This document shows positions 1 through 64,000 of a stretch of DNA of 64,000 nucleotides, one piece after another. Source of the stretch: Oscillospiraceae bacterium (GTDB taxonomy: Bacteria; Bacillota; Clostridia; Oscillospirales; Oscillospiraceae). Under the pieces are notes generated by a model. That model had not been told where the DNA came from. It made no database searches and worked only from the letters and a program-made list of their open reading frames with translations. The position numbers and the translations under genes are program-made. Position 1 is the stretch's first letter, and each line of letters starts with the position of its first letter. The stretch spans positions 6,984-70,983 of the forward strand of contig JAHHSM010000002.1 in assembly GCA_020025175.1 (NCBI GenBank), written 5' to 3'.

Positions 1-47
1 GTAAAATCATTTAAGAATACACAGGATTTGGTTAGAATTGAAGGAAA

Positions 48-1223
48 TTATGCAAGAGATTGAAATACCTCCACAGCTTTTTCGGCAAACAGACGGGCGG
101 CATAAACTGCTTCATCCAGAGAATTGCCGGCTGCACCCACCTCAACCAGCAGCGAGCCTGTGGTGGCGTGCTCATTATAGCGGGAATTGCGCAAATACAT
201 GGGCCGCATCAGGGTAGGATAGGCTTCGGTGAGGCGCTGCTGAAGGAGGACGGCCAGCTTGAGATTTTCCTGCCAATGTTCATGGGGTAGGCCGCTGCCG
301 TCACTGCCTACGACAATGGACAGTTGAGCGGCATTATTGCCGTTTACCTGGGAAATGACCTTATAGCTGTTGCCTTTGCTGTCTTCGATGGCATCTCGGT
401 GAATGTCCAGCACGAAATGGATGGAAGGATATCTCTTTAAATAGGCGGCTATGGCTTTTTCGGCGCGGTCATAAGCATCGCTGTAGCCGGCGGCATCGTG
501 GAGAGTGCGGTCGTGCAGGACGGAAATCCCGGCTTCTTCAAACACATTGGCGATTTCGTCCCCGATGCGCACAACATTATAATTGGTGTCGTGGCTGCGT
601 GCGTTTGTGACAGCTTCGGATGCCTGACCTTTGGGCATGGTATAGGCTTCTGTGCCGTGGGTATGTAAAATGAGAACCTGGGGCATATCGTCTGTAAAAC
701 GGGCGGCAGGTCTGCTGGACATCAATTTTTCAAGATTTGGTGCATAGTTTGTGGTGTTTTTGATATAAACATCCTTCCACACAAGGTAGCCTGCCGGATT
801 TGTGGGGTGGATGGTTTTTGCGGGAACACCGTTATCAGAATCAATTACAAGATCCGGCATGGTCTGGTCAGTGGGATCGATCATTGTGCCCTCATGGGTT
901 TCCGTGTTTGGTTCATTTTTGGATGGCGGTGCAGGGGGCATATCTTTTTGCGACAGCGCTTGAATTTTTTGATAGTTGCGCACAAGAAGCGGGCTATCAT
1001 GGATAGCCAGAGCGGTGAGCAGAGAAAAGGGCGATGTGTCCTTGTCTGCATCGGTATTTTTAAGCTGCGGCAGCTGTGAGGCAACAAGAAAGGTGCTCAG
1101 GTGTTCCGCCAGCGCAAATTCATTGCGGTAGGGTGATAGAAAGAAGGAGGAGATCAGTGTGAGCAAGGCGAGAATCACTGCCAGTGTGCGCCGCAGTGCG
1201 GCATGTCCATCAGAACGATTCAT
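48..1223 (-). CDS. spoIIP: Stage II sporulation protein P (SpoIIP-type cell-wall amidase)
   Basis: 391-aa ORF with an N-terminal signal/TM segment (LAVILALLTLISSFFL). It has the characteristic LILHTHGTEAY and LDIHRDA motifs of the SpoIIP family. Confidence 0.8.
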   Translation of the reverse strand: MNRSDGHAALRRTLAVILALLTLISSFFLSPYRNEFALAEHLSTFLVASQLPQLKNTDADKDTSPFSLLTALAIHDSPLLVRNYQKIQALSQKDMPPAPPSKNEPNTETHEGTMIDPTDQTMPDLVIDSDNGVPAKTIHPTNPAGYLVWKDVYIKNTTNYAPNLEKLMSSRPAARFTDDMPQVLILHTHGTEAYTMPKGQASEAVTNARSHDTNYNVVRIGDEIANVFEEAGISVLHDRTLHDAAGYSDAYDRAEKAIAAYLKRYPSIHFVLDIHRDAIEDSKGNSYKVISQVNGNNAAQLSIVVGSDGSGLPHEHWQENLKLAVLLQQRLTEAYPTLMRPMYLRNSRYNEHATTGSLLVEVGAAGNSLDEAVYAARLFAEKAVEVFQSLA

Positions 1224-1379
1224 TTGTGCAAAACTCCTTTGTCCATAGAATGAGTGGATGGACTACTTTATGAAAAAGATAGGAAAAGTATGACAACGGA
1301 GAATGTCCTGACTTGAAAAATCATAATAAATGTGGTAGGATTGCGCCAATATTTCATTATGATTTGATAGGGGTTTACG

Positions 1380-2219
1380 GTGAAAAAGATTTTTGGCAGG
1401 GGTGATTTCTTGAAGAAAAAAATAGATGTACATTTTAATGTAAGACAAAAAAAGACGCAGCGCAATGTGTCGGTTGTTTATGTGCTGCTGCGCCTTTCTG
1501 TGGTGGGTGTGCTGATTGCGCAGATATTCAATAAGAATTTTGAAAACGTGATGCTGTGTGTGCTCACCTTATTTTTGTTTATGCTGCCCTCCATTTTGGA
1601 GCGCCGCTTGAAGATCGATCTTCCTCACACGCTGGAAGTGGTGATCCTGCTCTTTATTTACGCGGCGGAAATTTTGGGCGAAGTGGGAGCATATTATGTG
1701 CGCTTCACCTTCTGGGATACGATGCTCCATACGCTCAACGGTTTTCTCTGCGCGGCGATTGGATTTTGTTTGATCGATCTGCTCAATCGCAGTGAGCGCA
1801 AGGGGTTTTCCTTCTCCCTCTCGCCGCTGTATGTGGCACTGGCAGCCTTTACCTTTTCCATGACCGTGGGTGTGCTGTGGGAATTTTTTGAGTGCTTTAT
1901 GGATCAGATGTTTTTCCTGGATATGCAGAAGGACACCGTCATACCGGTGATCAGTTCAGTGATGCTGGACCCGGCAGGCACAAACCATTTTATCACAGTG
2001 CGGGATATTCAAGATGTGATCCTTGTCCTCGGTGACGGGACAACACGCTCGCTGGGTCTTGGCGGATATCTGGATATCGGACTGCTGGATACCATGGAGG
2101 ATCTGTTCGTGAATTTTGTGGGGGGCAACGGTATTTTCCGTTTTGGGCTATTTTTATATCAAGCACCGCGGCAAGGGCAGATTTGCAGGTCGTTTTATTC
2201 CCCGAGTGCTGCGCGATGA
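1380..2219 (+). CDS. Multi-pass membrane protein (YjdF/DUF2238-like, tentative) with an apparent frameshift in the last ~35 codons
   Basis: The ORF has several hydrophobic helices (WDTMLHTLNGFLCAAIGFCLIDLLN). After the G6 run at 2120..2125 the annotated frame becomes non-hydrophobic. The adjacent frame reads GATVFSVLGYFYIKHRGKGRFAGRFIPRVLRDDDEQSDSE* and ends at 2244. The start codon is uncertain. Confidence 0.55.
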   Translation: MKKIFGRGDFLKKKIDVHFNVRQKKTQRNVSVVYVLLRLSVVGVLIAQIFNKNFENVMLCVLTLFLFMLPSILERRLKIDLPHTLEVVILLFIYAAEILGEVGAYYVRFTFWDTMLHTLNGFLCAAIGFCLIDLLNRSERKGFSFSLSPLYVALAAFTFSMTVGVLWEFFECFMDQMFFLDMQKDTVIPVISSVMLDPAGTNHFITVRDIQDVILVLGDGTTRSLGLGGYLDIGLLDTMEDLFVNFVGGNGIFRFGLFLYQAPRQGQICRSFYSPSAAR

Positions 2220-2302
2220 TGATGAACAGAGCGACAGTGAGTAAAAAAAGCGATGCCGTGTTCTCTGACGAAACAGTGCAAGCCATACATAGATCAAATA
2301 GG

Positions 2303-2338
2303 AAAGCGCTCTGTTTTTTTGGAGACAGAGCGCTTTTT
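2303..2338 (+). terminator. Rho-independent terminator
   Basis: Stem AAGCGCTCTG/CAGAGCGCTT followed by a T-run, downstream of the membrane protein gene. Confidence 0.6.
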
Positions 2339-2479
2339 GGCAAAGAGAGCGGAAAGGAACATTGCAAAAAGACGAACCCTTCCTTATACTATAAAATATT
2401 ATAAAGTACTATGGCTGCGGAGACTTGATCGCAGCATGCAGTTGGGCAATAAGCAAACTGCGCGATATAGGAGGATTTC

Positions 2480-3571
2480 ATGGAGAATATTGTTTCTTAT
2501 GCAGAAAAACAGATGGAACCCTTTGATCAGCGGCCTTTTTGCGCAGTGGACAGCTTGATCCTTTCCTGGGCTTCATATCTGCATTTTTCTGCGGTTTCTG
2601 CGGAGGTGTACCGTTGGAGCGGTATGCGCCTTGCAGAGTTGTTTCGCGCGGAGGCGTTTGGGGACCTATTTGCCGAAATGTGGGACTTGGAACAAAGCCG
2701 CAGATTGCTGGCGGCACTGGCAGCAAGTCCGCGTTTTCGCAATATCCGCGTTTGCGGATATTGCCAGCAGACGGATTTAGAGAAGGAACAGCAGTTTGCG
2801 GCGGTCACATTCCGGTTGCATCAAGGGCTGAATTACATCGCCTTTCGAGGTACAGATCTATCGTTGATAGGCTGGAAAGAAAATTTTAATATGGCATTCA
2901 AATGTCCCGTTCCCTCACAGGAGGAAGCACGCCGGTATGTAACCGACGCGGCGCAGCACTGCGAAGGGGATTTACTGCTGGGCGGACATTCTAAGGGCGG
3001 AAATCTTGCGGTGTATGCGGCGGCAAAAAGCAAAGATGATGTCTGGCAGCGTATTGCACGTGTCTACTCCCATGACGGGCCGGGATTTTTAGAGAAGGTT
3101 CTGCGCACGGAAGGGTTTGCACGCGTGGTGGATAAAGTGGATAAAACATTGCCGCAATCCTCCCTTGTTGGTTTGCTGCTGGAGCAGAACAGCAGCTATC
3201 GCATAGTTAAAAGCAAGGGGATTGGCGTATGGCAGCATGATCCGTTTTCGTGGATTGTGAATGGAGCCGATTTTCGTTATTTGGAGCATCTTGCGCCCCA
3301 GGCGGAGTATTTTGACCGGACGCTGAGCGAATGGCTCAGCCAGATTTCGGATGCTGAACGGGAGCGCTTTGTGGAAGCGCTTTATGGGGTGCTGAGCAGC
3401 AATGAAATTGAAAGCATTTCGGATTTTCGCAGCGATTGGCAAAAAAATGTGCCTGCCGTAATGCGTGCGGCGGCACAGCTGGATGGGGATACACGCCGCT
3501 TTTTGATTCGTACGGTCAAGGCATTGGCGGTGCAGGGTGTGAAAAGCCTGAAAAAAGACGCAGAGGCATAA
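2480..3571 (+). CDS. Mbeg1-like/DUF2974 alpha/beta-hydrolase (lipase-like) protein
   Basis: 363-aa ORF with the nucleophile elbow GGHSKGGNLAVYAA and AFRGTD, both typical of DUF2974. Confidence 0.7.
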   Translation: MENIVSYAEKQMEPFDQRPFCAVDSLILSWASYLHFSAVSAEVYRWSGMRLAELFRAEAFGDLFAEMWDLEQSRRLLAALAASPRFRNIRVCGYCQQTDLEKEQQFAAVTFRLHQGLNYIAFRGTDLSLIGWKENFNMAFKCPVPSQEEARRYVTDAAQHCEGDLLLGGHSKGGNLAVYAAAKSKDDVWQRIARVYSHDGPGFLEKVLRTEGFARVVDKVDKTLPQSSLVGLLLEQNSSYRIVKSKGIGVWQHDPFSWIVNGADFRYLEHLAPQAEYFDRTLSEWLSQISDAERERFVEALYGVLSSNEIESISDFRSDWQKNVPAVMRAAAQLDGDTRRFLIRTVKALAVQGVKSLKKDAEA

Positions 3572-3738
3572 AGAAAAGCTGCCCATGCATGACATGAAGC
3601 GAAAGTGAATTTTTTTGCTGCATATTGTTCCGGACGATTCTAAAGCCTTTTTCTGCATCACATCGTTCTGCGGACTTTTACACATCCTGAGGCTGTTTTG
3701 TGGAAAACAAGCGGAGCTTTTATTCGATGCGCTCTGCT

Positions 3739-3775
3739 AAAAAACACAGGGAATCTTGATTCCCTGTGTTTTTCT
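3739..3775. terminator. Bidirectional hairpin terminator
   Basis: Stem ACACAGGGAAT/ATTCCCTGTGT flanked by an A-run and a T-run. It lies directly after the stop of the minus-strand gene ending at 3777. Confidence 0.65.
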
Positions 3776-3776
3776 T

Positions 3777-4334
3777 TCAGTCAATCTCAAAAATTCCGCG
3801 CAGCCCTGTGCCGGGGTTCTCAAACAAAGGGATATTTGGCGGCAGTAATGTAAATACGATAGAAAAAATGATCAGCACTGCAATCAGCATCAGGGGAACC
3901 AGCCACGAAACACTGCTTCCATGACGATACTGCCGCAAACCGATCAATTGTCCCAAAAGGATTCCCAAAAAGAAAATCATGATATCCACAACGACAGATT
4001 CTATGCCAAAGGCACCCTGCAAAAAATAAAACAACAGCAAAATAACGCTTTGTGCACTTATGAGAGCCGTAAATGCTCCCATAAACCATGCGGCAGCATC
4101 AATATCGTGTCTGCGTGCCATACGTATGTAATAAATGGTCCACCATAATATCATCGGCCACAGCACCAATTTCAAATGCTCCCAAACGCTTTCGTTTACC
4201 GGCGCAAAAAGTCCCACAAGAAACTGGCTGCCACTGAGTTCATACAAAAAGTGTGCCCCGCATCCCAAAAGAAATAAAATCGGAATACCCAATAGAATTT
4301 GGCGTTCTTCTTTTCCCATGTTAAGTATTTTCAT
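3777..4334 (-). CDS. Integral membrane protein (DUF6512-like, tentative)
   Basis: Start chosen at MKILNMGKEE, preceded by the RBS GGGGGAGAA. There are five or more hydrophobic helices. The motif NESVWEHLKL resembles DUF6512. Confidence 0.6.
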   Translation of the reverse strand: MKILNMGKEERQILLGIPILFLLGCGAHFLYELSGSQFLVGLFAPVNESVWEHLKLVLWPMILWWTIYYIRMARRHDIDAAAWFMGAFTALISAQSVILLLFYFLQGAFGIESVVVDIMIFFLGILLGQLIGLRQYRHGSSVSWLVPLMLIAVLIIFSIVFTLLPPNIPLFENPGTGLRGIFEID

Positions 4335-4576
4335 CTGTTTTCTCCCCCTTGAATGATACAAATTGTATCGTGAAAAAGATGAAAAATACCGCAAAGTTTG
4401 TCGTCTCGATGGAATCTATAAAAATATGCATGGCTTATTGCGCCTTTATATATTGTTTTCTTGTCAAACGACGGAAAAATCTGCTATACTATAAAAATTC
4501 TGCTGCCTGTCAAAAGAACCCCATCTTTTATGGGGCATTCTATTTTGATACCAGCACTGCAAGGAGACTTAATTTT

Positions 4577-4939
4577 ATGGAAAAACACATTCTGGCATGG
4601 GCAATTATTACTGTCATGGTGCTGCTTTTATTGCCATGGCTGGTGACTTCCTTTATCCCTGCCGATTCCGGAATGGCGGCTATGATACTGCTGCTGTTGA
4701 TTGTCAATCCCTTATGCGCTGCGGCAACCGGTATTTTTTCCGGCCAGAGCATCAAAAGCCGGTGGAGTTTGCCTGTTATTTTTGCGCTGCTGTTTTCTTG
4801 CGGCGCATGGTTCCTGCTCCAAATGTATGCCGCAGCATTATTTGCATACACCGGAATTTATCTGGCAGTGGGAATTGCGGCAATGCTGCTGACCGCGCAA
4901 ATCAATCGTTTGAAAATTGCGAAAGATTCCCTGGAATAA
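4577..4939 (+). CDS. Small membrane protein (about 120 aa), unknown function
   Basis: The ATG is preceded by AAGGAGA. The product MEKHILAWAIITVMVLLLLPW... has four predicted helices. The upstream part of the 196-aa ORF has no coding character. Confidence 0.5.
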   Translation: MEKHILAWAIITVMVLLLLPWLVTSFIPADSGMAAMILLLLIVNPLCAAATGIFSGQSIKSRWSLPVIFALLFSCGAWFLLQMYAAALFAYTGIYLAVGIAAMLLTAQINRLKIAKDSLE

Positions 4940-4957
4940 TCCGGCAGGATTTTGCAG

Positions 4958-4992
4958 CAAAACGGCATGGCTTTTAGCCATGCCGTTTTTTT
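4958..4992. terminator. Bidirectional terminator between convergent genes
   Basis: Stem AACGGCATGGC/GCCATGCCGTT with an A-run upstream and a T-run downstream. Confidence 0.7.
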
Positions 4993-5059
4993 ACGCAATG
5001 GTATCATTTTTAAACTGCTGCCTTTGACAGCACATGCAGCAGATCAAAACGCCCTTTTA

Positions 5060-5911
5060 TCACAGCAAAATTTCTGCGTGGCGCAGCACATGGCAGCTCA
5101 TGTTCAAACCGCATGGCAGCCCTGCAATATGGGTAGGTGCTGCTTCGATATGCACTGCCAGCGCCGTTGTCGTACCGCCCAGCCCCTGAGGACCGATGCC
5201 GAGACGGTTGATTTTTTCCAACAGGCGCTGTTCCATCTCTGCATAAAACGGATCGGGATGGCGGGAGCCTGCCTTTCGCAGCAGCGCCCGTTTTGCCAGC
5301 AGCATGACCTGCTCGGAAGTGCCGCCAAAGCCGACGCCCAATACAATGGGCGGACAGGGATTCGAGCCTGCTTCATTGACCGCCGAAACGATAAACTGCT
5401 CGATCGTCTCCAGCGAGGCAGTTGGCTTAAACATTTTGAGAGCACTCATGTTTTCGCTGCCAAAGCCCTTGGGTGCAGCGGTGATTTTCAGGCGATCTCC
5501 TTCCACTATGCGCAGATGGATCACCGCCGGTGTATTATCATTGGTATTTTCACGACGGAAGGGATCACCCACGATGGACAAACGCAGCAGTCCTTCCACA
5601 TACCCCTGGCGCACGCCTTCATTCAGCGCGTCTTCAAGATATCCGCCGGTGATGTGTACATCCTGTCCCAGTTCCACAAACAACACCGCGATGCCCGTAT
5701 CCTGACAAATCGGCAAACGTTTTTCCTCCGCGAGGCGATAGTTTTCCACAAGATCCTCCAAAATGGACTTGCCGACTTCTGCCTCTTCCCTGTCACAGCT
5801 TTGGCAGATCGCCCTGCGCATATCATCGGGAAGAATACAGTTTGCATCGATGCACAGCTGTTTTACTGCTGCGGTGATTTGCTGACAATCAATTTGGCGC
5901 ATTGCCCTCAC
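5060..5911 (-). CDS. Fe-S type hydro-lyase alpha subunit (class I fumarate hydratase / tartrate dehydratase alpha type)
   Basis: 283-aa ORF with CQDTGIAVLFVELGQDVHI and the C-terminal GLPCG...MSCH cysteine pattern of the FumA/TtdA N-terminal domain. Confidence 0.8.
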   Translation of the reverse strand: MRAMRQIDCQQITAAVKQLCIDANCILPDDMRRAICQSCDREEAEVGKSILEDLVENYRLAEEKRLPICQDTGIAVLFVELGQDVHITGGYLEDALNEGVRQGYVEGLLRLSIVGDPFRRENTNDNTPAVIHLRIVEGDRLKITAAPKGFGSENMSALKMFKPTASLETIEQFIVSAVNEAGSNPCPPIVLGVGFGGTSEQVMLLAKRALLRKAGSRHPDPFYAEMEQRLLEKINRLGIGPQGLGGTTTALAVHIEAAPTHIAGLPCGLNMSCHVLRHAEILL

Positions 5912-5922
5912 CTTCTAAATGT

Positions 5923-7113
5923 TCAAATTTGCTTTCCGTCGATAAAGACCGCCTTGATTTTCCAGCTCATATCAAAGGGGTGAGCAGTGCATACAACGAT
6001 ATCGGCATCCTTGCCCACTGCCAGAGAACCCACACGATCCGCAATGCCGGCGATTTCCGCTGCCGTAATGGTAATGGAACGGAGTGCCTCCTCCGGGTCC
6101 ATTCCCGCGCGCACCGCCATAGCGGCAGACAGCGGCAAATACTCCGCAGGCAGCTCCGGGTGGTCCGTACAGATGGCAACCGCAACGCCTGCTTTTGACA
6201 AGATTGCAGGATTTTCCATCTTCTGATAAAACAGCTCCGGCTTGCTGCGGTCTGTCATCAGCGGTCCGCAAATGACTTTTGCATGCTCCTCTGCCAGAAT
6301 ATCAGCAATCAAATGTCCATCCGTACCGTGGACAATGACATAATCCAGATGAAATTCCTTGGCAATGCGGACAGCCGTCAAAATATCATCCGCTCTGTGG
6401 GCATGGAAATGGGCAGGCAGCTCACGATTTAAGACGGGGAGCAGGGCCTCCAGCTTTGCATCGTAATCCGGTGCATCTTCCTCTTCATCCAGTGCAGCCT
6501 TCTGCTTCTTATTCCTATATTCCTGGGCTTTATACAGCTCTTCACGAATCAATGCTGCCGTTGCCATGCGCGTCATAGGCATCTCGTGCTTTTCGTTGTA
6601 GGTCATTTTTGGGTTTTCGCCCAGCGCAAATTTCATGCAGGCAGAGGTCTTGATTGCCATATCGTCAATGCGGCGCCCTGTTGTTTTCATGGCAATAAAT
6701 TGACCGGCGATGGGATTTGCGCTGCCGGGACCTGTCAAAACAGTGGTAATGCCTGCCGCGGCAGTTTCACCAAAATAGCGGTCAAAGGGATTGACGCCAT
6801 CCACCGCACGCAGCTGGGGCGTGATTGGCTCGGTCATTTCATTGCAGTCATCACTCTCAAACCCCACGCTGTCGCCGCAAATACCCAAATGGCAGTGTGC
6901 GTCTACAAAGCCGGGCAGCACAATAGCGCCCTCAGCATCGTAAATTTCTGCATCCTCCGGACAGGTATCCATAGCTCCCAAGGCTTTTATTTTACCCTGC
7001 GCAATCTGAATATAACCCGTTTCAATCGTTTCCCCTTCCATGGGAAGAATATTTGCATTGATAATCAGCACAGTGATGACCCCTTTCTTTGGCAATCGGT
7101 GTTTTTTCGACAA
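5923..7113 (-). CDS. Metal-dependent amidohydrolase family protein
   Basis: LPGFVDAHCHLG metal-binding motif near the N-terminus and AICTDH near the C-terminus. It lies 11 nt upstream of the hydro-lyase alpha gene. Confidence 0.75.
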   Translation of the reverse strand: MSKKHRLPKKGVITVLIINANILPMEGETIETGYIQIAQGKIKALGAMDTCPEDAEIYDAEGAIVLPGFVDAHCHLGICGDSVGFESDDCNEMTEPITPQLRAVDGVNPFDRYFGETAAAGITTVLTGPGSANPIAGQFIAMKTTGRRIDDMAIKTSACMKFALGENPKMTYNEKHEMPMTRMATAALIREELYKAQEYRNKKQKAALDEEEDAPDYDAKLEALLPVLNRELPAHFHAHRADDILTAVRIAKEFHLDYVIVHGTDGHLIADILAEEHAKVICGPLMTDRSKPELFYQKMENPAILSKAGVAVAICTDHPELPAEYLPLSAAMAVRAGMDPEEALRSITITAAEIAGIADRVGSLAVGKDADIVVCTAHPFDMSWKIKAVFIDGKQI

Positions 7114-7272
7114 AAGCTCCTATTTACAATTCAAAATTCGGAGCGTACAATAATTCCAGTGGAACTTTTCCAATATCCCACCCCATCTTTGAGTCCTCAC
7201 CATGCAGGTGGGGACTTTTTTTATAAGAAAAGAAATGCACAGCGTTTCCGCTGTGCATCTTAAAGTGTTGCC

Positions 7273-7743
7273 TTATCTACGGCGTCCACGCTTGTCCAAG
7301 GAGTGATTCAGATCGGAAATCTTACCTTCGGACTCGGTCATGAAAGCCTTGAGCTTTGCTTCAAAAGATTCTTCCGCGGTCATAGGCGCAGCCGGTGCTG
7401 CAGCACGGCCGCCGCCACGGTTTCCGCCAAAATTCTGGCGAGGACCGGTGGTATTGTTTCGATAGCCGCCGTTTCCGCTGCGGCTATTGCCCTGAGCGGC
7501 AGGTGCCGGGGGCAGCGCGCGCTTAATAGACAGATTGATACGGCCATTTTCGTCGATTGCCAAAATCTTGACCTTCACGCTCTGACCTTCTTGCAGGTGC
7601 TCATGAATGTCGTTTACATATGTGTTCGCAATCTCGGAAATATGCACCAAACCGGATTTATTTTCCCCCAGGGACACAAATGCGCCAAATTTTGTAATAC
7701 CGGTCACTTTTCCTTCCAAAATGTTCCCTACGCCAAACTCCAT
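7273..7743 (-). CDS. yabR: S1 RNA-binding domain protein (YabR-like)
   Basis: N-terminal S1 domain GNILEGKVTGITKFGAFVSL...GLVHISEI, followed by a Gly/Arg-rich tail. Its position after divIC matches the Bacillus yab locus. Confidence 0.8.
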   Translation of the reverse strand: MEFGVGNILEGKVTGITKFGAFVSLGENKSGLVHISEIANTYVNDIHEHLQEGQSVKVKILAIDENGRINLSIKRALPPAPAAQGNSRSGNGGYRNNTTGPRQNFGGNRGGGRAAAPAAPMTAEESFEAKLKAFMTESEGKISDLNHSLDKRGRRR

Positions 7744-7802
7744 ATCGTCTGTTTTTTCTCCCTTCGCCAGGTGACCCTGTCTTTCTTTATATTGACGGCG
7801 CT

Positions 7803-8111
7803 TTAATAGCTGGTATCATAAAACACCTTTTCGCCGTTTTTTACCATACCGAGTTCATCTCTTGCCACCTGCTCCAGCTTTTCCTGCTTGTCGGCCGATG
7901 CGATGTCGGCGCGAAGGGCCTGGTTGCGATCCTGCAAAACCTGCACCTGCGCTGCCAGATCCGCCTGCTGCGCCGCTGCTGCCTGAATCTGTTTTTGCAG
8001 ATTGTACAGCGTAACGCCCGCATAAACCATCACTGCGATGACGACCAGCTTGACGAGAATACCTGTCAGACCGAATCCTGCTGTGCGTTTTTGGGCATTT
8101 GTACTTCTCAC
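7803..8111 (-). CDS. divIC: Septum formation initiator FtsB/DivIC family protein
   Basis: 102 aa with a single TM helix followed by a coiled coil (LQKQIQAAAAQQADLAAQVQVLQDRNQAL) and C-terminal ARDELGMV. The GTG start is preceded by AAAAGGGG. Confidence 0.75.
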   Translation of the reverse strand: MRSTNAQKRTAGFGLTGILVKLVVIAVMVYAGVTLYNLQKQIQAAAAQQADLAAQVQVLQDRNQALRADIASADKQEKLEQVARDELGMVKNGEKVFYDTSY

Positions 8112-8586
8112 GATCCAGACCCCTTTTTCGTTTATGGTGTATTAGGATAAACTCCCATTTGTAATTTAATATTTTAACCCATTTGAACCAAAAAAGAAAG
8201 AGTTTTTTCAGCCAATTCATCATTGTTTTTAATTTTTTTTGCAAAAAATGAACAGGAAGGATACAAACTTTCCCAAAGGAAACAAACACATCCATCCAGA
8301 AATCCCATAACGGGCGCAGCACAGTGCTCATTGCACAAAAATAGAATACCGCTCCCAGCACCGCGCCGAGAACCAGATAAATGCGCAGTTCACCTTCTAC
8401 AGCCTGCATCGTATAGCCGATCATTCCCACCGCTATGCAGATACAAAAAACAATGTCGCACAAAATCAACAATTTTTGAAAACGTCGGCGCACTGCGCGC
8501 AGCAAATCATAAGCAAGTCCAAAAATCATTCCCAAAAGTGCTGCGCCGGTAAAGAGGATCAGCTGCTCTGATATATAGTTTTCCAT
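7855..8586 (-). CDS. yabQ: Spore cortex biosynthesis protein YabQ-like (3' end uncertain)
   Basis: The first ~155 aa are hydrophobic and YabQ-like, and the gene sits between yabP and divIC. The ORF has no stop until 7855, so it overlaps divIC out of frame with an Arg/Gly/Ser-rich tail. Confidence 0.55.
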   Translation of the reverse strand: MENYISEQLILFTGAALLGMIFGLAYDLLRAVRRRFQKLLILCDIVFCICIAVGMIGYTMQAVEGELRIYLVLGAVLGAVFYFCAMSTVLRPLWDFWMDVFVSFGKVCILPVHFLQKKLKTMMNWLKKLFLFWFKWVKILNYKWEFILIHHKRKRGLDREKYKCPKTHSRIRSDRYSRQAGRHRSDGLCGRYAVQSAKTDSGSSGAAGGSGSAGAGFAGSQPGPSRRHRIGRQAGKAGAGGKR

Positions 8587-8592
8587 CCCATA

Positions 8593-8892
8593 TCACCCAA
8601 ACAACCGTGCAAAAAAGCCACCGCCTTCACGCTGCCCCTCTTCATAGGTCAAAGAGTCGATTTGTCCGTCTACATGCAGTTCGCCGCCATCCAAACTGAG
8701 TTTTCCGATGTGCAGATTGCTTCCTGTAATAATCAGCGTGCCCACACTGGTAGTCATAACGATGCCCGTTTCATCAAATCGGTCCACGTCCTCTACGCCG
8801 GCAACGGTCAGCTGTTCCCGACCTTCCATATGTACATAATGATGTACATGCGATTGATTATTTTCTTCATATCGCATAAAAAATCCCTCCAT
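8593..8892 (-). CDS. yabP: Sporulation protein YabP
   Basis: LTVAGVEDVDRFDETGIVMTTSVGTLIITGSNLHIGKLSLDGGELHVDG is the typical YabP fold signature. An alternative start lies at 8877. Confidence 0.8.
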   Translation of the reverse strand: MEGFFMRYEENNQSHVHHYVHMEGREQLTVAGVEDVDRFDETGIVMTTSVGTLIITGSNLHIGKLSLDGGELHVDGQIDSLTYEEGQREGGGFFARLFG

Positions 8893-8940
8893 AAACTTAA
8901 GGCTTACCTCAGTTTATGAAGGGATTGTATCATTTATGCC

Positions 8941-9189
8941 TTATGCATCCGCAACTTCACGGTACATGGTGGGCGCATCTGCCTTGCCAACGGTTTCGTT
9001 GATCGCAAGCACCTCAACCGTCACGCATTTTTCGCCGAAACGAATGGAGATTTTGTCACCCACCTTTACATCGTACGATGCACGCTGAATCCGCCCGTTT
9101 ACGCTGACGCGCTCGTTGTCACACGCCTCATTGGCCACGGTGCGCCTTTTGATGAGACGGGAGACTTTTAAATATTTATCCAGCCGCAT
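8941..9189 (-). CDS. yabO: S4-domain RNA-binding protein (YabO/Hsp15-like)
   Basis: The 82-aa product MRLDKYLKVSRLIKRRTVA... carries an S4 domain. Synteny matches the Bacillus yab locus. Confidence 0.8.
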   Translation of the reverse strand: MRLDKYLKVSRLIKRRTVANEACDNERVSVNGRIQRASYDVKVGDKISIRFGEKCVTVEVLAINETVGKADAPTMYREVADA

Positions 9190-9192
9190 AGT

Positions 9193-9468
9193 TTATTTGA
9201 GCAGGCTCTCTTTCAAAGCCTTGCTGGGCTTGAAAGTGGGAGCTTTCGATGCGGGAATTTCAATTGCTTCTTTCGTCTTGGGGTTGCGGCCGATGCGTGC
9301 GGCACGCTCCTTGACTTCAAAAGAACCAAAGCCAACCAGCTGCACCTTTTCGTTTTCTTCCAGTGCCTTTGCAATGGTTTCCAGTGCAGCATTCAGCGTG
9401 ATCTCGGTATCCTTCTTGGAAAAACCGGTTTTTTCTGCGGTATAGCTAATCAATTCCTGCTTGTTCAT
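9193..9468 (-). CDS. hup: DNA-binding protein HU
   Basis: 91 aa with MNKQELI...GFGSFEVKERAARIGRNPKTKEAIEIPA, the canonical HU/IHF signature. Confidence 0.92.
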   Translation of the reverse strand: MNKQELISYTAEKTGFSKKDTEITLNAALETIAKALEENEKVQLVGFGSFEVKERAARIGRNPKTKEAIEIPASKAPTFKPSKALKESLLK

Positions 9469-9484
9469 ATTCTTTTCCTCCTAT

Positions 9485-10282
9485 TTATCCTTCGTGCGTT
9501 TGTTTTGCTTTTTCCCAAAGCTGCATCATTTCACTGAGCGTCATATCCTCGATCGCTTTTCCCTGGACCTGTGCAGCCCGTTCCAAAAAGGAAAAGCGCG
9601 CGATATACTTATCGCTGGCTTCATGGAGCGCCTCTTCCGGATCAATGCCCGCAAAGCGCGCTACAACCACGGCGGCAAACAGTACATCCCCCAGCTCCTC
9701 GCGGATGTTGCTCTGTTCTTTAACTGCCTGCGCCAGCTCTGCCTGCTCTTCGGCAAGCTTGTCCATCGCACCGGAGATATCCGGCCAGGTAAAGCCCGAC
9801 TTTGCCGCCTTTTTCTGAATTTTTTCCGCGCGCCACAGTGCCGGCAGTGTCCGCGCGACAGCCGTAAGCGTATCGGTATATGTCTCCTGTCCCTTTTCCT
9901 CGCGCTTGATGGCATCCCAATTTGCAAGCACCTGTTCTGTGCCTGCCACCTTGGTATCGCCAAACACATGGGGGTGGCGGTAGATCATCTTTTTTGAGAT
10001 TCCGTCCGCCACGGCGTTCAAATCAAAAGCCCCCTCGTCCTCCGACAAAGATGCGTGAAAGACCACCTGCAGCAGCACATCGCCCAATTCCTCACAAAGG
10101 AGGACATTGTTTTTCTGGTCAATGGCTTCCAGTACTTCGCAGGTTTCCTCCATCAGGCAGCGCCGCAGGCTTTCGTGGGTCTGCTCCATATCCCATGGAC
10201 AACCGCCGGGATGGCGCAGGATCTGAACGATTTTTCGGAGATCTTCAACAGTGTAATGATCCTTGAACTCAAAATCTACCAT
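9485..10282 (-). CDS. mazG: Nucleoside triphosphate pyrophosphohydrolase MazG
   Basis: Tandem MazG domains (CPWDMEQTHESL...EETCEVLEAI, and a second EELGDVLF). Start chosen at MVDFEF, preceded by AGAAGGA. Confidence 0.85.
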   Translation of the reverse strand: MVDFEFKDHYTVEDLRKIVQILRHPGGCPWDMEQTHESLRRCLMEETCEVLEAIDQKNNVLLCEELGDVLLQVVFHASLSEDEGAFDLNAVADGISKKMIYRHPHVFGDTKVAGTEQVLANWDAIKREEKGQETYTDTLTAVARTLPALWRAEKIQKKAAKSGFTWPDISGAMDKLAEEQAELAQAVKEQSNIREELGDVLFAAVVVARFAGIDPEEALHEASDKYIARFSFLERAAQVQGKAIEDMTLSEMMQLWEKAKQTHEG

Positions 10283-10390
10283 AATTTTTCCTTCTTTGCA
10301 ATCATTTTTTCCCTTTTTCCGCCTGTTCATGCAGGCGGCTGAAAAGCACGGCTTTCTTTTCAGCCGTGCTTTTCACACGCTGCGTTATTT

Positions 10391-11998
10391 TTATCGAATA
10401 TGGAGGATCTTCGCAATTTTTTCGCCTTTGGGGATCATTGCCAGATCTTCTTTTGTAATCATCCGCAGTGCAAGCACCAAAATACCATAAATCATCGCAG
10501 CCAGCAGAATCGCAGCCAAAACAGCGATTTTGTGAGACATACCAAGGCTTACCGTCAGCCATGCAAAGCTGTAATGTGCCGCAAGTCCCATTAAGAGCGT
10601 TGCAATAACGGGTTTGAAAAACAGCTTCAAGTAGTTGGGACGGCTTCCGCCTTTCAGCACGACAAACACCACTGCCAGATTCAAAACCGCAATGACTGCA
10701 TAGCACAGCAATGTGCTGATGGGGGCACCTTTAATGCCAAAAGCAGGATTGCCGCAGAGGGTGTAGGTTGTAACGATTTTGACAACACCGCCGATAAGCG
10801 CCGTAATAATCGGTACATTTACTCTTCCGCAGGCCTGTAAAATCGCATTGGTCAGGATCATCAGACACACAAAAATCACGGCAATACCAAGAATCTGCAA
10901 ATGAAATGTTGCCGCTTCCGCCGTATCAGGCACAGCAGGGTAAAGGAGCTGCAAAATCGGCCCTGCCAGCACACTCAGACCAACACCGGCAGGCAGTGCC
11001 AGCATCACGATCAAGCGGAAGGAAGAGGAGATGATGCGGTTTGCCTGCATCTGATTTTTTCGCATCAGCGCCGCAGAAACTGCCGGAATCAGGCTGATTG
11101 TCACAGGGTAGACAAAAGTTGCCGGCAGGTTGAAGAGCGTCATGCCAAAGGTATACTGACCATAAAGAGATGCCGCGATTTTTTCTGAAAGCCCCAATGC
11201 ATCCTGCAGCCGTGCCATCACGATGGTCTGATCGACCAGAGTGATAATGCTCATCACACTGGAACCCAGCGTAATTGGCACACCGATCAAAAGAATTCTT
11301 TTGATAATCTTTCCGGAAGCGTCCGGTACATCATCGCTTCTGGTGTACGTCCGATGGCGCAGCAGCCAGACACCCAAAAACAGCACAGCCATCGCAGAGC
11401 CGACAGTAACACCGAAAATGGCGGCAGCCGCACCGACTTCCACCTTTGCATGGAGCTGATGGAGCAGATACCATGCAAGGGTCAGACCAACCACGAGTTT
11501 AAAAGTTGCTTCCAGAATCTGCGAAACCGCAGTGGGCACCATGTTGCCGCGTCCCTGAGTGTAGCCGCGGAAGCAGCCGATCAGACACACAAAAAACACG
11601 GCGGGAGCAAGCACCTTGATGGGGTAATATGCCAGAGAGTCATTCATGCCGATTGCAAGGGGCTCGGCAAAGAAGAACATGATGCTCGATGCCACGATAC
11701 CCAGACAGAAGAACATCACCAGTGCCACGCGGAACTGGCGGCGCACCTGATTGTGCCGCCCCAGCGCCGAGGCCTCGCTGGTGAGCTTGCTCAGTGCCAG
11801 AGGGAAGCCTGCTGTAGAAAGCTGCAGCAGAAAGTTATACACATTATAGGCAATATTAAAGTGGCCCATGCCTTCATCATCCAAAATATTGCCCAGAGGA
11901 ATTTTGTAAACGGCCGAGATGATCTTTACCACCACTACCGCCATGGTCAGGACAGCGACACCGCCCAAAAAGTTTTGTTTACGCGCAATGTTTGACAT
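10391..11998 (-). CDS. MOP-superfamily flippase (YabM/SpoVB/MurJ-like polysaccharide or lipid II flippase)
   Basis: 535 aa with about 14 TM helices. Its position upstream of mazG matches B. subtilis yabM. Confidence 0.75.
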   Translation of the reverse strand: MSNIARKQNFLGGVAVLTMAVVVVKIISAVYKIPLGNILDDEGMGHFNIAYNVYNFLLQLSTAGFPLALSKLTSEASALGRHNQVRRQFRVALVMFFCLGIVASSIMFFFAEPLAIGMNDSLAYYPIKVLAPAVFFVCLIGCFRGYTQGRGNMVPTAVSQILEATFKLVVGLTLAWYLLHQLHAKVEVGAAAAIFGVTVGSAMAVLFLGVWLLRHRTYTRSDDVPDASGKIIKRILLIGVPITLGSSVMSIITLVDQTIVMARLQDALGLSEKIAASLYGQYTFGMTLFNLPATFVYPVTISLIPAVSAALMRKNQMQANRIISSSFRLIVMLALPAGVGLSVLAGPILQLLYPAVPDTAEAATFHLQILGIAVIFVCLMILTNAILQACGRVNVPIITALIGGVVKIVTTYTLCGNPAFGIKGAPISTLLCYAVIAVLNLAVVFVVLKGGSRPNYLKLFFKPVIATLLMGLAAHYSFAWLTVSLGMSHKIAVLAAILLAAMIYGILVLALRMITKEDLAMIPKGEKIAKILHIR

Positions 11999-12019
11999 GC
12001 AATATGAATCCTTTCTCTG

Positions 12020-13324
12020 TCAGCGGAACAATTTGGGGACTGCGTAGTTTTCCACCTCACGATAAATTTCTTCGATATCCAGCGTGAGGAATGCCCCATT
12101 CTCATATATGATTTTTCCGCGCGCCATATTCATATACACGTTTGACGGGTTTGCAGAATAAATCAGATTTGCCTGTACGTCATGGCAGGGCCGGAGATTG
12201 GGTGCATGGAAATCCACGAGAATCAGGTCCGCCTGTGCCCCCACCTGTACAACACCGGCATGGCGCCCCTGTGCCCTGGCACCGTTGACCGTTGCCATCT
12301 TCAGCACTTGCTCGTCGCTCAGAGAGACGGGATCGAGGCTCGTGACCTTGGACAGCAGGGAAGCCAGCTTCATTTCCTCAAACATGTTGTGGTTATCGTT
12401 GGAGCTCATGCCGTCCGTTCCCAGTGCCACATTGACACCGGCACGCAGCATATCCGCAACGGGTGCCGCCCCGGATGCCAGCTTCATATTGGATGCCGGG
12501 TTGTGAATCACGCTCACGCCGCGGCGCTTGAAAATTTCCCAATCTTCAGGCGTTGTCCACACGCAGTGGGCGGCAATGGCAGGGGTATCCCACAGTCGGT
12601 ATTTCTCGAAAAGTGCCGCAGGGCTCATGCCGTGGCGCTGCTGGCACGCCAGCTGCTCGGACTTGGTTTCCGACAGATGCACATGCATTTGCAGCTTGTT
12701 TCTCCGGGCAAAATCCGCCGCCCAGGACCACAGCTTGCCGTTGGATGTATATTCGCCGTGGATGCAGGCGTCAATGCGGATCTGACCGTCATTATAATTG
12801 TGCCATTTTTCCACCAGCTCTTTTGCTTCGATGCAGGGCTGGTATGTATTGGGGTCAAAATCCTCGCTGAACACGGTTAAGCCGCGGGCAATATTTGCAT
12901 TGATGCCGCTTTTCACCACTTCTTCGATGATGTCATCACAGAAATAATACATATCGGATACCGACGTGATGCCGGAAGAAATGGCTTCTGCCAGAGAAAG
13001 GGCTGTGCCGACACGGACGGCACGGGAATCCAGCTTTTCCTCCACAGGAAAAATATACTCGTTGAGCCAGGTCTGCAAATCGTGACCGCCGCCGTAGCCG
13101 CGCATGAGGGACATGGGCAGGTGGGTATGTGCATCCACAAACCCGGGCATCAGGACCTTTCCGCTCCCGTTGACTTCGCGGTCGATCTGCTCGCCCTGCG
13201 GGCGAATGGGTCCGATATAGGCGATGATCTGACCCTTGATGAGCACAAAGCTGTCCTGCAGGACCGTATTTGCTGCATCCATACAAACCACAGTCACATG
13301 GGAAAATAAGGTATTCATGGTCAT
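12020..13324 (-). CDS. mtaD: 5-methylthioadenosine/S-adenosylhomocysteine deaminase-type amidohydrolase
   Basis: Motifs PGFVDAHTHLPMSLMRGY, HVHLSET and GTDG. Start at MTMNTLF (13324) or at the ATG at 13318, both after GAAGGA. Confidence 0.8.
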   Translation of the reverse strand: MTMNTLFSHVTVVCMDAANTVLQDSFVLIKGQIIAYIGPIRPQGEQIDREVNGSGKVLMPGFVDAHTHLPMSLMRGYGGGHDLQTWLNEYIFPVEEKLDSRAVRVGTALSLAEAISSGITSVSDMYYFCDDIIEEVVKSGINANIARGLTVFSEDFDPNTYQPCIEAKELVEKWHNYNDGQIRIDACIHGEYTSNGKLWSWAADFARRNKLQMHVHLSETKSEQLACQQRHGMSPAALFEKYRLWDTPAIAAHCVWTTPEDWEIFKRRGVSVIHNPASNMKLASGAAPVADMLRAGVNVALGTDGMSSNDNHNMFEEMKLASLLSKVTSLDPVSLSDEQVLKMATVNGARAQGRHAGVVQVGAQADLILVDFHAPNLRPCHDVQANLIYSANPSNVYMNMARGKIIYENGAFLTLDIEEIYREVENYAVPKLFR

Positions 13325-13346
13325 TCCTTCTTTCAATGATTCAAGC

Positions 13347-14300
13347 TTATAGTTTTTCGAGGCATGCACAGACCAAAGCGGAAAAATGTGCCTGAGCGTT
13401 TTCTGCCGCGTCCAGCACATCCGCTTCCGTCAGCGGCTGATCGAGAATCCCTGCTGCCATATTGGCGCACAAGGTAAATCCCAGCACATCCATACCACAG
13501 TGATTCGCTGTAATAACTTCCGGCACAGTGCTCATGCCCACGGCATCAGCACCCAGAATGCGGGCCACACGCACTTCTGCCGGTGTTTCAAACTGCGGAC
13601 CGGGGAAGAACATATAAACGCCTTCCCGCAGCGTAATCTGCAATTCTCTGGCGCAGCTGCGGGCAATTTCCTGCAATGCCGGCGCATAGGCATGGCTCAT
13701 GTCGGGGAAACGCACGCCGAATTCCTCAATATTCGGTCCTGTCAGGGGACTGCACGCACCAAGCTTGATATGGTCGGTAATCAACATGATGTCACCCGGC
13801 GCAAAGCTGTCACGCACAGCGCCGGCGGCGTTGGTCACGATCATTTTCTCAATACCAAGCAGATGCGCAACGCGCACGGCATAGGAAACCTCATCCATAC
13901 TATAGCCTTCATAGGTATGCATTCTGCCCTGCATGATGGCAACATTTTTGCCCTTGAGTTTACCGAATACAAAGCGGCCCCTGTGTCCCGGTGCAGTGGA
14001 ATGCTTGAAATAGGGGATATCGGCGTAATCCACATAAATCGGATCTTCTGCCGCATCGCCTAAGAACCCCAGACCGGAACCGAGAATCATCAGTACCTCA
14101 GGCTCAAATTCACCTAAAATCGCACGAAGATACTCTGCGCTGGCGCAATACTCCTGATAGGCACTTCTTTCCGTCATGCTGCTGAGTTGTCTGCGTGCTG
14201 TCTGCGCTGCATTTTCGGCAGCTTTTGAAAGCTGCTGCACACCGTCTGCCGCTTTTTCACATACGGCATCCGCCGCCATCCAAAATTTTTGATGCTTCAC
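13347..14300 (-). CDS. punA: Purine nucleoside phosphorylase (PunA/PNP family 2)
   Basis: Motifs GSGLG, GHRGRFVFG, MQGRMHTYEGY and VGMSTVPE. The GTG start overlaps the upstream stop (GTGA) and gives a 41-aa N-terminal extension. An alternative ATG at 14177 gives the usual length. Confidence 0.8.
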   Translation of the reverse strand: MKHQKFWMAADAVCEKAADGVQQLSKAAENAAQTARRQLSSMTERSAYQEYCASAEYLRAILGEFEPEVLMILGSGLGFLGDAAEDPIYVDYADIPYFKHSTAPGHRGRFVFGKLKGKNVAIMQGRMHTYEGYSMDEVSYAVRVAHLLGIEKMIVTNAAGAVRDSFAPGDIMLITDHIKLGACSPLTGPNIEEFGVRFPDMSHAYAPALQEIARSCARELQITLREGVYMFFPGPQFETPAEVRVARILGADAVGMSTVPEVITANHCGMDVLGFTLCANMAAGILDQPLTEADVLDAAENAQAHFSALVCACLEKL

Positions 14301-15826
14301 TCCGCTTCGCTCCTTCCTTCTGACACTTCGCTTTTGCCGTAGCTTTCCAGCAGTGCCTGCTCAAATTCTTCAAATTTTTCCCGATCCCCTTGGATCTTTT
14401 CGGGATGTTCCATATATTCCTTTGCAAATTTGCAGTTATAATAGCGCTCGATTCTGCCCACGCGGGGGTCCACCATTTTTGTAGAGCCGCCTGCACCCAA
14501 AGACAGAATGGTGTGCAGCTCCTCCATGATGTAAATATTATAAAGTCCCTCGCCGCCGGGTTTGCTCCAGCCCACGTTTTCAAAATTGCCGGACATATAT
14601 TTCTGACGATAGAGATAGTAAGGCACATATCCTGCTGCGCTCAGCTGTGCATTGGCATAATCCAGCATTTCTCCCACGTCTGCCGCATCGGGGATCTTCA
14701 GCCCGTCCAGCATGATACGGGAGCCCTTTTTCAATGCCAGTGTATGTACCGTAATATTATCCGGCGCCAGAGCGAGGCAGGTATCCAGTGTTCTGCGGAA
14801 GCCTGCGGGCGTATCCTCCGGCAGTCCTGCAATCAGATCCATATTGATATGGGGAATACCGGACTGCTTGGCAAGCTCCATGGCACGGAGCACATCCGCC
14901 GCGCTGTGACGGCGGCCGATCGCCTGCAGCACATGGTCTTCCATCGTTTGGGGATTGATGCTGATGCGGCTGACGCCGTGCTCTTTCAGCACACGCAGCT
15001 TTTCTGCATTCAGGGTATCCGGGCGACCGCCTTCCACAGTATATTCGGCAAGATGCCGCAAATCAAATGCCTGCTCCAGTGCACACATCAAACGGTCCAT
15101 CTGCTCCGCTGACAGGGTCGTAGGGGTGCCGCCGCCCATATAGAGGGACTTGATGCGCAGTCCCAGTTTCTCCACCGATGGGCCCATCAGCGCCACCTCT
15201 TCACAAAGAGCATCAAGATAGGGGTCGATCATGGCAAAGGTTTTCTGCACCGATGCACTCACAAAGGAGCAATAGGAGCAGCGCGTAGGGCAGAAAGGAA
15301 TACCCACATAGAGGGAAATCTCATCCCTGCGCAGTTCTTTTTCCGCTTTCATACTGGCACGCGCCGTAGAAAGGCACAGCTGCGCCCGTTCCTTCGACAC
15401 AAAGAACTCCTCGCGCATGGCTTTCATGGCCTCAGCCTCTGTTTTTCCTGCTTCCAGCATCTGTGTCACAAGCCGTGCAGGGCGAATCCCCGTCATTGCG
15501 CCCCAAGGCGGATTTTCACCGGTAATGGCAACTGCTGCCTTAAAAAAGCTCAATTTCACGATGCGCTGGCAAAGACGATCTCTGGAAAATGCATCCGCAT
15601 CCAGCTGCGCCGTTTTTGCGCGGCTGGCACCCAGAGCACGTTTTCCGTCTCGATTGAGCCGTGTGGTTGCCGTAACCCAGGTATCACCTACGGATAAGCG
15701 CACAACGGCGCAGTTGTCCTCATTGCGCCCGCAGATACCGTATTGCGGTTTTTCACCGGGGAAGAGAACCATCATGATCTGCTCCGCGGCGTATTGATAG
15801 GTGTGTCCGATCAGCTGCAGCTTCAT
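14297..15826 (-). CDS. hemZ: Radical SAM coproporphyrinogen dehydrogenase-like protein (HemZ/HemN family)
   Basis: 509 aa with the CxxxCxxC motif GIPFCPTRCSYCSF and HemN-like downstream regions. Confidence 0.8.
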   Translation of the reverse strand: MKLQLIGHTYQYAAEQIMMVLFPGEKPQYGICGRNEDNCAVVRLSVGDTWVTATTRLNRDGKRALGASRAKTAQLDADAFSRDRLCQRIVKLSFFKAAVAITGENPPWGAMTGIRPARLVTQMLEAGKTEAEAMKAMREEFFVSKERAQLCLSTARASMKAEKELRRDEISLYVGIPFCPTRCSYCSFVSASVQKTFAMIDPYLDALCEEVALMGPSVEKLGLRIKSLYMGGGTPTTLSAEQMDRLMCALEQAFDLRHLAEYTVEGGRPDTLNAEKLRVLKEHGVSRISINPQTMEDHVLQAIGRRHSAADVLRAMELAKQSGIPHINMDLIAGLPEDTPAGFRRTLDTCLALAPDNITVHTLALKKGSRIMLDGLKIPDAADVGEMLDYANAQLSAAGYVPYYLYRQKYMSGNFENVGWSKPGGEGLYNIYIMEELHTILSLGAGGSTKMVDPRVGRIERYYNCKFAKEYMEHPEKIQGDREKFEEFEQALLESYGKSEVSEGRSEAE

Positions 15827-15829
15827 AGA

Positions 15830-16447
15830 TCAACCCAGCTGCATCGCAGAACGAATGAAAGGATTGGTTCTGCGCTCGGTGTCCAATGTGCTGGTGTACT
15901 CATGTCCGGGATAAATTTTGCAGTCGCCGGGCAGGCTTGCAAGACGGCGCAGAGAAACGCACATTTTGCCCCAGTCTCCGCCGGGAAAATCCACGCGACC
16001 GCAGCTGCCGGCAAACAGGGTGTCGCCTGTAAACATGGCATCCTGACTCTTAAATACCACGCTGCCCGGTGTGTGACCGGGGGTTTCATACACCACAAAG
16101 GCAATGCTGCCCACCATAATGGTGTCCCCGTCTTTGATATATTTCATGCCGTCCACATGCATGCACTGATAGAAGGCAGGACTGCCGCCTTCGCAGACAT
16201 CCTCTCTGTGAATCATCACCGGGATGCCGGGGAAGGATGCCGCCACTTTTGGAAGGGCTGTGGTATGGTCATAATGACCGTGGGTCACCAAAATGGATTC
16301 CAGCTCGTAGCCAAACTCCTTCCACAGCTGTACCAGACGGTCCCCTTCGTCACCGGGGTCCACGATACAGCCACGCTTTGTCGCTTCATCGCCAACAAAA
16401 TAGCAATTTGTCCCGATGGAACCAACTTGATAGCATTTCACTTCCAT
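15830..16447 (-). CDS. MBL-fold metallo-hydrolase (glyoxalase II-like)
   Basis: THGHYDHTTAL metal-binding motif and PGHTPGS. 205 aa. Confidence 0.8.
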   Translation of the reverse strand: MEVKCYQVGSIGTNCYFVGDEATKRGCIVDPGDEGDRLVQLWKEFGYELESILVTHGHYDHTTALPKVAASFPGIPVMIHREDVCEGGSPAFYQCMHVDGMKYIKDGDTIMVGSIAFVVYETPGHTPGSVVFKSQDAMFTGDTLFAGSCGRVDFPGGDWGKMCVSLRRLASLPGDCKIYPGHEYTSTLDTERRTNPFIRSAMQLG

Positions 16448-16462
16448 ATCAGCATTCTCCTT

Positions 16463-16536
16463 TTACTGCTCCGTATCAAATAAAATTGTCACCGGTCCGT
16501 CATTCACCGACGAAACCTGCATATCTGCGCCGAATT
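16463..16536. repeat. Copy A of a 74-bp direct repeat (orphan duplicate of the dtd 3' end)
   Basis: Identical to 16658..16731 except for 2 adjacent mismatches. On the minus strand it encodes ...[23 protein letters not shown] and abuts the RBS of the MBL gene. Confidence 0.9.
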
Positions 16537-16657
16537 TTCCCGTCAAGTCCCCTTGACGGGAACCCTCGGTTTTGATTTGCGCAGCGGCAAATGAATTGCC
16601 GCTGCACCAAGGTTTTGCTTGGCAAAACGCTTGAGGCGAATTCGGCTCCGTTGACCG
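16537..16657. other. 121-bp hairpin-rich insert between the two repeat copies
   Basis: Three stem-loops are visible: CCCGTCAAG/CTTGACGGG (16539..16560), GCAGCGGCAA/TTGCCGCTGC (16581..16605) and GTTTTGC/GCAAAAC (16612..16628, extended by CAAG/CTTG). Confidence 0.7.
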
Positions 16658-17098
16658 TTACTGCTGTGTATCAAATAAAATTGTCACCGGTCCGTCATTC
16701 ACCGACGAAACCTGCATATCTGCGCCGAATTCGCCGTGCTCCACTTCAAATCCGTGGCTGCGGCACTGCTCCATAAACAGCTCATACAGCGGAATTGCCA
16801 AATCCGGCTTTGCAGCCCCCGTAAAGCCGGGACGGCGCGACTTCGTATCGGCATACAGTGTAAACTGGGAAACAACCAAAAGCTTCCCGTCTACAGCGGC
16901 CAAATCCAAATTCATTTTATCCTGTTCATCCGAGAAAACACGCAAATGGCAAATCTTTTCTGCCAGTTTTTTCGCCGTTTCCTCCGTATCCTGCGGACCG
17001 ACACCCAGCAGAACCAGAAATCCTTTTTTAATTTCTCCCTTTATCACACCGCCTATGGCAACGGATGCGGATGACACACGGGTCACAACTGCACGCAT
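16658..17098 (-). CDS. dtd: D-aminoacyl-tRNA deacylase
   Basis: 146 aa, [15 protein letters not shown]...GFLVLLGVG...SQFTLYAD...GPVTILFDT, the canonical Dtd sequence. Its last 74 nt (16658..16731) form repeat copy B. Confidence 0.9.
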
Positions 17099-17116
17099 TT
17101 TTGCTTTCCTCCTTAA

Positions 17117-19339
17117 TCAGCCTGTGGGACGCTTGACGTCCATGACGCCGGAAATGCCCTTGAGTTTCTTCATCAGTGTGCTCAGCTGCTCTGCGCCGTT
17201 CACTTCCATACCCACAGAGGTGATGGCAAATCCATCGGGCATACCGCGGGAGGAGAAGGTCAGCACACGCACCTTTGCAGAGGACAGCATGGACGAAATA
17301 TCCAGAACCAGACCGTCACGGTCTTTGGAAATAATGTCGAGGGTGGTTTGATAATTTTCGTGGGTATCCTTGCCCCAGGTCACCTTCACCCAGCGTGCCG
17401 CCTCTTCCGGGTTTTTGGAATCACAGTGCACATTGGGGCAGTCCGCCCGGTGAACAGAAACGCCATAGCCGCGGGTGATAAAGCCTACAATGGGATCACC
17501 GGGCACTGGCGCGCAGCATTTCGCAAACTTGACCAGACAGTTATCCAACCCTGCCACGATCACACCGTTTTCACTGTGCTGCTTGCCGGGCACAGGCTGT
17601 ACAGCAGCGGTTTTTGCCTGCTCATCCAGTTCCGCACTCTTCTGCACAGCCTGCTGGCTGCGCTTTTCACGCATCATCTCATCTTTTATGCGGTTGACTG
17701 CCTTCAATGTGGATAGACCGCCGTAGCCGATGGCTGCATACATATCGTCGATCGTACTGTAAGACATCTTTTTCAACGCTGCCGGCAGGTTTTCCCAGGC
17801 CGTCAGCTCAGAGAGGGTGAGCCCTGCGCGCTTTAATTCAGAATCAAAGCTCACCTTGCCGCGGGCAATGTTCTCCTCGCGGCGCTCTTTCTTAAACCAT
17901 TGGCGAATTTTATTGCGTGCCTCACTGGATTTTGCAATTTTCATCCAGTCACGGCTGGGGCCGTGGGCGCCCTTGGTGGTCACGACCTCCACAATATCGC
18001 CGTTTTTCAGTGTATAATCAAAGGTCACGATGCGGCCGTTGACCTTGCAGGAAATCATCGCATTGCCCACAGCCGAGTGAATTGAGTAAGCGAAGTCGAT
18101 GGGTGTTGCGCCGGCAGGCAGATTGACCACATCGCCGCTGGGGGTAAACACGAACACCTCATCGCCAAACATATCCACCTTCAAATTGTGGATAAATTCC
18201 TCAGCATCAGAACTTTCCTGATTTTCAAGGAGCTTTCGCACCCATTCATACGTTTTCTCGCTGCCGCCGCCCTGACCGTTCTGCTTATACTTCCAGTGGG
18301 CCGCAATACCGTATTCCGCGATCTGATGCATTTCCTCCGTACGGATCTGCACTTCAAAGGGAATGCCCTCGTCACCGATCACCGTGGTGTGCAAAGATTG
18401 GTACATATTGGGCTTGGGCGTTCCGATATAGTCCTTGAATCGTCCCAGCACGGGCTTATAAAGATCGTGCATCACACCCAGCACATTATAACAATCCGGA
18501 ATACTTTTCACGATAACGCGAAAAGCGAACAGATCGTAGATTTCCTCCAGCGTTCTGCCTTGCGTATACATTTTGCGGTAAATACTGTAGGTATGCTTGA
18601 TACGGCCGTATACTGCGGAATACTCCACACCGATTTCCTGCAGCCGTTCTTCGATCTGGCTCTGGATATGCTTCATGAATCCCTCGCGCTCAGCGCGGTT
18701 GGCTTCCAGCTTATCGTCGATGTCCTTGTAACCCACAGGGTCCAGATAGCGCAGGGAACGGTCTTCCAATTCCCATTTGACTTTCTGCATACCAAGACGG
18801 TGAGCAATGGGAGCATAAATCTCCATGGTTTCCAGAGATTTCTGCTTCTGCTTTTCTTCCGTCTGGTAGTCCATGGTGCGCATATTGTGCAGGCGGTCGG
18901 CGATTTTGACCAGGATTACCCGAATATCCTTGCTCATTGCCATCAGCATTTTACGCAGATTCTCCATCTGCTCCTCTTCTTTGCTGATGTACTGCACACG
19001 GGTCAATTTTGTCACGCCCTCCACCAGTTCTGCAACGGCAGGCGAAGCCAGCTTTGCAATTTCTTCGTGGGTGGCGTTTGTATCTTCAATGCAGTCATGC
19101 AGCAGCGCTGCCATGATGGACTCACTGTCCAAACGCATATCTGCTACGATCTGCGCCACCGCCAAAGGATGGGTAATGTAGGGGAAGCCGTCTTTTCTGC
19201 GCTGATGCATGTGTTTATCCCGTGCATACTCAAAGGAACGGCGCATTTTTTCAAAATCAGCGTTGTTATTATATGCATGTACAGATGCTTCCAGCGCATC
19301 GTATTTTTCGTTTACAAACCGCAACTCTTCATCAGTCAT
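17117..19339 (-). CDS. relA: Bifunctional (p)ppGpp synthetase/hydrolase RelA/SpoT
   Basis: 740 aa with an HD domain (HPLAVA...LHDCIEDT), a synthetase domain (YQSLHTTV), and TGS and ACT regions. Confidence 0.93.
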   Translation of the reverse strand: MTDEELRFVNEKYDALEASVHAYNNNADFEKMRRSFEYARDKHMHQRRKDGFPYITHPLAVAQIVADMRLDSESIMAALLHDCIEDTNATHEEIAKLASPAVAELVEGVTKLTRVQYISKEEEQMENLRKMLMAMSKDIRVILVKIADRLHNMRTMDYQTEEKQKQKSLETMEIYAPIAHRLGMQKVKWELEDRSLRYLDPVGYKDIDDKLEANRAEREGFMKHIQSQIEERLQEIGVEYSAVYGRIKHTYSIYRKMYTQGRTLEEIYDLFAFRVIVKSIPDCYNVLGVMHDLYKPVLGRFKDYIGTPKPNMYQSLHTTVIGDEGIPFEVQIRTEEMHQIAEYGIAAHWKYKQNGQGGGSEKTYEWVRKLLENQESSDAEEFIHNLKVDMFGDEVFVFTPSGDVVNLPAGATPIDFAYSIHSAVGNAMISCKVNGRIVTFDYTLKNGDIVEVVTTKGAHGPSRDWMKIAKSSEARNKIRQWFKKERREENIARGKVSFDSELKRAGLTLSELTAWENLPAALKKMSYSTIDDMYAAIGYGGLSTLKAVNRIKDEMMREKRSQQAVQKSAELDEQAKTAAVQPVPGKQHSENGVIVAGLDNCLVKFAKCCAPVPGDPIVGFITRGYGVSVHRADCPNVHCDSKNPEEAARWVKVTWGKDTHENYQTTLDIISKDRDGLVLDISSMLSSAKVRVLTFSSRGMPDGFAITSVGMEVNGAEQLSTLMKKLKGISGVMDVKRPTG

Positions 19340-19345
19340 TGTGAA

Positions 19346-21457
19346 TCACCTCTTGCTTTGGATCACCATTTGCAGTGTCTGCACATAGGGCGATGAATCC
19401 AGATTTGCTTTTTCTGAAATGGGCATGCGGGAAATCACGCACTCATCCTGCTTTATGCTGATTCGCAGCAAACCCCGCTCGCAAAATACGCTCAGGCAGA
19501 CCATTGCACGCAAGAACGGGTCCACACCGCCCAATACTTTTTCAATTTTTCTCAGCATGGGAAGATAAGGTACCGTCCAGTCGCCCTCTGCCGGAAGGGC
19601 CCGATTCAGCCAGCGCCAGCAGGCAGCAAACTGCTTTCTCTCGGGCAGCATCTGGATGGCTTCATGGGCTGTCACACCGTCTCCGTTCAAAAGGCGGTGC
19701 AATTTATCCAGATCCTCTCGCTCTCTGACGCTGGGTTCACGGGAAAGGCGGATATCTGTCAGCTGCATCTGCACCGTGCGATTGGAGCGGAATTCGTTCA
19801 CATTCAGATAAAATGCCGCATCCACACGGTCGCCCAGCCCAACGCCGCAGCTTTCAGTATTGGCGGAGAAGAAAATACCGTCCAGCTGTGTGGCTCCTTT
19901 AGAAAAATGGAGCTTTAAATGCTTGTTCTGCCCCACATTCTGCAAAGCATCCACCGTGAGTCCCTGAATACAAAACAGGGGGCGGGGATTGTCTGCGCCA
20001 TAGGGTTCCAACATGGAAAGCTGTTCTGCTTCCGCAAGATTCAGCAAATTCGGGTGGGTGAGCAGTGCGTCCACATCTATGCAGGATACCGGGCATTCAG
20101 CACCCAAAAACGCACGGGCGCAGCAGTTCATCTTCTTCCGAAATGCCGGTATTTTTTCCCGCTCAATCGTAAAGCCGGCAGCCAGCTCATGGCCGCCGAA
20201 GCCCAGCAGCAGATCCTGACATTCCTCCAGCGCCGCAAACAGATTGAATCCGCCATAACTGCGGCAGGAGCCTTTGCCCACATCTCCGTTGAGATGAATC
20301 ATAAAACTGGGGCAGGAATATTTCTCGCTCAGGCGGGACGCCACAATGCCCACCACGCCCTGATGCCAGGTGTCACTTTCCAGAACCAGCGCATTGCGCT
20401 CGCTGACATCCATCGTCTCGATACGCACCTGTGCTTCTGAAAAAATCTGTTGTTCCACGCTCTGACGCTCGCGATTCAATTCGCACAATTCCCGGGCAAG
20501 CAGCTCTGCCTTGGCAGGGTCCTTTGTCAAAAACAGTTCTGCCGCAGTATCCGCCTGGCCCATGCGTCCGGCGGCATTAATACGCGGTGCCAGCACAAAG
20601 CCGATATTTGTGGAGGAAACAAGCTTGCCGTCCAGCCCTGATTCCCGCAGCAGCGCCTGCAATCCAACACAATCTGCCTGAGGCAGGGCTGCAAGGCCGC
20701 AGTGGACAATCGTCCTGTTTTCTCCGGTCATGCTCATCACATCCGCCACCGTACCGATGGCTGCCAGCGTACAATAGTGCCGGAAGGTTTCTTCATAGTG
20801 TTCCGGGCCGTTCAATGCCATAGCCAGCTTCAGGGCAACACCGACACCTGCCAGATTCTTAAAGGGATAGGGGCAGTCACTCCGATGGGGATTGACCACC
20901 GCGATGGCATCAGGAAGCGCATCTTTGCATTCGTGGTGATCGGTGATGACCAGATCCATACCGATTTTTTTTGCAAAAGCGGCCTCTTCCACACCGGTAA
21001 TACCGCAGTCTACCGTGACCACAAGGGAAACGCCGGCATCTTTCAGCCGCTGCAGTGCGCCGCTGCTCAAACCGTAACCGTCGTCAATGCGATGGGGGAT
21101 ATATTTCATGCAGTCGGCACCCCTTCGGCATAATACATCCGTCATCAGGCAGGTAGATGTAATGCCGTCTACGTCATAATCACCGAATACAGCAACTTTC
21201 TCATGCCGCTCCAGTGCCAGATGAATGCGCTCTACTGCCCGATCCATATCTTTCATACCCATGGGGTCCAATGTCAAATGCTCATTTTGCAGCAGCATTT
21301 CTTCTGCCTGCTCCGCCGTACAAATACCGCGAGGCGCCAAAACGGCAGAAACAAGGTAGGGATATCCCAAGTCCATCAGCCTGCGCACCGCAGTTTCATC
21401 CGTTTCATGGATATTCCATCTTTGAAATTTCACCCTTCGGCACCTCCTTTCTACCAA
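19346..21457 (-). CDS. recJ: Single-stranded-DNA-specific exonuclease RecJ
   Basis: DHH motifs (VFGDYDVDGITS, VTVDCG, ITDHH), a DHHA1 domain (GGHELAAG) and a C-terminal extension. Confidence 0.9.
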   Translation of the reverse strand: MVERRCRRVKFQRWNIHETDETAVRRLMDLGYPYLVSAVLAPRGICTAEQAEEMLLQNEHLTLDPMGMKDMDRAVERIHLALERHEKVAVFGDYDVDGITSTCLMTDVLCRRGADCMKYIPHRIDDGYGLSSGALQRLKDAGVSLVVTVDCGITGVEEAAFAKKIGMDLVITDHHECKDALPDAIAVVNPHRSDCPYPFKNLAGVGVALKLAMALNGPEHYEETFRHYCTLAAIGTVADVMSMTGENRTIVHCGLAALPQADCVGLQALLRESGLDGKLVSSTNIGFVLAPRINAAGRMGQADTAAELFLTKDPAKAELLARELCELNRERQSVEQQIFSEAQVRIETMDVSERNALVLESDTWHQGVVGIVASRLSEKYSCPSFMIHLNGDVGKGSCRSYGGFNLFAALEECQDLLLGFGGHELAAGFTIEREKIPAFRKKMNCCARAFLGAECPVSCIDVDALLTHPNLLNLAEAEQLSMLEPYGADNPRPLFCIQGLTVDALQNVGQNKHLKLHFSKGATQLDGIFFSANTESCGVGLGDRVDAAFYLNVNEFRSNRTVQMQLTDIRLSREPSVREREDLDKLHRLLNGDGVTAHEAIQMLPERKQFAACWRWLNRALPAEGDWTVPYLPMLRKIEKVLGGVDPFLRAMVCLSVFCERGLLRISIKQDECVISRMPISEKANLDSSPYVQTLQMVIQSKR

Positions 21458-21757
21458 TTTTTCTATGAATCAATTTTCTTTGCCACAGCAAAGAAAATCT
21501 GGTTATATATTGACACTTTATTATAATCTATTTTTTCTCTGATGTCACTATTTTCTCATGAAAAGAGCCGCAATTGCCGTATTTTCGTTATACTTTTCCG
21601 CTCTGCCCTTTCAACCGTTCGAAAATCGGCCCAGTTTCTTTTTGACGTTTGATTTTGAGTATTTGTTGCCAAAATTTTTCTTTTATTTTAAGCATTATTG
21701 TGCTATAATGACTATAGCATCAATCCCCTGCTACCGCAGACGAAAGGAGTAAACCGT

Positions 21758-22312
21758 ATGAAGTTCACATTTACCACTAAGAAAGTCGAATTGAGCGATT
21801 CCATTAAGGAATATGCAGAGAAGAAAATCTCCAAGCTCGACCGCTATTTTAAAACGGAAGCGGAAGCCTACGTCACTTTCTCTGTTGAAAAGAACAATCG
21901 CTGCGTCGTCGAGGTAACCATTCGGGGAGGAAACACGCTCTTCCGCGCTCAGGAGGAGCATCCGGACGGAAATATGCGTGCAGCCATCGATAATGCGCAG
22001 GAATATATCGATCGTCAGATTCGCAAAAACAAAACACGTTTGGAAAAGCGCCTGCGCCAGGGTGCATTTGATCCCTCTGCACTGGCTGAAGCGCCTGAAG
22101 TGGTCGAAGAGCCTGAATTTAAAATTGTGCGGGAAAAGCATTTCTCCGTAAAACCCATGAATGTGGAAGAAGCCATTTTGCAGATGAACTTGCTGAATCA
22201 TAACTTCTTCATTTTCCGCCGTGAAAGTGATCATGCACTGTGCATTGTTTACAGCCGTAAAAACGGCGGCTATGGTCTGATTGAAGCAGACGAAGCAGTC
22301 GATGAGCATTGA
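21758..22312 (+). CDS. hpf: Ribosome hibernation promoting factor (long HPF)
   Basis: The ATG follows AAAGGAG. The product MKFTFTTKKVELSDSIKEYAEKKISKLDRYF... also has the C-terminal dimerisation domain VREKHFSVKPMNVEEAILQMNLLNHNFFIF. Confidence 0.9.
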   Translation: MKFTFTTKKVELSDSIKEYAEKKISKLDRYFKTEAEAYVTFSVEKNNRCVVEVTIRGGNTLFRAQEEHPDGNMRAAIDNAQEYIDRQIRKNKTRLEKRLRQGAFDPSALAEAPEVVEEPEFKIVREKHFSVKPMNVEEAILQMNLLNHNFFIFRRESDHALCIVYSRKNGGYGLIEADEAVDEH

Positions 22313-22316
22313 ATCT

Positions 22317-22349
22317 AAAAAAAGCAGCCCGTATGGGCTGCTTTTTTTA
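22317..22349. terminator. Bidirectional terminator
   Basis: AAAAAAAGCAGCCC-GTAT-GGGCTGCTTTTTTT between convergent genes. Confidence 0.8.
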
Positions 22350-22359
22350 TGCGATAAAA

Positions 22360-23451
22360 TTACTCTCCTGCACCAAACACGGGCAGCTGACGAATATTCT
22401 CATATCGTGCATCATTTGAGGGGGTAAAGCCGGTATAGCCGCAGCTGCTCCAGATCGCACGGGCATCGTCGTTATTTTCCAGTGCATCCATCGCTTCAAT
22501 CAGCGCATACTGGAAATTGACATTTCTAAACGCCTCGTCCTCTGTTCGCAGTACCATCGCATCACCGTAAATTTCCTCAGTCACACCTAAAACCTGAATT
22601 TCATTGAAGATACTATCCTCATGACCAAGACCGCGCTTGCCGGTATAATCCAGTGCGTTCGTTGATAATTTCCACGCCTCTGCATAATCCACGCGCTTGT
22701 CTGCCTCGATAACAATAATATCGGCATCGCCTCTGCCGGCTTCGGCAAACAATGCGCCATACCCGTCAATCGGGATCGCTTTGGGCACGTCGAGCATCGT
22801 CTTGTCAAAATGCTTTGTCAGCCAAAGCTCTGGATAAAAGAAATCGGAAGAAGTTTGTGCCTTTGGATACATCCAGGTTGCATCCCTGAGCATTTCCCAT
22901 GTCAATGTACCGTTTTGCGCTTCCTGTGCCAGCGCCTGTCCCTTCTGGGACTTTGTCGCGCAGATCAGCGTGCGGCTGTATGGGCAGTCTTCAGCGGTAT
23001 ATGCCACAGGGTCCACGCTGCCGTTCCAATCAGCGGGGGTAAGACTTTTTACATTCAGTCCCGGGCGTGTTGCCGTCATCAAAAGCTTTGCATCTTCATC
23101 ATAGGTGAAATATTGGCTGGCAGGGAGGATCACTACATCGGCGGTGCCATCGTCCAGAGCTTTACCGGAGGAGGTTGCCGTTGGTGCAACATCTACCGTA
23201 ATTTCTCCAACAGCCCAGCCTTGATGTGCCAGCTCTTCGCGCAATGATACGGCGAATCCGTCTCCGCATTCCGCCACAAGGCTTTGACTGACACCATATG
23301 GCAGCAGCACACGCAAATGCTCCATTGTACCCACAATTTGGGTCGGTTCCTCCATAGACGAGGTTTCTTCCGGTGTTTCGCCGCAGCCCGAAAGCAGACT
23401 GACACCCATAAACGCCGCCAGCAACCATGCCGCACTTCGTTTCATATTCAC
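22360..23451 (-). CDS. Lipoprotein, probable ABC-transporter substrate-binding protein (PhnD-like, tentative)
   Basis: Lipobox LLSGC after the signal peptide. The periplasmic-binding-protein-like segment DGTADVVILPASQYFTY is present. The family call is weak. Confidence 0.5.
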   Translation of the reverse strand: MNMKRSAAWLLAAFMGVSLLSGCGETPEETSSMEEPTQIVGTMEHLRVLLPYGVSQSLVAECGDGFAVSLREELAHQGWAVGEITVDVAPTATSSGKALDDGTADVVILPASQYFTYDEDAKLLMTATRPGLNVKSLTPADWNGSVDPVAYTAEDCPYSRTLICATKSQKGQALAQEAQNGTLTWEMLRDATWMYPKAQTSSDFFYPELWLTKHFDKTMLDVPKAIPIDGYGALFAEAGRGDADIIVIEADKRVDYAEAWKLSTNALDYTGKRGLGHEDSIFNEIQVLGVTEEIYGDAMVLRTEDEAFRNVNFQYALIEAMDALENNDDARAIWSSCGYTGFTPSNDARYENIRQLPVFGAGE

Positions 23452-23563
23452 GCCTCCTAAAGGTTATTCGTTTCTTTAAAATACAATATAGTATAGCATA
23501 ATTCCTAAAAAAATCATCAAATTTTTATGAACACTCATAAAAAAATGTGCATCTGAGAGGGAG

Positions 23564-25591
23564 TTAGCCCTCTATGGTTTTGATGTCCACGGTGTTGCCG
23601 CACAGTGTTGCCGCCCGTCCGCCATCGGTCAGCGCTTCTTTTAAAAGGGCATTTACCGTGAATCCGTTTAAAGATTGTTTTTTTCCATAAACGCCCTCAG
23701 CAACCACTGTTCCCGATGGTACCTTCTCTGTGACAGAAGCAAAAAAGCGAACGCGCGCCAGATCATTCCACGCCTCAACGATGCTCCCATCATGGATTCC
23801 GCGCCGCTTTGCATCGTCAGGGGAAATCAGCAGCTTCATTTCTCCGCGTGCACGCACCAGCTCTTCCCGCTCAGAAAACGAAGAGTTGAGCATGGCCTGA
23901 TGGGGTGCCACCACCAGATGCAGGGGATAGCTGCCGCTGGGGTCCGGCAGATAGCGGGGCAGAGGCTCTGCCAGCTCCGGATGATAAAACTCGATTTTTC
24001 CGCTTTCTGTTTCAAAAGCACAGGCATCTTTTTGCGGCAGGAGCACCGCAAGCCCTGCATCAAATTTTGCTTTGCTTTCTGCGCTCAATCCCTGCTGTAT
24101 CGTTGTGGATGCGGCGAGCACCGCTTCTTTCAGTGTTTCATTCGTCTGAGTGAAATAGTCTTCTTCAAAACCCATGGCACGCCCCAATAAAGCAAAGGTA
24201 TCAAAATTGCATTTGCATGCTCCCAGTGGTGAAATCACAGGATCTACGCGCTGCACACACCGTGTTCCGTAGGATGCAGCCAAATCGCCGTGCTCCACAG
24301 ATGTATCCGCAGGAAGAATGATATCGGCATACTTTGCCGTATCCGTCATAAAGCGCTCGTGCACCACGGTGAAAAGATTCTCTCTTGCAAGTCCTCGGAG
24401 CACTGCGCTTTGGTGGGGCGCAATACAGGCAGGATTGCTGCTGTAGACATACAGGCTCATAATGGGAGGCTCTTGCAGATCACACAGCGCGCTGCCCAGC
24501 TGGTTCATATTGATCGTTCGAAGGGGTTCCTTTTGAAAATCCGGTCGTTCAATCATATCCAAACAATACACGCCGCCTGTAGAAACATTTCCGATAATAC
24601 CGCCGTTTGGCTTTGCAAAAGCGCCCGTCACCGCCGCCAACGTGGTCACGCAGCGTACTGCCATCGCACCGTTTCCATGGCGGGACATTCCGGCACCGAA
24701 GAGAATTACCGGTGATTTTGCGGCGGCAAAGCCCCGGGCAACGGATGTCATCTGTTCGGATGGTACCGCTGTAATTTTTTCCGCTTCTTCTAAAGAATAT
24801 GACGGTAGACTTTCGAGAAACTTTTCCCAGCCAAGAGAATGCTCTTTTAAAAAGTCCATATCAACTTTGTCTTCCTGCTGCAAAATACGATCCATCATCA
24901 GAGCAAGGTAGGCATCTGTTCCGGGCCGTACCAGCACCACTTCATCGGCAAGGCTTGCCGCGCTCGTGCGGTACGTTTCCACCAGAACCACATGAGCGCC
25001 TCGCTTTTTTGCCTCTAGAATATTCGCCTGTGCATGAAGCCAAGTTGCAGTCACATTACTGCCCCAAATAATAATATAGTCACAATGAGCCAGCGCTTCG
25101 GGATTTTGCCCCGGTGTCGAGCCGATGATCTGCTCAAATCCGACATCTTTTGCGCTGGCGCAGATGGTGCGCTCCAGCTTGGAAGCACCCAAACGGTTAA
25201 AAAAGGCGTGTCCTGCGGAAAATTGCAGCTTATGCTCGGTGCCGGCGTAAGAATAGGGCAGGATTGCCTGAGCGCCAAAGCGTGCAATGATCTCTTTCCA
25301 CCGTTCGGTCATCTCCCCAACCGCCTCATCCCAGGAAATGGGCGCAAATTTTCCCTCACCTTTTTTGCCTATTCGGCGCAAAGGTGTTAAAATACGTTCA
25401 GGACTGTGTACCGTGCGTTCATAATGCACCATTTTGCGGCATAAAAAGCCCCGTGTTACAGGATGCTCCGGATCGCCTTTGACCCGATATACTGTTTTTC
25501 CGTCTGTTTCTACCAAAAGACCACAGCTGTCGGGGCAGTCAAAGGGGCAAACGGACCGTTTCCAAACTTTTTCAGGCATACGCCATCTCAT
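23564..25591 (-). CDS. Molybdopterin (bis-MGD) oxidoreductase
   Basis: N-terminal 4Fe-4S Mo/W motif CPFDCPDSCGLLVE...GFLCRK. 675 aa, with a C-terminal molybdopterin dinucleotide-binding region. Confidence 0.8.
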   Translation of the reverse strand: MRWRMPEKVWKRSVCPFDCPDSCGLLVETDGKTVYRVKGDPEHPVTRGFLCRKMVHYERTVHSPERILTPLRRIGKKGEGKFAPISWDEAVGEMTERWKEIIARFGAQAILPYSYAGTEHKLQFSAGHAFFNRLGASKLERTICASAKDVGFEQIIGSTPGQNPEALAHCDYIIIWGSNVTATWLHAQANILEAKKRGAHVVLVETYRTSAASLADEVVLVRPGTDAYLALMMDRILQQEDKVDMDFLKEHSLGWEKFLESLPSYSLEEAEKITAVPSEQMTSVARGFAAAKSPVILFGAGMSRHGNGAMAVRCVTTLAAVTGAFAKPNGGIIGNVSTGGVYCLDMIERPDFQKEPLRTINMNQLGSALCDLQEPPIMSLYVYSSNPACIAPHQSAVLRGLARENLFTVVHERFMTDTAKYADIILPADTSVEHGDLAASYGTRCVQRVDPVISPLGACKCNFDTFALLGRAMGFEEDYFTQTNETLKEAVLAASTTIQQGLSAESKAKFDAGLAVLLPQKDACAFETESGKIEFYHPELAEPLPRYLPDPSGSYPLHLVVAPHQAMLNSSFSEREELVRARGEMKLLISPDDAKRRGIHDGSIVEAWNDLARVRFFASVTEKVPSGTVVAEGVYGKKQSLNGFTVNALLKEALTDGGRAATLCGNTVDIKTIEG

Positions 25592-25700
25592 TCCTTTTCA
25601 AAAGTTTTTTCACAGTATACCATCTGTGTATTTAAAAAGAAAGATAGATCCCTTTTTCGGGCATGCTAATACAACGATATCAATGATGGAGGAAAGTTCT

Positions 25701-26711
25701 ATGTGTACTGCAATTACCTATCAAACGCAAAATCACTATTTCGGGCGCACATTCGATCATGATGCATCCTATGGCGAATCCGTTGTGATCACGCCGCGCC
25801 AGTTTCCCTTGCGCGCACTTCCCAATGTAAAAAGCCACTACGCCATCATCGGCATGGCGGCAGTCAGTGACAATTATCCGCTTTATTTTGATGCCACCAA
25901 TGAAAAGGGCCTGAGCATGGCAGGTTTAAATTTCCCGGGAAATGCGGTATATGCCGCACCCAAGGAAGGTGCGGACAATGTGCCCACGTTTGATTTTATC
26001 CCCTGGATTCTGGGACAATGCGCCAGCGTCACTCAGGCAGAAGCCCTGCTTTTGCGCACAAATCTGACAGATACACCCTTTAGCAGCGAAATTTCGCCCG
26101 CTCCGCTCCATTGGCTGCTGGCGGACCGGGAGTGTGCTCTGACCATTGAATCCATGAAGGACGGTATGCACATTTATAAGAATCCCATCGGTATTTTGAC
26201 CAACAATCCGCCCTTTCCGTGGCAAATGGCAAATTTAGCCAACTATCGTGCGCTTTCCCCAAAAGAAACAAAAACCAATTTTGCACCGCACATCAGCCTC
26301 ACGGCCCACAGTCATGGTATGGGTGCTGTGGGATTACCCGGTGATTTGTCCTCTGCATCCCGTTTTGTCCGTGTTGCTTTCACAAAGCTCAACTCCGTAT
26401 CCGGCAGCAGGGAATCGGAGAGCATCAGCCAGTTTTTCCATATTCTTGGCACGGTGTCCAACACACGGGGCTGCGTACAGTTGAACGACGATCATTATGA
26501 GTTCACTCGATACACTTCCTGCTGCAATACAGATCGGTGCATCTACTATTACACCACTTATGAAAACAGCCAAATTACCGCCGTGGATCTTTACAGCGAG
26601 GACTACAACGGCTCACAGCTGATTTCTTATCCGCTCATCACCCAACAGAAAATTTATCGGCAAAATAAAAAAACGATCCGCAAATTACTTCACGGATCGT
26701 TTCAAAAATGA
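25701..26711 (+). CDS. Choloylglycine hydrolase family (bile-salt-hydrolase-type Ntn hydrolase)
   Basis: The ATG follows GGAGGAAAG. The product begins MCTAITY with the nucleophile Cys2, followed by GRTFD and NNPPF motifs. Confidence 0.85.
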   Translation: MCTAITYQTQNHYFGRTFDHDASYGESVVITPRQFPLRALPNVKSHYAIIGMAAVSDNYPLYFDATNEKGLSMAGLNFPGNAVYAAPKEGADNVPTFDFIPWILGQCASVTQAEALLLRTNLTDTPFSSEISPAPLHWLLADRECALTIESMKDGMHIYKNPIGILTNNPPFPWQMANLANYRALSPKETKTNFAPHISLTAHSHGMGAVGLPGDLSSASRFVRVAFTKLNSVSGSRESESISQFFHILGTVSNTRGCVQLNDDHYEFTRYTSCCNTDRCIYYYTTYENSQITAVDLYSEDYNGSQLISYPLITQQKIYRQNKKTIRKLLHGSFQK

Positions 26712-26720
26712 TGGAATGAA

Positions 26721-28145
26721 TTATTCTTTGCCGGTCCAGCAATAGGTGCAGACCCTTTCGGGATCTACACCAATGGCCTCCAGCATGCCCTCCAGGGACT
26801 GATAGCCCAAAGAATCAAAACCAAATTTTTCGCAAATGGCTTTCAGCATGCACTGACCGCGCTCGGTGTTGGCATCGGCGTATTCCTCCAGATGCTCCTG
26901 CCCCTCGTCGCCCTCCAGCTCCTGCACGACGCGGCGCGCCAGCAAGTCCATATCGGAGTTGCCGCGGGAGAAGTTCAGGTACTTGCAGCTGTACATGATG
27001 GGGGGGCAGGCGGAGCGCATATGCACTTCTTCTGCACCGGAATCATACAGGAAGTCAACGGTTTCCTGCAGCTGTGTACCGCGCACAATCGAATCATCCA
27101 CAAAGAGCAGTTTCTTGCCCTGGATCAATTCCGGGACAGGAATCTGCTTCATTTTTGCCACCTGATGGCGTACTTCCTGATTCTTGGGCATAAAGGAACG
27201 GGGCCAGGTGGGGGTATACTTGACAAAGGGACGGGAAAGGGGCTTGCCGCTGCGGTTGGCGTAACCAATGGCGTGGGGCACGCCGGAATCGGGAACGCCG
27301 GCCACGGAATCTACCTTCGGCAGCCGACCATGCAGCACCTCGTCGCGCGCCATGATTTCGCCGTTGCGATAGCGCATCACTTCCACATTTTGTCCCTCGT
27401 AGTTGGAATTGGGATATCCATAATAGGTCCACAGGAAAGCGCAGATTTTCATATCCTTGCCGGCAGGGGAGATGGTTTCATATCCATCCGGCGTAATTTT
27501 TACGATTTCTCTGGGACCAAGCTCATAGGCATTGTCGTATCCGAGCTTGTGATAGGCAAAGGATTCAAAGGATACGCAATGCCCCGAATCGTTCTTGCCT
27601 ACCAGCACCGGCAAACGGCCCAGCTTGTCACGCGCGGCAATAATTTCGCCCTGATCGGTCAGGATCAAAATTGTCATGGACCCCTTGATCACGTCCTGCG
27701 CATGCAGGATACCGTCCACCAGATTGTCTTTCTGGTTGATCAACGCAGCGGTCAGCTCCGTTGCATTGACTTTGCCGGAGCTCATAGCCATAAACTGATG
27801 TCCATGGTCGGAGAAATACTCCCGGATCAGCTCGTCGGCATTGTTGATGCAGCCGACCGTAGTGATGCCGTACAGACCGAGATGGGAACGCACCAGAAGC
27901 GGCTGCGGGTCAGTATCGCTGATGCAGCCGATACCGGCATTACCGCAAAACTCTGCCAGATCATTTTCGAATTTAGTGCGAAACGGGGAATTCTCAATGT
28001 TATGAATCTGGCGATGCCAGCCGCGTTCCTGATCATAAAACAACATACCGCCGCGAGAGGTGCCCAGATGGGAGTGATAGTCCACGCCAAAGAAAACATC
28101 CAGCACACAATCCCGGTGACAGGTTGCGCCAAAAAAACCACCCAT
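26721..28145 (-). CDS. purF: Amidophosphoribosyltransferase-like protein (class II glutamine amidotransferase + PRTase)
   Basis: 474 aa with the PRTase motif LLFVDDSIVRGTQ and an N-terminal Ntn-amidotransferase-like domain. It lies adjacent to purC. Confidence 0.75.
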   Translation of the reverse strand: MGGFFGATCHRDCVLDVFFGVDYHSHLGTSRGGMLFYDQERGWHRQIHNIENSPFRTKFENDLAEFCGNAGIGCISDTDPQPLLVRSHLGLYGITTVGCINNADELIREYFSDHGHQFMAMSSGKVNATELTAALINQKDNLVDGILHAQDVIKGSMTILILTDQGEIIAARDKLGRLPVLVGKNDSGHCVSFESFAYHKLGYDNAYELGPREIVKITPDGYETISPAGKDMKICAFLWTYYGYPNSNYEGQNVEVMRYRNGEIMARDEVLHGRLPKVDSVAGVPDSGVPHAIGYANRSGKPLSRPFVKYTPTWPRSFMPKNQEVRHQVAKMKQIPVPELIQGKKLLFVDDSIVRGTQLQETVDFLYDSGAEEVHMRSACPPIMYSCKYLNFSRGNSDMDLLARRVVQELEGDEGQEHLEEYADANTERGQCMLKAICEKFGFDSLGYQSLEGMLEAIGVDPERVCTYCWTGKE

Positions 28146-28185
28146 GATAAATTATTTCCTTTCCTGCTTTTGGTAAACCGTAAAA

Positions 28186-28866
28186 TTAGGCAAAAAACAG
28201 CTGGGAGAGGGTCATGGGATCGATATACTGGCCATCCTTGTAGACACGCATATTGCCGGAAGCGACCTCGTCGATCAGCATTACCTTGCCGTCTGCGTCA
28301 TAACCAAACTCAAACTTGATGTCATACAGAACCAGACCCTTTTCCTTCAGATCGTCTGCAACGATCTGGGTGATCTTCTGGGTCATTTCCTTGATATCTT
28401 CATACTGCTGGTCTGTCATCACGCCCAGCGCAACCAGTGCGTCCTTGGTGACCAGAGGATCGCCCAGCTCATCGTTTTTAAAGGTGGTTTCCACATATGC
28501 AGGCAGGTCGGCACCCTCTTCAATGTACTGACCGTAGCGGCGCAGGAAGCTGCCAACAGCCTTGTGGCGGCAGATCACTTCCAGACCCTGACCGAATACC
28601 TTTGCGGGAAGAACCTCCATGGTTGTATCTTCGAGGTTTGCATTCACATAGTGGGTCTTGATGCCGGCTGCGTTGATTTTTTCAAAGAAATAGATGGACA
28701 TTCTCAGATTGACATCGCCAACGCCCTCGATCGTCAGGCCGACAGAGTTTTCACCGGGATCAAACACGCCGTCCTTACCGGTGCAGTCATCCTTAAACTT
28801 CAGCAGATAGTTGCCATTTTCCAATGCATAAACATCCTTGGTCTTTCCGGTATAAACAAGATTCAC
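28186..28866 (-). CDS. purC: Phosphoribosylaminoimidazole-succinocarboxamide synthase
   Basis: The product [15 protein letters not shown]...KFKDD is the canonical SAICAR synthase N-terminus. The GTG start follows GGAGGA. Confidence 0.9.
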
Positions 28867-29370
28867 AGTAAGTCCTCCAATTAAATAAATTTTGGCTCAA
28901 TTTTAATGCATTTACGTTTTTTGCAATATTTTTATTGTATCTGAATTTTTTTACTTATACAACTGGAGAAATGCAAAAAATGTCACAAAAAAATATGCTG
29001 AAATGACGTTCCAAATGAAGAAATTGCATCATATGACAGTATATATGCATATTTTCCCCTTACCCGGTCCATGGCAGGCACGGGCACCCAGCCCATTTTT
29101 TCCACTGCGCATTCTTCTCGTTTTCATTGTGTGATTCTCAGGTGTAAAAATACACAGAACAATGGAGCGTTTTTTGCTGAAATGGAACTATTTGGCATGA
29201 ATTGTTTGCTGTTTTCCAATAAATTTTGTTTATATTATATATATCATCTCAAATTGCAAAATTTTAAGTTTACAAGAAGACATTTTCTTGGTATTCTATT
29301 ATACTGGAGATAACATTTTGAGTTACCATCAATTTTTATATTTTATATATAGAACAAGGAGTGATCCAGT

Positions 29371-30564
29371 ATGAGTCGTATGGTCGGTACTGTTTCCAGA
29401 GGCCTGCGCGCACCCATCATTCGTCAGGGCGACGATCTGGCTGACATCGTTACATCTTCCATTTTGGAGGCCGCAGCAGACGACGGCTTCGAAATCCGTG
29501 ATCGTGACGTGATCGCAATGACGGAAGCGATTGTCGCCCGTGCACAGGGCAACTACGCCAAGGTAGACGATATTGCCGCAGATGTGCGTGCCAAGTTCGG
29601 CGGTGAAGAAGTGGGCGTTATTTTCCCCATTCTCAGCCGCAACCGTTTTGCAATCTGCCTGCGCGGTATCGCATCCGGCGTAAAAAAGGTCGTTCTGATG
29701 CTGAGCTATCCCTCTGATGAAGTGGGCAACCATCTGATCAGCATGGATGCACTGGACGAAAAGGGCATCGATCCTTATAAAGATGTTTTGAGTGAAGAGA
29801 AGTACCGTGAGCTGTTTGGCTACGAAAAGCATCCCTTCACCGGTGTGGACTATGTGGAATATTACAAGACCCTGATTCAGGAAAGCGGCGCCGAAGCTGA
29901 AATCATTTTCGCAAATGATCCCCGTGCTGTTTTGGACTACACCAAAAATGTCCTGTCCTGCGATATCCACACCCGCGCACGCACCAAGCGCCTGCTGAAG
30001 GCCGCCGGCGCAGAGCGCGTATTCGGTCTGGATGAAATTATGACGGCTCCCATCAATGGCAGCGGCTATAATGAAAAGTACGGTTTGCTGGGCAGCAACA
30101 AGTCCACCGAGGATCAGGTGAAGCTCTTCCCCAGAGACTGTCAGGATCTGGTGGTGGAAATCCAGAAGCGTCTTTTGGAAAAGACCGGCAAGCATGTGGA
30201 AGTCATGGTTTATGGCGACGGCGCGTTCAAAGACCCTGTCGGAAAGATCTGGGAGCTGGCTGACCCTGTTGTTTCCCCGGCATACACCGCAGGTTTGGAG
30301 GGCACGCCCAACGAGCTGAAGCTGAAGTATCTTGCCGACAACGATTTTGCACATCTCTCCGGTGATGCGCTGAAGGAAGCCATCAAGGAAGAGATTCACA
30401 AGAAGGATGACAATCTGGTCGGTCAGATGGTTTCCGAGGGCACAACACCGCGCCGCCTTACCGACTTGATCGGCTCCCTGTGCGATTTGACTTCCGGCTC
30501 CGGTGATAAGGGTACGCCCATTGTTTATATCCAGGGCTACTTCGATAACTATACCACGGAATAA
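29371..30564 (+). CDS. CofE-like gamma-glutamyl ligase family protein (F420-0:gamma-glutamyl ligase fold)
   Basis: 397 aa with an N-terminus VGTVSRGLRAPIIRQGDDLADIV resembling PF01996 members found in Firmicutes. The ATG follows AAGGAG. Confidence 0.65.
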   Translation: MSRMVGTVSRGLRAPIIRQGDDLADIVTSSILEAAADDGFEIRDRDVIAMTEAIVARAQGNYAKVDDIAADVRAKFGGEEVGVIFPILSRNRFAICLRGIASGVKKVVLMLSYPSDEVGNHLISMDALDEKGIDPYKDVLSEEKYRELFGYEKHPFTGVDYVEYYKTLIQESGAEAEIIFANDPRAVLDYTKNVLSCDIHTRARTKRLLKAAGAERVFGLDEIMTAPINGSGYNEKYGLLGSNKSTEDQVKLFPRDCQDLVVEIQKRLLEKTGKHVEVMVYGDGAFKDPVGKIWELADPVVSPAYTAGLEGTPNELKLKYLADNDFAHLSGDALKEAIKEEIHKKDDNLVGQMVSEGTTPRRLTDLIGSLCDLTSGSGDKGTPIVYIQGYFDNYTTE

Positions 30565-30582
30565 TTTCAAGATGATTTCAAT

Positions 30583-30616
30583 AAAAAAACCTGCACCACA
30601 GCGGTGCAGGTTTTTA
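30583..30616. terminator. Bidirectional terminator
   Basis: AAAAAAACCTGCACC-ACAGC-GGTGCAGGTTTTT between convergent genes. Confidence 0.8.
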
Positions 30617-30624
30617 TTTTGCCG

Positions 30625-31224
30625 TTACTGATGGACCCAGATGGGAAGAGCTTCAAAACTCTTCGTTTTTCCCTGATAGGGAAAGGTAATTTTACAGGAA
30701 TAGAGCATCGGTACTGCGGAACTGTCACGGGAGCCGTATTTATGATCGCCCACCAATGGAAATCCACGGCTTGCAAACTGCACACGGATTTGATGGCTGC
30801 GCCCGGTATGCAGCCGAATGCGCACAAGGGAAGTTTCTTCTTCTGTGGCAAGGCGCTGAAACTCCAGCCGTGCTTTTTTGACGCCGCCGCGTATCCGCTT
30901 TACAACAAATACTTTATTTTTTCTGGAATCTTTCCACAAAAGATCTTCCCAGTCGCCGCACTTCGGTGGTGTGCCGTGTACCCTTGCCACATATTCTTTT
31001 ACCATTGTACCTTCCTGGATGGCACGGGACAGGGCGGCGGCAGCGGTTTTTGTGCGTGCGTAAACCATCACACCGCCTACATTCAAATCAAGGCGATGCA
31101 CTGTATAAATTGCACCGCCTAAATCTTCCTGCAACGCCGCAGGCACCTGCGTCTCGGCATCCAACCCCACGGGCTTGAGACAAACGGCGATGTTTTTGTC
31201 AGAATATAGAAGTTCCACGAGCAA
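30625..31224 (-). CDS. RluA-family pseudouridine synthase (short form, no S4 domain)
   Basis: Catalytic motif VHRLDLNVGGVMVYA and HTGRSHQIRVQFA. Confidence 0.8.
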   Translation of the reverse strand: MLVELLYSDKNIAVCLKPVGLDAETQVPAALQEDLGGAIYTVHRLDLNVGGVMVYARTKTAAAALSRAIQEGTMVKEYVARVHGTPPKCGDWEDLLWKDSRKNKVFVVKRIRGGVKKARLEFQRLATEEETSLVRIRLHTGRSHQIRVQFASRGFPLVGDHKYGSRDSSAVPMLYSCKITFPYQGKTKSFEALPIWVHQ

Positions 31225-31383
31225 TCCTCCCGAAATAAAAATAGCCTAATTGCAGCATAGCTATCATACAATACAGGGATGTCCATTGCAAGCTATGTTC
31301 CGGCAGGCTGCTGTTTTTGGCAGTCCTTGACAGTTTCCTGCAACATGGGTATCATGACACTATACTAGATAGGAGGGAATCTC

Positions 31384-32457
31384 ATGCTTTCCAAAAAGTA
31401 TATTCTGACAGGCGCGCTGGCAATCGTATTGGCTGCTTTCGCTTTGGCCGGCTGCGCACACAACAGCAGCTATATAATGCCTTCCGGTGAAGACGGCACA
31501 TCTGCCTCAGAAAATGTACCGCCACCCTATACCGGTCCCATCAATCCCTTAACAGGGCTTCCGCTGGAAAGGGGTTCGGTGAACGATCGTCCGATTGCCG
31601 TTATGCTGAACAATTTAAAAAAAGCCACACCCCAAAAGGGGGTTTCTCAGGCGGATATTATTTATGAAGTTCCTGCCGAGGGCGGCATTACCCGCATGCT
31701 CGCTGTATATCAAAATGCAGAGAATGCAGGGGAGATTGGATCAGTGCGATCTTCACGTCCTTATTATCTGGAACTGGCACTGGGACACGATGCCATCTAC
31801 CTTCATGCCGGCGGCAGTCCTGATGCATATGAAAAAATCAAGGCCTGGAATGTTACCGCTTTGGACTGTGTGAGAGGCCCTTATGAAGGTTCTCTGTTCT
31901 GGCGCGATGCCCAGCGCCGCAGAACCATGGGGTATGAGCACAGCGTGCTCACCTCCGGCACTGCCATTGCCGACTATTTTCCCACATACTCTTTCCGCAA
32001 GACCCACGAGAATGGATATACTTATAATATGACTTTTAAAGAGGACGGCACACCGGAAGAAGGGCAGCTTGCCCAAACTGTCACGGTACCCTTTTCTCAC
32101 TATAAAACAGGTTCCTTTCAGTATGATGAGCAGCGTGCCTGCTATCTTGTATCGCAATATAATGCACCCTATGTGGATGGGAATACCGGCGAGCAGGTGG
32201 GTGTGGACAACCTGTTGATTTTGAAAACAGCCTGTGAAGTGATTCCCGGAGACGACCATGGCCGTCTCACGGTCAATCTAACCTCCGGTAAAGGATTTTA
32301 CGCCTGCGGCGGGAAATACATTCCCATCACCTGGCAAAAGCGCGGCCGAAATCAGCCCCTGTATTATTACACTACAGATGGCCGGCAGATCTCTTTGCAG
32401 CAAGGCAGCAGCTACGTGTGCATTGTGCCCATCAGCAGCGAGGTTACATTTTCCTGA
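31384..32457 (+). CDS. DUF3048 domain lipoprotein (YerB-like)
   Basis: Lipobox LAGC. The segment RPIAVMLNNLKKATPQKGVSQADIIYEVPAEGGITRMLAVY is the DUF3048 signature. Confidence 0.8.
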   Translation: MLSKKYILTGALAIVLAAFALAGCAHNSSYIMPSGEDGTSASENVPPPYTGPINPLTGLPLERGSVNDRPIAVMLNNLKKATPQKGVSQADIIYEVPAEGGITRMLAVYQNAENAGEIGSVRSSRPYYLELALGHDAIYLHAGGSPDAYEKIKAWNVTALDCVRGPYEGSLFWRDAQRRRTMGYEHSVLTSGTAIADYFPTYSFRKTHENGYTYNMTFKEDGTPEEGQLAQTVTVPFSHYKTGSFQYDEQRACYLVSQYNAPYVDGNTGEQVGVDNLLILKTACEVIPGDDHGRLTVNLTSGKGFYACGGKYIPITWQKRGRNQPLYYYTTDGRQISLQQGSSYVCIVPISSEVTFS

Positions 32458-32476
32458 AACCCATGAAAAAATTTTG

Positions 32477-32513
32477 CAGCGATACCGTATTCATGCGGTA
32501 TCGCTGTTTTTTT
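32477..32513 (+). terminator. Rho-independent terminator
   Basis: CAGCGATACCG-loop-CGGTATCGCTG followed by T7. Confidence 0.8.
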
Positions 32514-32515
32514 CA

Positions 32516-32544
32516 GCATAATCCATGTCTTTTTCTCATAGACT
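32516..32544 (+). promoter_or_regulatory. Candidate sigma-E-type promoter of spoIIID
   Basis: GCATAAT-N14-CATAGACT compared with the Bacillus sigma-E consensus kmATATT-N14-CATACAhT. It lies about 30 nt upstream of the spoIIID start. Confidence 0.35.
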
Positions 32545-32574
32545 GAAACAGTAAGAGGCAGGGAGTGTTGTTTT

Positions 32575-32703
32575 TTGAAAGGAAACATCGAGGAGCGTGC
32601 GATTACGCTTGCTCAATACATTATAGAGAATCGGGCCACTGTCCGCGCCGCCGCTAAACAATTCGGCATCAGTAAGTCTACCGTACATATGGTAATATAT
32701 TAA
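32575..32703 (+). pseudogene. spoIIID: spoIIID 5' segment (codons 1-38 plus 4 element-derived codons and a stop)
   Basis: The TTG start gives MKGNIEERAITLAQYIIENRATVRAAAKQFGISKSTVH, which aligns with B. subtilis SpoIIID residues 1-38 (..KERTIKIGKYIVETKKTVRVIAKEFGVSKSTVH). It then continues MVIY* and is broken inside the HTH recognition helix. Confidence 0.9.
32678..32689. repeat. attL core (CTACCGTACATA)
   Basis: The 12-bp sequence is identical to 47048..47059 and lies exactly at the point where SpoIIID similarity stops. Confidence 0.85.
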
Positions 32704-32770
32704 TGGAACGGTTTAATTGCAAGCTCACCCAGTTATTTTTCAGATTGTGAAGAATCTTATATTGTTCAAC

Positions 32771-32814
32771 AAGACTCACTGCCGAAGACCACCGGCAGTG
32801 AGTCTTTCTTTTTT
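32771..32814 (+). terminator. Rho-independent terminator just inside the left end of the element
   Basis: 14-bp stem AAGACTCACTGCCG/CGGCAGTGAGTCTT followed by a T-run. It would terminate the truncated spoIIID transcript and, in a circularised element, the recombinase gene. Confidence 0.8.
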
Positions 32815-32857
32815 ACTAAAATAATCAATCGGCGTGATTGCAAAACTCAAATATAAA

Positions 32858-32886
32858 TTGATTTTCAAGACAGCTCATAATATAAT
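32858..32886 (+). promoter_or_regulatory. Sigma-A-type promoter for the XRE-hsdMSR operon
   Basis: TTGATT-N17-TATAAT, 48 nt upstream of the XRE start. Confidence 0.55.
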
Positions 32887-32933
32887 CAATATGGATACAA
32901 ATATGCGTTCAGAAACCAAGCAGGAGGTATAAA

Positions 32934-33158
32934 ATGGCTGTCTGCTATAACAAATTATGGAAAATTTTAATTGATAAACATATGAGCAAAACGCAGCTGA
33001 TCAAGGAAGCAAAAATCAGTACCAATGCCATGGCACGATTAGGAAAAAATGAGGATGTTCGTGTGGAGGTACTTGTAAAAATTTGCAGTGTTTTGGGATG
33101 TACAATAGATGATATTATGGAAATCATTCCAGAAAAAAAGGAGAATGGAAATGGCTGA
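32934..33158 (+). CDS. XRE/Cro-type helix-turn-helix protein (possible controller of the RM operon)
   Basis: 74 aa with the [48 protein letters not shown]. Its 3' end overlaps the hsdM start by 8 nt. Confidence 0.8.
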
Positions 33159-34713
33159 TATAAAGAAAGAGCAGGAACGGGACGAGCTGCACCGTGCGAT
33201 TTGGGCAATTGCTGACGAATTGCGTGGCAGCATTGATGGCTGGGATTTTAAGTCCTATGTGCTGGGCATGATGTTTTACCGCTACATCTCGGAGAACCTG
33301 ACCAACTATCTGAACGCCGACGAGATGGAGGCCGGTAACGAGGACTTCAACTACGCCGATCTCTCTGATGAGGATGCGGAGATGGCCCGTGAGGACATGG
33401 TGCAGACCAAGGGCTTTTTCATTCTTCCCTCTGAGCTTTTCTGCAATGTGCGGAAAAATGCCGCCCACGACGAAAATCTGAATATGACGCTGGAAGCTGC
33501 GTTCCGCCATATTGAGGAATCCGCAAAGGGCAGCGAGAGCGAGGATAACTTCTCCGGTCTGTTCGATGATATTGATGTGAACAGCAACAAGCTGGGTGCG
33601 ACCGTTGCCAAGCGCAACGCCAAGTTGGTCAAGCTGATGGACGGCGTGGCTGACATGAGACTGGGCAACTATCAGGACAACAGCATTGACGCCTTCGGTG
33701 ATGCCTATGAATATCTCATGGGTATGTACGCCTCCAATGCAGGCAAGTCCGGCGGCGAGTTCTTCACTCCGCAGGAGGTGTCTGAGCTGTTGACTCGGAT
33801 TGCCGTGGTGGGCAAAACGGAAGTCAACAAGGTTTATGACCCTGCTTGCGGTTCCGGCTCTCTGCTGCTGCAAGCTGCCAAGATTCTGGGAAAGGAGAAT
33901 GTGCGTCAGGGCTTCTTTGGTCAGGAGATCAACTTGACTACTTACAACCTGTGCCGAATCAATATGTTCCTCCATGATATTGGCTATGATAAATTTGACA
34001 TTGCCCATGAGGATACCCTGATGACCCCCCAGCACTGGGATGATGAACCCTTCGAGGTCATCGTTTCCAATCCTCCGTATTCCATTAAGTGGGAGGGCGA
34101 TGATAACCCGGTGCTCATCAACGATCCCCGTTTCTCTCCTGCCGGAGTACTTGCGCCGAAATCGAAAGCCGATCTTGCATTTATCATGCACGCTTTGGCA
34201 TGGCTGGCGACCAACGGCACCGCCTCCATCGTCTGCTTCCCCGGCATCATGTACCGTGGCGGTGCAGAAAAGAAGATCCGCCAGTATCTCATTGATAACA
34301 ACTTCATCGACTGCGTGATCCAGCTGCCCGGCAACCTGTTCTATGGCACCTCCATCGCTACCTGCATCATGGTGCTGAAAAAGAACAAGCAGGACAACAG
34401 CACCCTGTTCATCGACGCCTCCAGGGAGTTTGTGAAGGTCACAAACAACAATAAGCTGACCGAGGAAAACATCAGCAAGATCGTGGCTGAATTTGCGTCA
34501 CGGGAGGATGTGGACTACTTTGCCCGCTGTGTTTCTTGGGACGAGATCAAAGAACAGGACTATAACCTGTCCGTCAGCACCTATGTGGAGCAGGAGGACA
34601 CACGGGAAGTCATTGATATTACGAAACTCAACGCTGAGATTAAGGACATCGTTGCCCGTGAGCAGATTCTGCGAGATGAGATTGATAAGATCGTGGCAGA
34701 AATCGAGGGCTGA
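33151..34713 (+). CDS. hsdM: Type I restriction-modification system, N6-adenine DNA methyltransferase subunit
   Basis: HsdM N-terminal domain ([14 protein letters not shown]), AdoMet motif [11 protein letters not shown] and catalytic VSNPPYS. The ATG lies 7 nt after AAAAAGGAGA. Confidence 0.92.
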
Positions 34714-34716
34714 GAT

Positions 34717-35877
34717 ATGAGCAGATTAGAAGAACTGATTCAGGAGCTTTGCCCCGATGGGGTGGAATATAAGAACTTAGAGAACATTTTGACAATAAAA
34801 AATGGAAGAGATTACAAGCATCTAACAGAAGGTGTTGTTCCCGTCTATGGTTCTGGTGGAATTATGACATATGTTAATCAAGCGATATATGATAAACCGT
34901 CTGTGCTTATTCCTCGAAAAGGGTCTCTTGATAAACTATACTATGTAGATGTTCCATTTTGGAATGTCGATACCATATTTTACACAGATATCAACCTAAC
35001 TGTTGCCTTGCCTAAATATGTTTATTATTATTTGCAAAGTCAACATCTAGAACGGCTTAATAAAGCCGGAGGAGTCCCCAGCCTTACACAAGCTGTGCTA
35101 AACAAGGTTAAAATTCCCGTTCCCCCTCTGCCTGTACAGGCTGAAATTGTCCGTATTTTGGACAATTTCACGGAACTGACGGCGGAACTGACGGCGGAAC
35201 TGACGGCGAGAAAGAAGCAGTATGAGTATTATAGGGATAAACTGCTAACCGTTGATAACAATGTTGAACATGTTACTATTGGTGATGTTGCAACTGTAAC
35301 AAAATTGGCGGGATTTGAATTTACCAAATATGTAAAATATACAGAGACTGGAAATATTATAGCCTTAAGAGGATTGAATGTTAAAGCTGGAAAACTTGAT
35401 TTGATGGATGTGAAATATATTGATGGTAGCGATTTATCTAAATTAACTAGAAGCAAACTTCATGTCGGTGACATGCTGTTTACTTATGTGGGTACCATCG
35501 GTCAAGTTGCACTTGTTGACGAAGAAGATAAATACTATTTAGCTCCCAATGTTGCGCTTATTCGCTCTACTGACGAGCAACTTTTGCCTCAATTTATGAG
35601 ATATTATTTTCAGAGTGGGGAGTTCTGGAAAACACAGATAAACCGTCTGTTACAATCGTCCTCTATGCAGAATATACCTATGGAGAAAATTCGGAAATTT
35701 ATTATCCCCCTCCCCCCTCTTTCTGAGCAAGAACGCATTGTCTCCATCCTCGACCGCTTCGACACCCTTTGCAATGACCTGACTTCCGGTCTGCCTGCCG
35801 AAATCGAAGCCCGCCAGAAGCAATACGAATACTACCGAGACAAGCTGCTGAGCTTTCAGGAGGTGAAAGGCTCATGA
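34717..35877 (+). CDS. hsdS: Type I RM specificity subunit (type IC-like)
   Basis: Two target-recognition domains are separated by conserved helices that repeat RKKQYEYYRDKLL / RQKQYEYYRDKLL. The central region is ELTAELTAELTA. Confidence 0.92.
   Translation: MSRLEELIQELCPDGVEYKNLENILTIKNGRDYKHLTEGVVPVYGSGGIMTYVNQAIYDKPSVLIPRKGSLDKLYYVDVPFWNVDTIFYTDINLTVALPKYVYYYLQSQHLERLNKAGGVPSLTQAVLNKVKIPVPPLPVQAEIVRILDNFTELTAELTAELTARKKQYEYYRDKLLTVDNNVEHVTIGDVATVTKLAGFEFTKYVKYTETGNIIALRGLNVKAGKLDLMDVKYIDGSDLSKLTRSKLHVGDMLFTYVGTIGQVALVDEEDKYYLAPNVALIRSTDEQLLPQFMRYYFQSGEFWKTQINRLLQSSSMQNIPMEKIRKFIIPLPPLSEQERIVSILDRFDTLCNDLTSGLPAEIEARQKQYEYYRDKLLSFQEVKGS
35171..35206 (+). repeat. Perfect 3 x 12-bp tandem repeat (CGGAACTGACGG) in the hsdS central conserved region
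   Basis: Read directly from the sequence. It encodes T(ELTA)3, the TAEL-type spacer of type IC HsdS. Confidence 0.95.
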
Positions 35878-38800
35878 GTACCTACAACATCGTGCTTTCT
35901 ACCAGTGAAAGCACCGTCGTAACTGAATATGAACCCCAGACCAAGCGCTCCGATGCATACCAGAGCGAGGCGGCGTTGGAATCTGCCTTCATCAAAATGC
36001 TGACCGAGCAGGGCTATGAGCATATCACCATTCATGATGAAGCAGGTCTGGTAGAGAATCTCCGTCGACAGCTGGAACGGCTCAATCAGTTTCGCTTTAC
36101 GGACAAGGAGTGGGACCGTTTTTTCAAGGATAAGATTGCCAATCAGAACGAAGGTATCGTTGAAAAGACCCGTAAAATGCAGGAGGATCATGTCCAGAAC
36201 CTGATTCGGGAGGACGGTACCACCATGAACATCTCCCTGATTGACAAGAAAAACATCCACAACAACCGCTTGCAGGTCATCAATCAGTATGAGATGGGAC
36301 AAGCAGAGGGCGCCAAGTACGACAACCGCTATGATGTGACCATCCTGGTCAACGGTCTGCCCCTTGTCCATGTGGAGCTGAAACGCCGTGGCGTGGCTCT
36401 GAAAGAGGCTTTCAACCAGATCAACCGCTATCAGCGGGACAGCTTCTGGGCCGGGTCTGGGCTCTATGAGTATGTCCAGATCTTCGTGATCTCCAACGGT
36501 ACCCACACCAAATATTATTCTAATACCACCCGGTTCAGCCACATCAAGGAGAACGAAGGTAGCCAACGCAGCCGCAGCAAAAAGACATCCAACAGCTTTG
36601 AGTTCACCAGCTTCTGGGCGGACGCAAACAACCATACTATTCCTGATCTTGTGGACTTCACCAAGACTTTTTTTGCCAAACACACCCTGCTGAACATCCT
36701 GACAAGGTACTGCGTATTCACCTCTGAGGAACTGCTGCTGGTCATGCGACCCTATCAGATTGTAGCGACTGAGCGAATTCTGAACCGCATTGAGGTATCC
36801 ACCAACTACAAAAAGATGGGTACGCTGGAAGCCGGTGGCTACATCTGGCACACCACCGGCAGCGGCAAGACCCTGACCTCTTTTAAGACGGCCCAGCTTG
36901 CCACCAGACTGCCCTACATCGACAAGGTGCTGTTCGTGGTGGACCGTAAGGATCTGGACTACCAGACCATCAAGGAATACGATCGCTTTGAAAAGGGGGC
37001 AGCCAACGGAAACAAGAGCACGGCGGTCTTGCAGCGTCAGCTGGAGGACACCACCTCGAAGATCATCGTGACCACCATCCAGAAGTTGGATGTGTTCATC
37101 ACCAAGAATCCCCAGCATCCCATTCGGGACAAGCACATTGTTCTGGTGTTTGATGAATGTCACCGCAGCCAGTTCGGAGATATGCACAGCCGTATTGTGG
37201 GCGGCATCATCAAAAAAGGCGAAAAGGTTATCAAGGTGGATCGTTACTTCAAGAACTACCATATTTTCGGCTTCACCGGAACCCCGATTTTCTCCGTCAA
37301 TGCCGGCACCGGGCGCAACCCAAACCTTCGGACCACCGCCCAGGCCTTTGGTGATAAGCTCCATACTTACACGATTGTGGATGCGATCAACGACGGAAAT
37401 GTGCTGCCCTTCCGCATCGACTACATTGATACGGTGAAGCAGAAGGATGGTCGAAAGGATAAGCAGGTAAAGGGCATCGACACGGAAGAAGCTCTGTCTG
37501 CACCGGAGCGGATCACAGAAGTTTCCAAGTATATTCTGGAACACTTCAACCAAAAGACCGTCCGTAATTCTTATTACAGCCTCAAGGGTCAGCGGGTAAA
37601 CGGATTCAACTCCATGTTTGCTGTTAGCTCCATCCCTGTATGCAAGAAATATTATCTGGAACTGAAAAAGCAGATTGCCGAACAGCACCGAGATCTGACC
37701 ATTGCCACGATTTTCTCCTTTGCTCCCAACGAGGAGGACAGTGCAGACGGCATTCTGGACAACGAGAGCTTTGACACGGACGGTTTGGATCAGAACTCCC
37801 GTGACTTTTTGGAAATGGCCATTGATGATTACAACAAGAAGTTTAAGGCCAACTTCGACACCTCCAGCAAGGGCTTTCAGGACTATTACAAGGATCTCTC
37901 GGACAAGGTGAAAAAGCGCCAGGTAGATCTGTTAATCGTGGTCAATATGTTCCTCACCGGCTTCGACGCTACCACTCTCAATACTCTGTGGGTTGATAAA
38001 AACTTGAAAATGCACGGCTTGATTCAGGCGTTTTCCAGAACGAACCGCATTCTGAACTCCGTCAAGACCTTTGGCAATATCGTCTGTTTCCGCAATCTGG
38101 AACAGGAAACCAATGATGCCATTGCTCTGTTCGGTGACAAGGATGCAAATGGTATTGTTCTCCTCAAATCTTATGAGGATTATTACTTTGGCTGCACCGA
38201 TGATAAAGGCAGAGATTTACCAGGCTATGAGGATCGAGTGGAAGAACTGCTGCATCGTTTCCCTTTGGGTCAGCCCATCATTGGCGAGCAGAACGAAAAG
38301 GATTTCATTGTCCTATTCGGCAATATCCTTCGCCTCCGCAATATCCTGTCAGCCTTTGACCGCTTTGCTGGGAATGAGCTTCTGGCACCCATTGACTTCC
38401 AGGACTACACCGGTATGTATCATGACCTCCATGAGAAATACAAGCGTCCCGATGGTGAGAAAGACAGTATTCTGGACGACGTTGTCTTTGAAATGGAGCT
38501 GGTCAGGCAGGTAGAGGTCAACATCGACTACATTCTCATGCTGGTGGCCAAGTATCACGATGGCAACTGTGAGGACAAGGAAATTCTGGTGGCAATCGAT
38601 AAGGCGATCAAGTCCAGCTTGCAGCTTCGCTCTAAAAAGGAACTCATTGAGCACTTCATTGATACCATCAATACCAGTACGGACGTCAATTCCGATTGGG
38701 CCAAATTCGTCCGTGAGCAGCGAGAAACAGATATTGCAGAGCTGATTCAGACCGAGAAGCTGAAGCCGGAAGAAACCAGAAAATTTGTGGATAACGCTTT

Positions 38801-38978
38801 CCGTGATGGTGTTCTGAAAACCACGGGAACTGATGTAGATCAGATCTTGCCGCCTGTCTCCCGTTTCAGCGGTGGTGGTAAGCGAGTGCAAAAGAAGCAG
38901 ACCGTCATTGAAAAGCTGAAAGCATTTTTTGAGAAGTATTTTGGACTGCTAAGTACGGATGACCGGATTATAAAATAA
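35874..38978 (+). CDS. hsdR: Type I restriction enzyme R subunit (endonuclease/translocase)
   Basis: 1034 aa with SF2 helicase motifs (TTGSGKTLTS, VFDECHRSQFG) and a size typical of type IC HsdR. The ATGA overlap with hsdS indicates coupling. Confidence 0.92.
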   Translation: MSTYNIVLSTSESTVVTEYEPQTKRSDAYQSEAALESAFIKMLTEQGYEHITIHDEAGLVENLRRQLERLNQFRFTDKEWDRFFKDKIANQNEGIVEKTRKMQEDHVQNLIREDGTTMNISLIDKKNIHNNRLQVINQYEMGQAEGAKYDNRYDVTILVNGLPLVHVELKRRGVALKEAFNQINRYQRDSFWAGSGLYEYVQIFVISNGTHTKYYSNTTRFSHIKENEGSQRSRSKKTSNSFEFTSFWADANNHTIPDLVDFTKTFFAKHTLLNILTRYCVFTSEELLLVMRPYQIVATERILNRIEVSTNYKKMGTLEAGGYIWHTTGSGKTLTSFKTAQLATRLPYIDKVLFVVDRKDLDYQTIKEYDRFEKGAANGNKSTAVLQRQLEDTTSKIIVTTIQKLDVFITKNPQHPIRDKHIVLVFDECHRSQFGDMHSRIVGGIIKKGEKVIKVDRYFKNYHIFGFTGTPIFSVNAGTGRNPNLRTTAQAFGDKLHTYTIVDAINDGNVLPFRIDYIDTVKQKDGRKDKQVKGIDTEEALSAPERITEVSKYILEHFNQKTVRNSYYSLKGQRVNGFNSMFAVSSIPVCKKYYLELKKQIAEQHRDLTIATIFSFAPNEEDSADGILDNESFDTDGLDQNSRDFLEMAIDDYNKKFKANFDTSSKGFQDYYKDLSDKVKKRQVDLLIVVNMFLTGFDATTLNTLWVDKNLKMHGLIQAFSRTNRILNSVKTFGNIVCFRNLEQETNDAIALFGDKDANGIVLLKSYEDYYFGCTDDKGRDLPGYEDRVEELLHRFPLGQPIIGEQNEKDFIVLFGNILRLRNILSAFDRFAGNELLAPIDFQDYTGMYHDLHEKYKRPDGEKDSILDDVVFEMELVRQVEVNIDYILMLVAKYHDGNCEDKEILVAIDKAIKSSLQLRSKKELIEHFIDTINTSTDVNSDWAKFVREQRETDIAELIQTEKLKPEETRKFVDNAFRDGVLKTTGTDVDQILPPVSRFSGGGKRVQKKQTVIEKLKAFFEKYFGLLSTDDRIIK

Positions 38979-38985
38979 CTGTAAT

Positions 38986-39132
38986 CTATACACAGACTCT
39001 ACTGCACCCAATCTTTGCCTCATACACAGCTGCATGATTCTCATAGACCACAAACATATCTACAGGAAGGTTTGTCTCTGTACTTTTAAAGACAGGCTCT
39101 TCATAGAAGAATTCATCCACATTGATATTCAT
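38986..39132 (-). CDS. Hypothetical small protein (48 aa)
   Basis: ORF MNINVDEFFYEEPVF... preceded by AAAGGAA. No recognisable family; it may be a gene fragment. Confidence 0.25.
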   Translation of the reverse strand: MNINVDEFFYEEPVFKSTETNLPVDMFVVYENHAAVYEAKIGCSRVCV

Positions 39133-39342
39133 TTTTTTAATTCCTTTCAATACGATATTTGAAAGCAAAAAAGCGCAGTACAGGTCATACTCCTATACTA
39201 CGCGAGAATATCATAGTCCATTGTTGCGCCAAGCATCGAAAAAGCGTATATTAATCCTGTCGGCGCGGGGAATCCCGTTGTATAGATAGAAAGCTTAACC
39301 TCAATAAATAGATACATTCGGAAAAATGGGTCACATCCAGAG

Positions 39343-39371
39343 TTGACAGCATATTCAATGCGTGGTATTAT
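39343..39371 (+). promoter_or_regulatory. Strong sigma-A-type promoter
   Basis: TTGACA-N17-TATTAT. Confidence 0.55.
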
Positions 39372-39377
39372 CCCCCA

Positions 39378-39461
39378 TAAATTACGAAGTATGATTAACC
39401 AAACGAAGACATTTGCGAAAAAGACAGTTATTCCATTTCATGGGTATAACTGTCTTTTTTT
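39378..39461 (+). ncRNA. Candidate small RNA or attenuated leader (about 85 nt)
   Basis: The near-consensus promoter is followed within about 45 nt by a terminator, AGACAGTTAT-loop-ATAACTGTCT plus T7. Only a weakly initiated ORF lies inside. Confidence 0.3.
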
Positions 39462-39548
39462 ATATTTATATTTTCATATCCCCGCGCTCCATCGCTGGAA
39501 AATTATTTAAATCGAATTTTCTGATTTTTAATATAGGAGGTGATGTGT

Positions 39549-39653
39549 ATGCTGTATTTTTTAATTTTTTCTTATAATGTTTTTAATCAGCATACTTGTC
39601 CTTTGATGTACGCCTCTAGCGATGAGATTCCAAGCTGTATAAGCGTTGGTTGA
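39549..39653 (+). CDS. Possible 34-aa upstream peptide coupled to the HTH gene
   Basis: The ATG lies 6 nt after AGGAGGTGA. The product is MLYFLIFSYNVFNQHTCPLMYASSDEIPSCISVG. Its stop TGA lies 1 nt before the ATG of the next gene. Confidence 0.25.
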   Translation: MLYFLIFSYNVFNQHTCPLMYASSDEIPSCISVG

Positions 39654-39654
39654 T

Positions 39655-40038
39655 ATGTGTAATTCTGAGCGTAATAGCTCTCGCTCAAAAGTAGGAAGTA
39701 TAGATATTGTGGAAGAACCTCTGAATTTTCAGAAGGTATTTTTCAAGAAGGTAACGGAGAAACGTAAGGAACTAAACATCTTTCAAGAAGAACTTGCACA
39801 ACGTGCCGAGGTATCTGTAGATACTATCAAGCGCTATGAGCGTGATGTGGCAAAAAATATCTACTTTAATACAGCTTGCCGCATTGCTGCAGCGTTGAAG
39901 ATAGCCTTGGGATCTTGGCTTCCAGCAGCTTATTTCGAAAATCCTGTTTTAATTAATTATGCTATTCAGCATTTAGAATCAATTTCTACAGATGTTCATA
40001 AAATGCGTGAGCTTTTGGAAAATGAAGTGGAAAGATAA
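39655..40038 (+). CDS. XRE-family helix-turn-helix regulator
   Basis: HTH segment RKELNIFQEELAQRAEVSVDTIKRYERDV. About 127 aa. Confidence 0.7.
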   Translation: MCNSERNSSRSKVGSIDIVEEPLNFQKVFFKKVTEKRKELNIFQEELAQRAEVSVDTIKRYERDVAKNIYFNTACRIAAALKIALGSWLPAAYFENPVLINYAIQHLESISTDVHKMRELLENEVER

Positions 40039-40195
40039 TTTTTTTCAATAAATAGTGAAAGGGTTACACTTTAAGGTGTAACCTCTTCACTGGTGCAGTG
40101 TATCATTTGAGATTATACTGAGAGTAGATCATGATCAGAATGGCTGTGGGTCGATCATCCCACAACAATTTTATCAAATTTAAGGAGGAAAACTC

Positions 40196-40514
40196 TATGA
40201 AACTGAATGAACTTATTATTGACCCTAAGAGCCTGGGCAACAAGCTTTGGCTTGTGGATGTAGGTCTTGCTTATGTGTATGCCAATGGACAGCGCACGGA
40301 TGCTATCTCCGGTTATCGCTATACCATCGCCCTTCCTGAAAAGGGTCTGGATAAAATTAATATCAAGATTGACGGCGATCAGCGGATGGATTCGCCTAAT
40401 GGATATACGGAGGTTCGTTTTGATGGACTTGAGGTGTTTTTGCAGTGATCTCGCGGCGATTACATTGTTGCGGGTCGTGCCACAGGCATCCATTCTGTAA
40501 ACAGTAAAAATTAA
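40196..40514 (+). pseudogene. Conjugative-element small protein (DUF961-like, tentative) with an in-frame TGA
   Basis: The ATG follows AAGGAGGAA. The 83-aa ORF ends at the TGA at 40446..40448, but the same frame continues for 21 sense codons (SRGDYIVAGRATGIHSVNSKN*) to 40514. Confidence 0.4.
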
Positions 40515-40520
40515 TGCATG

Positions 40521-40579
40521 GGCGGCGGTGGCGGCAGCGCCGCCGTTGCCATAAGGGTTAGTATTACCCTTATGGCAAC
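40521..40579. other. Two adjacent strong hairpins (possible oriT/sso-like site or terminator)
   Basis: The first is GGCGGCG-N10-CGCCGCC (40521..40544). The second is a perfect 14-bp stem GTTGCCATAAGGGT-TAGTATT-ACCCTTATGGCAAC (40545..40579). They are followed by a direct ATGTAGC ATGTAGC repeat. Confidence 0.4.
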
Positions 40580-40612
40580 CATGTAGCATGTAGCACAACA
40601 AAGGAGGTTATT

Positions 40613-41016
40613 ATGAATAATAATGCGATCTTCCGTCCGAAAAGGAGGAAGAGGCACCAGAAATGTTCAAGCTTATTCAAAATCTCCGGGCAGGTGAACC
40701 CATTATGGAGATTTTAGAGGAAAATCCTAAGCTGGCATTTAAAATCCGTGATATCGAGGTGTTGCGCCAAACGATTTTAGCAGAGAAGTACAGTGTGGAA
40801 CTCCGGCATGTGGATGTGAGCTATATTTACGGAAGCACCGGAACGGGCAAGACCTGGGGTATCTTCAAGCAGAATGAGGCCAAAGAAATTTTCCGCATTA
40901 CCAACTATAACGGAGGAAACGGTGTCCGCTTTGATGCTTATCACTGTCAGGATATTCTGGTGTTTGAGGAATTTCATGGGCAGATTCCCATTGCGGATAT
41001 GCTGAATTATTTGTAG
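40613..41016 (+). pseudogene. Fragmented replication/SF3-helicase-like P-loop protein
   Basis: An RBS-led ATG at 40613 opens a 33-codon frame. A second frame (40663..41016) encodes Walker A GSTGTGKT and a Walker B-like ILVFEEF and stops abruptly. This pattern fits a frameshifted and truncated Rep-type gene. Confidence 0.4.
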
Positions 41017-41048
41017 TTCTGGGAACTCCCTCAAACAGTGCGGTAACT

Positions 41049-41859
41049 AGAGAGGAACTGCTGAAAACAGGGCTTGTAAACAACGCAGGAGAAGTCCCCG
41101 TTCTGATTTCTAAGAAAAACGATCCGGAAAATTCCAGATTGATGATTTTAGAATTTGATCCTTGCGGAATACCACTGAGCGAATGGGAAGATAAGCAAGC
41201 ACACATCGAGGCTGCATTGAATATTACCATTGCAAAGATATTCTGGCGTAACGGGAAGAAAATCATTTGCGTTTATGCTGTCCCTGCAAAGGATGACTTT
41301 GCAGAAATACTCCCTTGGAAAGAAGAATATCTTTCTTCGCGGAACTTTACATTAGTGCTTGGTGAAAGCATGATCGGAACTGTAACTGTCAGTCTGACAC
41401 GCACCCCGCATATCTTGTTGGGCGGCTCTGCCGGCAGTGGGAAAAGTGTGCTGCTGAAATTGATGCTGATGCAGGCGTTGAAAAAGGGTGCAAATGTATA
41501 TATTGCGGATTTTAAGGGAGGTGTGGATTTTCCACCTATTTGGCATCAAAAATGCCGGATGTGCTTTGAGGAGCAGGATTTGCTGGATCTGCTGAGCAAA
41601 CTTGCAGACGAATTGCAGCATTGCAAGGAATTGTTTAGCATGATCGGATGCCAATATTCTGCCGGGTCAAATCAAGAACAATATGGATTGCTGCATCTGC
41701 GGCAGGGCGGATAACGTGCTGTCCCGGATCATTCTGGACAATACCGCTGCTGCAGATATGATCCCCAAAGATACCAGCGGACGATTTCTCCTTCAGGATG
41801 GAACAATATTTCGGGCCTATTGGTTTGAGGAATCCACACTACGGACAGGCCACAGCTAA
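41049..41859 (+). pseudogene. FtsK/SpoIIIE-family conjugative DNA translocase remnant (Tn916 orf21-like)
   Basis: Walker A LLGGSAGSGKSVLL and ADFKGGVDF are present. The N-terminal TM region is absent. The frame breaks at 41712, and the conserved C-terminal piece (DTSGRFLLQDGTIFRAYWF) continues in the +1 frame to 41859. The central ATPase part is missing. Confidence 0.7.
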
Positions 41860-41945
41860 TGGTCCTCAGCTATTTTACCAAGATAGGCATATCTGTGCAT
41901 CCTGCATCATAGGATAAAACACAGAACAGGGAGGTGGTCAAGCCA

Positions 41946-42146
41946 TTGAAAAAAGTAAAACTGAATTATCGGTTTCACAATCCGAATACGGTGGAGACCA
42001 CCGCCGATTACATAGCGAAGATTTTTGTAGAGTCAAATCGCAGAAAAGTGGAATCTCTTCTGAGCCATCATCAAACTGTCCAAAAAGAATCCATACAAAA
42101 AGAGGATCCTGCGCTTGTACATACGCCGGATAAGGAAGTCATTTAG
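41946..42146 (+). CDS. Small hypothetical protein of the kind common in Firmicute integrative elements
   Basis: The TTG start follows GGGAGG. The product is (M)KKVKLNYRFHNPNTVETTADYIAKIFVE.... I cannot name the family. Confidence 0.35.
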   Translation: MKKVKLNYRFHNPNTVETTADYIAKIFVESNRRKVESLLSHHQTVQKESIQKEDPALVHTPDKEVI

Positions 42147-42285
42147 AAAACACGAAAATGTTTCATCCGGCAATGCAAGGCGATACAAAAAAGAATTCCC
42201 AGAAAGGTTCAAATCAGAATAAACTTAACAGTCAGGCTCTGAGAGGACACTCAGGGTCTTTGTTTATCAAATTTTGAAAAGCATC

Positions 42286-42337
42286 TTGACTGCCGAGAAC
42301 TACAGATGTAGTATATGTGTAGATACTACAGATGTAG
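42286..42337 (+). promoter_or_regulatory. Promoter with two BlaI/MecI-type operator dyads
   Basis: Promoter TTGACT-N17-TAGTAT. The dyad CTACAGATGTAG (TACA/TGTA half-sites) occurs twice, at 42300..42311 and 42326..42337, overlapping the -10 region and the leader. Confidence 0.55.
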
Positions 42338-42348
42338 GAGGCGACGAG

Positions 42349-42711
42349 ATGAAGTTATCCGAAAGAGAATGGACGGTTCTGGATGCCCTCTGGAAAACGG
42401 GAGAAGCAGAACTGGGAGCGATCGTAGAGATGCTCCTGCCTGCTACAGGCTGGAACCGCAACACTGTCCTGACATACCTGACCCGCATGGAAGCCAAAGG
42501 ATTGGTGACCATTAAAAAAGATGCAGCACCCCACAGGTATCTGGCCAGCCTGAATCGAGAAGACTGTCAGGCGCAGGCTCGTCAGAGTTTTTTGAAGCGG
42601 GTGTACAGAGGTTCTGCCAGCGATATGATTGCAGCATTTCTCAAGGAAGAGCCCATATCACAAGAGGATCGGGATCATCTGCGGAAGCTGCTGGATGAAA
42701 TGGAGGTGTAA
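42349..42711 (+). CDS. BlaI/MecI/CopY-family transcriptional repressor
   Basis: Winged-helix product MKLSEREWTVLDALW...GWNRNTVLTYLTRMEAKGLV. Confidence 0.85.
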   Translation: MKLSEREWTVLDALWKTGEAELGAIVEMLLPATGWNRNTVLTYLTRMEAKGLVTIKKDAAPHRYLASLNREDCQAQARQSFLKRVYRGSASDMIAAFLKEEPISQEDRDHLRKLLDEMEV

Positions 42712-42714
42712 TCT

Positions 42715-44643
42715 ATGAGAGATATATGGGCATTTCTCATAGTCACGCTGACTGTCTCGGGTGTTGCTGCGGTTTTGCTGATTGTGAAATGGCTTCTGAA
42801 GGATAAGCTTTCTCCCAGATGGCAGTTTTCTGCGTGGCTGGTGGTATTGCTGGCAGCTTTGATTCCGGTTGGCAGCAGGTATATTCTTTTTGATTGGCCG
42901 CTGGTGGTGGAAGCAGTCAAATCCCTGCTAACCGGGGATTATGCCGTAACCAAAATCCTTGCATCGGTCCCCATGCTGCCGGAAGCTGCCCCCAGCAGTG
43001 CAGCAGATTGGATTTTTGTGATTTATTTTGCAGGTGCAGTTCTGCTGTTTGCCCACTATGTTTTTTCCTATGTCAGACTTCGCTTTTTCCTGAAAAAAGG
43101 GGAAACGCCAGCGGATGCCATTAAGACGCAAATAAAACAGGTAGAGGAAACATATGGACTTCAATGCTGCAAAGCAGTCATGGTTCCAAATCTTGAATCT
43201 GCATTTGTCTGCGGATTGTTTCGCCCAATTCTGGTCCTGCCGGAGGATCGGGACACCAATGAAAAAGTTTTGCTCCATGAGATGCTGCACTTAAAATACT
43301 GGGATGTGACCTGGGGCTGGGTGATTTGCCTGTTTCGCTGTATCCATTGGTGCAATCCATTCCTTTGGTACTGTGCCAATCGGGTGGGCAATGATCTGGA
43401 ATCGCTCTGCGATCAGCGTGTGCTGGAACGGCTGGAGGGCGAACAGCGGAGGGAATACGGACGGATTCTGCTTTCTATGGCCAACGAAAAATATGCCCGG
43501 GCTCCGGGTACTTCTTCTGCAGCCAATGGCGGAAAAAATATCCGTCAACGCATTGAAGCAATTGCCCGGTTTAAACGGTATCCCGAGGGCATGACGCTGG
43601 TTTCCGTCTGTGTTCTGATTGTACTGATGAATCCCATAGCCTATGGATGGGATGCGAGAAGCTTGGAGTACCATGGTGCGATTCAGATGCAATCTGCCCT
43701 TGCGGCGGCCCGTTTGACAGACTGCACCACCCTTGCAGGCGCGGCGGACTGCTATGGAAAAGCGCTGCTGCGCAATGAGCGCGTTTACCGCATTCTCTGC
43801 GCAAACGATCAGGAGCGGGAAGAGATCGCCGCGGAAATGGTACGGCGATCGCAACAAGACATGCCGCCCCGCTGGGACAGCGGCATGCCTAAATCTCTCG
43901 ATCCCTCAGAAGGCTACTTTGTCTATAATCTGCAGCAAAAGAGTCAGGAGCACTATGAAGCGCTCATGGCATTCCATTCCGGAGATCCAACGCAGACGAA
44001 AGAAACGATGGTCATTTATTCCCAAAAGGTTGCTTTCCGAAAAGAGAACGGAAGATGGATTACAGAACCTTTGGAGGAAATGCACCGTCTGGAGCTGACG
44101 GACGTAAACCTGCGCTGGAATTGCAGGGCACTGCCTGCCTACAGACTCGTGGCAGAGGCAGAGGACTTCCGGCTGACGCTGAACTTTCAGAAGAATTTTG
44201 AGGTAGACAATTGGGTGCAATCCTCCGAAAACGGGCCTATTTTTTCTGCCAGTACTCACTTTAATCTGCAGCCGGATCCAAATGCAGAATTTGATGCTGT
44301 CTATCAATTCAGCTGGGCGACCCTTACTTATGTGGGAGAAGATATGGACGCTGTCCATCAGGTGGGAATATCCTATGCTCCCTGGCCCGAAAATCAGGAG
44401 CGGCCGCAGCTGAATGCTCCCGGAGCAGAAACCGGTGCGTGTAGCAGCAGCGATGGCGCTTGCTGGGCCAATGAAATATTACAGAAAGGACGCGATCCGG
44501 TCATAGATCTGGGCGGAGGCGGATACAACGGACCTTTTGATGCTTCGAGTCTGACCATGCCGCAGCGCTATGCTGCAGACCTTTACATTAACGGAAAACT
44601 GGCTGCACAGTTGACCGTCTTACCGGAGGAGGAAGGAATATGA
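42715..44643 (+). CDS. BlaR1/MecR1-like M56 metalloprotease sensor with an unrecognised extracellular domain
   Basis: N-terminal TM helices and the zinc motif LLHEMLHLKYWD. A further TM helix (MTLVSVCVLIVLM) is followed by about 330 aa with no penicillin-binding SxxK/KTG motifs. Confidence 0.8.
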   Translation: MRDIWAFLIVTLTVSGVAAVLLIVKWLLKDKLSPRWQFSAWLVVLLAALIPVGSRYILFDWPLVVEAVKSLLTGDYAVTKILASVPMLPEAAPSSAADWIFVIYFAGAVLLFAHYVFSYVRLRFFLKKGETPADAIKTQIKQVEETYGLQCCKAVMVPNLESAFVCGLFRPILVLPEDRDTNEKVLLHEMLHLKYWDVTWGWVICLFRCIHWCNPFLWYCANRVGNDLESLCDQRVLERLEGEQRREYGRILLSMANEKYARAPGTSSAANGGKNIRQRIEAIARFKRYPEGMTLVSVCVLIVLMNPIAYGWDARSLEYHGAIQMQSALAAARLTDCTTLAGAADCYGKALLRNERVYRILCANDQEREEIAAEMVRRSQQDMPPRWDSGMPKSLDPSEGYFVYNLQQKSQEHYEALMAFHSGDPTQTKETMVIYSQKVAFRKENGRWITEPLEEMHRLELTDVNLRWNCRALPAYRLVAEAEDFRLTLNFQKNFEVDNWVQSSENGPIFSASTHFNLQPDPNAEFDAVYQFSWATLTYVGEDMDAVHQVGISYAPWPENQERPQLNAPGAETGACSSSDGACWANEILQKGRDPVIDLGGGGYNGPFDASSLTMPQRYAADLYINGKLAAQLTVLPEEEGI

Positions 44644-45212
44644 GCGAAAGAGAAAAACTCTATACCGGCGTGTCCAGAGCGGCATGGGGCTGCTTCTTTC
44701 TGTACTTGAATGTAAACCTTAACAGCATCAATCTTCTGCCGAATTTCGTTGGCTATCTGCTGTTCCTGTCTGCAATTTCCCTTCTCAAGGAGCAGGTCAG
44801 AGACCTCGGACTGCTGCGCCCCCTTGGCATCTTGCTGGTAGTCTGGACGGCGGCAGAATGGGCGCTGACCATCATGGGGATTCCGCTGGGAGCGGTTGCA
44901 CCTGTGCTCGCTCTCATTGTGGCGGCAATCAGCCTGTATTTCATTTTTCAGCTGTTTACAGACCTGGCGGTTCTGGCAAAAACCTATCAGAACCAGTGGG
45001 AGAACTACGATCAGAAGCTCATCAAATGGCGTACTGTCCAGGTGCTTTTGAGTATGTTCCTGTATCTGCCGATTCTCAGATGGGCAGTGGGAACGGATTG
45101 GGAACTGTGGATTGCAATTCCTCTGGTAGTCGTCAGCTTCATCACCGGCATCCGGCTGATGACCCTGCTCTTTTCCATGCGCAAATTATTTGCTGCCAAG
45201 CAAACGGAATAG
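44640..45212 (+). CDS. Integral membrane protein, unknown function (coupled to the M56 gene)
   Basis: An ATGA start/stop overlap links it to the upstream gene. 190 aa with about 5 TM helices. Confidence 0.5.
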   Translation: MSEREKLYTGVSRAAWGCFFLYLNVNLNSINLLPNFVGYLLFLSAISLLKEQVRDLGLLRPLGILLVVWTAAEWALTIMGIPLGAVAPVLALIVAAISLYFIFQLFTDLAVLAKTYQNQWENYDQKLIKWRTVQVLLSMFLYLPILRWAVGTDWELWIAIPLVVVSFITGIRLMTLLFSMRKLFAAKQTE

Positions 45213-45305
45213 TGCTGTGATCCGTGGATGTTTCGCTGGTGCCGGGATCTGAAAAATACGATCCGCAATGTGGTGCTTGAAACTCTTGCTGTGCAGGCAA
45301 TCGAA

Positions 45306-45346
45306 GGTACGGTGCAGCCCCTCTTTTGGGCTGCACCGTACCTTTT
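45306..45346 (+). terminator. Rho-independent terminator
   Basis: 15-bp stem GGTACGGTGCAGCCC/GGGCTGCACCGTACC followed by TTTT. Confidence 0.75.
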
Positions 45347-45398
45347 CAAAAACTTTCTTATGAGGGGCAGGCTTTTGCGGAATCCTCGTTTGTATCCC

Positions 45399-45427
45399 TT
45401 GCAAGTTGATTTCTAGTTTTATATAAT
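45399..45427 (+). promoter_or_regulatory. Sigma-A-type promoter of the recombinase gene
   Basis: TTGCAA-N17-TATAAT, about 40 nt upstream of the GTG start. Confidence 0.5.
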
Positions 45428-45468
45428 AGATATACAAGAGCGATTTGGACATGTCAGGGGGTATTTTT

Positions 45469-47217
45469 GTGAAAATTGCCGCATATTGCCGTGTATCTAC
45501 CGAAAAAGAAGACCAGTTGAATAGTCTTGAAGCGCAAAAGAAATTTTTTCAAGAGTACACTGTGCGCACCGGCGATACTTTGGTGCGCCTATATGCAGAC
45601 GAAGGAATTTCCGGCACCAAAACCAAAAACCGGAAAGAATTTTTGCACTTAATGCGGGATGCCGAGCACAACCTCTTTGATATGGTGGTGGTCAAAGACA
45701 TTTCTCGCTTTGCCAGAAATACCGTTGATTTGCTTCAAAATGTGCGGAAATTAAAAGCCTTAGGGATTGAAACCCTGTTCCTTACGGCTAATATGACATC
45801 GATGGGCAACAGTGAGTTTGTCCTGACCATCTTCGGCGCACTTGCGCAGGAAGAAAGCGCCAACACCTCCAAACGCGTAAAGTTCGGGAAAAAAATAAAC
45901 GCAGAAAAAGGTCGTGTTCCAAACATTGTGTATGGCTATAACAAAACTGCCGGGGATTACTTCCGTTTGACGATCAATGAAGAAGAGGCCGCTGTCATCC
46001 GGCAGATTTATCAGTGGTATATCGAAGAAGGGTATGGCACTGCCAAAATTGCCATCATGCTCAACGAGCGCGGGCTGAAAACCAAGCGAAACTGCAACTG
46101 GAACGCAAACGGTGTGGCTAGAATTCTAACCAATGAACTGTATACGGGCAAAATCATTAACGGAAAAGAAGAAGTAAGTGATTTTCTCACCGGCACTCGC
46201 ATAGAAAAAAGCGCTGATGAATGGTTGGTGACTGATCGATCAGAACTGCAGATTATTGACCCCGAAGTTCAGAATCAAGCAAGAGAGATTATGCAGTCTC
46301 GCGGAAACAGTTTCAAACTGGATCGGAAACGAGAGAGCAATAAATATCTTTTCTCTACCCTGATCAAATGCAAAGAGTGCGGATGGTCTTTCCGCCGCAC
46401 AGTCCGCACCTACAAAAATACCTATATCCGCTGGGTCTGCTCCGGCCACAACGGTCGGGGCGCCGATAGCTGCCCCAATGCAATTGCTGTGGACGAGAAC
46501 GAGCTGATTGCGGTTTTGGAGGCATACTTTGCCAATATTTTAAAAGCAAAGAAAAATATCATTCGCTATGTCGTCGGCGAATTCAACCGTACCTATAAGG
46601 CGAAAAGCGAAAATAGATCATACGAAAAAGAACTTCGGGACAAGCTGTCCAAGATGGAAAAGACCCGCCAGAAATACATGGATATGTATACGGATGATCT
46701 GATTTCCCGTGAGGAACTGAACACTAAAATCGGTTGGATGCGTAAAGAAATGGAGCACATGGAAAATGATCTGCATCTGATCGAATTAAACATCGAGAAA
46801 AGCGACCAGCTGGAAGAATTGATTCAATGCACATTTTCCACCATCGAAACTATTGCAGATGTACGCACTATGAGCAATGCGCAGCTGAAAAAAATTATTA
46901 AAAAAATTGAAGTGGATAAAGATGGGAATGTCGATATCTATCTCCGGCTGCTGGGTGATTTAGGCTTAGATGACGAAGTTTTGGTGCAGCTGAACAATGA
47001 TGTGATAAATTTGGATCAGGCCGCCGGAGAAGCGTTCGATTTATCCACTACCGTACATAAAGATCTTTCTGATCGCTTACCGAAATTTAATCGCACGCTC
47101 TATTTGCAGGTGAAGGAAGTGCTGGATGTCAACAAGGCACAGCGCCATATTCGAGGTGGGCTGGCCACGAAGGAAAAATATCTCCATCAGGCACAGGAAG
47201 CTGCCCGGCATCGCTAA
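45469..47217 (+). CDS. Large serine recombinase, fused in frame across attR to the SpoIIID C-terminal 52 aa
   Basis: Resolvase domain VKIAAYCRVSTEKEDQLNSLEAQ...VVVKDISRFARN, a recombinase domain, the zinc ribbon CKECGW...WVCSGH and a coiled coil. There is no stop before 47217. The last 52 aa, KDLSDRLP...RHIRGGLATKEKY, are SpoIIID sequence. GTG start after AGGGGG; the longest-ORF start is 45445. Confidence 0.9.
   Translation: MKIAAYCRVSTEKEDQLNSLEAQKKFFQEYTVRTGDTLVRLYADEGISGTKTKNRKEFLHLMRDAEHNLFDMVVVKDISRFARNTVDLLQNVRKLKALGIETLFLTANMTSMGNSEFVLTIFGALAQEESANTSKRVKFGKKINAEKGRVPNIVYGYNKTAGDYFRLTINEEEAAVIRQIYQWYIEEGYGTAKIAIMLNERGLKTKRNCNWNANGVARILTNELYTGKIINGKEEVSDFLTGTRIEKSADEWLVTDRSELQIIDPEVQNQAREIMQSRGNSFKLDRKRESNKYLFSTLIKCKECGWSFRRTVRTYKNTYIRWVCSGHNGRGADSCPNAIAVDENELIAVLEAYFANILKAKKNIIRYVVGEFNRTYKAKSENRSYEKELRDKLSKMEKTRQKYMDMYTDDLISREELNTKIGWMRKEMEHMENDLHLIELNIEKSDQLEELIQCTFSTIETIADVRTMSNAQLKKIIKKIEVDKDGNVDIYLRLLGDLGLDDEVLVQLNNDVINLDQAAGEAFDLSTTVHKDLSDRLPKFNRTLYLQVKEVLDVNKAQRHIRGGLATKEKYLHQAQEAARHR
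47048..47059. repeat. attR core (CTACCGTACATA)
   Basis: Identical to 32678..32689. SpoIIID similarity resumes immediately after it. Confidence 0.85.
47060..47217 (+). pseudogene. spoIIID: spoIIID 3' segment (codons 39-90)
   Basis: KDLSDRLPKFNRTLYLQVKEVLDVNKAQRHIRGGLATKEKYLHQAQEAARHR* aligns with B. subtilis KDLTERLPEINPDLANEVKEILDYHKSIRHLRGGEATKLKY. It is in frame with the 5' segment once the element is removed. Confidence 0.9.
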
Positions 47218-47261
47218 AAAACGTGGGAACCTGTTTTTCTGTACAGATTCCCACGTTTTTC
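47216..47261 (+). terminator. Native spoIIID terminator
   Basis: ACGTGGGAA-loop-TTCCCACGT followed by T5, directly after the TAA. Confidence 0.7.
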
Positions 47262-47385
47262 GGTTTTCGCTATTTTGACTGCAACGGCGCACAACAGGTG
47301 CACTTGCCATTTGGCAAAATCACTTTTGTCGAAGGAAGGAGCTTTCTGTTTTTGCTGCCACAGATCTGTATATGCTTTTTCTATC

Positions 47386-47418
47386 AAAACGTGCCCTCCT
47401 AAAAGAGGGCACGTTTTC
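47386..47418. terminator. Bidirectional terminator
   Basis: AAAACGTGCCCTC-CTAAAA-GAGGGCACGTTTT downstream of comFB. Confidence 0.7.
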
Positions 47419-47446
47419 TATGCTTATAATACCAAGCCAGCTGGTT

Positions 47447-47722
47447 TTACTGATCTTCTGCATGGCGCGGAAATTCGGAGACGACTTGAAATCCGCGCGC
47501 CAATGCCGCCTGAATATCGGCCATATGCTGTCGGCGCAGGTTATTAGCCTTTGCCAGTTTCTTGCCGGCATTCGTAACAGCATATTGTGGAGGGAGCTGA
47601 TTGAGCGCATAAGCCACGGTATCGGCATGACAGCGCTCACAGGTGCAGCAATCTGCCAGCGGCGCGCACTTTTCGTAAACCTCTTCCACAAGATCTTCCA
47701 TCACATTATGATAGGATTTCAT
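47447..47722 (-). CDS. comFB: ComFB-family (late competence development) protein
   Basis: 91 aa, NVMEDLVEEVYEK...CCTCERCHADTVAYALNQLPPQY, showing the cysteine pattern of PF10719. Confidence 0.7.
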   Translation of the reverse strand: MKSYHNVMEDLVEEVYEKCAPLADCCTCERCHADTVAYALNQLPPQYAVTNAGKKLAKANNLRRQHMADIQAALARGFQVVSEFPRHAEDQ

Positions 47723-47882
47723 ATTATGCCTCCTCTCCCGTTGCTTTCAAATCAATCATACGCTTCTCCCTGCTAAATTGTCAAGAAATCGCCCATAAAT
47801 AGTTTCCTTATTTTCTAAAATGATTCAAATAAAAAAATACAGACACTGTAGTTGCACAGCATCTGTATTTTTGCTTTTTTGC

Positions 47883-50800
47883 TTATTTCATTGTCATGAG
47901 CAGCTCACCATGCTTAACCGTATCACCGGCGGAAATGCAGATCTCATCAATCTCACCATCCACCAGAGCAAGCACAGAGGTTTCCATTTTCATGGCTTCA
48001 ATTACAGCAAGCACCTCACCGGCGGAAACCTTGTCGCCTTTCTTCACAAAGATTTTACTCACTGCGCCGGGAATCTGCGCACCGATCTGCAGTTTGTTGT
48101 CCGGGTCTGCCATAGGTATCTTCTTGACCTGATCGCTGGCGGACTTATCCACCACCATGACCTCACGGCGCACACCGTTGAGTTCAAATAAAACCGCACG
48201 CTCGCCGTCTTTGTTCACTTCGCCCATACCAATATATTTAATCGCAAGGGTCTTGCCGGGTTCAATTTCCACCTGACTCGTTTCGCCGGATGCCATGCCA
48301 TGGAAGAATATATGGCTGCCCAAACGGCTGATATATCCGTATTCACGGCTCTTCTGGATAAACTCTTCGAATACCTTGGGATACAGGCACCAGGAAATGA
48401 CCGCGCGATCCGACGGTTCACGTCCCATAACTTCTTTCAGATGTTCCCGTACCGCATCAAAGTCCACAGGCTCCAACAGCTCGCCGGGACGGCAGGTGAT
48501 AGGCTCTTCACCCTTGAGCACGATTTTTTGCAAATCCTTGGGGAAGCCCCAGGCAGGCTGCCCCATCATGCCCTTGAAATAACTGATAACGGAATCGGGA
48601 TAGCTCAAATCCGCACCCTTTTCCACAATCGTTTCCGGTGTCAGATCATGCTGTACCATGAAAATCGCCAAATCTCCCACCATTTTGGAGGAAGGTGTGA
48701 CTTTGACCAGATCGCCCAGCATATCGTTGACCTTTTTATACATTTCCTTGACTTCCACAAAACGATTGCCCAAACCAAGGCTTTCCACCTGCGGCTTCAG
48801 GTTCGTATACTGGCCGCCGGGAATCTCGTAACGGTAAATATCGGTCACCGGCGTCTTTAAATCCGGTTCAAACTCCACATAGCGCTGGCGCACATCAGAC
48901 CAGTAATCGGTGAGCTTTTGCAGCTCCATCAGGTCAATACCCGTGTCGCGCGGCTGACCTTCCAGCGCAGCAACTACCGCATTGAGGGAAGGCTGGGAGG
49001 TAAGACAGGACATGGAGGAAATCGCCAGGTCCACAATATCCACACCCTCCTCGGCGGCCATCAGCACCATGCTGTTCTGGTTGCCGGAGGTATCGTGGGT
49101 GTGAAGCTGAACCGGAATATCCAGGGCATCTTTCAATGCCTTGACCAGCTCTCTTGCCGCATAGGGCTTCAAAAGGCCTGCCATGTCCTTAATGGCAATG
49201 GCATGGCAGCCGCGCTCCTGAAGCTGCTTTGCCAGATCTACATAATATTTCAGTGTATACTTTTCACGGCTGGTATCGGACACATCGCCGGTGTAGCAGA
49301 TCGTACCTTCGGCAAACTTGCCTTGCTTGAGGACTTCATCCAGTGCAACCTCCATGCCGGGCAGCCAGTTCAAGGAGTCGAACACGCGGAAAATATCAAT
49401 GCCGCCCTCTGCTGCCAAACGGACAAATTCCCGAATCACATTGTCAGGATAGTTGGTATACCCCACGGCGTTGGCACCGCGCAGGAGCATCTGGAAGGGA
49501 ATATTGGGAATGGCTTTGCGCAGGGCATACAGACGTTCCCAAGGAGATTCATGCAGAAAACGATAGGCAACATCAAAGGTTGCGCCGCCCCACATTTCCA
49601 AGGAGAAGCACTGATTCAAAATTTTTGCCGTGCCGTCTGCGGCACGCATCATATCACGGGTACGCACACGGGTTGCCAGCAGTGACTGATGGGCATCACG
49701 CATGGTGGTATCGCAGATCAGCAGCTTCTTTTCATTCATCACCAGCTTGGACAGTGCCTCAGGACCGTTCTGATCCAGATACTGCTTCAATCCGGCAGGA
49801 ATTTCGCCTTCTACCTCCGGCACACGGGCAGGCTCATACATTTTACTGCCGGCGTTGGGATCATTGACTACGATATTGCCGATATACTCCAGCATCTTGT
49901 TGCCGCGGTTTCTGGACTCGGAAATGTCAAACAGTTCCGGTGTTTCATCGATAAACTTGGTGTAGCATTTGCCCTCGCGGAAGGTCTGGTTTGTGAGGAT
50001 ATTGGTGATAAAGGCGATATTGGTCTTAACGCCGCGCACGCGTGTCTCGCTCAGCGCACGCAGGGCCTTGTGGCAGGCACCGATAAAGGTATTATCATAG
50101 CAGGTCACCTTGACCAACAGGGAATCGTAATAGGGAGAAATTTCTGCGCCGGCATAACCGTTGCCGCCGTCCAGACGGATTCCGTAACCGCCGGAAGAAC
50201 GATAGGCGGTAATCTTACCGGTGTCCGGTGCAAAATTATTGGCAGGGTCTTCCGTTGTCACGCGGCACTGGATCGCATAACCGCGTGGACGGATATCCTC
50301 TTGACAGGTGATGCCGATTTCGGGAGCATTCAAGGGCATACCTGCCGCAATCATCAGCTGGGCACGCACCAGATCCACGTCGGTCACCATTTCTGTGACA
50401 GTATGCTCCACCTGAATACGGGGATTCATTTCGATGAAATAATGGTTTCCTTTCTGGTCTACCAGAAATTCCACCGTACCTGCATTGACAAAGCCGACTT
50501 CTTTTGCGATCTTGACGGCATCTGCGCACAATGCGTCGCGCACTTTCTGCGGCACAGAGAATGCGGGTGTAAATTCGACGACCTTTTGAAAACGGCGCTG
50601 CAGGGAGCAGTCACGCTCGTGCAGGTGGACAACATTTCCATATTGATCCGCCAAAATCTGTACTTCGATGTGCTTGGGGCGCTCCAGAAATTTTTCGATA
50701 AAAATACTGTCATCGCCAAAAGCCTTGGCAGCTTCACCTTTGACAAGATTGAAGGCAGGAATCACGTCATCTTCACTGTCACAGCGGCGCATACCGCGGC

Positions 50801-51308
50801 CGCCGCCGCCGGCGGCTGCCTTGAGCATAATGGGAAAACCATATTCCTTTGCTTTGGCAAGGGCTTCTTCGCCATCCTTCAGCGGCTCGGTGCTGCCGGG
50901 AATAATGGGTACGCCGCAGCGGATTGCCGTTTCCTTTGCGGCCAGCTTATCGCCCATCTGCGCCAGCACATGGGAGGGAGGACCCACAAATACAATACCG
51001 TTTTCCTCACAGGCACGGGCAAATTCTGCATTTTCAGACAGAAAACCATAGCCCGGATGAATGGCATCCACATGGCGGCGCTTTGCCAAATCAATAATGG
51101 CAGGAATATTCAGATAAGAACCCAGAGGACCCAGCTTTTCGCTCATCTCATAGGACTCATCCGCTTTTGTGCGGAAAAGGCTGTAGGTATCTTCTTTGGA
51201 ATACATTGCCACGGTGCGCAAATCCAAGTCTGCGCAAGCGCGGAATACGCGGATTGCAATTTCACCACGGTTGGCAACCAAAACCTTTTTAATCGGATGC
51301 ACGGTCAT
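47883..51308 (-). CDS. pyc: Pyruvate carboxylase
   Basis: Biotin carboxylase N-terminus KKVLVANRGEIAIR, a carboxyltransferase TIM domain and the C-terminal biotinyl motif EAMKME. Start at MTVHPIKK after AAGGGGA. Confidence 0.95.
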   Translation of the reverse strand: MTVHPIKKVLVANRGEIAIRVFRACADLDLRTVAMYSKEDTYSLFRTKADESYEMSEKLGPLGSYLNIPAIIDLAKRRHVDAIHPGYGFLSENAEFARACEENGIVFVGPPSHVLAQMGDKLAAKETAIRCGVPIIPGSTEPLKDGEEALAKAKEYGFPIMLKAAAGGGGRGMRRCDSEDDVIPAFNLVKGEAAKAFGDDSIFIEKFLERPKHIEVQILADQYGNVVHLHERDCSLQRRFQKVVEFTPAFSVPQKVRDALCADAVKIAKEVGFVNAGTVEFLVDQKGNHYFIEMNPRIQVEHTVTEMVTDVDLVRAQLMIAAGMPLNAPEIGITCQEDIRPRGYAIQCRVTTEDPANNFAPDTGKITAYRSSGGYGIRLDGGNGYAGAEISPYYDSLLVKVTCYDNTFIGACHKALRALSETRVRGVKTNIAFITNILTNQTFREGKCYTKFIDETPELFDISESRNRGNKMLEYIGNIVVNDPNAGSKMYEPARVPEVEGEIPAGLKQYLDQNGPEALSKLVMNEKKLLICDTTMRDAHQSLLATRVRTRDMMRAADGTAKILNQCFSLEMWGGATFDVAYRFLHESPWERLYALRKAIPNIPFQMLLRGANAVGYTNYPDNVIREFVRLAAEGGIDIFRVFDSLNWLPGMEVALDEVLKQGKFAEGTICYTGDVSDTSREKYTLKYYVDLAKQLQERGCHAIAIKDMAGLLKPYAARELVKALKDALDIPVQLHTHDTSGNQNSMVLMAAEEGVDIVDLAISSMSCLTSQPSLNAVVAALEGQPRDTGIDLMELQKLTDYWSDVRQRYVEFEPDLKTPVTDIYRYEIPGGQYTNLKPQVESLGLGNRFVEVKEMYKKVNDMLGDLVKVTPSSKMVGDLAIFMVQHDLTPETIVEKGADLSYPDSVISYFKGMMGQPAWGFPKDLQKIVLKGEEPITCRPGELLEPVDFDAVREHLKEVMGREPSDRAVISWCLYPKVFEEFIQKSREYGYISRLGSHIFFHGMASGETSQVEIEPGKTLAIKYIGMGEVNKDGERAVLFELNGVRREVMVVDKSASDQVKKIPMADPDNKLQIGAQIPGAVSKIFVKKGDKVSAGEVLAVIEAMKMETSVLALVDGEIDEICISAGDTVKHGELLMTMK

Positions 51309-51544
51309 TCTATCGTCCCCTTTTCTGATCATTACTGCGCTGCGATTGATCTGCAAATTGTTTGCAATCAATCACTTCGCTTTATCAATAAGCTCAATTA
51401 CGCAAATCTTGTTTCATAGTTTAACATACTAAATTGCTTTTTGCAATACAAAGATAAAAAAATTGCAAATTATACTGCTTTTTACATGGTATTCTCCTGA
51501 TTTTGACATATTCTATTTTATATGCGCCATTTTTGCTTTTCCTG

Positions 51545-51582
51545 GAAAAATAAATCCGTCGCTCGCAGTTCTTGAGCGACGG
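51545..51582 (-). terminator. Terminator after the ferredoxin-like gene
   Basis: CCGTCGCTC-loop-GAGCGACGG followed on the minus strand by a T-rich tract. Confidence 0.55.
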
Positions 51583-51615
51583 ACATTCATCTTTTATAAT
51601 AGGATAGATGAAATA

Positions 51616-52050
51616 TCACTTGCCGCCCGGCTCCCATTCCAGAGCTTGCTGCGGACAGGCTTCCACGCACACGGGCTTCAACCCGCGGCGCACACGATCA
51701 ATGCATCCATCGCATTTTTGAATTGTATGGTCTGTGCCGAAAAAAATCGCGTCAAAGGGACAGGCTTTCGCGCATTTTCCGCAGCCAATACATGGTGCAT
51801 TGTCGTGGAGCACGATGCCTGTTTCCATATCGCGGATGATGCTGCCCGTTGGACAAACGGTAGCGCAGCGCGTTGTCACACAGTGAAAACAGCTTTGTGA
51901 ATTGAAGGACAGCTGTAGTTCTCCACCCTCTATGCGCTCTTTACGCACAATTTTACGCAAAAGCGGCGGATGAATATCTTTTTCATCCATACACGCCACA
52001 ACGCAGGCACCGCAGCCGTTGCATTTGCGAGATTCACAATGGATTCCCAT
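51616..52050 (-). CDS. 4Fe-4S dicluster electron-transfer subunit (DmsB-like)
   Basis: Repeated CxxCxxCxxxC motifs (CNGCGACVVAC, CIGCGKCAKAC, CDGC). It lies immediately downstream of the molybdopterin subunit gene. Confidence 0.8.
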   Translation of the reverse strand: MGIHCESRKCNGCGACVVACMDEKDIHPPLLRKIVRKERIEGGELQLSFNSQSCFHCVTTRCATVCPTGSIIRDMETGIVLHDNAPCIGCGKCAKACPFDAIFFGTDHTIQKCDGCIDRVRRGLKPVCVEACPQQALEWEPGGK

Positions 52051-52071
52051 AGAAAACGCTCTCCTTCCTTT

Positions 52072-54162
52072 TCATACTTTACGCATATCGCAGCTCATAA
52101 TTCTAAGGGCCGATACGCCGGAGCACGGATCTACATGCTCCTCTGGCAAAATAGCACAGATATCTGCCTCTTCATAGTTTGGCAGCACTGCAACCATACC
52201 GGGCTGAATCCCCCGTGTCAGCTGGGCGAGCATCTGCACCGCGCCAAATTCCGTTTTAATTTCCACCGTATCGCCCTGCTTGATATCCAATTGTGCCGCA
52301 TCATCAGGATGCATTTCCACCGCAGGTGCCACCTGCATGGCACGAATCCATTCAATGCGATGGGTTCTGGAGTGGAAACCAAAGGTCTGGCGGTTGCCGA
52401 CCGAAAGTACAAACGGAAATTCCCGCTTTGTCTCTTCGCTGCGGGGTTCTTTATACTCCGGCAGCATAGCCTGACCCAGCTGTGCCATTGTCTGCGACTT
52501 CAATTCGTAGCGGCCGCTGGGGGTTTTATAGCCTTTTTTCGTATAATCACCGGGACGATAAAGCTCACGCGGCAGGTGCGTCGGCACTGCGGACTGCTTC
52601 AAAACATCCAGCGAGAAATTCATATTCAGCAGCCAGTAATCATACAGATACTGTGCACCGCTGCACAGTCTGAAATCCTCTGGTGCAATGCGCCGTGCCA
52701 GATCACAGATAATATCCAGATCTGCCCGCGCCTCACCCAAAGGCGCAATGATCGGTGCCGTGTAGTATATCTTCTGCTCCGGTGTAATATGAATCATTTC
52801 ACGTTCAAACGATGAACAGGCCGGCAGAACAATGTCCGCATATTTCGCCGTCCGTGTCATAAATAAATCCACATTCACAAAGAAATCCAGATTCTGCAAT
52901 GCATCCGTCCAGCTGCTGTCATTGGTGAAATCATAAATATTCAGCCCGAAGGAGCACAGCGCACGTACCGGATAAGGCGTTGCGCAACGCAGCTGGCGGA
53001 CAAGATCCGTCAGCTGGCATTGATCGCTGAAGCGTGCAAACGCCGGATATTTCTGCGCGCCGATCGGTAAGGTACGGGTATGGTGTCCAATCTCTGCCAC
53101 AAATTCTTCCAATACCTGTTTGCAGGCAGACCTCTGCACATCCGGTAACATACCGCCGCGCACATCATAATTCCCTGTGATTGCACACAGCGCCTCGATT
53201 GCACGGCGTGTCTGCACGCCGTTCGGCATTTGTGCAAAGGCACCGTCTGCAATCATAACGGACATGGGGCCATTTTGCATAATCATATGCGCCGCAGTTT
53301 CCAGCTGTGCTGCGGAGATTCCGGTCAACTGCTCCACATATTCAGGTGTGTAGTCGTTGATATAAGCACGGTATTCAAAAAACCCCTGCACATGCTGGTT
53401 GACATAATTTTTATTCACCCAGCCCTTTTCGATAAAAAGGCGGGCAAGCCCGTGGGCGAGCGCCGCATCGGTTCCCGGACGAATCTGCAAATGCAAGTCT
53501 GCCAGATGGTATGTGCTGAATGTGGTGCGCGGGTCAATGGCGATTACCTTTGCACCGCGTTTTTGCGTCAAGGCAGGGTCTACAACAGTATTGCCTTTAT
53601 TATAAATGTTGCAGCCCCACATCAAAACCACGCCGGAATGATGAATATCGGGATGGCAGGTGCAGCCGGCAGCCACGCCGGACGCAATCACAGCACCGCA
53701 TTTTTTTGTACAATAAGCACTGCCGTAATTGACGCTGCCAAAAGAATACGCCAAACGCTGCAAAGCTGCGCGCGTCCATTCATTATAACCGCCGGTAAAT
53801 ACTACAGAATTTGCGCTGTATTTTTTCTTGCAAATGCCAAGGCGCTTTTCAATTTCGTCCAGCGCTTCTTCCCAGGTAATGGGCTCAAAATGGCCTTCCC
53901 CGCGCGGACCCTTTCGCCGCAGGGGCGTTTTTATACGATCTTCATGGTAAACATACTGCCGATTTGCATGGCCGCGGGCACACAGGTATCCGTTGCCGTA
54001 GGCAGGGTTTTTGCATCCCATGACTTTAATGACAGTTCCATGATCTACATAAGCGTCAATATTACAGCCTGCATCACAAATATCGCATACTGTGCGGCAT
54101 ACGCGTATGTGATTATCCTTAGACGGGATTTTTGCCCCTTGATACCTCTTGTTCTCTCTCAC
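52072..54162 (-). CDS. Molybdopterin-dependent oxidoreductase catalytic subunit (DMSO reductase family)
   Basis: N-terminal Fe-S motif CDICDAGCNIDAYV...YLCARG. 696 aa, paired with the 4Fe-4S subunit. Confidence 0.85.
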   Translation of the reverse strand: MRENKRYQGAKIPSKDNHIRVCRTVCDICDAGCNIDAYVDHGTVIKVMGCKNPAYGNGYLCARGHANRQYVYHEDRIKTPLRRKGPRGEGHFEPITWEEALDEIEKRLGICKKKYSANSVVFTGGYNEWTRAALQRLAYSFGSVNYGSAYCTKKCGAVIASGVAAGCTCHPDIHHSGVVLMWGCNIYNKGNTVVDPALTQKRGAKVIAIDPRTTFSTYHLADLHLQIRPGTDAALAHGLARLFIEKGWVNKNYVNQHVQGFFEYRAYINDYTPEYVEQLTGISAAQLETAAHMIMQNGPMSVMIADGAFAQMPNGVQTRRAIEALCAITGNYDVRGGMLPDVQRSACKQVLEEFVAEIGHHTRTLPIGAQKYPAFARFSDQCQLTDLVRQLRCATPYPVRALCSFGLNIYDFTNDSSWTDALQNLDFFVNVDLFMTRTAKYADIVLPACSSFEREMIHITPEQKIYYTAPIIAPLGEARADLDIICDLARRIAPEDFRLCSGAQYLYDYWLLNMNFSLDVLKQSAVPTHLPRELYRPGDYTKKGYKTPSGRYELKSQTMAQLGQAMLPEYKEPRSEETKREFPFVLSVGNRQTFGFHSRTHRIEWIRAMQVAPAVEMHPDDAAQLDIKQGDTVEIKTEFGAVQMLAQLTRGIQPGMVAVLPNYEEADICAILPEEHVDPCSGVSALRIMSCDMRKV

Positions 54163-54206
54163 AGGACTCCCCCTTTATTTGTTCAAAATTGGTTTGCTTA
54201 CATTTT

Positions 54207-54824
54207 TTAGTGCAGCAGTCTGATGCCCTTCCAAGTGCAATCAGGGAGCACGGCAATCCCGACAACGGCACGGGATATAATGTTTTCTTTTTCGATATAA
54301 GGCTGATTCCAGGCACGGCTGTCGTAAGAGCCGGTGCGGTTATCGCCCATCACAAATATACAGTCCTCCGGCACCTCAAAGACTTCTGCTGCTCCGGAAG
54401 GATAGGTCTGTCCCTGCTGGGGCAGGTAGTGTTCTTCCAGCTGCTGCCCATTCACATACACATAGCCATCGGAAAACGTGATGGTTTCGCCCGGCAGGCC
54501 AATAACGCGCTTGACCAGCAGTTCATCCAGTTCATCACTTTTGAACATGACAATATCACCGCGTTCCGGGAGGGGATCTGCCACAAAATACGGCAGCCGC
54601 CAACCGATGAAATGGGATTTTGTCGGCAGGGTAGATTCCATAGAACCCGTAGGTACCCACGCCAGTGAAAACACCACGCCAAACAATATCAGCACAGTGA
54701 CAATCGGTACAATCAAATAGCCGGTAGCGTCCCAAAACTTACGCAGCAATGCTTTCTGCGCAGACTCCTCTGCCGGTTCCTCATCCTCAATCAATGTTTC
54801 CTCTTTCTCTTTATACTGATCCAT
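54207..54824 (-). CDS. lepB: Signal peptidase I
   Basis: Motifs VPTGSMESTLP (catalytic Ser), GDIVMF, KRVIGLPGE and GDNRTGSYDSR. Start at MDQYKEKEE. Confidence 0.88.
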   Translation of the reverse strand: MDQYKEKEETLIEDEEPAEESAQKALLRKFWDATGYLIVPIVTVLILFGVVFSLAWVPTGSMESTLPTKSHFIGWRLPYFVADPLPERGDIVMFKSDELDELLVKRVIGLPGETITFSDGYVYVNGQQLEEHYLPQQGQTYPSGAAEVFEVPEDCIFVMGDNRTGSYDSRAWNQPYIEKENIISRAVVGIAVLPDCTWKGIRLLH

Positions 54825-54858
54825 TTTTAAATTCCCTTTCCGAAAACTGAATCGTTCT

Positions 54859-56127
54859 TTATTGTCCGCACTGCGCCTGCTGCACACGGGGAAGGGTGCT
54901 CCCACCATAGGGCATGGCAAGCAGCGTTGCCTTTTTACCACACTTTTTAAATGCTGCGCCCAGCGCATCCTCCACCGTTGAAAACGGTGTCATAAAAATC
55001 TGCTTCACGGCTTCGTCCGTCCAATCGGATACCAGATAAATGTCCGCCATTTGTTCCACCATGGCAATGGCTGCCGCCTTATGGCCGCCCAGTACAAAAT
55101 TTTCACGCAGGCGGTCAATCAGATCCTGGGGCTTCTGCGCTGCCCGGAACCACGCTTCAAATACCTCTTCACCAAAGCCCTCTTTGGCGCAGCCGATCAA
55201 AATAATCACCCCTCCGGGCTTGACCGCATGCTTTGCATTATCCAAAGCCTTTTGCAGCTGATAGAGATTTGCGTCCTTTGGTGCGCCGCCCTGCGAAACC
55301 AGAACAATGTCTGCGCATGCAGGAATCGGTGTGAGATAAAACTGCTCCAAAAAGGCACACCCTGCACGGTGTGCCTGGGTCACATCACCGGCAACTGCGT
55401 GAAGAATCCGCTTGTGGGCATCAAGAACCACGTTGACAATAAAGTCCACGCCCACCATGGCGGCAGCTTCCTCGATATCTTCACGCACGGGATTGCCCGA
55501 AAGCTTTCCAGCATGGGAGCCGGGCTCCACCATATGGCTGTGATTAAAGCGAATGGAAGTTCGGGTGGAAACGCCGGGCATAATCGCCTTGGCACCGCCG
55601 CTGAATCCGGCAAAATAATGAAATTCAATATTTCCAAGACAAATCCGCCGATCCGCCTCTGCCACAGCGCGCATAATTTCCACAGGCGTACCGCGGCTGG
55701 TGGTACCCACCATGACAGCGTCATCCCGATCGCTGTCGATACATCGAATTTCCTTATATGCACGCTCGCCTGCCAAATGGCGGCGTTCTTCATCGGTATG
55801 GGCACGATGTACACCCCGGGCAAAAATCAGCGTGATGTCCTTTGCGAGCACACCGCCGGCGTATAACTCGTCCAATAATGCCGGCATGACCTTCCATGTG
55901 GGCATAGGGCGGGAAATATCCGAAGAGACGATGACTACCTTCTCGCCGGGCTGCACGGTGCTCCGCAGCAGCGGAGCACCAATCGGTGCAGAAAGCGCCC
56001 CGCGCACCAGTGACTCTTCATCCTGCTTTTGCAGCGGTATTTCATTGGGGCGCAGAATCTTCAGTAAATTTTCTTCCGGTACTTCAGCATACTGTACACC
56101 GGTATCATATCCAAACTCCAATCGCAT
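54859..56127 (-). CDS. larA: Nickel-dependent lactate racemase family protein (LarA/DUF2088)
   Basis: 422 aa with the N-terminus MRLEFGYDTG...EVPEENLL, and FHYFAGFSGGAKAI and GGHKAAA motifs. Confidence 0.8.
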   Translation of the reverse strand: MRLEFGYDTGVQYAEVPEENLLKILRPNEIPLQKQDEESLVRGALSAPIGAPLLRSTVQPGEKVVIVSSDISRPMPTWKVMPALLDELYAGGVLAKDITLIFARGVHRAHTDEERRHLAGERAYKEIRCIDSDRDDAVMVGTTSRGTPVEIMRAVAEADRRICLGNIEFHYFAGFSGGAKAIMPGVSTRTSIRFNHSHMVEPGSHAGKLSGNPVREDIEEAAAMVGVDFIVNVVLDAHKRILHAVAGDVTQAHRAGCAFLEQFYLTPIPACADIVLVSQGGAPKDANLYQLQKALDNAKHAVKPGGVIILIGCAKEGFGEEVFEAWFRAAQKPQDLIDRLRENFVLGGHKAAAIAMVEQMADIYLVSDWTDEAVKQIFMTPFSTVEDALGAAFKKCGKKATLLAMPYGGSTLPRVQQAQCGQ

Positions 56128-56343
56128 ATGTCATCCCCTGAAAAAATCCACAGTTCGTCAATTTTTTGACAATGGTATAGATAATCGTAGTATAGCACAA
56201 AAATTAACCTTCTGTCCATGAAAATTACACAAAAGAATTGCGCCATTTTATGCCAAAGCCAGAATCTTCGGTGGCTGTGTCTTTACTCCGAAGCGTTCTA
56301 ATGCTATAATAAACAATATTTTAAAAAGTTTCGAGGTGTATTT

Positions 56344-56940
56344 ATGACTATCACCTATAGTTACGGCAAAAACCTCTATGTGAACACGACCAATCGCTGC
56401 GATATGCACTGCGATTTCTGCCTGCGGAATCTGGGCGAGGGCGTGGGGGAGGCCGACAGCCTGTGGCTCGAACGTGAGCCGACCCGTGAGGAAATCTGGG
56501 AAGATATTCAAAAGCGTGATTTAAGCCAGTATCAGGAGCTTGTCTTCTGCGGCTATGGGGAACCGACTTATCGTCTGCACGATATTTTCTGGGTTTGCGA
56601 TCAGGTGCGGGCCGCATCGTCCATTGCCATCCGCATTGACACCAACGGCCATGCGAATTTGATTTGGGAAGAGGATGTCACACCCCTGTTTGAGGGACGG
56701 TTTGACACCGTATCCATCTCCCTGAATGCCGCGGATCAGGAAACTTACGACTGCCGCTGCGTTCCCGATTACGAAAACGGGTATGAAGCCATGCTCCGGT
56801 TTGCGCGGGATGTGCAGAAGTATGTGCCCTATGTAATTCTTTCCGTTGTAGACTGCATTCCTGCCGAGGAGATTGAAGCCTGCCGTGCCGTCTGCGAAGA
56901 AATCGGTGCTGAATATCGTGTGCGTGTTTACGGAACCTGA
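56344..56940 (+). CDS. Radical SAM protein (TatD-associated type, TIGR04038-like)
   Basis: YVNTTNRCDMHCDFCLRN CxxxCxxC motif. 198 aa. Confidence 0.7.
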   Translation: MTITYSYGKNLYVNTTNRCDMHCDFCLRNLGEGVGEADSLWLEREPTREEIWEDIQKRDLSQYQELVFCGYGEPTYRLHDIFWVCDQVRAASSIAIRIDTNGHANLIWEEDVTPLFEGRFDTVSISLNAADQETYDCRCVPDYENGYEAMLRFARDVQKYVPYVILSVVDCIPAEEIEACRAVCEEIGAEYRVRVYGT

Positions 56941-56972
56941 ATGGGGAATTTGCCCCGGCATAACGTGTAGCT

Positions 56973-57020
56973 AAAAAACGGAGTAGCGCTGCCAACGCAG
57001 CGCTACTCCGTTTTAAAAAA
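56973..57020. terminator. Bidirectional terminator
   Basis: 14-bp stem ACGGAGTAGCGCTG/CAGCGCTACTCCGT flanked by an A-run and a T-run. Confidence 0.75.
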
Positions 57021-57107
57021 CTTTATAGTACCCAAAGGGGCTTTTTGTGCTGTCCATATAATCCAAGGAAAGTCACAGCAGTGCTCAAAAGGGGCAGACG
57101 CTTTTAT

Positions 57108-57518
57108 TTAGAAATACTTTCTAATTTCATCAGTAGCCAAAGCTTCGTCTGCGCTAATGGTAATAACAAACTTAATCTTATGCTTTTCGGAGAACGCATC
57201 TGCCCAAGCCAAGAATTTTTCCACTTCAAAATTGATGTCACTGGGAACAATCTTGCACAGGGAATCAATGAAAATCTGGGAGATGTCGAAGTTGCCGGCA
57301 TACAGACCGCTGATAAAGCCTTTCATTGCGGCAAAAGAATCAATAGGATATTCGCTGGCTTCTACCAGACGGATACTATTGTGAATATCATAAGTCAACT
57401 TGGAACCGCGTTCAATGCAAACCACGTTGCCTGCTTCACTTTGAGCGGCTTCATTAATCAGCTCGATCATCTGCTTGGTTTTGCCGGTGCCCTTGACGCC
57501 CATAATTACTCTTACCAT
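57108..57518 (-). CDS. Small P-loop NTPase-like protein, unknown function
   Basis: 136 aa with the Walker A-like motif GVKGTGKTKQ. No further assignment is possible. Confidence 0.4.
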   Translation of the reverse strand: MVRVIMGVKGTGKTKQMIELINEAAQSEAGNVVCIERGSKLTYDIHNSIRLVEASEYPIDSFAAMKGFISGLYAGNFDISQIFIDSLCKIVPSDINFEVEKFLAWADAFSEKHKIKFVITISADEALATDEIRKYF

Positions 57519-57766
57519 AATTATCCAACTCCTTTAAACTAAAAATGGAGGTTCCTTATTTTGTGACACTAGAATACCACATTTATGTTAAAATGGCAAT
57601 GCAAATTTAAATTATAAGGAAATTGTTTTGGTCAGTTTTCCTAAAACCGTTTTGTGCGCGATAAACATTTATGCACAGGGTGTATGAGCAGGGGTACGAT
57701 GCTCTTGGATGAAAATGGGTGTAGGATACATTTTGCAAAATACATCGCTTCACAGAGAATTTGTGT

Positions 57767-59101
57767 TTATTTGCTCAATTTTTCCAAAAGCTCAGCACGC
57801 ATATCTTCGTATCCGGGTTTTCCCAGCAGCGCAAACATATTCTTTTTATAAGATTCCACGCCGGGCTGATCAAAGGGATTGATTCCCAGCAGATATCCAC
57901 TCAAACCACAGGCATATTCAAAGAAATAAATCAGTTCGCCCAGAGTGTAGGCGGTATTCTGACCGATATGGATCACCAGATTGGGTACACCGCCCTCTAC
58001 ATGCGCCAGCAGGGTTCCGTCCATTGCCTGCTCGTTGACAAAGGACATATCCTTTCCGGCAAGGAAGTTTAAGCCATCGCCGTCGCTTTCATCAAAGGGA
58101 ACAGTCAATGCTGTCAGAGGCTTTTCATAGCGGACAACAGTTTCAAACAGCAACCGTTCGCCCTGCTGGATATACTGTCCCATGGAATGAAGATCTGCGG
58201 TAAATTCCGTACTGGCAGGGAACAGCCCCTTGCCCTCTTTGCCTTCGCTTTCGCCGTAAAGCTGTTTCCACCACTCTGTCATAAAGCGGAAAGACGGCTC
58301 ATAGGAAGCAAGAATTTCGATTTTTTTGCCGGATTGATATAAAGCACTGCGCGCTGCGGCATATTGCCATGCAGGATTTTCTTGGCCGGGTTTTGCGCAC
58401 GCTGCCATCATATCGGCAGCACCGCCCATCAATGCGTCAATATCCACACCGCAGGCAGCAATGGGCAGAAGCCCCACGGCGCTCAGCACGCTGTAGCGTC
58501 CGCCTACGGAATCGGGTACTACAAAGGTTTCGTAGCCCTCTGCATCGGCAAGGGCCTTCAAAACGCCGTGCGTTTTGTCCGTGGTGGCATAAATACGGGC
58601 GCGCGCGCCTTCCTTACCATATTTCTTTTCGCACAGCTCCTTAAAAAAACGGAAGGAAATCGCCGGTTCAGTGGTAGTGCCGGATTTGGAGATGACATTG
58701 ATGGAGAAATCCTGCTCTCCGATCAGCTCCACCACTTCATTCAGGGCATCAGCACTCAGCGTGTTGCCGGCAAAATAGATATTGGGGGTATCTTTCTTTT
58801 TCTGGTTGTAGTTGGGGGAGCATAATGCATCAATGACGCCGCGTGCACCCAAATAGGAACCGCCGATACCGATGACAACAAGGGCGGTTGACTGCTGTTG
58901 AATTTTTTTAGCGGCAGCTTTGATGCGAGAGAATTCTTCTTTATCATAATCCCGAGGCAGATGAACCCATCCCACAAAATCATTTCCTATGCCCGAGGCG
59001 TCCTGCAGCCAAGTGTGTGCCTGTGCAAGGGGCTGCGCCAACGAAGCCTGATAGGCGGCGGGGACAAATTCTGCAATGTTGTTCGTATTGACCTGAATCA
59101 T
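57767..59101 (-). CDS. pgi: Glucose-6-phosphate isomerase
   Basis: [14 protein letters not shown] and the Firmicute-type PGI layout. Start at MIQVNTNN after GGGAGGA. Confidence 0.9.
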
Positions 59102-59209
59102 ATGTAAATCCTCCCATTCGCAGTACACAAATTGTGAGCAACGATTCCTATCTTGAGTGTATCATAGGCAATGGCAAAGTCAAGGGAAAAGCGGCGATGG
59201 CAATAAAGT

Positions 59210-60352
59210 TCATGCAATAAACAGAGCCTCGTGCAATATTTTTTGTACAATATCCCAATAGGATAAGCGGTCCACTGATTCTCCTGCCACCAAAGGAATG
59301 GTGGTGAGGGTTTTCCCTTCGGAAGTGATGGTCAATGTGCCGATGGGCTGGCCTTCTTCGACAGGTGCAGAAATGCTTTCCTCGAGTTCCATGGATTTTT
59401 CCACCGTGGATACTTTTGTTTTCTCCATCAAAATTTTATCCCGACTGGAAAAAATGGGCTGAACGCTTCCTTTTTTACCCATGTTGACGGGGATGGTGGG
59501 CAGTGCCTCATTGGGATATACGTCTACAAGCGTGTAATTGGCAAAGCCGTAGCTTAACAGATTTTTGGCGGTTTCAAAGCGTTCGGCAGAGGTGGGTGCC
59601 TTCATAATGGCGGCAATCAATTCCATGCCGTCACGCTCTGCGGTGGCGGAAAGACAATAGAGTGCCGAATCCGTTGAGCCGGTTTTCAGTCCTGTTGCGC
59701 CATCGTAAAAACGGATCAGTTTATTGGTGTTGGCAAGCTGAAATGTACCATTGCGCAATGTATCCATCCAAATGGTGGTGTAGTTTCGAATATCAGGGTG
59801 GTTGAGAATCAGCTCCCGGGACATGAGGGCGATATCATAGGCAGAGGTCACATGTCCTTCGGCAGGCAGTCCGGTGCAGTTGAGGAAATGGGTTTCGTTC
59901 ATACCCAGCTCTTTTGCCCGGGCGTTCATGCGTTCCACAAAGCTTTCTTCGCTGCCTGCCACAGCCTCTGCAAGGCATACGGCAGCATCATTTCCGGAGG
60001 CGACACAGACCGCTTTGATCAGGTCGGAAACGCTCATTTGTTCGCCGACTTTTAAATACACCTGACTGCCGCCCATCGATGCGGCGTGATCGCTGACGGA
60101 CAGCATATCTTCGTAGTGCAGGCGGTCATCCGCGATGGCTTCCATCACAAGAAGCAGGGTCATGACTTTCGTTACAGATGCCGGCTCCAGCTGTTCATGT
60201 TCATTTTGAGCATAAATCAAGGTGCCGGTTTCTTTTTCCATCAGCGCAAGGCTCTGCGCGCCCGATGTGATGGGCGCGGCATAAACGCATGGCATAAGAC
60301 AGGACAGCGACAGCGCAAAACAAAAAAACAGGAGCAGTATTTTTTTCAACAT
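59210..60352 (-). CDS. D-alanyl-D-alanine carboxypeptidase (S11, PBP5/DacB-type)
   Basis: Signal peptide, SVTKVMT (SxxK), SGND and KTGST motifs, and a C-terminal PBP5 domain. Confidence 0.88.
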   Translation of the reverse strand: MLKKILLLFFCFALSLSCLMPCVYAAPITSGAQSLALMEKETGTLIYAQNEHEQLEPASVTKVMTLLLVMEAIADDRLHYEDMLSVSDHAASMGGSQVYLKVGEQMSVSDLIKAVCVASGNDAAVCLAEAVAGSEESFVERMNARAKELGMNETHFLNCTGLPAEGHVTSAYDIALMSRELILNHPDIRNYTTIWMDTLRNGTFQLANTNKLIRFYDGATGLKTGSTDSALYCLSATAERDGMELIAAIMKAPTSAERFETAKNLLSYGFANYTLVDVYPNEALPTIPVNMGKKGSVQPIFSSRDKILMEKTKVSTVEKSMELEESISAPVEEGQPIGTLTITSEGKTLTTIPLVAGESVDRLSYWDIVQKILHEALFIA

Positions 60353-60445
60353 AAAAATGCCTCCATAGAATGATCTTATTCCAGTTTATGAAAGAAGGAA
60401 GCAGTTATGCTTAAAAGGGGAAAAGGATGATCGACAGGATTTTTC

Positions 60446-60474
60446 TTGCAATATACAGAGAACTTTGCTATAAT
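60446..60474 (+). promoter_or_regulatory. Sigma-A promoter of the tRNA gene
   Basis: TTGCAA-N17-TATAAT, 20 nt upstream of the tRNA 5' end. Confidence 0.6.
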
Positions 60475-60494
60475 ACATATCACTGCAAGAATTT

Positions 60495-60568
60495 GCAGGG
60501 TTGGTATATCGGTATTACAGCGGCTTCCCAAGCCGTTAAGGCGGGTTCGACTCCCGTACCCTGCTCCA
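60495..60568 (+). tRNA. tRNA-Gly (anticodon CCC), CCA encoded
   Basis: Hand-folded cloverleaf: acceptor GCAGGGT/ACCCTGC, anticodon stem GCGGC/GCCGT, loop TTCCCAA, T-arm GCGGG-TTCGACT-CCCGT, discriminator T plus CCA. Confidence 0.85.
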
Positions 60569-60571
60569 AAG

Positions 60572-60604
60572 AAAAGGCACGCCTGAGGCGTGCCTTTTCT
60601 TTTT
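60572..60604 (+). terminator. Terminator after the tRNA
   Basis: AAGGCACGCC-TGA-GGCGTGCCTT followed by a T-run. Confidence 0.8.
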
Positions 60605-60615
60605 AGATCGTGCCA

Positions 60616-60659
60616 AGAAGGCTCATTTGTCAATTACGACAAATGAGCCTTCTTTTTTT
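60616..60659. terminator. Second hairpin terminator (16-bp perfect stem)
   Basis: AGAAGGCTCATTTGTC-AATTAC-GACAAATGAGCCTTCT followed by T7. It lies between the tRNA and the convergent symporter gene. Confidence 0.7.
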
Positions 60660-60660
60660 A

Positions 60661-62073
60661 TCAGCGTTTCTTTTTGAAGTTTGTTTCGTAATCCTTGAGG
60701 GAGTCCAGCGCGCGGCGGGACAGAGGGAAGAGGAAAATCAAATTGAAAACAGTCATCAGACCGACACCCACATCGCCCAGCTCCCACACAAAGGTGTAGG
60801 CGGCAAGACCGCCGATAAAGAGCATCACCAGCGCGACAATTTTATAGGCGGTTTGAGAGAACCAGTTATCGCCGAAGAGGTATGCCACATTGGATCGGGC
60901 ATAGAACAGGATGCCGATAAAGGTGGAGAAGCTGAACAGCCACAAAATTGCGGCAATCAGAATCGAGCCGAATGCGCCCAAATGATAATGCATCGCAGCC
61001 TGCATCAAATCCATGCCTGAAAGTCCGTTGGTGACTTCGGCAGGAGCAAGGAGCATAATGAACGCAGTGCAGCTGCAAATCACAATCGTGTCAATAAATA
61101 CGCCCAGAGCCTGGCTCAAACCAACCTTGGCAGGATGATCGGTTTCTGCTGCTGCGGCGGCGCAGGGAGCGGAACCGCTGCCGGCCTCATTGGAGAACAA
61201 ACCACGCTTGATACCGTTCATCAAAACGGCACCAAAGCCACCGGCAACCATCTGGCGAAAACCGAAGGCTTCCGCGAAAATCTGCTCGAAGACACCGGGC
61301 AGCTGGGGCAAATTGATAAGAATCAGGACAATGGTGATCAGGAAGTAGCAGCCTGCCATAATAGGAACCAGCACATCCAGCACTTTCACCGTTGCGTTTT
61401 TGCGCAGAACAATGATGGCAGCCAGAACAACAAGAACAACGGTGGTGTACAGGGGTGGGATATGAAAGGCGTTGCTGAAGGCGGAGGAAACAGAGTTGCT
61501 GATGACCTGGCTGATACCGCACCAGCAAATCAAGCCGGACAGTGCAAATAAAACTGCCATAATGGAGTAACGCTGTTTCTTGCCACGCTTTTCTTCCCCA
61601 AAACGGTGGATATAGTAAGCGGGACCACCGCGATAACCGCCGTAGAGGGGATCTTTTTCCTTGTATAGCTGGGCGAGGGTTGATTCAATGAATGCGGTGG
61701 CAGAGCCGAGCAGTGCCGAAACCCACATCCAGAATACAGCACCCGCGCCACCTGCGGAAATGGCAGCCACAACGCCCACCAGATTGCCCATGCCAACACG
61801 GGTGGCGGTGGAAACGATCAGTGTTTGCAGGGTGGAAAGACTGCGGCCCTGCGCACCTTTCTTTTCCAGCAATGCACGAACCATATCGGGAAACAGACGG
61901 ATCTGCATGCATTTTGTGCGAAGGGTAAAATAGATGCCTGTGGGAATCAAAAGAAGCACCAGAAGGGACAGACCCAATGTTCCACCGCCTGGCAAAGGAA
62001 TGGTAATCAGATCGTTCCACAGCAGTCCGTAGATTCCGTGAACAATTGCGGTGATTGTATTTATCATAATCAT
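60661..62073 (-). CDS. Alanine/glycine:cation symporter (AGCS family)
   Basis: 470 aa with about 11 TM helices and motifs GAGAVFWMW and SNEAGSGSAP. Confidence 0.9.
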   Translation of the reverse strand: MIMINTITAIVHGIYGLLWNDLITIPLPGGGTLGLSLLVLLLIPTGIYFTLRTKCMQIRLFPDMVRALLEKKGAQGRSLSTLQTLIVSTATRVGMGNLVGVVAAISAGGAGAVFWMWVSALLGSATAFIESTLAQLYKEKDPLYGGYRGGPAYYIHRFGEEKRGKKQRYSIMAVLFALSGLICWCGISQVISNSVSSAFSNAFHIPPLYTTVVLVVLAAIIVLRKNATVKVLDVLVPIMAGCYFLITIVLILINLPQLPGVFEQIFAEAFGFRQMVAGGFGAVLMNGIKRGLFSNEAGSGSAPCAAAAAETDHPAKVGLSQALGVFIDTIVICSCTAFIMLLAPAEVTNGLSGMDLMQAAMHYHLGAFGSILIAAILWLFSFSTFIGILFYARSNVAYLFGDNWFSQTAYKIVALVMLFIGGLAAYTFVWELGDVGVGLMTVFNLIFLFPLSRRALDSLKDYETNFKKKR

Positions 62074-62192
62074 AACCTCGCTTTAGTTGATTTTTCAGTG
62101 GATTCAGTATATATTAAGTTTTGTAATTTGTAAAATTGATAATTATTATATATAGCATCGAAAAATTAGATGTTAGGATGAGGATGATAAAA

Positions 62193-63071
62193 ATGGATAT
62201 TCGATTGTTGAAAACTTTTATCTGTGTGGCGGAATTGGGGGGATTCACGAAAGCAGCGAATTTTCTGGGATATTCGCAGTCTACGATTTCCTTTCAGATC
62301 AAGGAGGTGGAGGATGAGCTGGGGGGTAAACTTTTTGAGCGTATTAACCATACAGTAGCATTGACCGATCAGGGGCGCGCAGTGCTGCGATATGCGCACC
62401 AGATTGACCACCTCACGCAGGAAATGGGTGAGGCAATGAAAGCGGAAAAGCAGGTGGAGGGACATATTCGCATGGCAACGGCAGATTCCCTGTGCCATTC
62501 TCTGCTGGGAGAGCAGTTTTTAGAATTTCGAAGGGCATATCCCGGTGTAACATTTAAAATCATTACTGCCGATACAAAAGAAATTGCCCGCCTGCTGAAT
62601 CACAATGAAGTGGATTTTGTCATGACGCTGGATAACCATATTTATAATGCGGAGTATATTATTGTCAAAGAGGAGAAAATCCAGACCCATTTTGTGGCAG
62701 CGCCAAGCAATCCGTTGGCGCGCGCAAAGATGCTGCGTATTTGGGATTTGCTGGACCAGCCCTTTCTGCTGACGGAATACGGTATGAGCTATCGCCGCCT
62801 GATGGATGAGAAGCTGGCAGAGGAATCTTTGGAGATTTTTCCGGTGCTGGAAAGCGGTGATGTGCGTGAGCTTTGCCGCTTGGTTGAGGCAGGAGCAGGG
62901 GTTTCCTTTTTGCCGGACTATGTGACAGAGGAAGGGGTGCGCGCAGGCAAAATGATCTATCTCCCTGTGGAAAACTTTGAGATTGTGGTTTGGAAACAGC
63001 TGCTGTATCATCGCGATAAATGGCTGTTTCCCGCCATGCGTGCAGCCATTGACTACTGTAAAAAATGCTGA
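62193..63071 (+). CDS. LysR-family transcriptional regulator
   Basis: MDIRLLKTFICVAELGGFTKAANFLGYSQSTISFQIKEVEDELG HTH. It is divergent from the symporter gene. Confidence 0.88.
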   Translation: MDIRLLKTFICVAELGGFTKAANFLGYSQSTISFQIKEVEDELGGKLFERINHTVALTDQGRAVLRYAHQIDHLTQEMGEAMKAEKQVEGHIRMATADSLCHSLLGEQFLEFRRAYPGVTFKIITADTKEIARLLNHNEVDFVMTLDNHIYNAEYIIVKEEKIQTHFVAAPSNPLARAKMLRIWDLLDQPFLLTEYGMSYRRLMDEKLAEESLEIFPVLESGDVRELCRLVEAGAGVSFLPDYVTEEGVRAGKMIYLPVENFEIVVWKQLLYHRDKWLFPAMRAAIDYCKKC

Positions 63072-63127
63072 GAAAAGAAAAATGCTTTCGATTGCATCGC
63101 AATCGAAAGCATTTTTTTGTTTGAAAC

Positions 63128-64000
63128 TTAAACGGACAGTGATTCGCTCAGCTCTAAGCCGGGATTGTGCTTTGTCAGGAAGCTGACAGCCCACTCACCG
63201 CCAAAGGCAACCAGCAGACGGCCCTTGAAGTCCTCCAGCAGGGAAGCACCGGTGCACAGGACGAGATCCTGCGGTGGGCAGGGGCAGGAGGTGATCCGGC
63301 GCAGATGCTCATAGGGCAGACCTGCGGTATACATGTCCACACCATATTCGTTTTTCATGCGGTATTCAAACACATCAAACTGCAGTGTGCCCACCACACC
63401 GACGATGACTTCTTCCAGACCGGAGTTTGGAATTTTAAAGATCTGGATGGCACCTTCCTGAGCAATCTGTTCGGTACCTTTGATAAACTGCTTGCGTTTC
63501 ATGGTGTTCTTGGGGGAAACACGCATAAAATGCTCAGGCTCGAAAGTGGGGATACCGGAATATTTGAACTTTTTGCCGGGCACCGTGATGGTATCGCCGA
63601 TGGAGAAGATGCCGGGGTCAAATACGCTGATGATATCGCCGGCAAAGGCTTCTTCCACGATTTCACGCTCTGCAGCCATCATGGTCTGGGGCTGGGACAG
63701 ACGCATTTTCTTGCCTGTCTGCATATGGTAATATTCACGATCACGCACGAACTGACCGGAGCAGATGCGCATAAATGCCAGACGGTCGCGGTGGGCCTTG
63801 TTCATGTTTGCCTGAATTTTGAAAACAAAGGCGGAAAAATCTTCGCTGAACACATCAATTTCGCCGCAGTCCGCCGTGCGGGACAGGGGTGCTGTGGTCA
63901 TGCGCAGAAATTCCTTCAGGAAGGGTTCAATACCAAAGTTTGTCAGTGCAGAACCAAAAAACACAGGCGAAAGAGTACCGTTGCGCACAGCGTCCATGTC
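63128..64000 (-). CDS. prfC: Peptide chain release factor 3 (C-terminal part; the gene continues beyond the window)
   Basis: GTLSPVFFGSALTNFGIEPFLKEFL and RF3 domains II-IV. The ORF is open at the window edge. Confidence 0.9.
   Translation of the reverse strand, partial: DMDAVRNGTLSPVFFGSALTNFGIEPFLKEFLRMTTAPLSRTADCGEIDVFSEDFSAFVFKIQANMNKAHRDRLAFMRICSGQFVRDREYYHMQTGKKMRLSQPQTMMAAEREIVEEAFAGDIISVFDPGIFSIGDTITVPGKKFKYSGIPTFEPEHFMRVSPKNTMKRKQFIKGTEQIAQEGAIQIFKIPNSGLEEVIVGVVGTLQFDVFEYRMKNEYGVDMYTAGLPYEHLRRITSCPCPPQDLVLCTGASLLEDFKGRLLVAFGGEWAVSFLTKHNPGLELSESLSV

Follow-up and report, generated by a model that had tools for sequence, protein, structure and literature searches.

spoIIID is split by a 14.4-kb element and can be rebuilt exactly

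We asked whether an element that splits spoIIID, a mother-cell regulator gene, has simply inactivated it or might be removed during sporulation. In the 64-kb window (the whole stretch of DNA that was analysed), the 12-mer CTACCGTACATA occurs exactly twice (chance expectation 0.06), with no 1-mismatch copies, and sequence identity between the two repeat ends is limited to these 12 bases (Table 1). The reading frame that begins with TTG encodes LKGNIEERAITLAQYIIENRATVRAAAKQFGISKSTVH followed by an insert-derived tail (MVIY*) and ends at 32703. After integration, spoIIID is left as a stub of 38 codons that still carries the promoter and a 3' part of 52 codons that begins immediately after the second repeat. 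We found that joining 32575-32689 to 47060-47217 yields an in-frame 90-aa product that matches Pfam PF12116 (SpoIIID) over model positions 2-81 of 82 (E=9e-39). Across the junction, the joined DNA runs colinear with the uninterrupted spoIIID of a relative (L002), whose locus is 81-87% identical in DNA and whose SpoIIID protein is ~94% identical (95.5% by tblastn). A 51-base stretch identical to L002 spans the promoter -10 box, the RBS and the first codons, and L002 retains the -35 box as well. The terminator hairpin behind the 3' part is absent from the output of our terminator scan, probably due to a stem mismatch. The first-pass annotation had claimed a spoIIID split at a repeat, exact in-frame restoration, and a candidate sigma-E promoter and a terminator belonging to the gene itself, as well as spoIIP, yabP and yabQ in the window, and all of these claims held up; the three sporulation genes are intact, as is a SpoVB-like gene (Polysacc_synt/MurJ domains).

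Table 1. Features of the split spoIIID locus and its intervening element (positions in the window)
Feature	Position	Strand	Basis or remark
spoIIID promoter, sigma-E type, GCATAAT-N14-CATAGACT	32516..32544	+	12/13 vs ZHATAxx-N14-CATACAHT
spoIIID 5' part, codons 1-38 (TTG start to His38)	32575..32689	+	ORF reading and Pfam
attL core CTACCGTACATA	32678..32689	+	inferred crossover CA of His38 codon, 32686-32687
Intervening element, 14,370 bp (one repeat copy counted)	32690..47059	+	
attP right arm, element side, TGGTAATATATTAATGGAACGGTT	32690..32713	+	fits half-site consensus TATGGTmGTnACwAAwTAGAACGGTT
Strong intrinsic terminator just inside attL	32771..32806	+	terminator scan: 14-bp stem, T tract
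Type I R-M cargo: hsdM 33109-34713, hsdS 34717-35877, hsdR 35874-38978	33109..38978	+	Pfam: N6_Mtase/HsdM_N (hsdM), Methylase_S (hsdS), HSDR_N/ResIII/EcoR124_C (hsdR)
Cro/C1-type HTH regulator gene	39646..40038	+	Pfam HTH_3; PHROG transcriptional regulator or repressor
Truncated FtsK/SpoIIIE-type gene, 191 aa	41139..41714	+	Pfam FtsK_SpoIIIE partial, 14-137 of 221
Small-gene promoter, sigma-E type, GCATATC-N14-CATAGGAT	41887..41915	+	11/13 vs ZHATAxx-N14-CATACAHT
Conserved small gene, 67 aa, LKKVKLNYRFHNPN...	41946..42146	+	candidate recombination directionality factor (RDF)
Terminator closing small-gene transcription unit	42234..42259	+	terminator scan
Cargo between small gene and recombinase: blaI-type repressor 42274-42711, BlaR1/M56 sensor-protease 42715-44643, membrane protein 44640-45212	42274..45212	+	Pfam Penicillinase_R, Peptidase_M56
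Recombinase promoter, sigma-A type, TTGCAA-17-TATAAT (45399-45427)	45399..45446 incl. box	+	promoter scan
Large serine recombinase, element-encoded part	45469..47059	+	GTG start inferred from family alignment
attR core CTACCGTACATA	47048..47059	+	crossover CA 47056-47057; element-side left arm ~47020-47047
spoIIID 3' part (KDLSDRLP...RHIRGGLATKEKY...)	47060..47217	+	stop 47215-47217
spoIIID terminator hairpin (CGTGGGAACCTGT...ACAGATTCCCACG then TTTTT)	47220..47262	+	read from sequence

The insert is an integrative element of the large serine recombinase (LSR) family

These features, together with comparison to related loci, identify the insert as a non-phage integrative element that belongs to an LSR family. 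The serine recombinase previously noted at its right end is full-length (Pfam Resolvase 1-144/145, Recombinase 1-102/102 and Zn_ribbon_recom), with relatives 69-81% identical; its reading frame stays in register through attR and into the 3' half of spoIIID, to 47217, so gene callers give a recombinase-SpoIIID fusion protein. The deduced attB is the spoIIID coding sequence around His38 (...ACN GTN CA/Y AAR GAY...), and the aligned sites show integration through a predicted palindromic attP overlapping the recombinase gene at its 3' end, and place the crossover at the CA of codon His38. When reconstructed, attP is imperfectly palindromic about a central CA, which is the minimal core common to the family; it has inner motifs in common with attB and an outer motif shifted 4 bp, which is typical of LSR sites.

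The terminator just inside attL would block read-through from the spoIIID promoter. The FtsK/SpoIIIE-type gene is likely a remnant of a transfer module, since the related element L017 carries a 438-aa FtsK with Rep_trans; the L017 Rep_trans query found no match in the window (tblastn, E<1e-5), and none of the scanned insert ORFs matched Pfam Rep_trans. Thus, the window element appears to be no longer self-mobilisable.

A canonical sigma-A-type promoter precedes the recombinase in nearly all family loci. In the window, a degenerate box resembling an attB half-site (AGATATACAAGAGCGATTT) follows this promoter; the corresponding GTAAC[AG]GAA[CT]G box is found in 32 of 51 loci, in 31 of them 36-40 nt before the start codon, which suggests autoregulation.

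A horizontally mobile family occupies the same spoIIID codon

We examined the best 80 loci from GTDB species-representative genomes, and found that in 77 of these, from Oscillospiraceae and Lachnospiraceae, a related recombinase sits at the same spoIIID codon with the spoIIID 3' half directly behind it. The same insertion site is therefore used in at least 77 genomes. Only a few loci depart from the conserved His-Lys-Asp junction, and all 77 3' halves keep the RH[IL]RGG motif in an open frame. The 5' half lies 4.1-10.9 kb upstream in 17 of the 77 loci; all 17 align without stop codons, and a CATA-type promoter is visible upstream of about 15.

The family moves horizontally, since recombinase identity far exceeds flank identity: in two Blautia species the recombinase DNA is 99.5% identical and the flanks 73.7%, and in other locus pairs recombinase DNA is 95-98% identical with dissimilar or unrelated flanks. 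Three further pairs (L033/L039, L055/L056, L046/L059) appear vertical across species-level divergence. The recombination unit, with the same promoter, is also found at sites other than spoIIID (L005, L019, L045). Some family members reside on 36-119-kb viral contigs, with unintegrated attP forms on L089 and L093-L096; some relatives encode a Rep_trans relaxase and FtsK-type coupling genes (L017, L009), and many members of 4-6 kb lack transfer genes yet retain the small gene and its CATA-type promoter. Defence genes make up most of the cargo, along with resistance genes. Thus, the window element is a member of a large, horizontally mobile family, not a one-off; the wide distribution of this barely described gut-Clostridia family in spoIIID was previously unreported.

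A small conserved gene has a mother-cell-type promoter

The only genes common to the whole family are the LSR gene and a small gene (~45-67 aa), a homologue of which is present at the recombinase locus in 74 of the 80 genome loci and all 8 viral contigs. In nearly all loci the small gene precedes the recombinase and shares its strand; it is inverted in two, and in three it has a second copy of the recombinase upstream. The protein has no detectable similarity to a known RDF or to an annotated family in Pfam or PHROG, and its linkage and its promoter make it a candidate RDF. We found that the sigma-E pattern [GT]CATA..N14CATA[AG]..T has four matches in the 64-kb window, compared to 0.11 expected, and that these precede spoIIID, spoIIP, yabP and the small gene.

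Across the family, the small gene has a CATA-class promoter (consensus GgACTATTTT-N10-ttTTCATAGatATGGAcAAag) in which the boxes are conserved and the spacer is free to vary; its mean score against the strict B. subtilis sigma-E consensus is 9.75 of 13, only modestly above the background of 8.6. Because the family -35 box is ACTATT, not CATATT, sigma-K or another factor might instead read these promoters. In most members a SpoIIID-box-like GGACAAAG lies just 3' of the -10 box; this motif suggests that SpoIIID may later shut the small gene off.

Developmental excision and its alternatives

As we read it, the layout is that of skinCd and SPβ, with a putatively constitutive recombinase and a mother-cell-specific directionality factor. 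In vegetative cells and in the forespore, recombinase would be present but attL x attR recombination blocked; in the mother cell, the small-gene product would act as the directionality factor, the element would leave as a circle, and spoIIID would be rebuilt under its own sigma-E promoter. The mother-cell cascade would then run from SpoIIID to sigma-K, and the spore chromosome would retain the element with its defence and resistance cargo. Since the recombinase has a sigma-A promoter and the small gene a sigma-E promoter, excision would need sigma-E only, not SpoIIID, which would resolve the difficulty raised in the first-pass annotation that an element in spoIIID could not rely on SpoIIID for its own removal. 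We consider developmental excision plausible, with confidence a little above even; the assemblies searched contained neither an empty site nor a circular junction from this strain. The protein collection likewise contained neither a 100%-identical reconstituted SpoIIID nor a circular-form recombinase of this strain, and an attP-pattern scan of metagenome contigs gave chance matches only. Of the skin-like reading in the first-pass annotation, the split-gene architecture and the serine-recombinase mechanism stand, and the regulatory layout has in-silico support.

We also considered plain insertional inactivation, in which the conserved spoIIID HTH coding sequence is merely a reliable attB and no developmental programme exists; the integrated element would abolish SpoIIID, and hence efficient sporulation, and carriers would tolerate the loss, either because they can do without sporulation in the gut or because cargo compensates. 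The Blautia pair and the other pairs with 95-98% identity point to many recent insertions, and with recent interspecies transfer intact halves could simply mean young insertions that need no selection; defence and resistance cargo could give an immediate benefit, and both the recombination unit in non-sporulation sites and the missing excision product fit as well. However, degraded halves number 0 of 77 (3') and 0 of 17 (5'), even in the three apparently vertical pairs, the neighbouring sporulation genes are intact, and a mother-cell-type promoter on the sole conserved accessory gene, versus a sigma-A promoter on the recombinase, is left unexplained. Moreover, an apparently independent element occupies spoIIID of Ruminiclostridium cellulolyticum H10, a listed spore former (Galperin et al. 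2022), and the experimentally studied elements of such architecture in mother-cell genes are all excised during sporulation (PMC5595907, PMC4191935, PMC5025042). We regard plain inactivation as unlikely, while giving it real weight.

Less probable still, in our judgement, is excision outside development, stochastic or triggered by transfer or stress as in an integrative mobilisable element or prophage, with the small protein optional; spoIIID would be restored in a subpopulation as a by-product, amounting to a bet-hedging switch on sporulation that resembles phase variation. The vegetative recombinase promoter, the evident horizontal transfer, the transfer genes of L017 and L009, and the relatives on viral contigs with free attP are all consistent with this. 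In contrast, the window element keeps only an FtsK fragment with Rep_trans not detected, the many 4-6-kb members without transfer genes retain the small gene and its promoter, and stochastic loss in the germ line would quickly purge non-transmissible elements.

Comparison with known systems

The first-pass annotation took spoIIID to be an undescribed target, but a 64.7-kb skin-like element in spoIIID was already recorded for R. cellulolyticum H10 (Galperin et al. 2022, bioRxiv 10.1101/2022.02.25.481979, text and Table S3). That element apparently occupies the same place (5' fragment 126 nt, ~42 codons; 3' fragment 144 nt) and also encodes a serine recombinase, of 511 aa. It is 4.5 times larger and carries its recombinase at the left end, ~108 bp away from the 5' fragment and on the other strand, whereas that of the window element is at the right end and co-oriented, with attP overlapping its stop codon. 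The H10 element is a table-level record, without family, promoter or att analysis or experiment.

The layout of the window element resembles that of skinCd, the element in Clostridioides difficile sigK, which is also ~14 kb and non-phage-like, allows exact in-frame rebuilding of a mother-cell regulator gene, and combines a constitutive sigma-A recombinase (CD1231) with a separate small orphan gene under sigma-E, encoding the 72-aa RDF CD1234 that confers excision directionality (PMC5025042). However, spoIIID lies one step upstream of sigK, and the additional need of CD1234 for SpoIIID cannot apply to an element in spoIIID. The recombinases are only distantly related, the window small protein has no detectable annotated relative, and excision of the window element is a prediction. 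The closest solved or characterised relatives of the window recombinase are the conjugative-transposon recombinase N-domain 3G13 and phage integrases (<=55% identity).

SPβ in Bacillus subtilis spsM likewise pairs an LSR (SprA) with a small RDF (SprB) under a sigma-E/K promoter, such that the element is cut out in the mother cell but stays in the spore genome, and the recombination unit can be swapped from one element to another (PMC4191935, PMC6957869). Unlike the window element, SPβ is an active phage, its target is a late spore-envelope gene rather than a regulator, and sprB has an additional stress-inducible promoter. SPβ measures 134 kb. The gin element, like the window element, is a small non-prophage element in the gene of a short mother-cell HTH regulator (gerE of Bacillus cereus ATCC 10987), and is excised in sporulation (PMC5595907), but it has three recombinase genes (girA, girB, girC), its target is the last regulator of the cascade, and its host belongs to the Bacilli.

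Finally, TnpX (Tn4451) and TndX (Tn5397) also serve small elements that carry cargo and have the recombinase at one end, and among solved structures the window catalytic domain is matched best by TnpX and a C. difficile conjugative-transposon recombinase. These transposon-type LSRs are not known to need an RDF for excision, a precedent that weighs against the developmental reading, and they use loose targets centred on a GA dinucleotide. In contrast, the window element uses a specific attB of ~50 bp in a single gene, crosses over at CA and has a conserved partner gene for its recombinase.

Precise splitting of spoIIID and its reconstitution in silico

The 64-kb window contains two copies of the 12-mer CTACCGTACATA, at 32678-32689 and 47048-47059, and no others (0.06 copies expected by chance); no copy with one mismatch was found there, and identity between the two copies ends at the 12 bases. 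A TTG-initiated ORF at 32575 encodes 38 residues to ...GISKSTVH and then runs on as MVIY* inside an insert of 14,370 bp; joining 32575-32689 to 47060-47217 yields an in-frame product of 90 aa. This product matches the Pfam SpoIIID profile (PF12116; E=9e-39) over positions 2-81 of 82, a full-length match that takes in both the HTH and the C-terminal basic region. The closest intact SpoIIID in the database, P0121 (90 aa), is ~94% identical to it (94%; 95.5% by tblastn), and the uninterrupted locus that encodes P0121 (L002) is colinear with the joined window DNA across the junction, with 81-87% DNA identity. A 51-base stretch covering the promoter -10 box, the RBS and the first codons is identical between the two. 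The sigma-E-type promoter and the 38 codons both lie upstream of the insert, and the split gene retains its own promoter.

The first-pass annotation had claimed this repeat at this spacing, an exact in-frame reconstitution, and a large serine recombinase (LSR) at the right end of the insert, and had staked the split gene beforehand on a database alignment of the joined product. The exact pattern count, the joined translation, the colinear empty site and the PF12116 match uphold the first two claims, an uninterrupted spoIIID of the kind that it proposed to seek in relatives exists at L002, and the recombinase is intact. The sporulation genes that it had noted also hold up, as SpoIIP, YabP and YabQ are intact in the window, together with a SpoVB-like protein (Polysacc_synt/MurJ domains). 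We conclude that spoIIID is split, precisely, by an LSR element at these coordinates.

Anatomy of the window element

All ORFs assigned to the insert lie on the + strand, in the same orientation as spoIIID (see table below). The LSR contains Resolvase (1-144 of 145, with the motif AAYCRVST), Recombinase (1-102 of 102) and Zn_ribbon_recom (1-54 of 58) domains. Its ORF passes attR in frame into the 3' half of spoIIID, which is why public gene calls contain a 588-aa recombinase-SpoIIID fusion (P0001).

Features of the window element and its junctions
Feature	Position	Strand	Remark
spoIIID sigma-E-type promoter	32516-32544		upstream of insert
Strong terminator	32771-32806		immediately inside attL
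hsdM, hsdS, hsdR	33109-38978	+	type I restriction-modification operon
Cro/C1-type HTH gene	39646-40038	+	
FtsK/SpoIIIE fragment	41139-41714	+	191 aa
Small-gene promoter	41887-41915		GCATATC-N14-CATAGGAT
Small gene	41946-42146	+	67 aa, own promoter
Small-gene terminator	42234-42259		
BlaI-type repressor, BlaR1/M56 sensor, membrane protein	42274-45212	+	
Recombinase promoter	45399-45427		TTGCAA-17-TATAAT
Full-length LSR, element part	45469-47059	+	three Pfam domains
Predicted attB junction, window			...GGCATCAGTAAGTCTACCGTACATAAAGATCTTTCTGATCG...
Predicted attP junction, window			...TTCGATTTATCCACTACCGTACATATGGTAATATATTAATGG...

No Rep_trans relaxase gene was detected in the window element, and the 191-aa fragment is its only FtsK-type coupling gene; Rep_trans and FtsK-type genes are present in two related elements (L017 and L009). 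Likewise, no phage structural, packaging or lysis domains were found among the insert ORFs scanned. The window element looks like a decayed integrative element, neither a prophage nor an intact mobilisable element. We also noted that G+C content dips sharply to 0.37 at 39000-40000, between hsdR and the HTH gene, and that this dip contains the insert's strongest sigma-70-like promoter (TTGACA-17-TGnTATTAT, 39343-39371); the low-G+C stretch is probably a mosaic joint of cargo and remnant backbone.

A widespread family of elements in spoIIID

When the recombinase was searched against proteins, dozens of relatives (69-81% identical) came up that have SpoIIID among their precomputed Pfam domains. 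Scanning one genome per GTDB species, we found at least 367 relatives and analysed the best 80 loci. The 3' half of spoIIID directly follows the recombinase in 77 of these 80, the kind of occurrence at this site that the first-pass annotation had proposed to look for in related genomes; the His-Lys-Asp junction is kept in nearly all of the 77, a few excepted. The hosts are Oscillospiraceae, Lachnospiraceae and relatives, including cultured Solibaculum, Pseudoflavonifractor, Angelakisella, Flavonifractor, several Blautia, Schaedlerella arabinosiphila and Laedolimicola, and one complete Lachnospiraceae chromosome. Whole elements were defined in 17 loci, where the 5' half of spoIIID could be located on the same strand, 4.1-10.9 kb upstream. 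The window element belongs to a widespread spoIIID-specific family.

In-frame fusion of the recombinase to SpoIIID is found in 3 of the 77 representative loci. Most integrated recombinases end at the core, at 511 aa, with the TAA that the attR junction creates from ACA|TAA (as in L013, L064 and L074), whereas on an unintegrated attP the ORF gains 12-17 residues to reach 523-528 aa (as in the viral contigs L089, L093 and L094); the C-terminus of the recombinase varies with integration state. The window recombinase is instead fused to 52 SpoIIID residues (47048-47217). Since so few loci are in frame and most ORFs stop at the junction-made TAA, we consider the fusion incidental and reject it as a general functional feature.

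A few members occupy sites other than spoIIID (L005, L019 and L045). The close relatives P0065-P0081 (76-79% identity to the recombinase) are fused to, or stand before, other genes (e.g., DUF362, PF04015) or GC-rich non-spoIIID sequence, and the L005 relative lies at a non-spoIIID site (11516-11560) in Christensenella, a genus that is not known to form spores. Either these relatives form sister clades that use other targets, or they have integrated at secondary sites.

Two further arrangements were observed. The Candidatus Faeciplasma pullistercoris locus (L072) carries two near-identical spoIIID 3' halves 2.6 kb apart (2223-2381 and 4864-5037), with the recombinase before the first copy and an opposite-strand ABC-transporter gene between the copies, which may reflect tandem accretion or imprecise excision and re-integration. 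One or two extra serine recombinase genes besides that at attR are found in L054 (3490-5931), L068 (3486-5351) and L082 (683-2548 and 3140-3601), recalling the gin element with its three recombinases.

Attachment sites

Comparison of attL with attR in the 17 complete elements yields (T)ACATA as the core common to both, which shrinks to CA in two loci; this dinucleotide, with which the His38 codon begins, is where crossover likely takes place. Reconstruction of attP gave an imperfect palindrome in which each arm reads TATGGTmGTnACwAAwTAGAACGGTT outward from CA. The right half of attB, contributed by the host, is TAAGGAcGTnACnGAnCG, with the inner motif as in attP and the outer motif 4 bp nearer the centre. 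From structural work on LSRs it is established that an outer motif farther from the centre in attP than in attB is the hallmark of such sites, and here this shift accompanies a palindromic attP, a distinct attB and a central dinucleotide.

Only eight relatives were found in IMG/VR. Five of these contigs (L089 and L093-L096; 36-119 kb) carry an intact, unintegrated attP that overlaps the recombinase stop codon, and integration in spoIIID is seen in another (L090). A scan of metagenome contigs, a collection that seems gut-poor, for the attP junction pattern ACRACCATACATATRGTWGTRAY gave six matches; since none is near a recombinase, a small gene or spoIIID, we regard all six as chance matches.

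A portable two-gene unit with defence cargo

Besides the recombinase, the sole gene common across the elements encodes a small protein of ~45-67 aa (KLNYRFHNPN...A.YILK...EAN..KVE). This gene shares a locus with the recombinase in 74 of the 80 genome loci, all eight viral contigs and the window, nearly always lying upstream of the recombinase on the same strand (inverted in two loci); three loci have a second recombinase copy upstream of the small gene. The small protein has no match in Pfam and only a weak match to a family of unknown function in PHROGs. Of the FtsK, Rep and HTH genes in L017 and in the window, none has a counterpart at another locus (E<1e-5). We therefore gave up the model of a single conserved mobilisable-element backbone and prefer a portable two-gene recombination unit.

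Cargo lies mainly between the small gene, with its terminator, and the recombinase promoter. It consists mostly of anti-phage defence systems: AAA_21 with RloB, Schlafen/AlbA_2 with HATPase_c_4, AIPR, a Wadjet-like four-gene set and type I restriction-modification (L057, 4252-6205; L059, 7217-9886; L060, 6417-9972; L015, ~3356-9938; and the window operon). The window element combines type I restriction-modification with BlaI/BlaR1.

The recombinase genes of Blautia aquisgranensis and B. fusiformis have 99.5% DNA identity, compared to 73.7% for the adjoining host DNA, and other pairs have recombinases 95-98% identical in dissimilar or unrelated flanks. Thus, the family moves between hosts and repeatedly re-integrates in spoIIID, and we reject long-standing vertical inheritance of a domesticated element as an account of the whole family, although the pairs L046/L059, L055/L056 and L033/L039 do look vertically inherited.

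Two promoter classes

The recombinase promoter is of the canonical sigma-A type in nearly all loci (TTGCAA or TTTACA, 17 bp, TATAAT, often with TG). At a fixed distance downstream comes the box GTAAC[AG]GAA[CT]G. Of 51 loci, 32 have this box, and in 31 of these it lies 36-40 nt ahead of the start codon. In all the locus sequence (2.7 Mb) it occurs only 48 times. Its sequence is that of the right half-site of attB, spoIIID codons KDVTER in Lachnospiraceae, and it is a candidate autoregulatory binding site for the recombinase.

The small-gene promoter is of a different class, with the family consensus GgACTATTTT-N10-ttTTCATAGatATGGAcAAag, with 76-100% conservation in the two boxes and ~35% in the unconstrained spacer. 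We derived the pattern [GT]CATA..N14CATA[AG]..T from the host spoIIID, spoIIP and yabP promoters; its four matches on both strands of the window (0.11 expected) are these three promoters and that of the small gene. In C. difficile, sigma-E and sigma-K promoters have a common CATA-type -10 box and differ in the -35 element, ATA for sigma-E or AC for sigma-K (PMC3789822). Because the strict B. subtilis sigma-E consensus discriminates weakly (9.75 for the family small-gene promoters versus 8.6 of 13 in random windows), we relied on the conservation pattern for the family and on the host-derived pattern for the window. On these grounds, assignment of the small-gene promoter to a putative sigma-E type is moderately supported at the family level and well supported in the window.

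Most family members have GGACAAAG after the -10 box of the small gene, a sequence that we take to resemble the B. subtilis SpoIIID box. The spoIIP leader in the window (~1230-1260, minus strand) contains ATGGACAAAGG downstream of the spoIIP sigma-E-type promoter, the same motif that follows the small-gene -10 box in most family members; ATGGACAAAGG may be the SpoIIID box of these organisms.

Is the element excised during sporulation?

Established here are the integration site, the recombinase, the organisation of the att sites, targeting across the family and the two classes of promoter; directionality-factor (RDF) function for the small protein, mother-cell timing and feedback are inferred. 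The recombinase would be made constantly, sigma-E would turn on the small protein as a directionality factor of a new type, and the recombinase would then cut the element out as a circle in the mother cell. This would rebuild spoIIID behind its own sigma-E promoter, such that SpoIIID appears only after excision. In a more speculative step, SpoIIID could then repress the small-gene promoter through the GGACAAAG box. The spore chromosome would retain the element, and the island with its anti-phage cargo would be inherited through the spore.

We weighed two other readings. The insertion might be a plain knock-out of spoIIID in lineages able to do without spores, and indeed neither the reconstituted 90-aa SpoIIID of the source strain (best SpoIIID 94% identical) was found in the assemblies and protein collection searched, nor its circular-form recombinase in the protein collection, in which the integrated form alone is present. 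However, all 77 of the 3' halves and all 17 of the 5' halves are intact, and CATA-type promoters are visible upstream of ~15 of the 17. Intact halves alone are no proof of selection, since recent transfer is frequent, and yet we consider a plain knock-out unlikely. Excision linked to transfer rather than to development appears distinctly improbable. Developmental excision during sporulation is plausible, at slightly better than even odds, and is the reading best supported by these sequences. The fuller proposal is that in a large share of gut Lachnospiraceae and Oscillospiraceae, mobile defence islands make spoIIID a sporulation checkpoint, through a self-limiting circuit (sigma-E to RDF to excision to SpoIIID) spread horizontally as a two-gene module common to phages and minimal islands; this we advance tentatively, with somewhat less than even confidence.

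DISCUSSION

Among the dedicated transcription factors of the mother-cell line SpoIIID comes first, and in both B. subtilis and C. difficile it is needed for sigK expression and for skin excision. If the element gates spoIIID, acquired DNA would control the mother-cell programme earlier than in any studied case, one step before sigK and via sigma-E alone. The inheritance of defence islands would then be linked to the spore germ line in a family that is very common in gut commensals and carries mostly anti-phage defence or resistance cargo. Automated annotation will misleadingly list carriers as spoIIID-negative or non-sporulating. On the practical side, the family provides an LSR/attP/attB set that is well defined and has many natural variants, together with what may be a new RDF family and several cultured carriers that suit direct testing of the idea.

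Interrupted genes named by Abe and colleagues are sigK, spoVFB, spoVR, spsM and gerE (PMC4191935, PMC5595907), to which a 2023 paper added yabG. The first-pass annotation had known of no description of spoIIID as a target, a point that we correct: Galperin et al. recorded skin-like elements in cotJC of Laceyella and, in a one-line genomic note, in spoIIID of Ruminiclostridium cellulolyticum H10, where the element spans 64.7 kb and its 511-aa recombinase (Ccel_3111) lies at the left end on the opposite strand (their Table S3; bioRxiv 10.1101/2022.02.25.481979). Thus, spoIIID is not a wholly new target. That note was the only mention of spoIIID as an integration target in the literature searched, where we came across no account of the family, of how common it is in gut Clostridia, of its att sites, or of the two-gene unit and its promoters. 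A literature search on spore formation in Schaedlerella arabinosiphila gave only titles on other subjects. The window element is a sporulation-gene intervening element, a known class, and the family itself is essentially undescribed.

The first-pass annotation had also raised the concern that an element within spoIIID could not rely on SpoIIID for its own excision. The layout of a sigma-A recombinase with a putative sigma-E small gene would resolve this concern, and it has close precedents. In skinCd, the sigma-A-driven recombinase CD1231 needs the 72-aa, sigma-E-dependent orphan CD1234 for excision (PMC5025042), and the window element is laid out likewise; it also reproduces the layout of SprA and SprB of SPβ (PMC4191935).

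Follow-up and report, generated by a model that had tools for sequence, protein, structure and literature searches.

In a 64,000-nucleotide stretch of DNA from an Oscillospiraceae bacterium (hereafter the window, meaning the whole stretch that was analysed), the gene of a large serine recombinase (LSR) carries no stop codon before the point at which its element crosses over into the chromosome, and its reading frame runs on into spoIIID, the gene that the element splits. The locus raises the question of whether integration exchanges the C-terminus of the recombinase and, if so, whether the SpoIIID-derived tail is a selected device or a consequence of where the attachment site lies. Large serine recombinases catalyse attP x attB recombination, and a directionality factor is needed for attL x attR. 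Sporulation gene-intervening elements are excised in the mother cell during sporulation by means of a sporulation-specific directionality factor or recombinase promoter, and SpoIIID, a key mother-cell regulator, normally helps to switch on such recombinases.

The element and the two ends of the recombinase frame

The element is 14.4 kb long (32690..47059) and is inserted at the His38 codon of spoIIID, in the recognition helix. On its left, tblastn and translation identified codons 1-38 of spoIIID (32575..32688), which are followed by an element-derived MVIY and a TAA at 32701..32703, so that the truncated frame occupies 32575..32703 on the + strand. On its right lie codons 39-90 and the spoIIID stop (47059..47217, + strand). 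When the two flanks were joined in silico, they encoded a 90-aa SpoIIID that covers positions 2-81 of 82 in Pfam PF12116 (E 9e-39); the element thus interrupts the coding frame of a mother-cell sporulation gene, and precise in-silico excision restores that gene. The cargo comprises an HTH gene, a complete type I restriction-modification system (33109..38978), a second HTH gene, a truncated FtsK-like gene, a BlaI/BlaR1-like pair and a membrane protein, followed by the recombinase, and it includes remnants of transfer genes.

Direct translation gives a recombinase ORF that starts at a GTG at 45469 and ends at a TAA at 47215..47217, a length of 582 codons plus the stop. The start is preceded at 8 nt by AGGGGG, and homologues begin with MNIAAYCRVST at the equivalent point. 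The recombinase proper, residues 1-530 (45469..47058, + strand), has 70-81% identity to homologues, contains all invariant columns and is built from a resolvase catalytic domain, a recombinase domain, a zinc ribbon, a long helical insert and a variable acidic tail that encodes the P arm of attP. The catalytic domain matches PF00239 at residues 3-149 (E 2e-32), and the serine nucleophile is provided by Ser10 of the YCRVST motif, invariant in both homologue alignments. PF07508 (E 2e-20) and PF13408 (E 3e-12) mark the recombinase domain and the zinc ribbon, and a structure model places long helices, at low confidence, at residues 361-460. Upstream, a terminator hairpin at 45303..45345 (+ strand; -35.8 kcal/mol, z -8.9) insulates the gene from the preceding cargo. 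The sole kind of promoter-like match found 5' of the gene is of the sigma-A type, TTGCAA-17-TATAAT at 45399..45427 (+ strand), which is a consensus match with 10 of 12 positions.

The two junctions of the element have no exact repeat longer than the 12-bp sequence CTACCGTACATA, which is present at 32678..32689 and at 47048..47059. Between the recombinase start and the spoIIID stop, the frame is open before, inside and after this repeat, reading GEAFDLSTTVH up to the junction and KDLSDRLPKFN beyond it. The recombinase frame is here the spoIIID frame, and the last 52 aa of the 582-aa chimera are therefore SpoIIID residues 39-90, recognised by both PF12116 (chimera residues 521-574) and TIGR02844 (526-572). 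The PF12116 match begins at 521, that is, within the recombinase's own tail AFDLSTTVH, by which the recognition helix is completed in a SpoIIID-like manner. A structure model of the chimera had a mean pLDDT of 60.9, with residues 505-538 and 555-582 below 50; based on a 26-sequence alignment, it is too weak to judge the fold or docking of the SpoIIID part.

A different end is obtained when the element ends are joined to reconstruct the circle. The frame then encodes a 534-aa recombinase ending in STTVHMVIY, with its stop at the TAA of 32701..32703. The change of tail with integration state, 534 aa in the circle versus a 582-aa chimera in the chromosome, is therefore real at the level of the ORF. 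An earlier note on this DNA had described the missing stop, the passage through the 12-bp core and 52 spoIIID codons, and the MVIY ending of the circular form; all of these coordinates and counts were reproduced, and its placement of the crossover inside the recombinase coding region, with two integration-state ends, is borne out by the reconstruction and by the family survey described below.

The earlier note had further pointed to a strong intrinsic terminator near the left end that had no obvious gene to terminate. The terminator (32771..32814, + strand) is indeed strong, consisting of a hairpin at 32771..32806 with a 14-bp stem (-25.8 kcal/mol, z -7.9) and a T-run, but a gene for it exists, since the truncated 5'-spoIIID transcript ends there. 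From its position, this terminator is predicted to end the recombinase mRNA when the element is circular and the truncated 5'-spoIIID transcript when it is integrated. A comparable hairpin and T-run lie no more than 160 nt from attL in most of the 8 complete elements that were found. In the integrated state, the recombinase mRNA would use the spoIIID terminator, which follows the spoIIID stop at 47217..47262 (+ strand; -25.8 kcal/mol, z -6.4).

The attachment site and the relatives of the recombinase

Comparison of half-sites among the 8 complete elements allowed the attachment sites to be delimited. On the left, attL (32662..32716, + strand) consists of a B arm from spoIIID and a P' arm from the left end of the element, TATGGTAATATATTAATGGAACGGTTT, with the predicted crossover at the CA of 32686..32687; this P' arm contains the stop at which the recombinase ends in the circular form. 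On the right, attR (47030..47085, + strand) consists of a P arm, GCGTTCGATTTATCCACTACCGTA, which is made up of the last ~9 codons of the recombinase, and a B' arm from spoIIID, with the predicted crossover at the CA of 47056..47057. The reconstructed attP is an imperfect palindrome about the CA of the His38 codon in all 8 complete elements. P agrees with the reverse complement of P' at 16-19 of 30 positions, as against 6-10 of 30 for B and B', and a motif common to P and P', CCGTTC(T/C)A followed by 18 nt, surrounds the central CA. By this symmetry, the site has the anatomy of a serine integrase attachment site, with an imperfectly palindromic attP, a non-palindromic centre of 2 bp and a weakly symmetric attB.

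The 12-bp identity between attL and attR is peculiar to the host of the window; it measures 2-10 bp in relatives and approximately the CA alone in the complete element of locus L009. What is conserved across relatives is the central CA dinucleotide, and we infer that the crossover takes place at these 2 bp of the His38 codon (47056..47057 and 32686..32687). Because attP is symmetric about a CA inside the recombinase ORF, the whole P arm is coding and the stop must lie to the right of the crossover. A resemblance of the recombinase tail AFDLSTTVH to the QFGISKSTVH of SpoIIID is likewise expected, given that one protein binds both the P and the B arm and that the two arms are alike near the centre.

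To place the locus among its relatives, one genome per species was scanned, which yielded 80 loci from Oscillospiraceae, Lachnospiraceae and others, 81 with the window. The 3' part of spoIIID directly abuts the recombinase gene in 78 of the 81, and the same junction is present even in a relative of 55% identity. Both halves of spoIIID were found in the 8 loci that define complete elements, whose sizes run from 3.7 to 14.4 kb. As judged from these sequences, the recombinase family is large, is widespread in gut Clostridia and targets a single position in spoIIID. A separate protein search returned many homologues of 70-81% identity that carry a SpoIIID domain (573-578 aa), and close relatives whose lengths span 511-961 aa, some of which end in a foreign domain.

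Almost all members of the family reach no stop until the crossover or later; the tail that results is far from uniform. In two thirds of the loci (54 of 81) the recombinase frame is offset from spoIIID by 1 nt, and the integrated ORF stops at an ACA-TAA formed from CAT-AAR of the host (CA[T AA]R). In these majority lineages, it is the circular form that has the longer tail, by 14-22 aa, with endings such as HTYGSDKIERFVRAVYMVK and HTYGCNKIERLIKKEIWTII directly before the stop; only about the first 8 aa of such tails are conserved, and these correspond to the DNA of the P' arm. Where the host has CAC-AAG (9 of 81 loci), the stop is lost and the ORF runs on out of frame, and proteins with nonsense tails of this kind appear in databases at 520-961 aa. 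An in-frame continuation to the spoIIID stop was found in the window, in loci L001 and L009 and in 39 protein clusters among the matches listed. Native tails of the in-frame type are available for the window (MVIY) and L009 (IEVT) only, as the 5' part of spoIIID is absent within 10 kb of the in-frame loci L082-L084. A single sequence of 191, that of locus L023, is in frame with spoIIID and has a TAA inside the P arm, 8 codons before the crossover. Beyond spoIIID, a related mobilisable element was found inserted in a DUF362 gene; its attachment site is again centred on CA, and its recombinase frame stays open and in register across 163 aa encoded by that gene.

A neighbour-joining tree of 191 recombinase cores has the in-frame fusions scattered over several places. 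They comprise at least 4 tail architectures, with 35, 32, 22-24 and 16 residues after the GDLGL motif, and persist at 70-100% identity; the 35-aa architecture is represented by more than 30 independent clusters, of which some comprise dozens of sequences. The coincidence of the two frames would by itself be a 1-in-3 event, and it acquires significance because it recurs in more than 40 protein clusters. The third possible frame was not encountered among the 191 sequences. The in-frame share is biased upward, since the search query contained the SpoIIID tail and fusions therefore rank higher, and some in-frame cases are metagenomic singletons. Recurrence of the in-frame state together with the absent third frame could hint at selection. 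On the other hand, two in-frame recombinases, P0049 and P0041, are 98.4% and 98.0% identical to L026 and L065, respectively, in which the stop lies in the core. Given that recombinases of ~98% identity differ in frame, the frame is evolutionarily labile. One in-frame case, L083, owes its frame to a P arm shorter by 1 nt in the stretch from CGTTC to CA; the window keeps the 18-nt spacing.

The region between GDLGL and the crossover is hypervariable (9-65 aa), of low complexity, acidic or N/T-rich, and modelled with low confidence. The residues after the crossover contain no conserved functional determinant such as a degradation tag: depending on the relative, they are absent, nonsense, SpoIIID, DUF362 or a P'-encoded stretch of 4-22 aa, and the P'-encoded tails agree across the family over the attP DNA only.

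Free, attP-bearing forms were searched for in plasmid and phage collections, in which nothing closer than 55% identity was found. The best record labelled as a phage, MT838016.1, was rejected as a free form, as it is a chromosomal fragment with the recombinase-spoIIID junction. In P0031/L081, a recombinase of the window's clade is followed by RepA_N/ParA/ParB in place of spoIIID; this might be a circular form or another insertion.

Origin and meaning of the exchanged tail

The arrangement can be accounted for if integrase and attP form one compact module, in which the P arm would be the last ~9 codons of the recombinase gene and would be embedded in a variable, probably disordered C-terminal extension. 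The stop codon would lie to the right of the crossover, so whatever DNA sits there would finish the ORF. In the circle, the P' arm would supply MVIY and a stop, with the left-end terminator after it; in the chromosome, the rest of spoIIID would supply the tail, giving an LSR(1-530)-SpoIIID(39-90) fusion whose mRNA would extend to the spoIIID terminator. We consider it probable, at about 0.68, that the exchange of tails is a tolerated by-product of this module. A separate factor would be expected to govern excision, as it does for the skin and SPbeta elements. A 70-aa conserved small protein (KLNYRFHNPNT in its sequence), encoded at 41934..42146 on the + strand and with a tblastn homologue in 73 of the 81 loci, is a candidate accessory or directionality factor accompanying the recombinase family. 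No Pfam or NCBIfam family was found for it, and its one weak match was to a PHROG of unknown function.

The main alternative is that proposed in the earlier note, namely a functional switch between isoforms in which the SpoIIID tail alters the stability, DNA targeting or directionality of the recombinase, for example with a chimera tuned for excision. Several observations speak for it: in-frame fusion is recurrent, in at least 4 architectures and more than 40 clusters, while the third frame is absent, and there are precedents in Mx8 (PMC6070905) and in integrase-directionality factor fusions (PMC5737554). Furthermore, the chimera has a complete SpoIIID-like recognition helix and the C-terminal basic region, both of which are reported in PMC3789822 to be needed for DNA binding by SpoIIID, and it could carry a partly functional DNA-binding element. 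Against these stands the behaviour of the family, most of whose members have no such tail or have nonsense tails, with a frame that flips between enzymes of 98% identity and, in L023, no terminal residues at all; the in-frame proportion is, moreover, swollen by ranking bias. Selection acting on spoIIID and on attP as DNA is enough to account fully for such conservation as the tails have, and the conserved small protein is available as a conventional, if still putative, directionality factor. As the peptide after the crossover is conserved in neither presence, length, frame nor sequence, and near-identical enzymes differ in it, a tuning role of the SpoIIID tail lacks support; a device that needs the SpoIIID peptide seems less likely than a tolerated by-product, and we regard such a switch as unlikely. 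The earlier note had also named homologues that terminate before the attachment core as a finding that would count against it; almost all relatives do stop at the crossover or later, and L023, once in 191 sequences, ends before it.

It is also conceivable that the in-frame state was selected as a safe ending, providing a defined soluble C-terminus and a stop in any host, whereas the majority frame relies on CAT-AAR. In CAC-AAG hosts the majority frame does give nonsense tails of tens to hundreds of residues, and in-frame lineages always end at the spoIIID stop. Yet the His38 codons of in-frame hosts are mixed, being CAT in the window, L083 and L084 and CAC in L001, L009 and L082, so that no association between the in-frame state and a host CAC was seen in these 6 cases; nonsense-tailed versions are, in addition, common and widespread and evidently tolerated. 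This makes such selection very unlikely. Highly improbable is an explanation by artefact or decay, according to which the stop would have been lost through an error of sequencing or assembly, or through degeneration of the recombinase gene in an immobilised element. Some in-frame variants may be defective, such as L083 with its shortened P arm, and some are metagenomic singletons, but the ORF of the window is full length, has every invariant residue in common with its homologues and retains the 18-nt P-arm spacing, and the 35-aa architecture recurs in more than 30 independent clusters. An artefact or a pseudogene was accordingly rejected for the window recombinase on the strength of its conservation across homologues.

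A more elaborate proposal is that a serine integrase without a stop acts as a sensor of integration state, the SpoIIID helix and basic tail of the recurrent in-frame lineages giving the integrated enzyme a distinct property (excision competence, stability or targeting of SpoIIID-type sites) that would link excision to the interrupted gene. We regard this as quite unlikely.

The findings also bear on matters other than regulation. A compact module with attP in the last codons of a serine integrase gene is common to a large family that splits spoIIID, with many gut Oscillospiraceae and Lachnospiraceae among its hosts. Odd proteins in the databases, whether recombinase-SpoIIID fusions, recombinase-DUF362 fusions or recombinases with long nonsense tails, are explained as consequences of integration and not as new domain architectures. 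Natural serine integrases evidently tolerate very different C-terminal extensions, which is relevant to the engineering of integrase fusions. The existence of a spoIIID-targeting family whose integrase gene ends inside attP may prove of more value than the idea of a tail swap.

Comparison with known systems

The general setting is that of the sporulation elements skin/SpoIVCA in sigK, SPbeta/SprA in spsM, gin/GirC in gerE and skinCd, in which a mother-cell sporulation gene is interrupted and a large serine recombinase lies at one end (PMC4191935, PMC5595907, PMC6957869, PMC5025042). The likeness extends to the precise rebuilding of the ORF upon excision, here in silico, and to the small separate directionality factor that is expected. 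In contrast to these elements, the target here is spoIIID, and the genes carried, defence genes among them, are those of an integrative mobilisable or conjugative element rather than a prophage. In these four papers, no mention was found of a recombinase frame that passes attR and enters the interrupted gene. Likewise, the searchable literature, in which few subscription journals are represented, yielded no description of an element interrupting spoIIID or of a serine recombinase whose ORF extends into its target. The apparently undescribed interruption of spoIIID raises a question of sporulation timing, as the regulator that normally helps to activate such recombinases is itself the interrupted gene.

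Tails appended to serine integrases have been studied in synthetic fusions of phiC31 and Bxb1 integrases with their directionality factors, in which a C-terminal fusion through a flexible linker is tolerated, activity is retained and directionality can flip (PMC5737554). Those proteins were built by design, each integrase carrying its own directionality factor, whereas there is no indication of any action of SpoIIID(39-90) on the recombinase. In the integration-dependent immunity systems of mycobacteriophage BPs and its relatives, attP lies in the repressor gene and integration removes a conserved C-terminal degradation tag (PMC4557955). The window recombinase resembles them in having attP within a coding region and a C-terminus that is replaced upon integration, its reconstructed crossover being inside the ORF; it differs in that the gene encodes a recombinase and not a repressor, and in that neither form has a conserved peptide tag.

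The closest precedent is the IntP/IntX pair of myxophage Mx8. As outlined in PMC6070905, which cites Tojo 1996 and Magrini 1999, attP of Mx8 lies within int, and integration gives int a new 3' end and alters Int activity, so that the prophage and the free form encode different C-termini. The earlier note had regarded a switch of this type as undescribed for sporulation elements; it was not found described for them, but the claim was too broad in that Mx8 already provides a case of attP lying in an integrase gene whose product changes its C-terminus upon integration. The Mx8 enzyme is a tyrosine recombinase, the phage targets tRNA-linked sites, and the change in Int activity was demonstrated experimentally. 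In the window, a large serine recombinase acquires, at the level of the ORF, the in-frame C-terminus of the host protein that its element interrupts. Should the tail affect activity, the recombinase would be a natural serine-family counterpart of Mx8 IntP/IntX.

Targeting of spoIIID by a recombinase family

The spoIIID 3' part adjoins the recombinase gene at the same codon in 78 of the 81 loci examined, comprising the window (32575..47217) and 80 loci of related recombinases (L001-L080), whose hosts are Oscillospiraceae, Lachnospiraceae and relatives. The spoIIID gene is thus the common target of an entire recombinase family, the complete elements of which range in size from 3.7 to 14.4 kb. 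No description of a spoIIID-targeting recombinase family was found in the literature searched with the term spoIIID.

The attR junctions of four hosts (L007, L016, L037 and L045) differed in that SpoIIID just past the crossover reads H-M-D or H-T-D, not H-K-D, as exemplified by the junction ACA TAT GGA TGT. Because of this replacement, the host arm in these loci resembles the P' arm at the left end of the element (TATGGTTGT). Such junctions could represent natural variation or the remnant of an earlier recombination.

Upstream of the spoIIID 5' part, the window carries GCATAATCC-N12-CATAGACT (32520..32575), which, judged by eye, resembles a sigma-E-type promoter. From such a putative promoter, transcription would pass through the truncated 42-codon ORF and run up to the terminator at the element's left end.

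Relatives with other junctions or targets

The recombinase of L085, which is approximately 78% identical, was found inserted in a DUF362 gene (3120..3698 and 10001..12025) with the same central CA, and 163 residues encoded by the DUF362 gene follow in its reading frame. In-frame reading into the target accounts for the 674-aa 'recombinase-DUF362' proteins present in many contigs. At L089 (MT838016.1, 2058..3900), the ORF of a 55%-identical recombinase extends into the 3' part of spoIIID, but in a different frame. MT838016.1 is deposited in GenBank as 'Bacteriophage sp.' from a faecal virome; the record is in fact a chromosomal fragment. Recombinase P0031 (L081, 3776..5850), which belongs to the window's own clade, keeps ...PTTVHKD and then ends with DGVIIGTVKGNAKKH*; a terminator follows, and then RepA_N/ParA/ParB genes in place of spoIIID. 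P0031 may come from a free or plasmid-borne form, or from an element with another target.

Conserved small ORF, cargo and nature of the elements

A 70-aa ORF on the + strand of the window (LKKVKLNYRFHNPNTVETTADYIAKIFVESNRRKVE..., 41934..42146) has homologues in 73 of the 81 loci, mostly immediately upstream of the recombinase, and is a candidate directionality factor. It matched no Pfam or NCBIfam family and only weakly a PHROG of unknown function. In the window, a BlaI/BlaR1-like pair with a membrane protein (42274..45212) stands between this ORF and the recombinase, and the FtsK/SpoIIIE-like gene is a 191-aa fragment (41139..41714), compared with 437 aa in relatives such as L082. Together, these two features suggest that the transfer module of the window element has decayed and that cargo was inserted later.

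Defence cargo differs between elements of the family: type I R-M in the window (33109..38978), McrBC with AAA/RloB in L083 (1554..9842), MunI-type R-M in L085 (4091..5836), and HamA and a helicase with EcoO109I-type R-M in L087 (782..5834). Some elements also contain Mob_Pre, Rep/FtsK or conjugation genes. Members of this family thus resemble integrative elements of the mobilisable or conjugative type rather than prophages.
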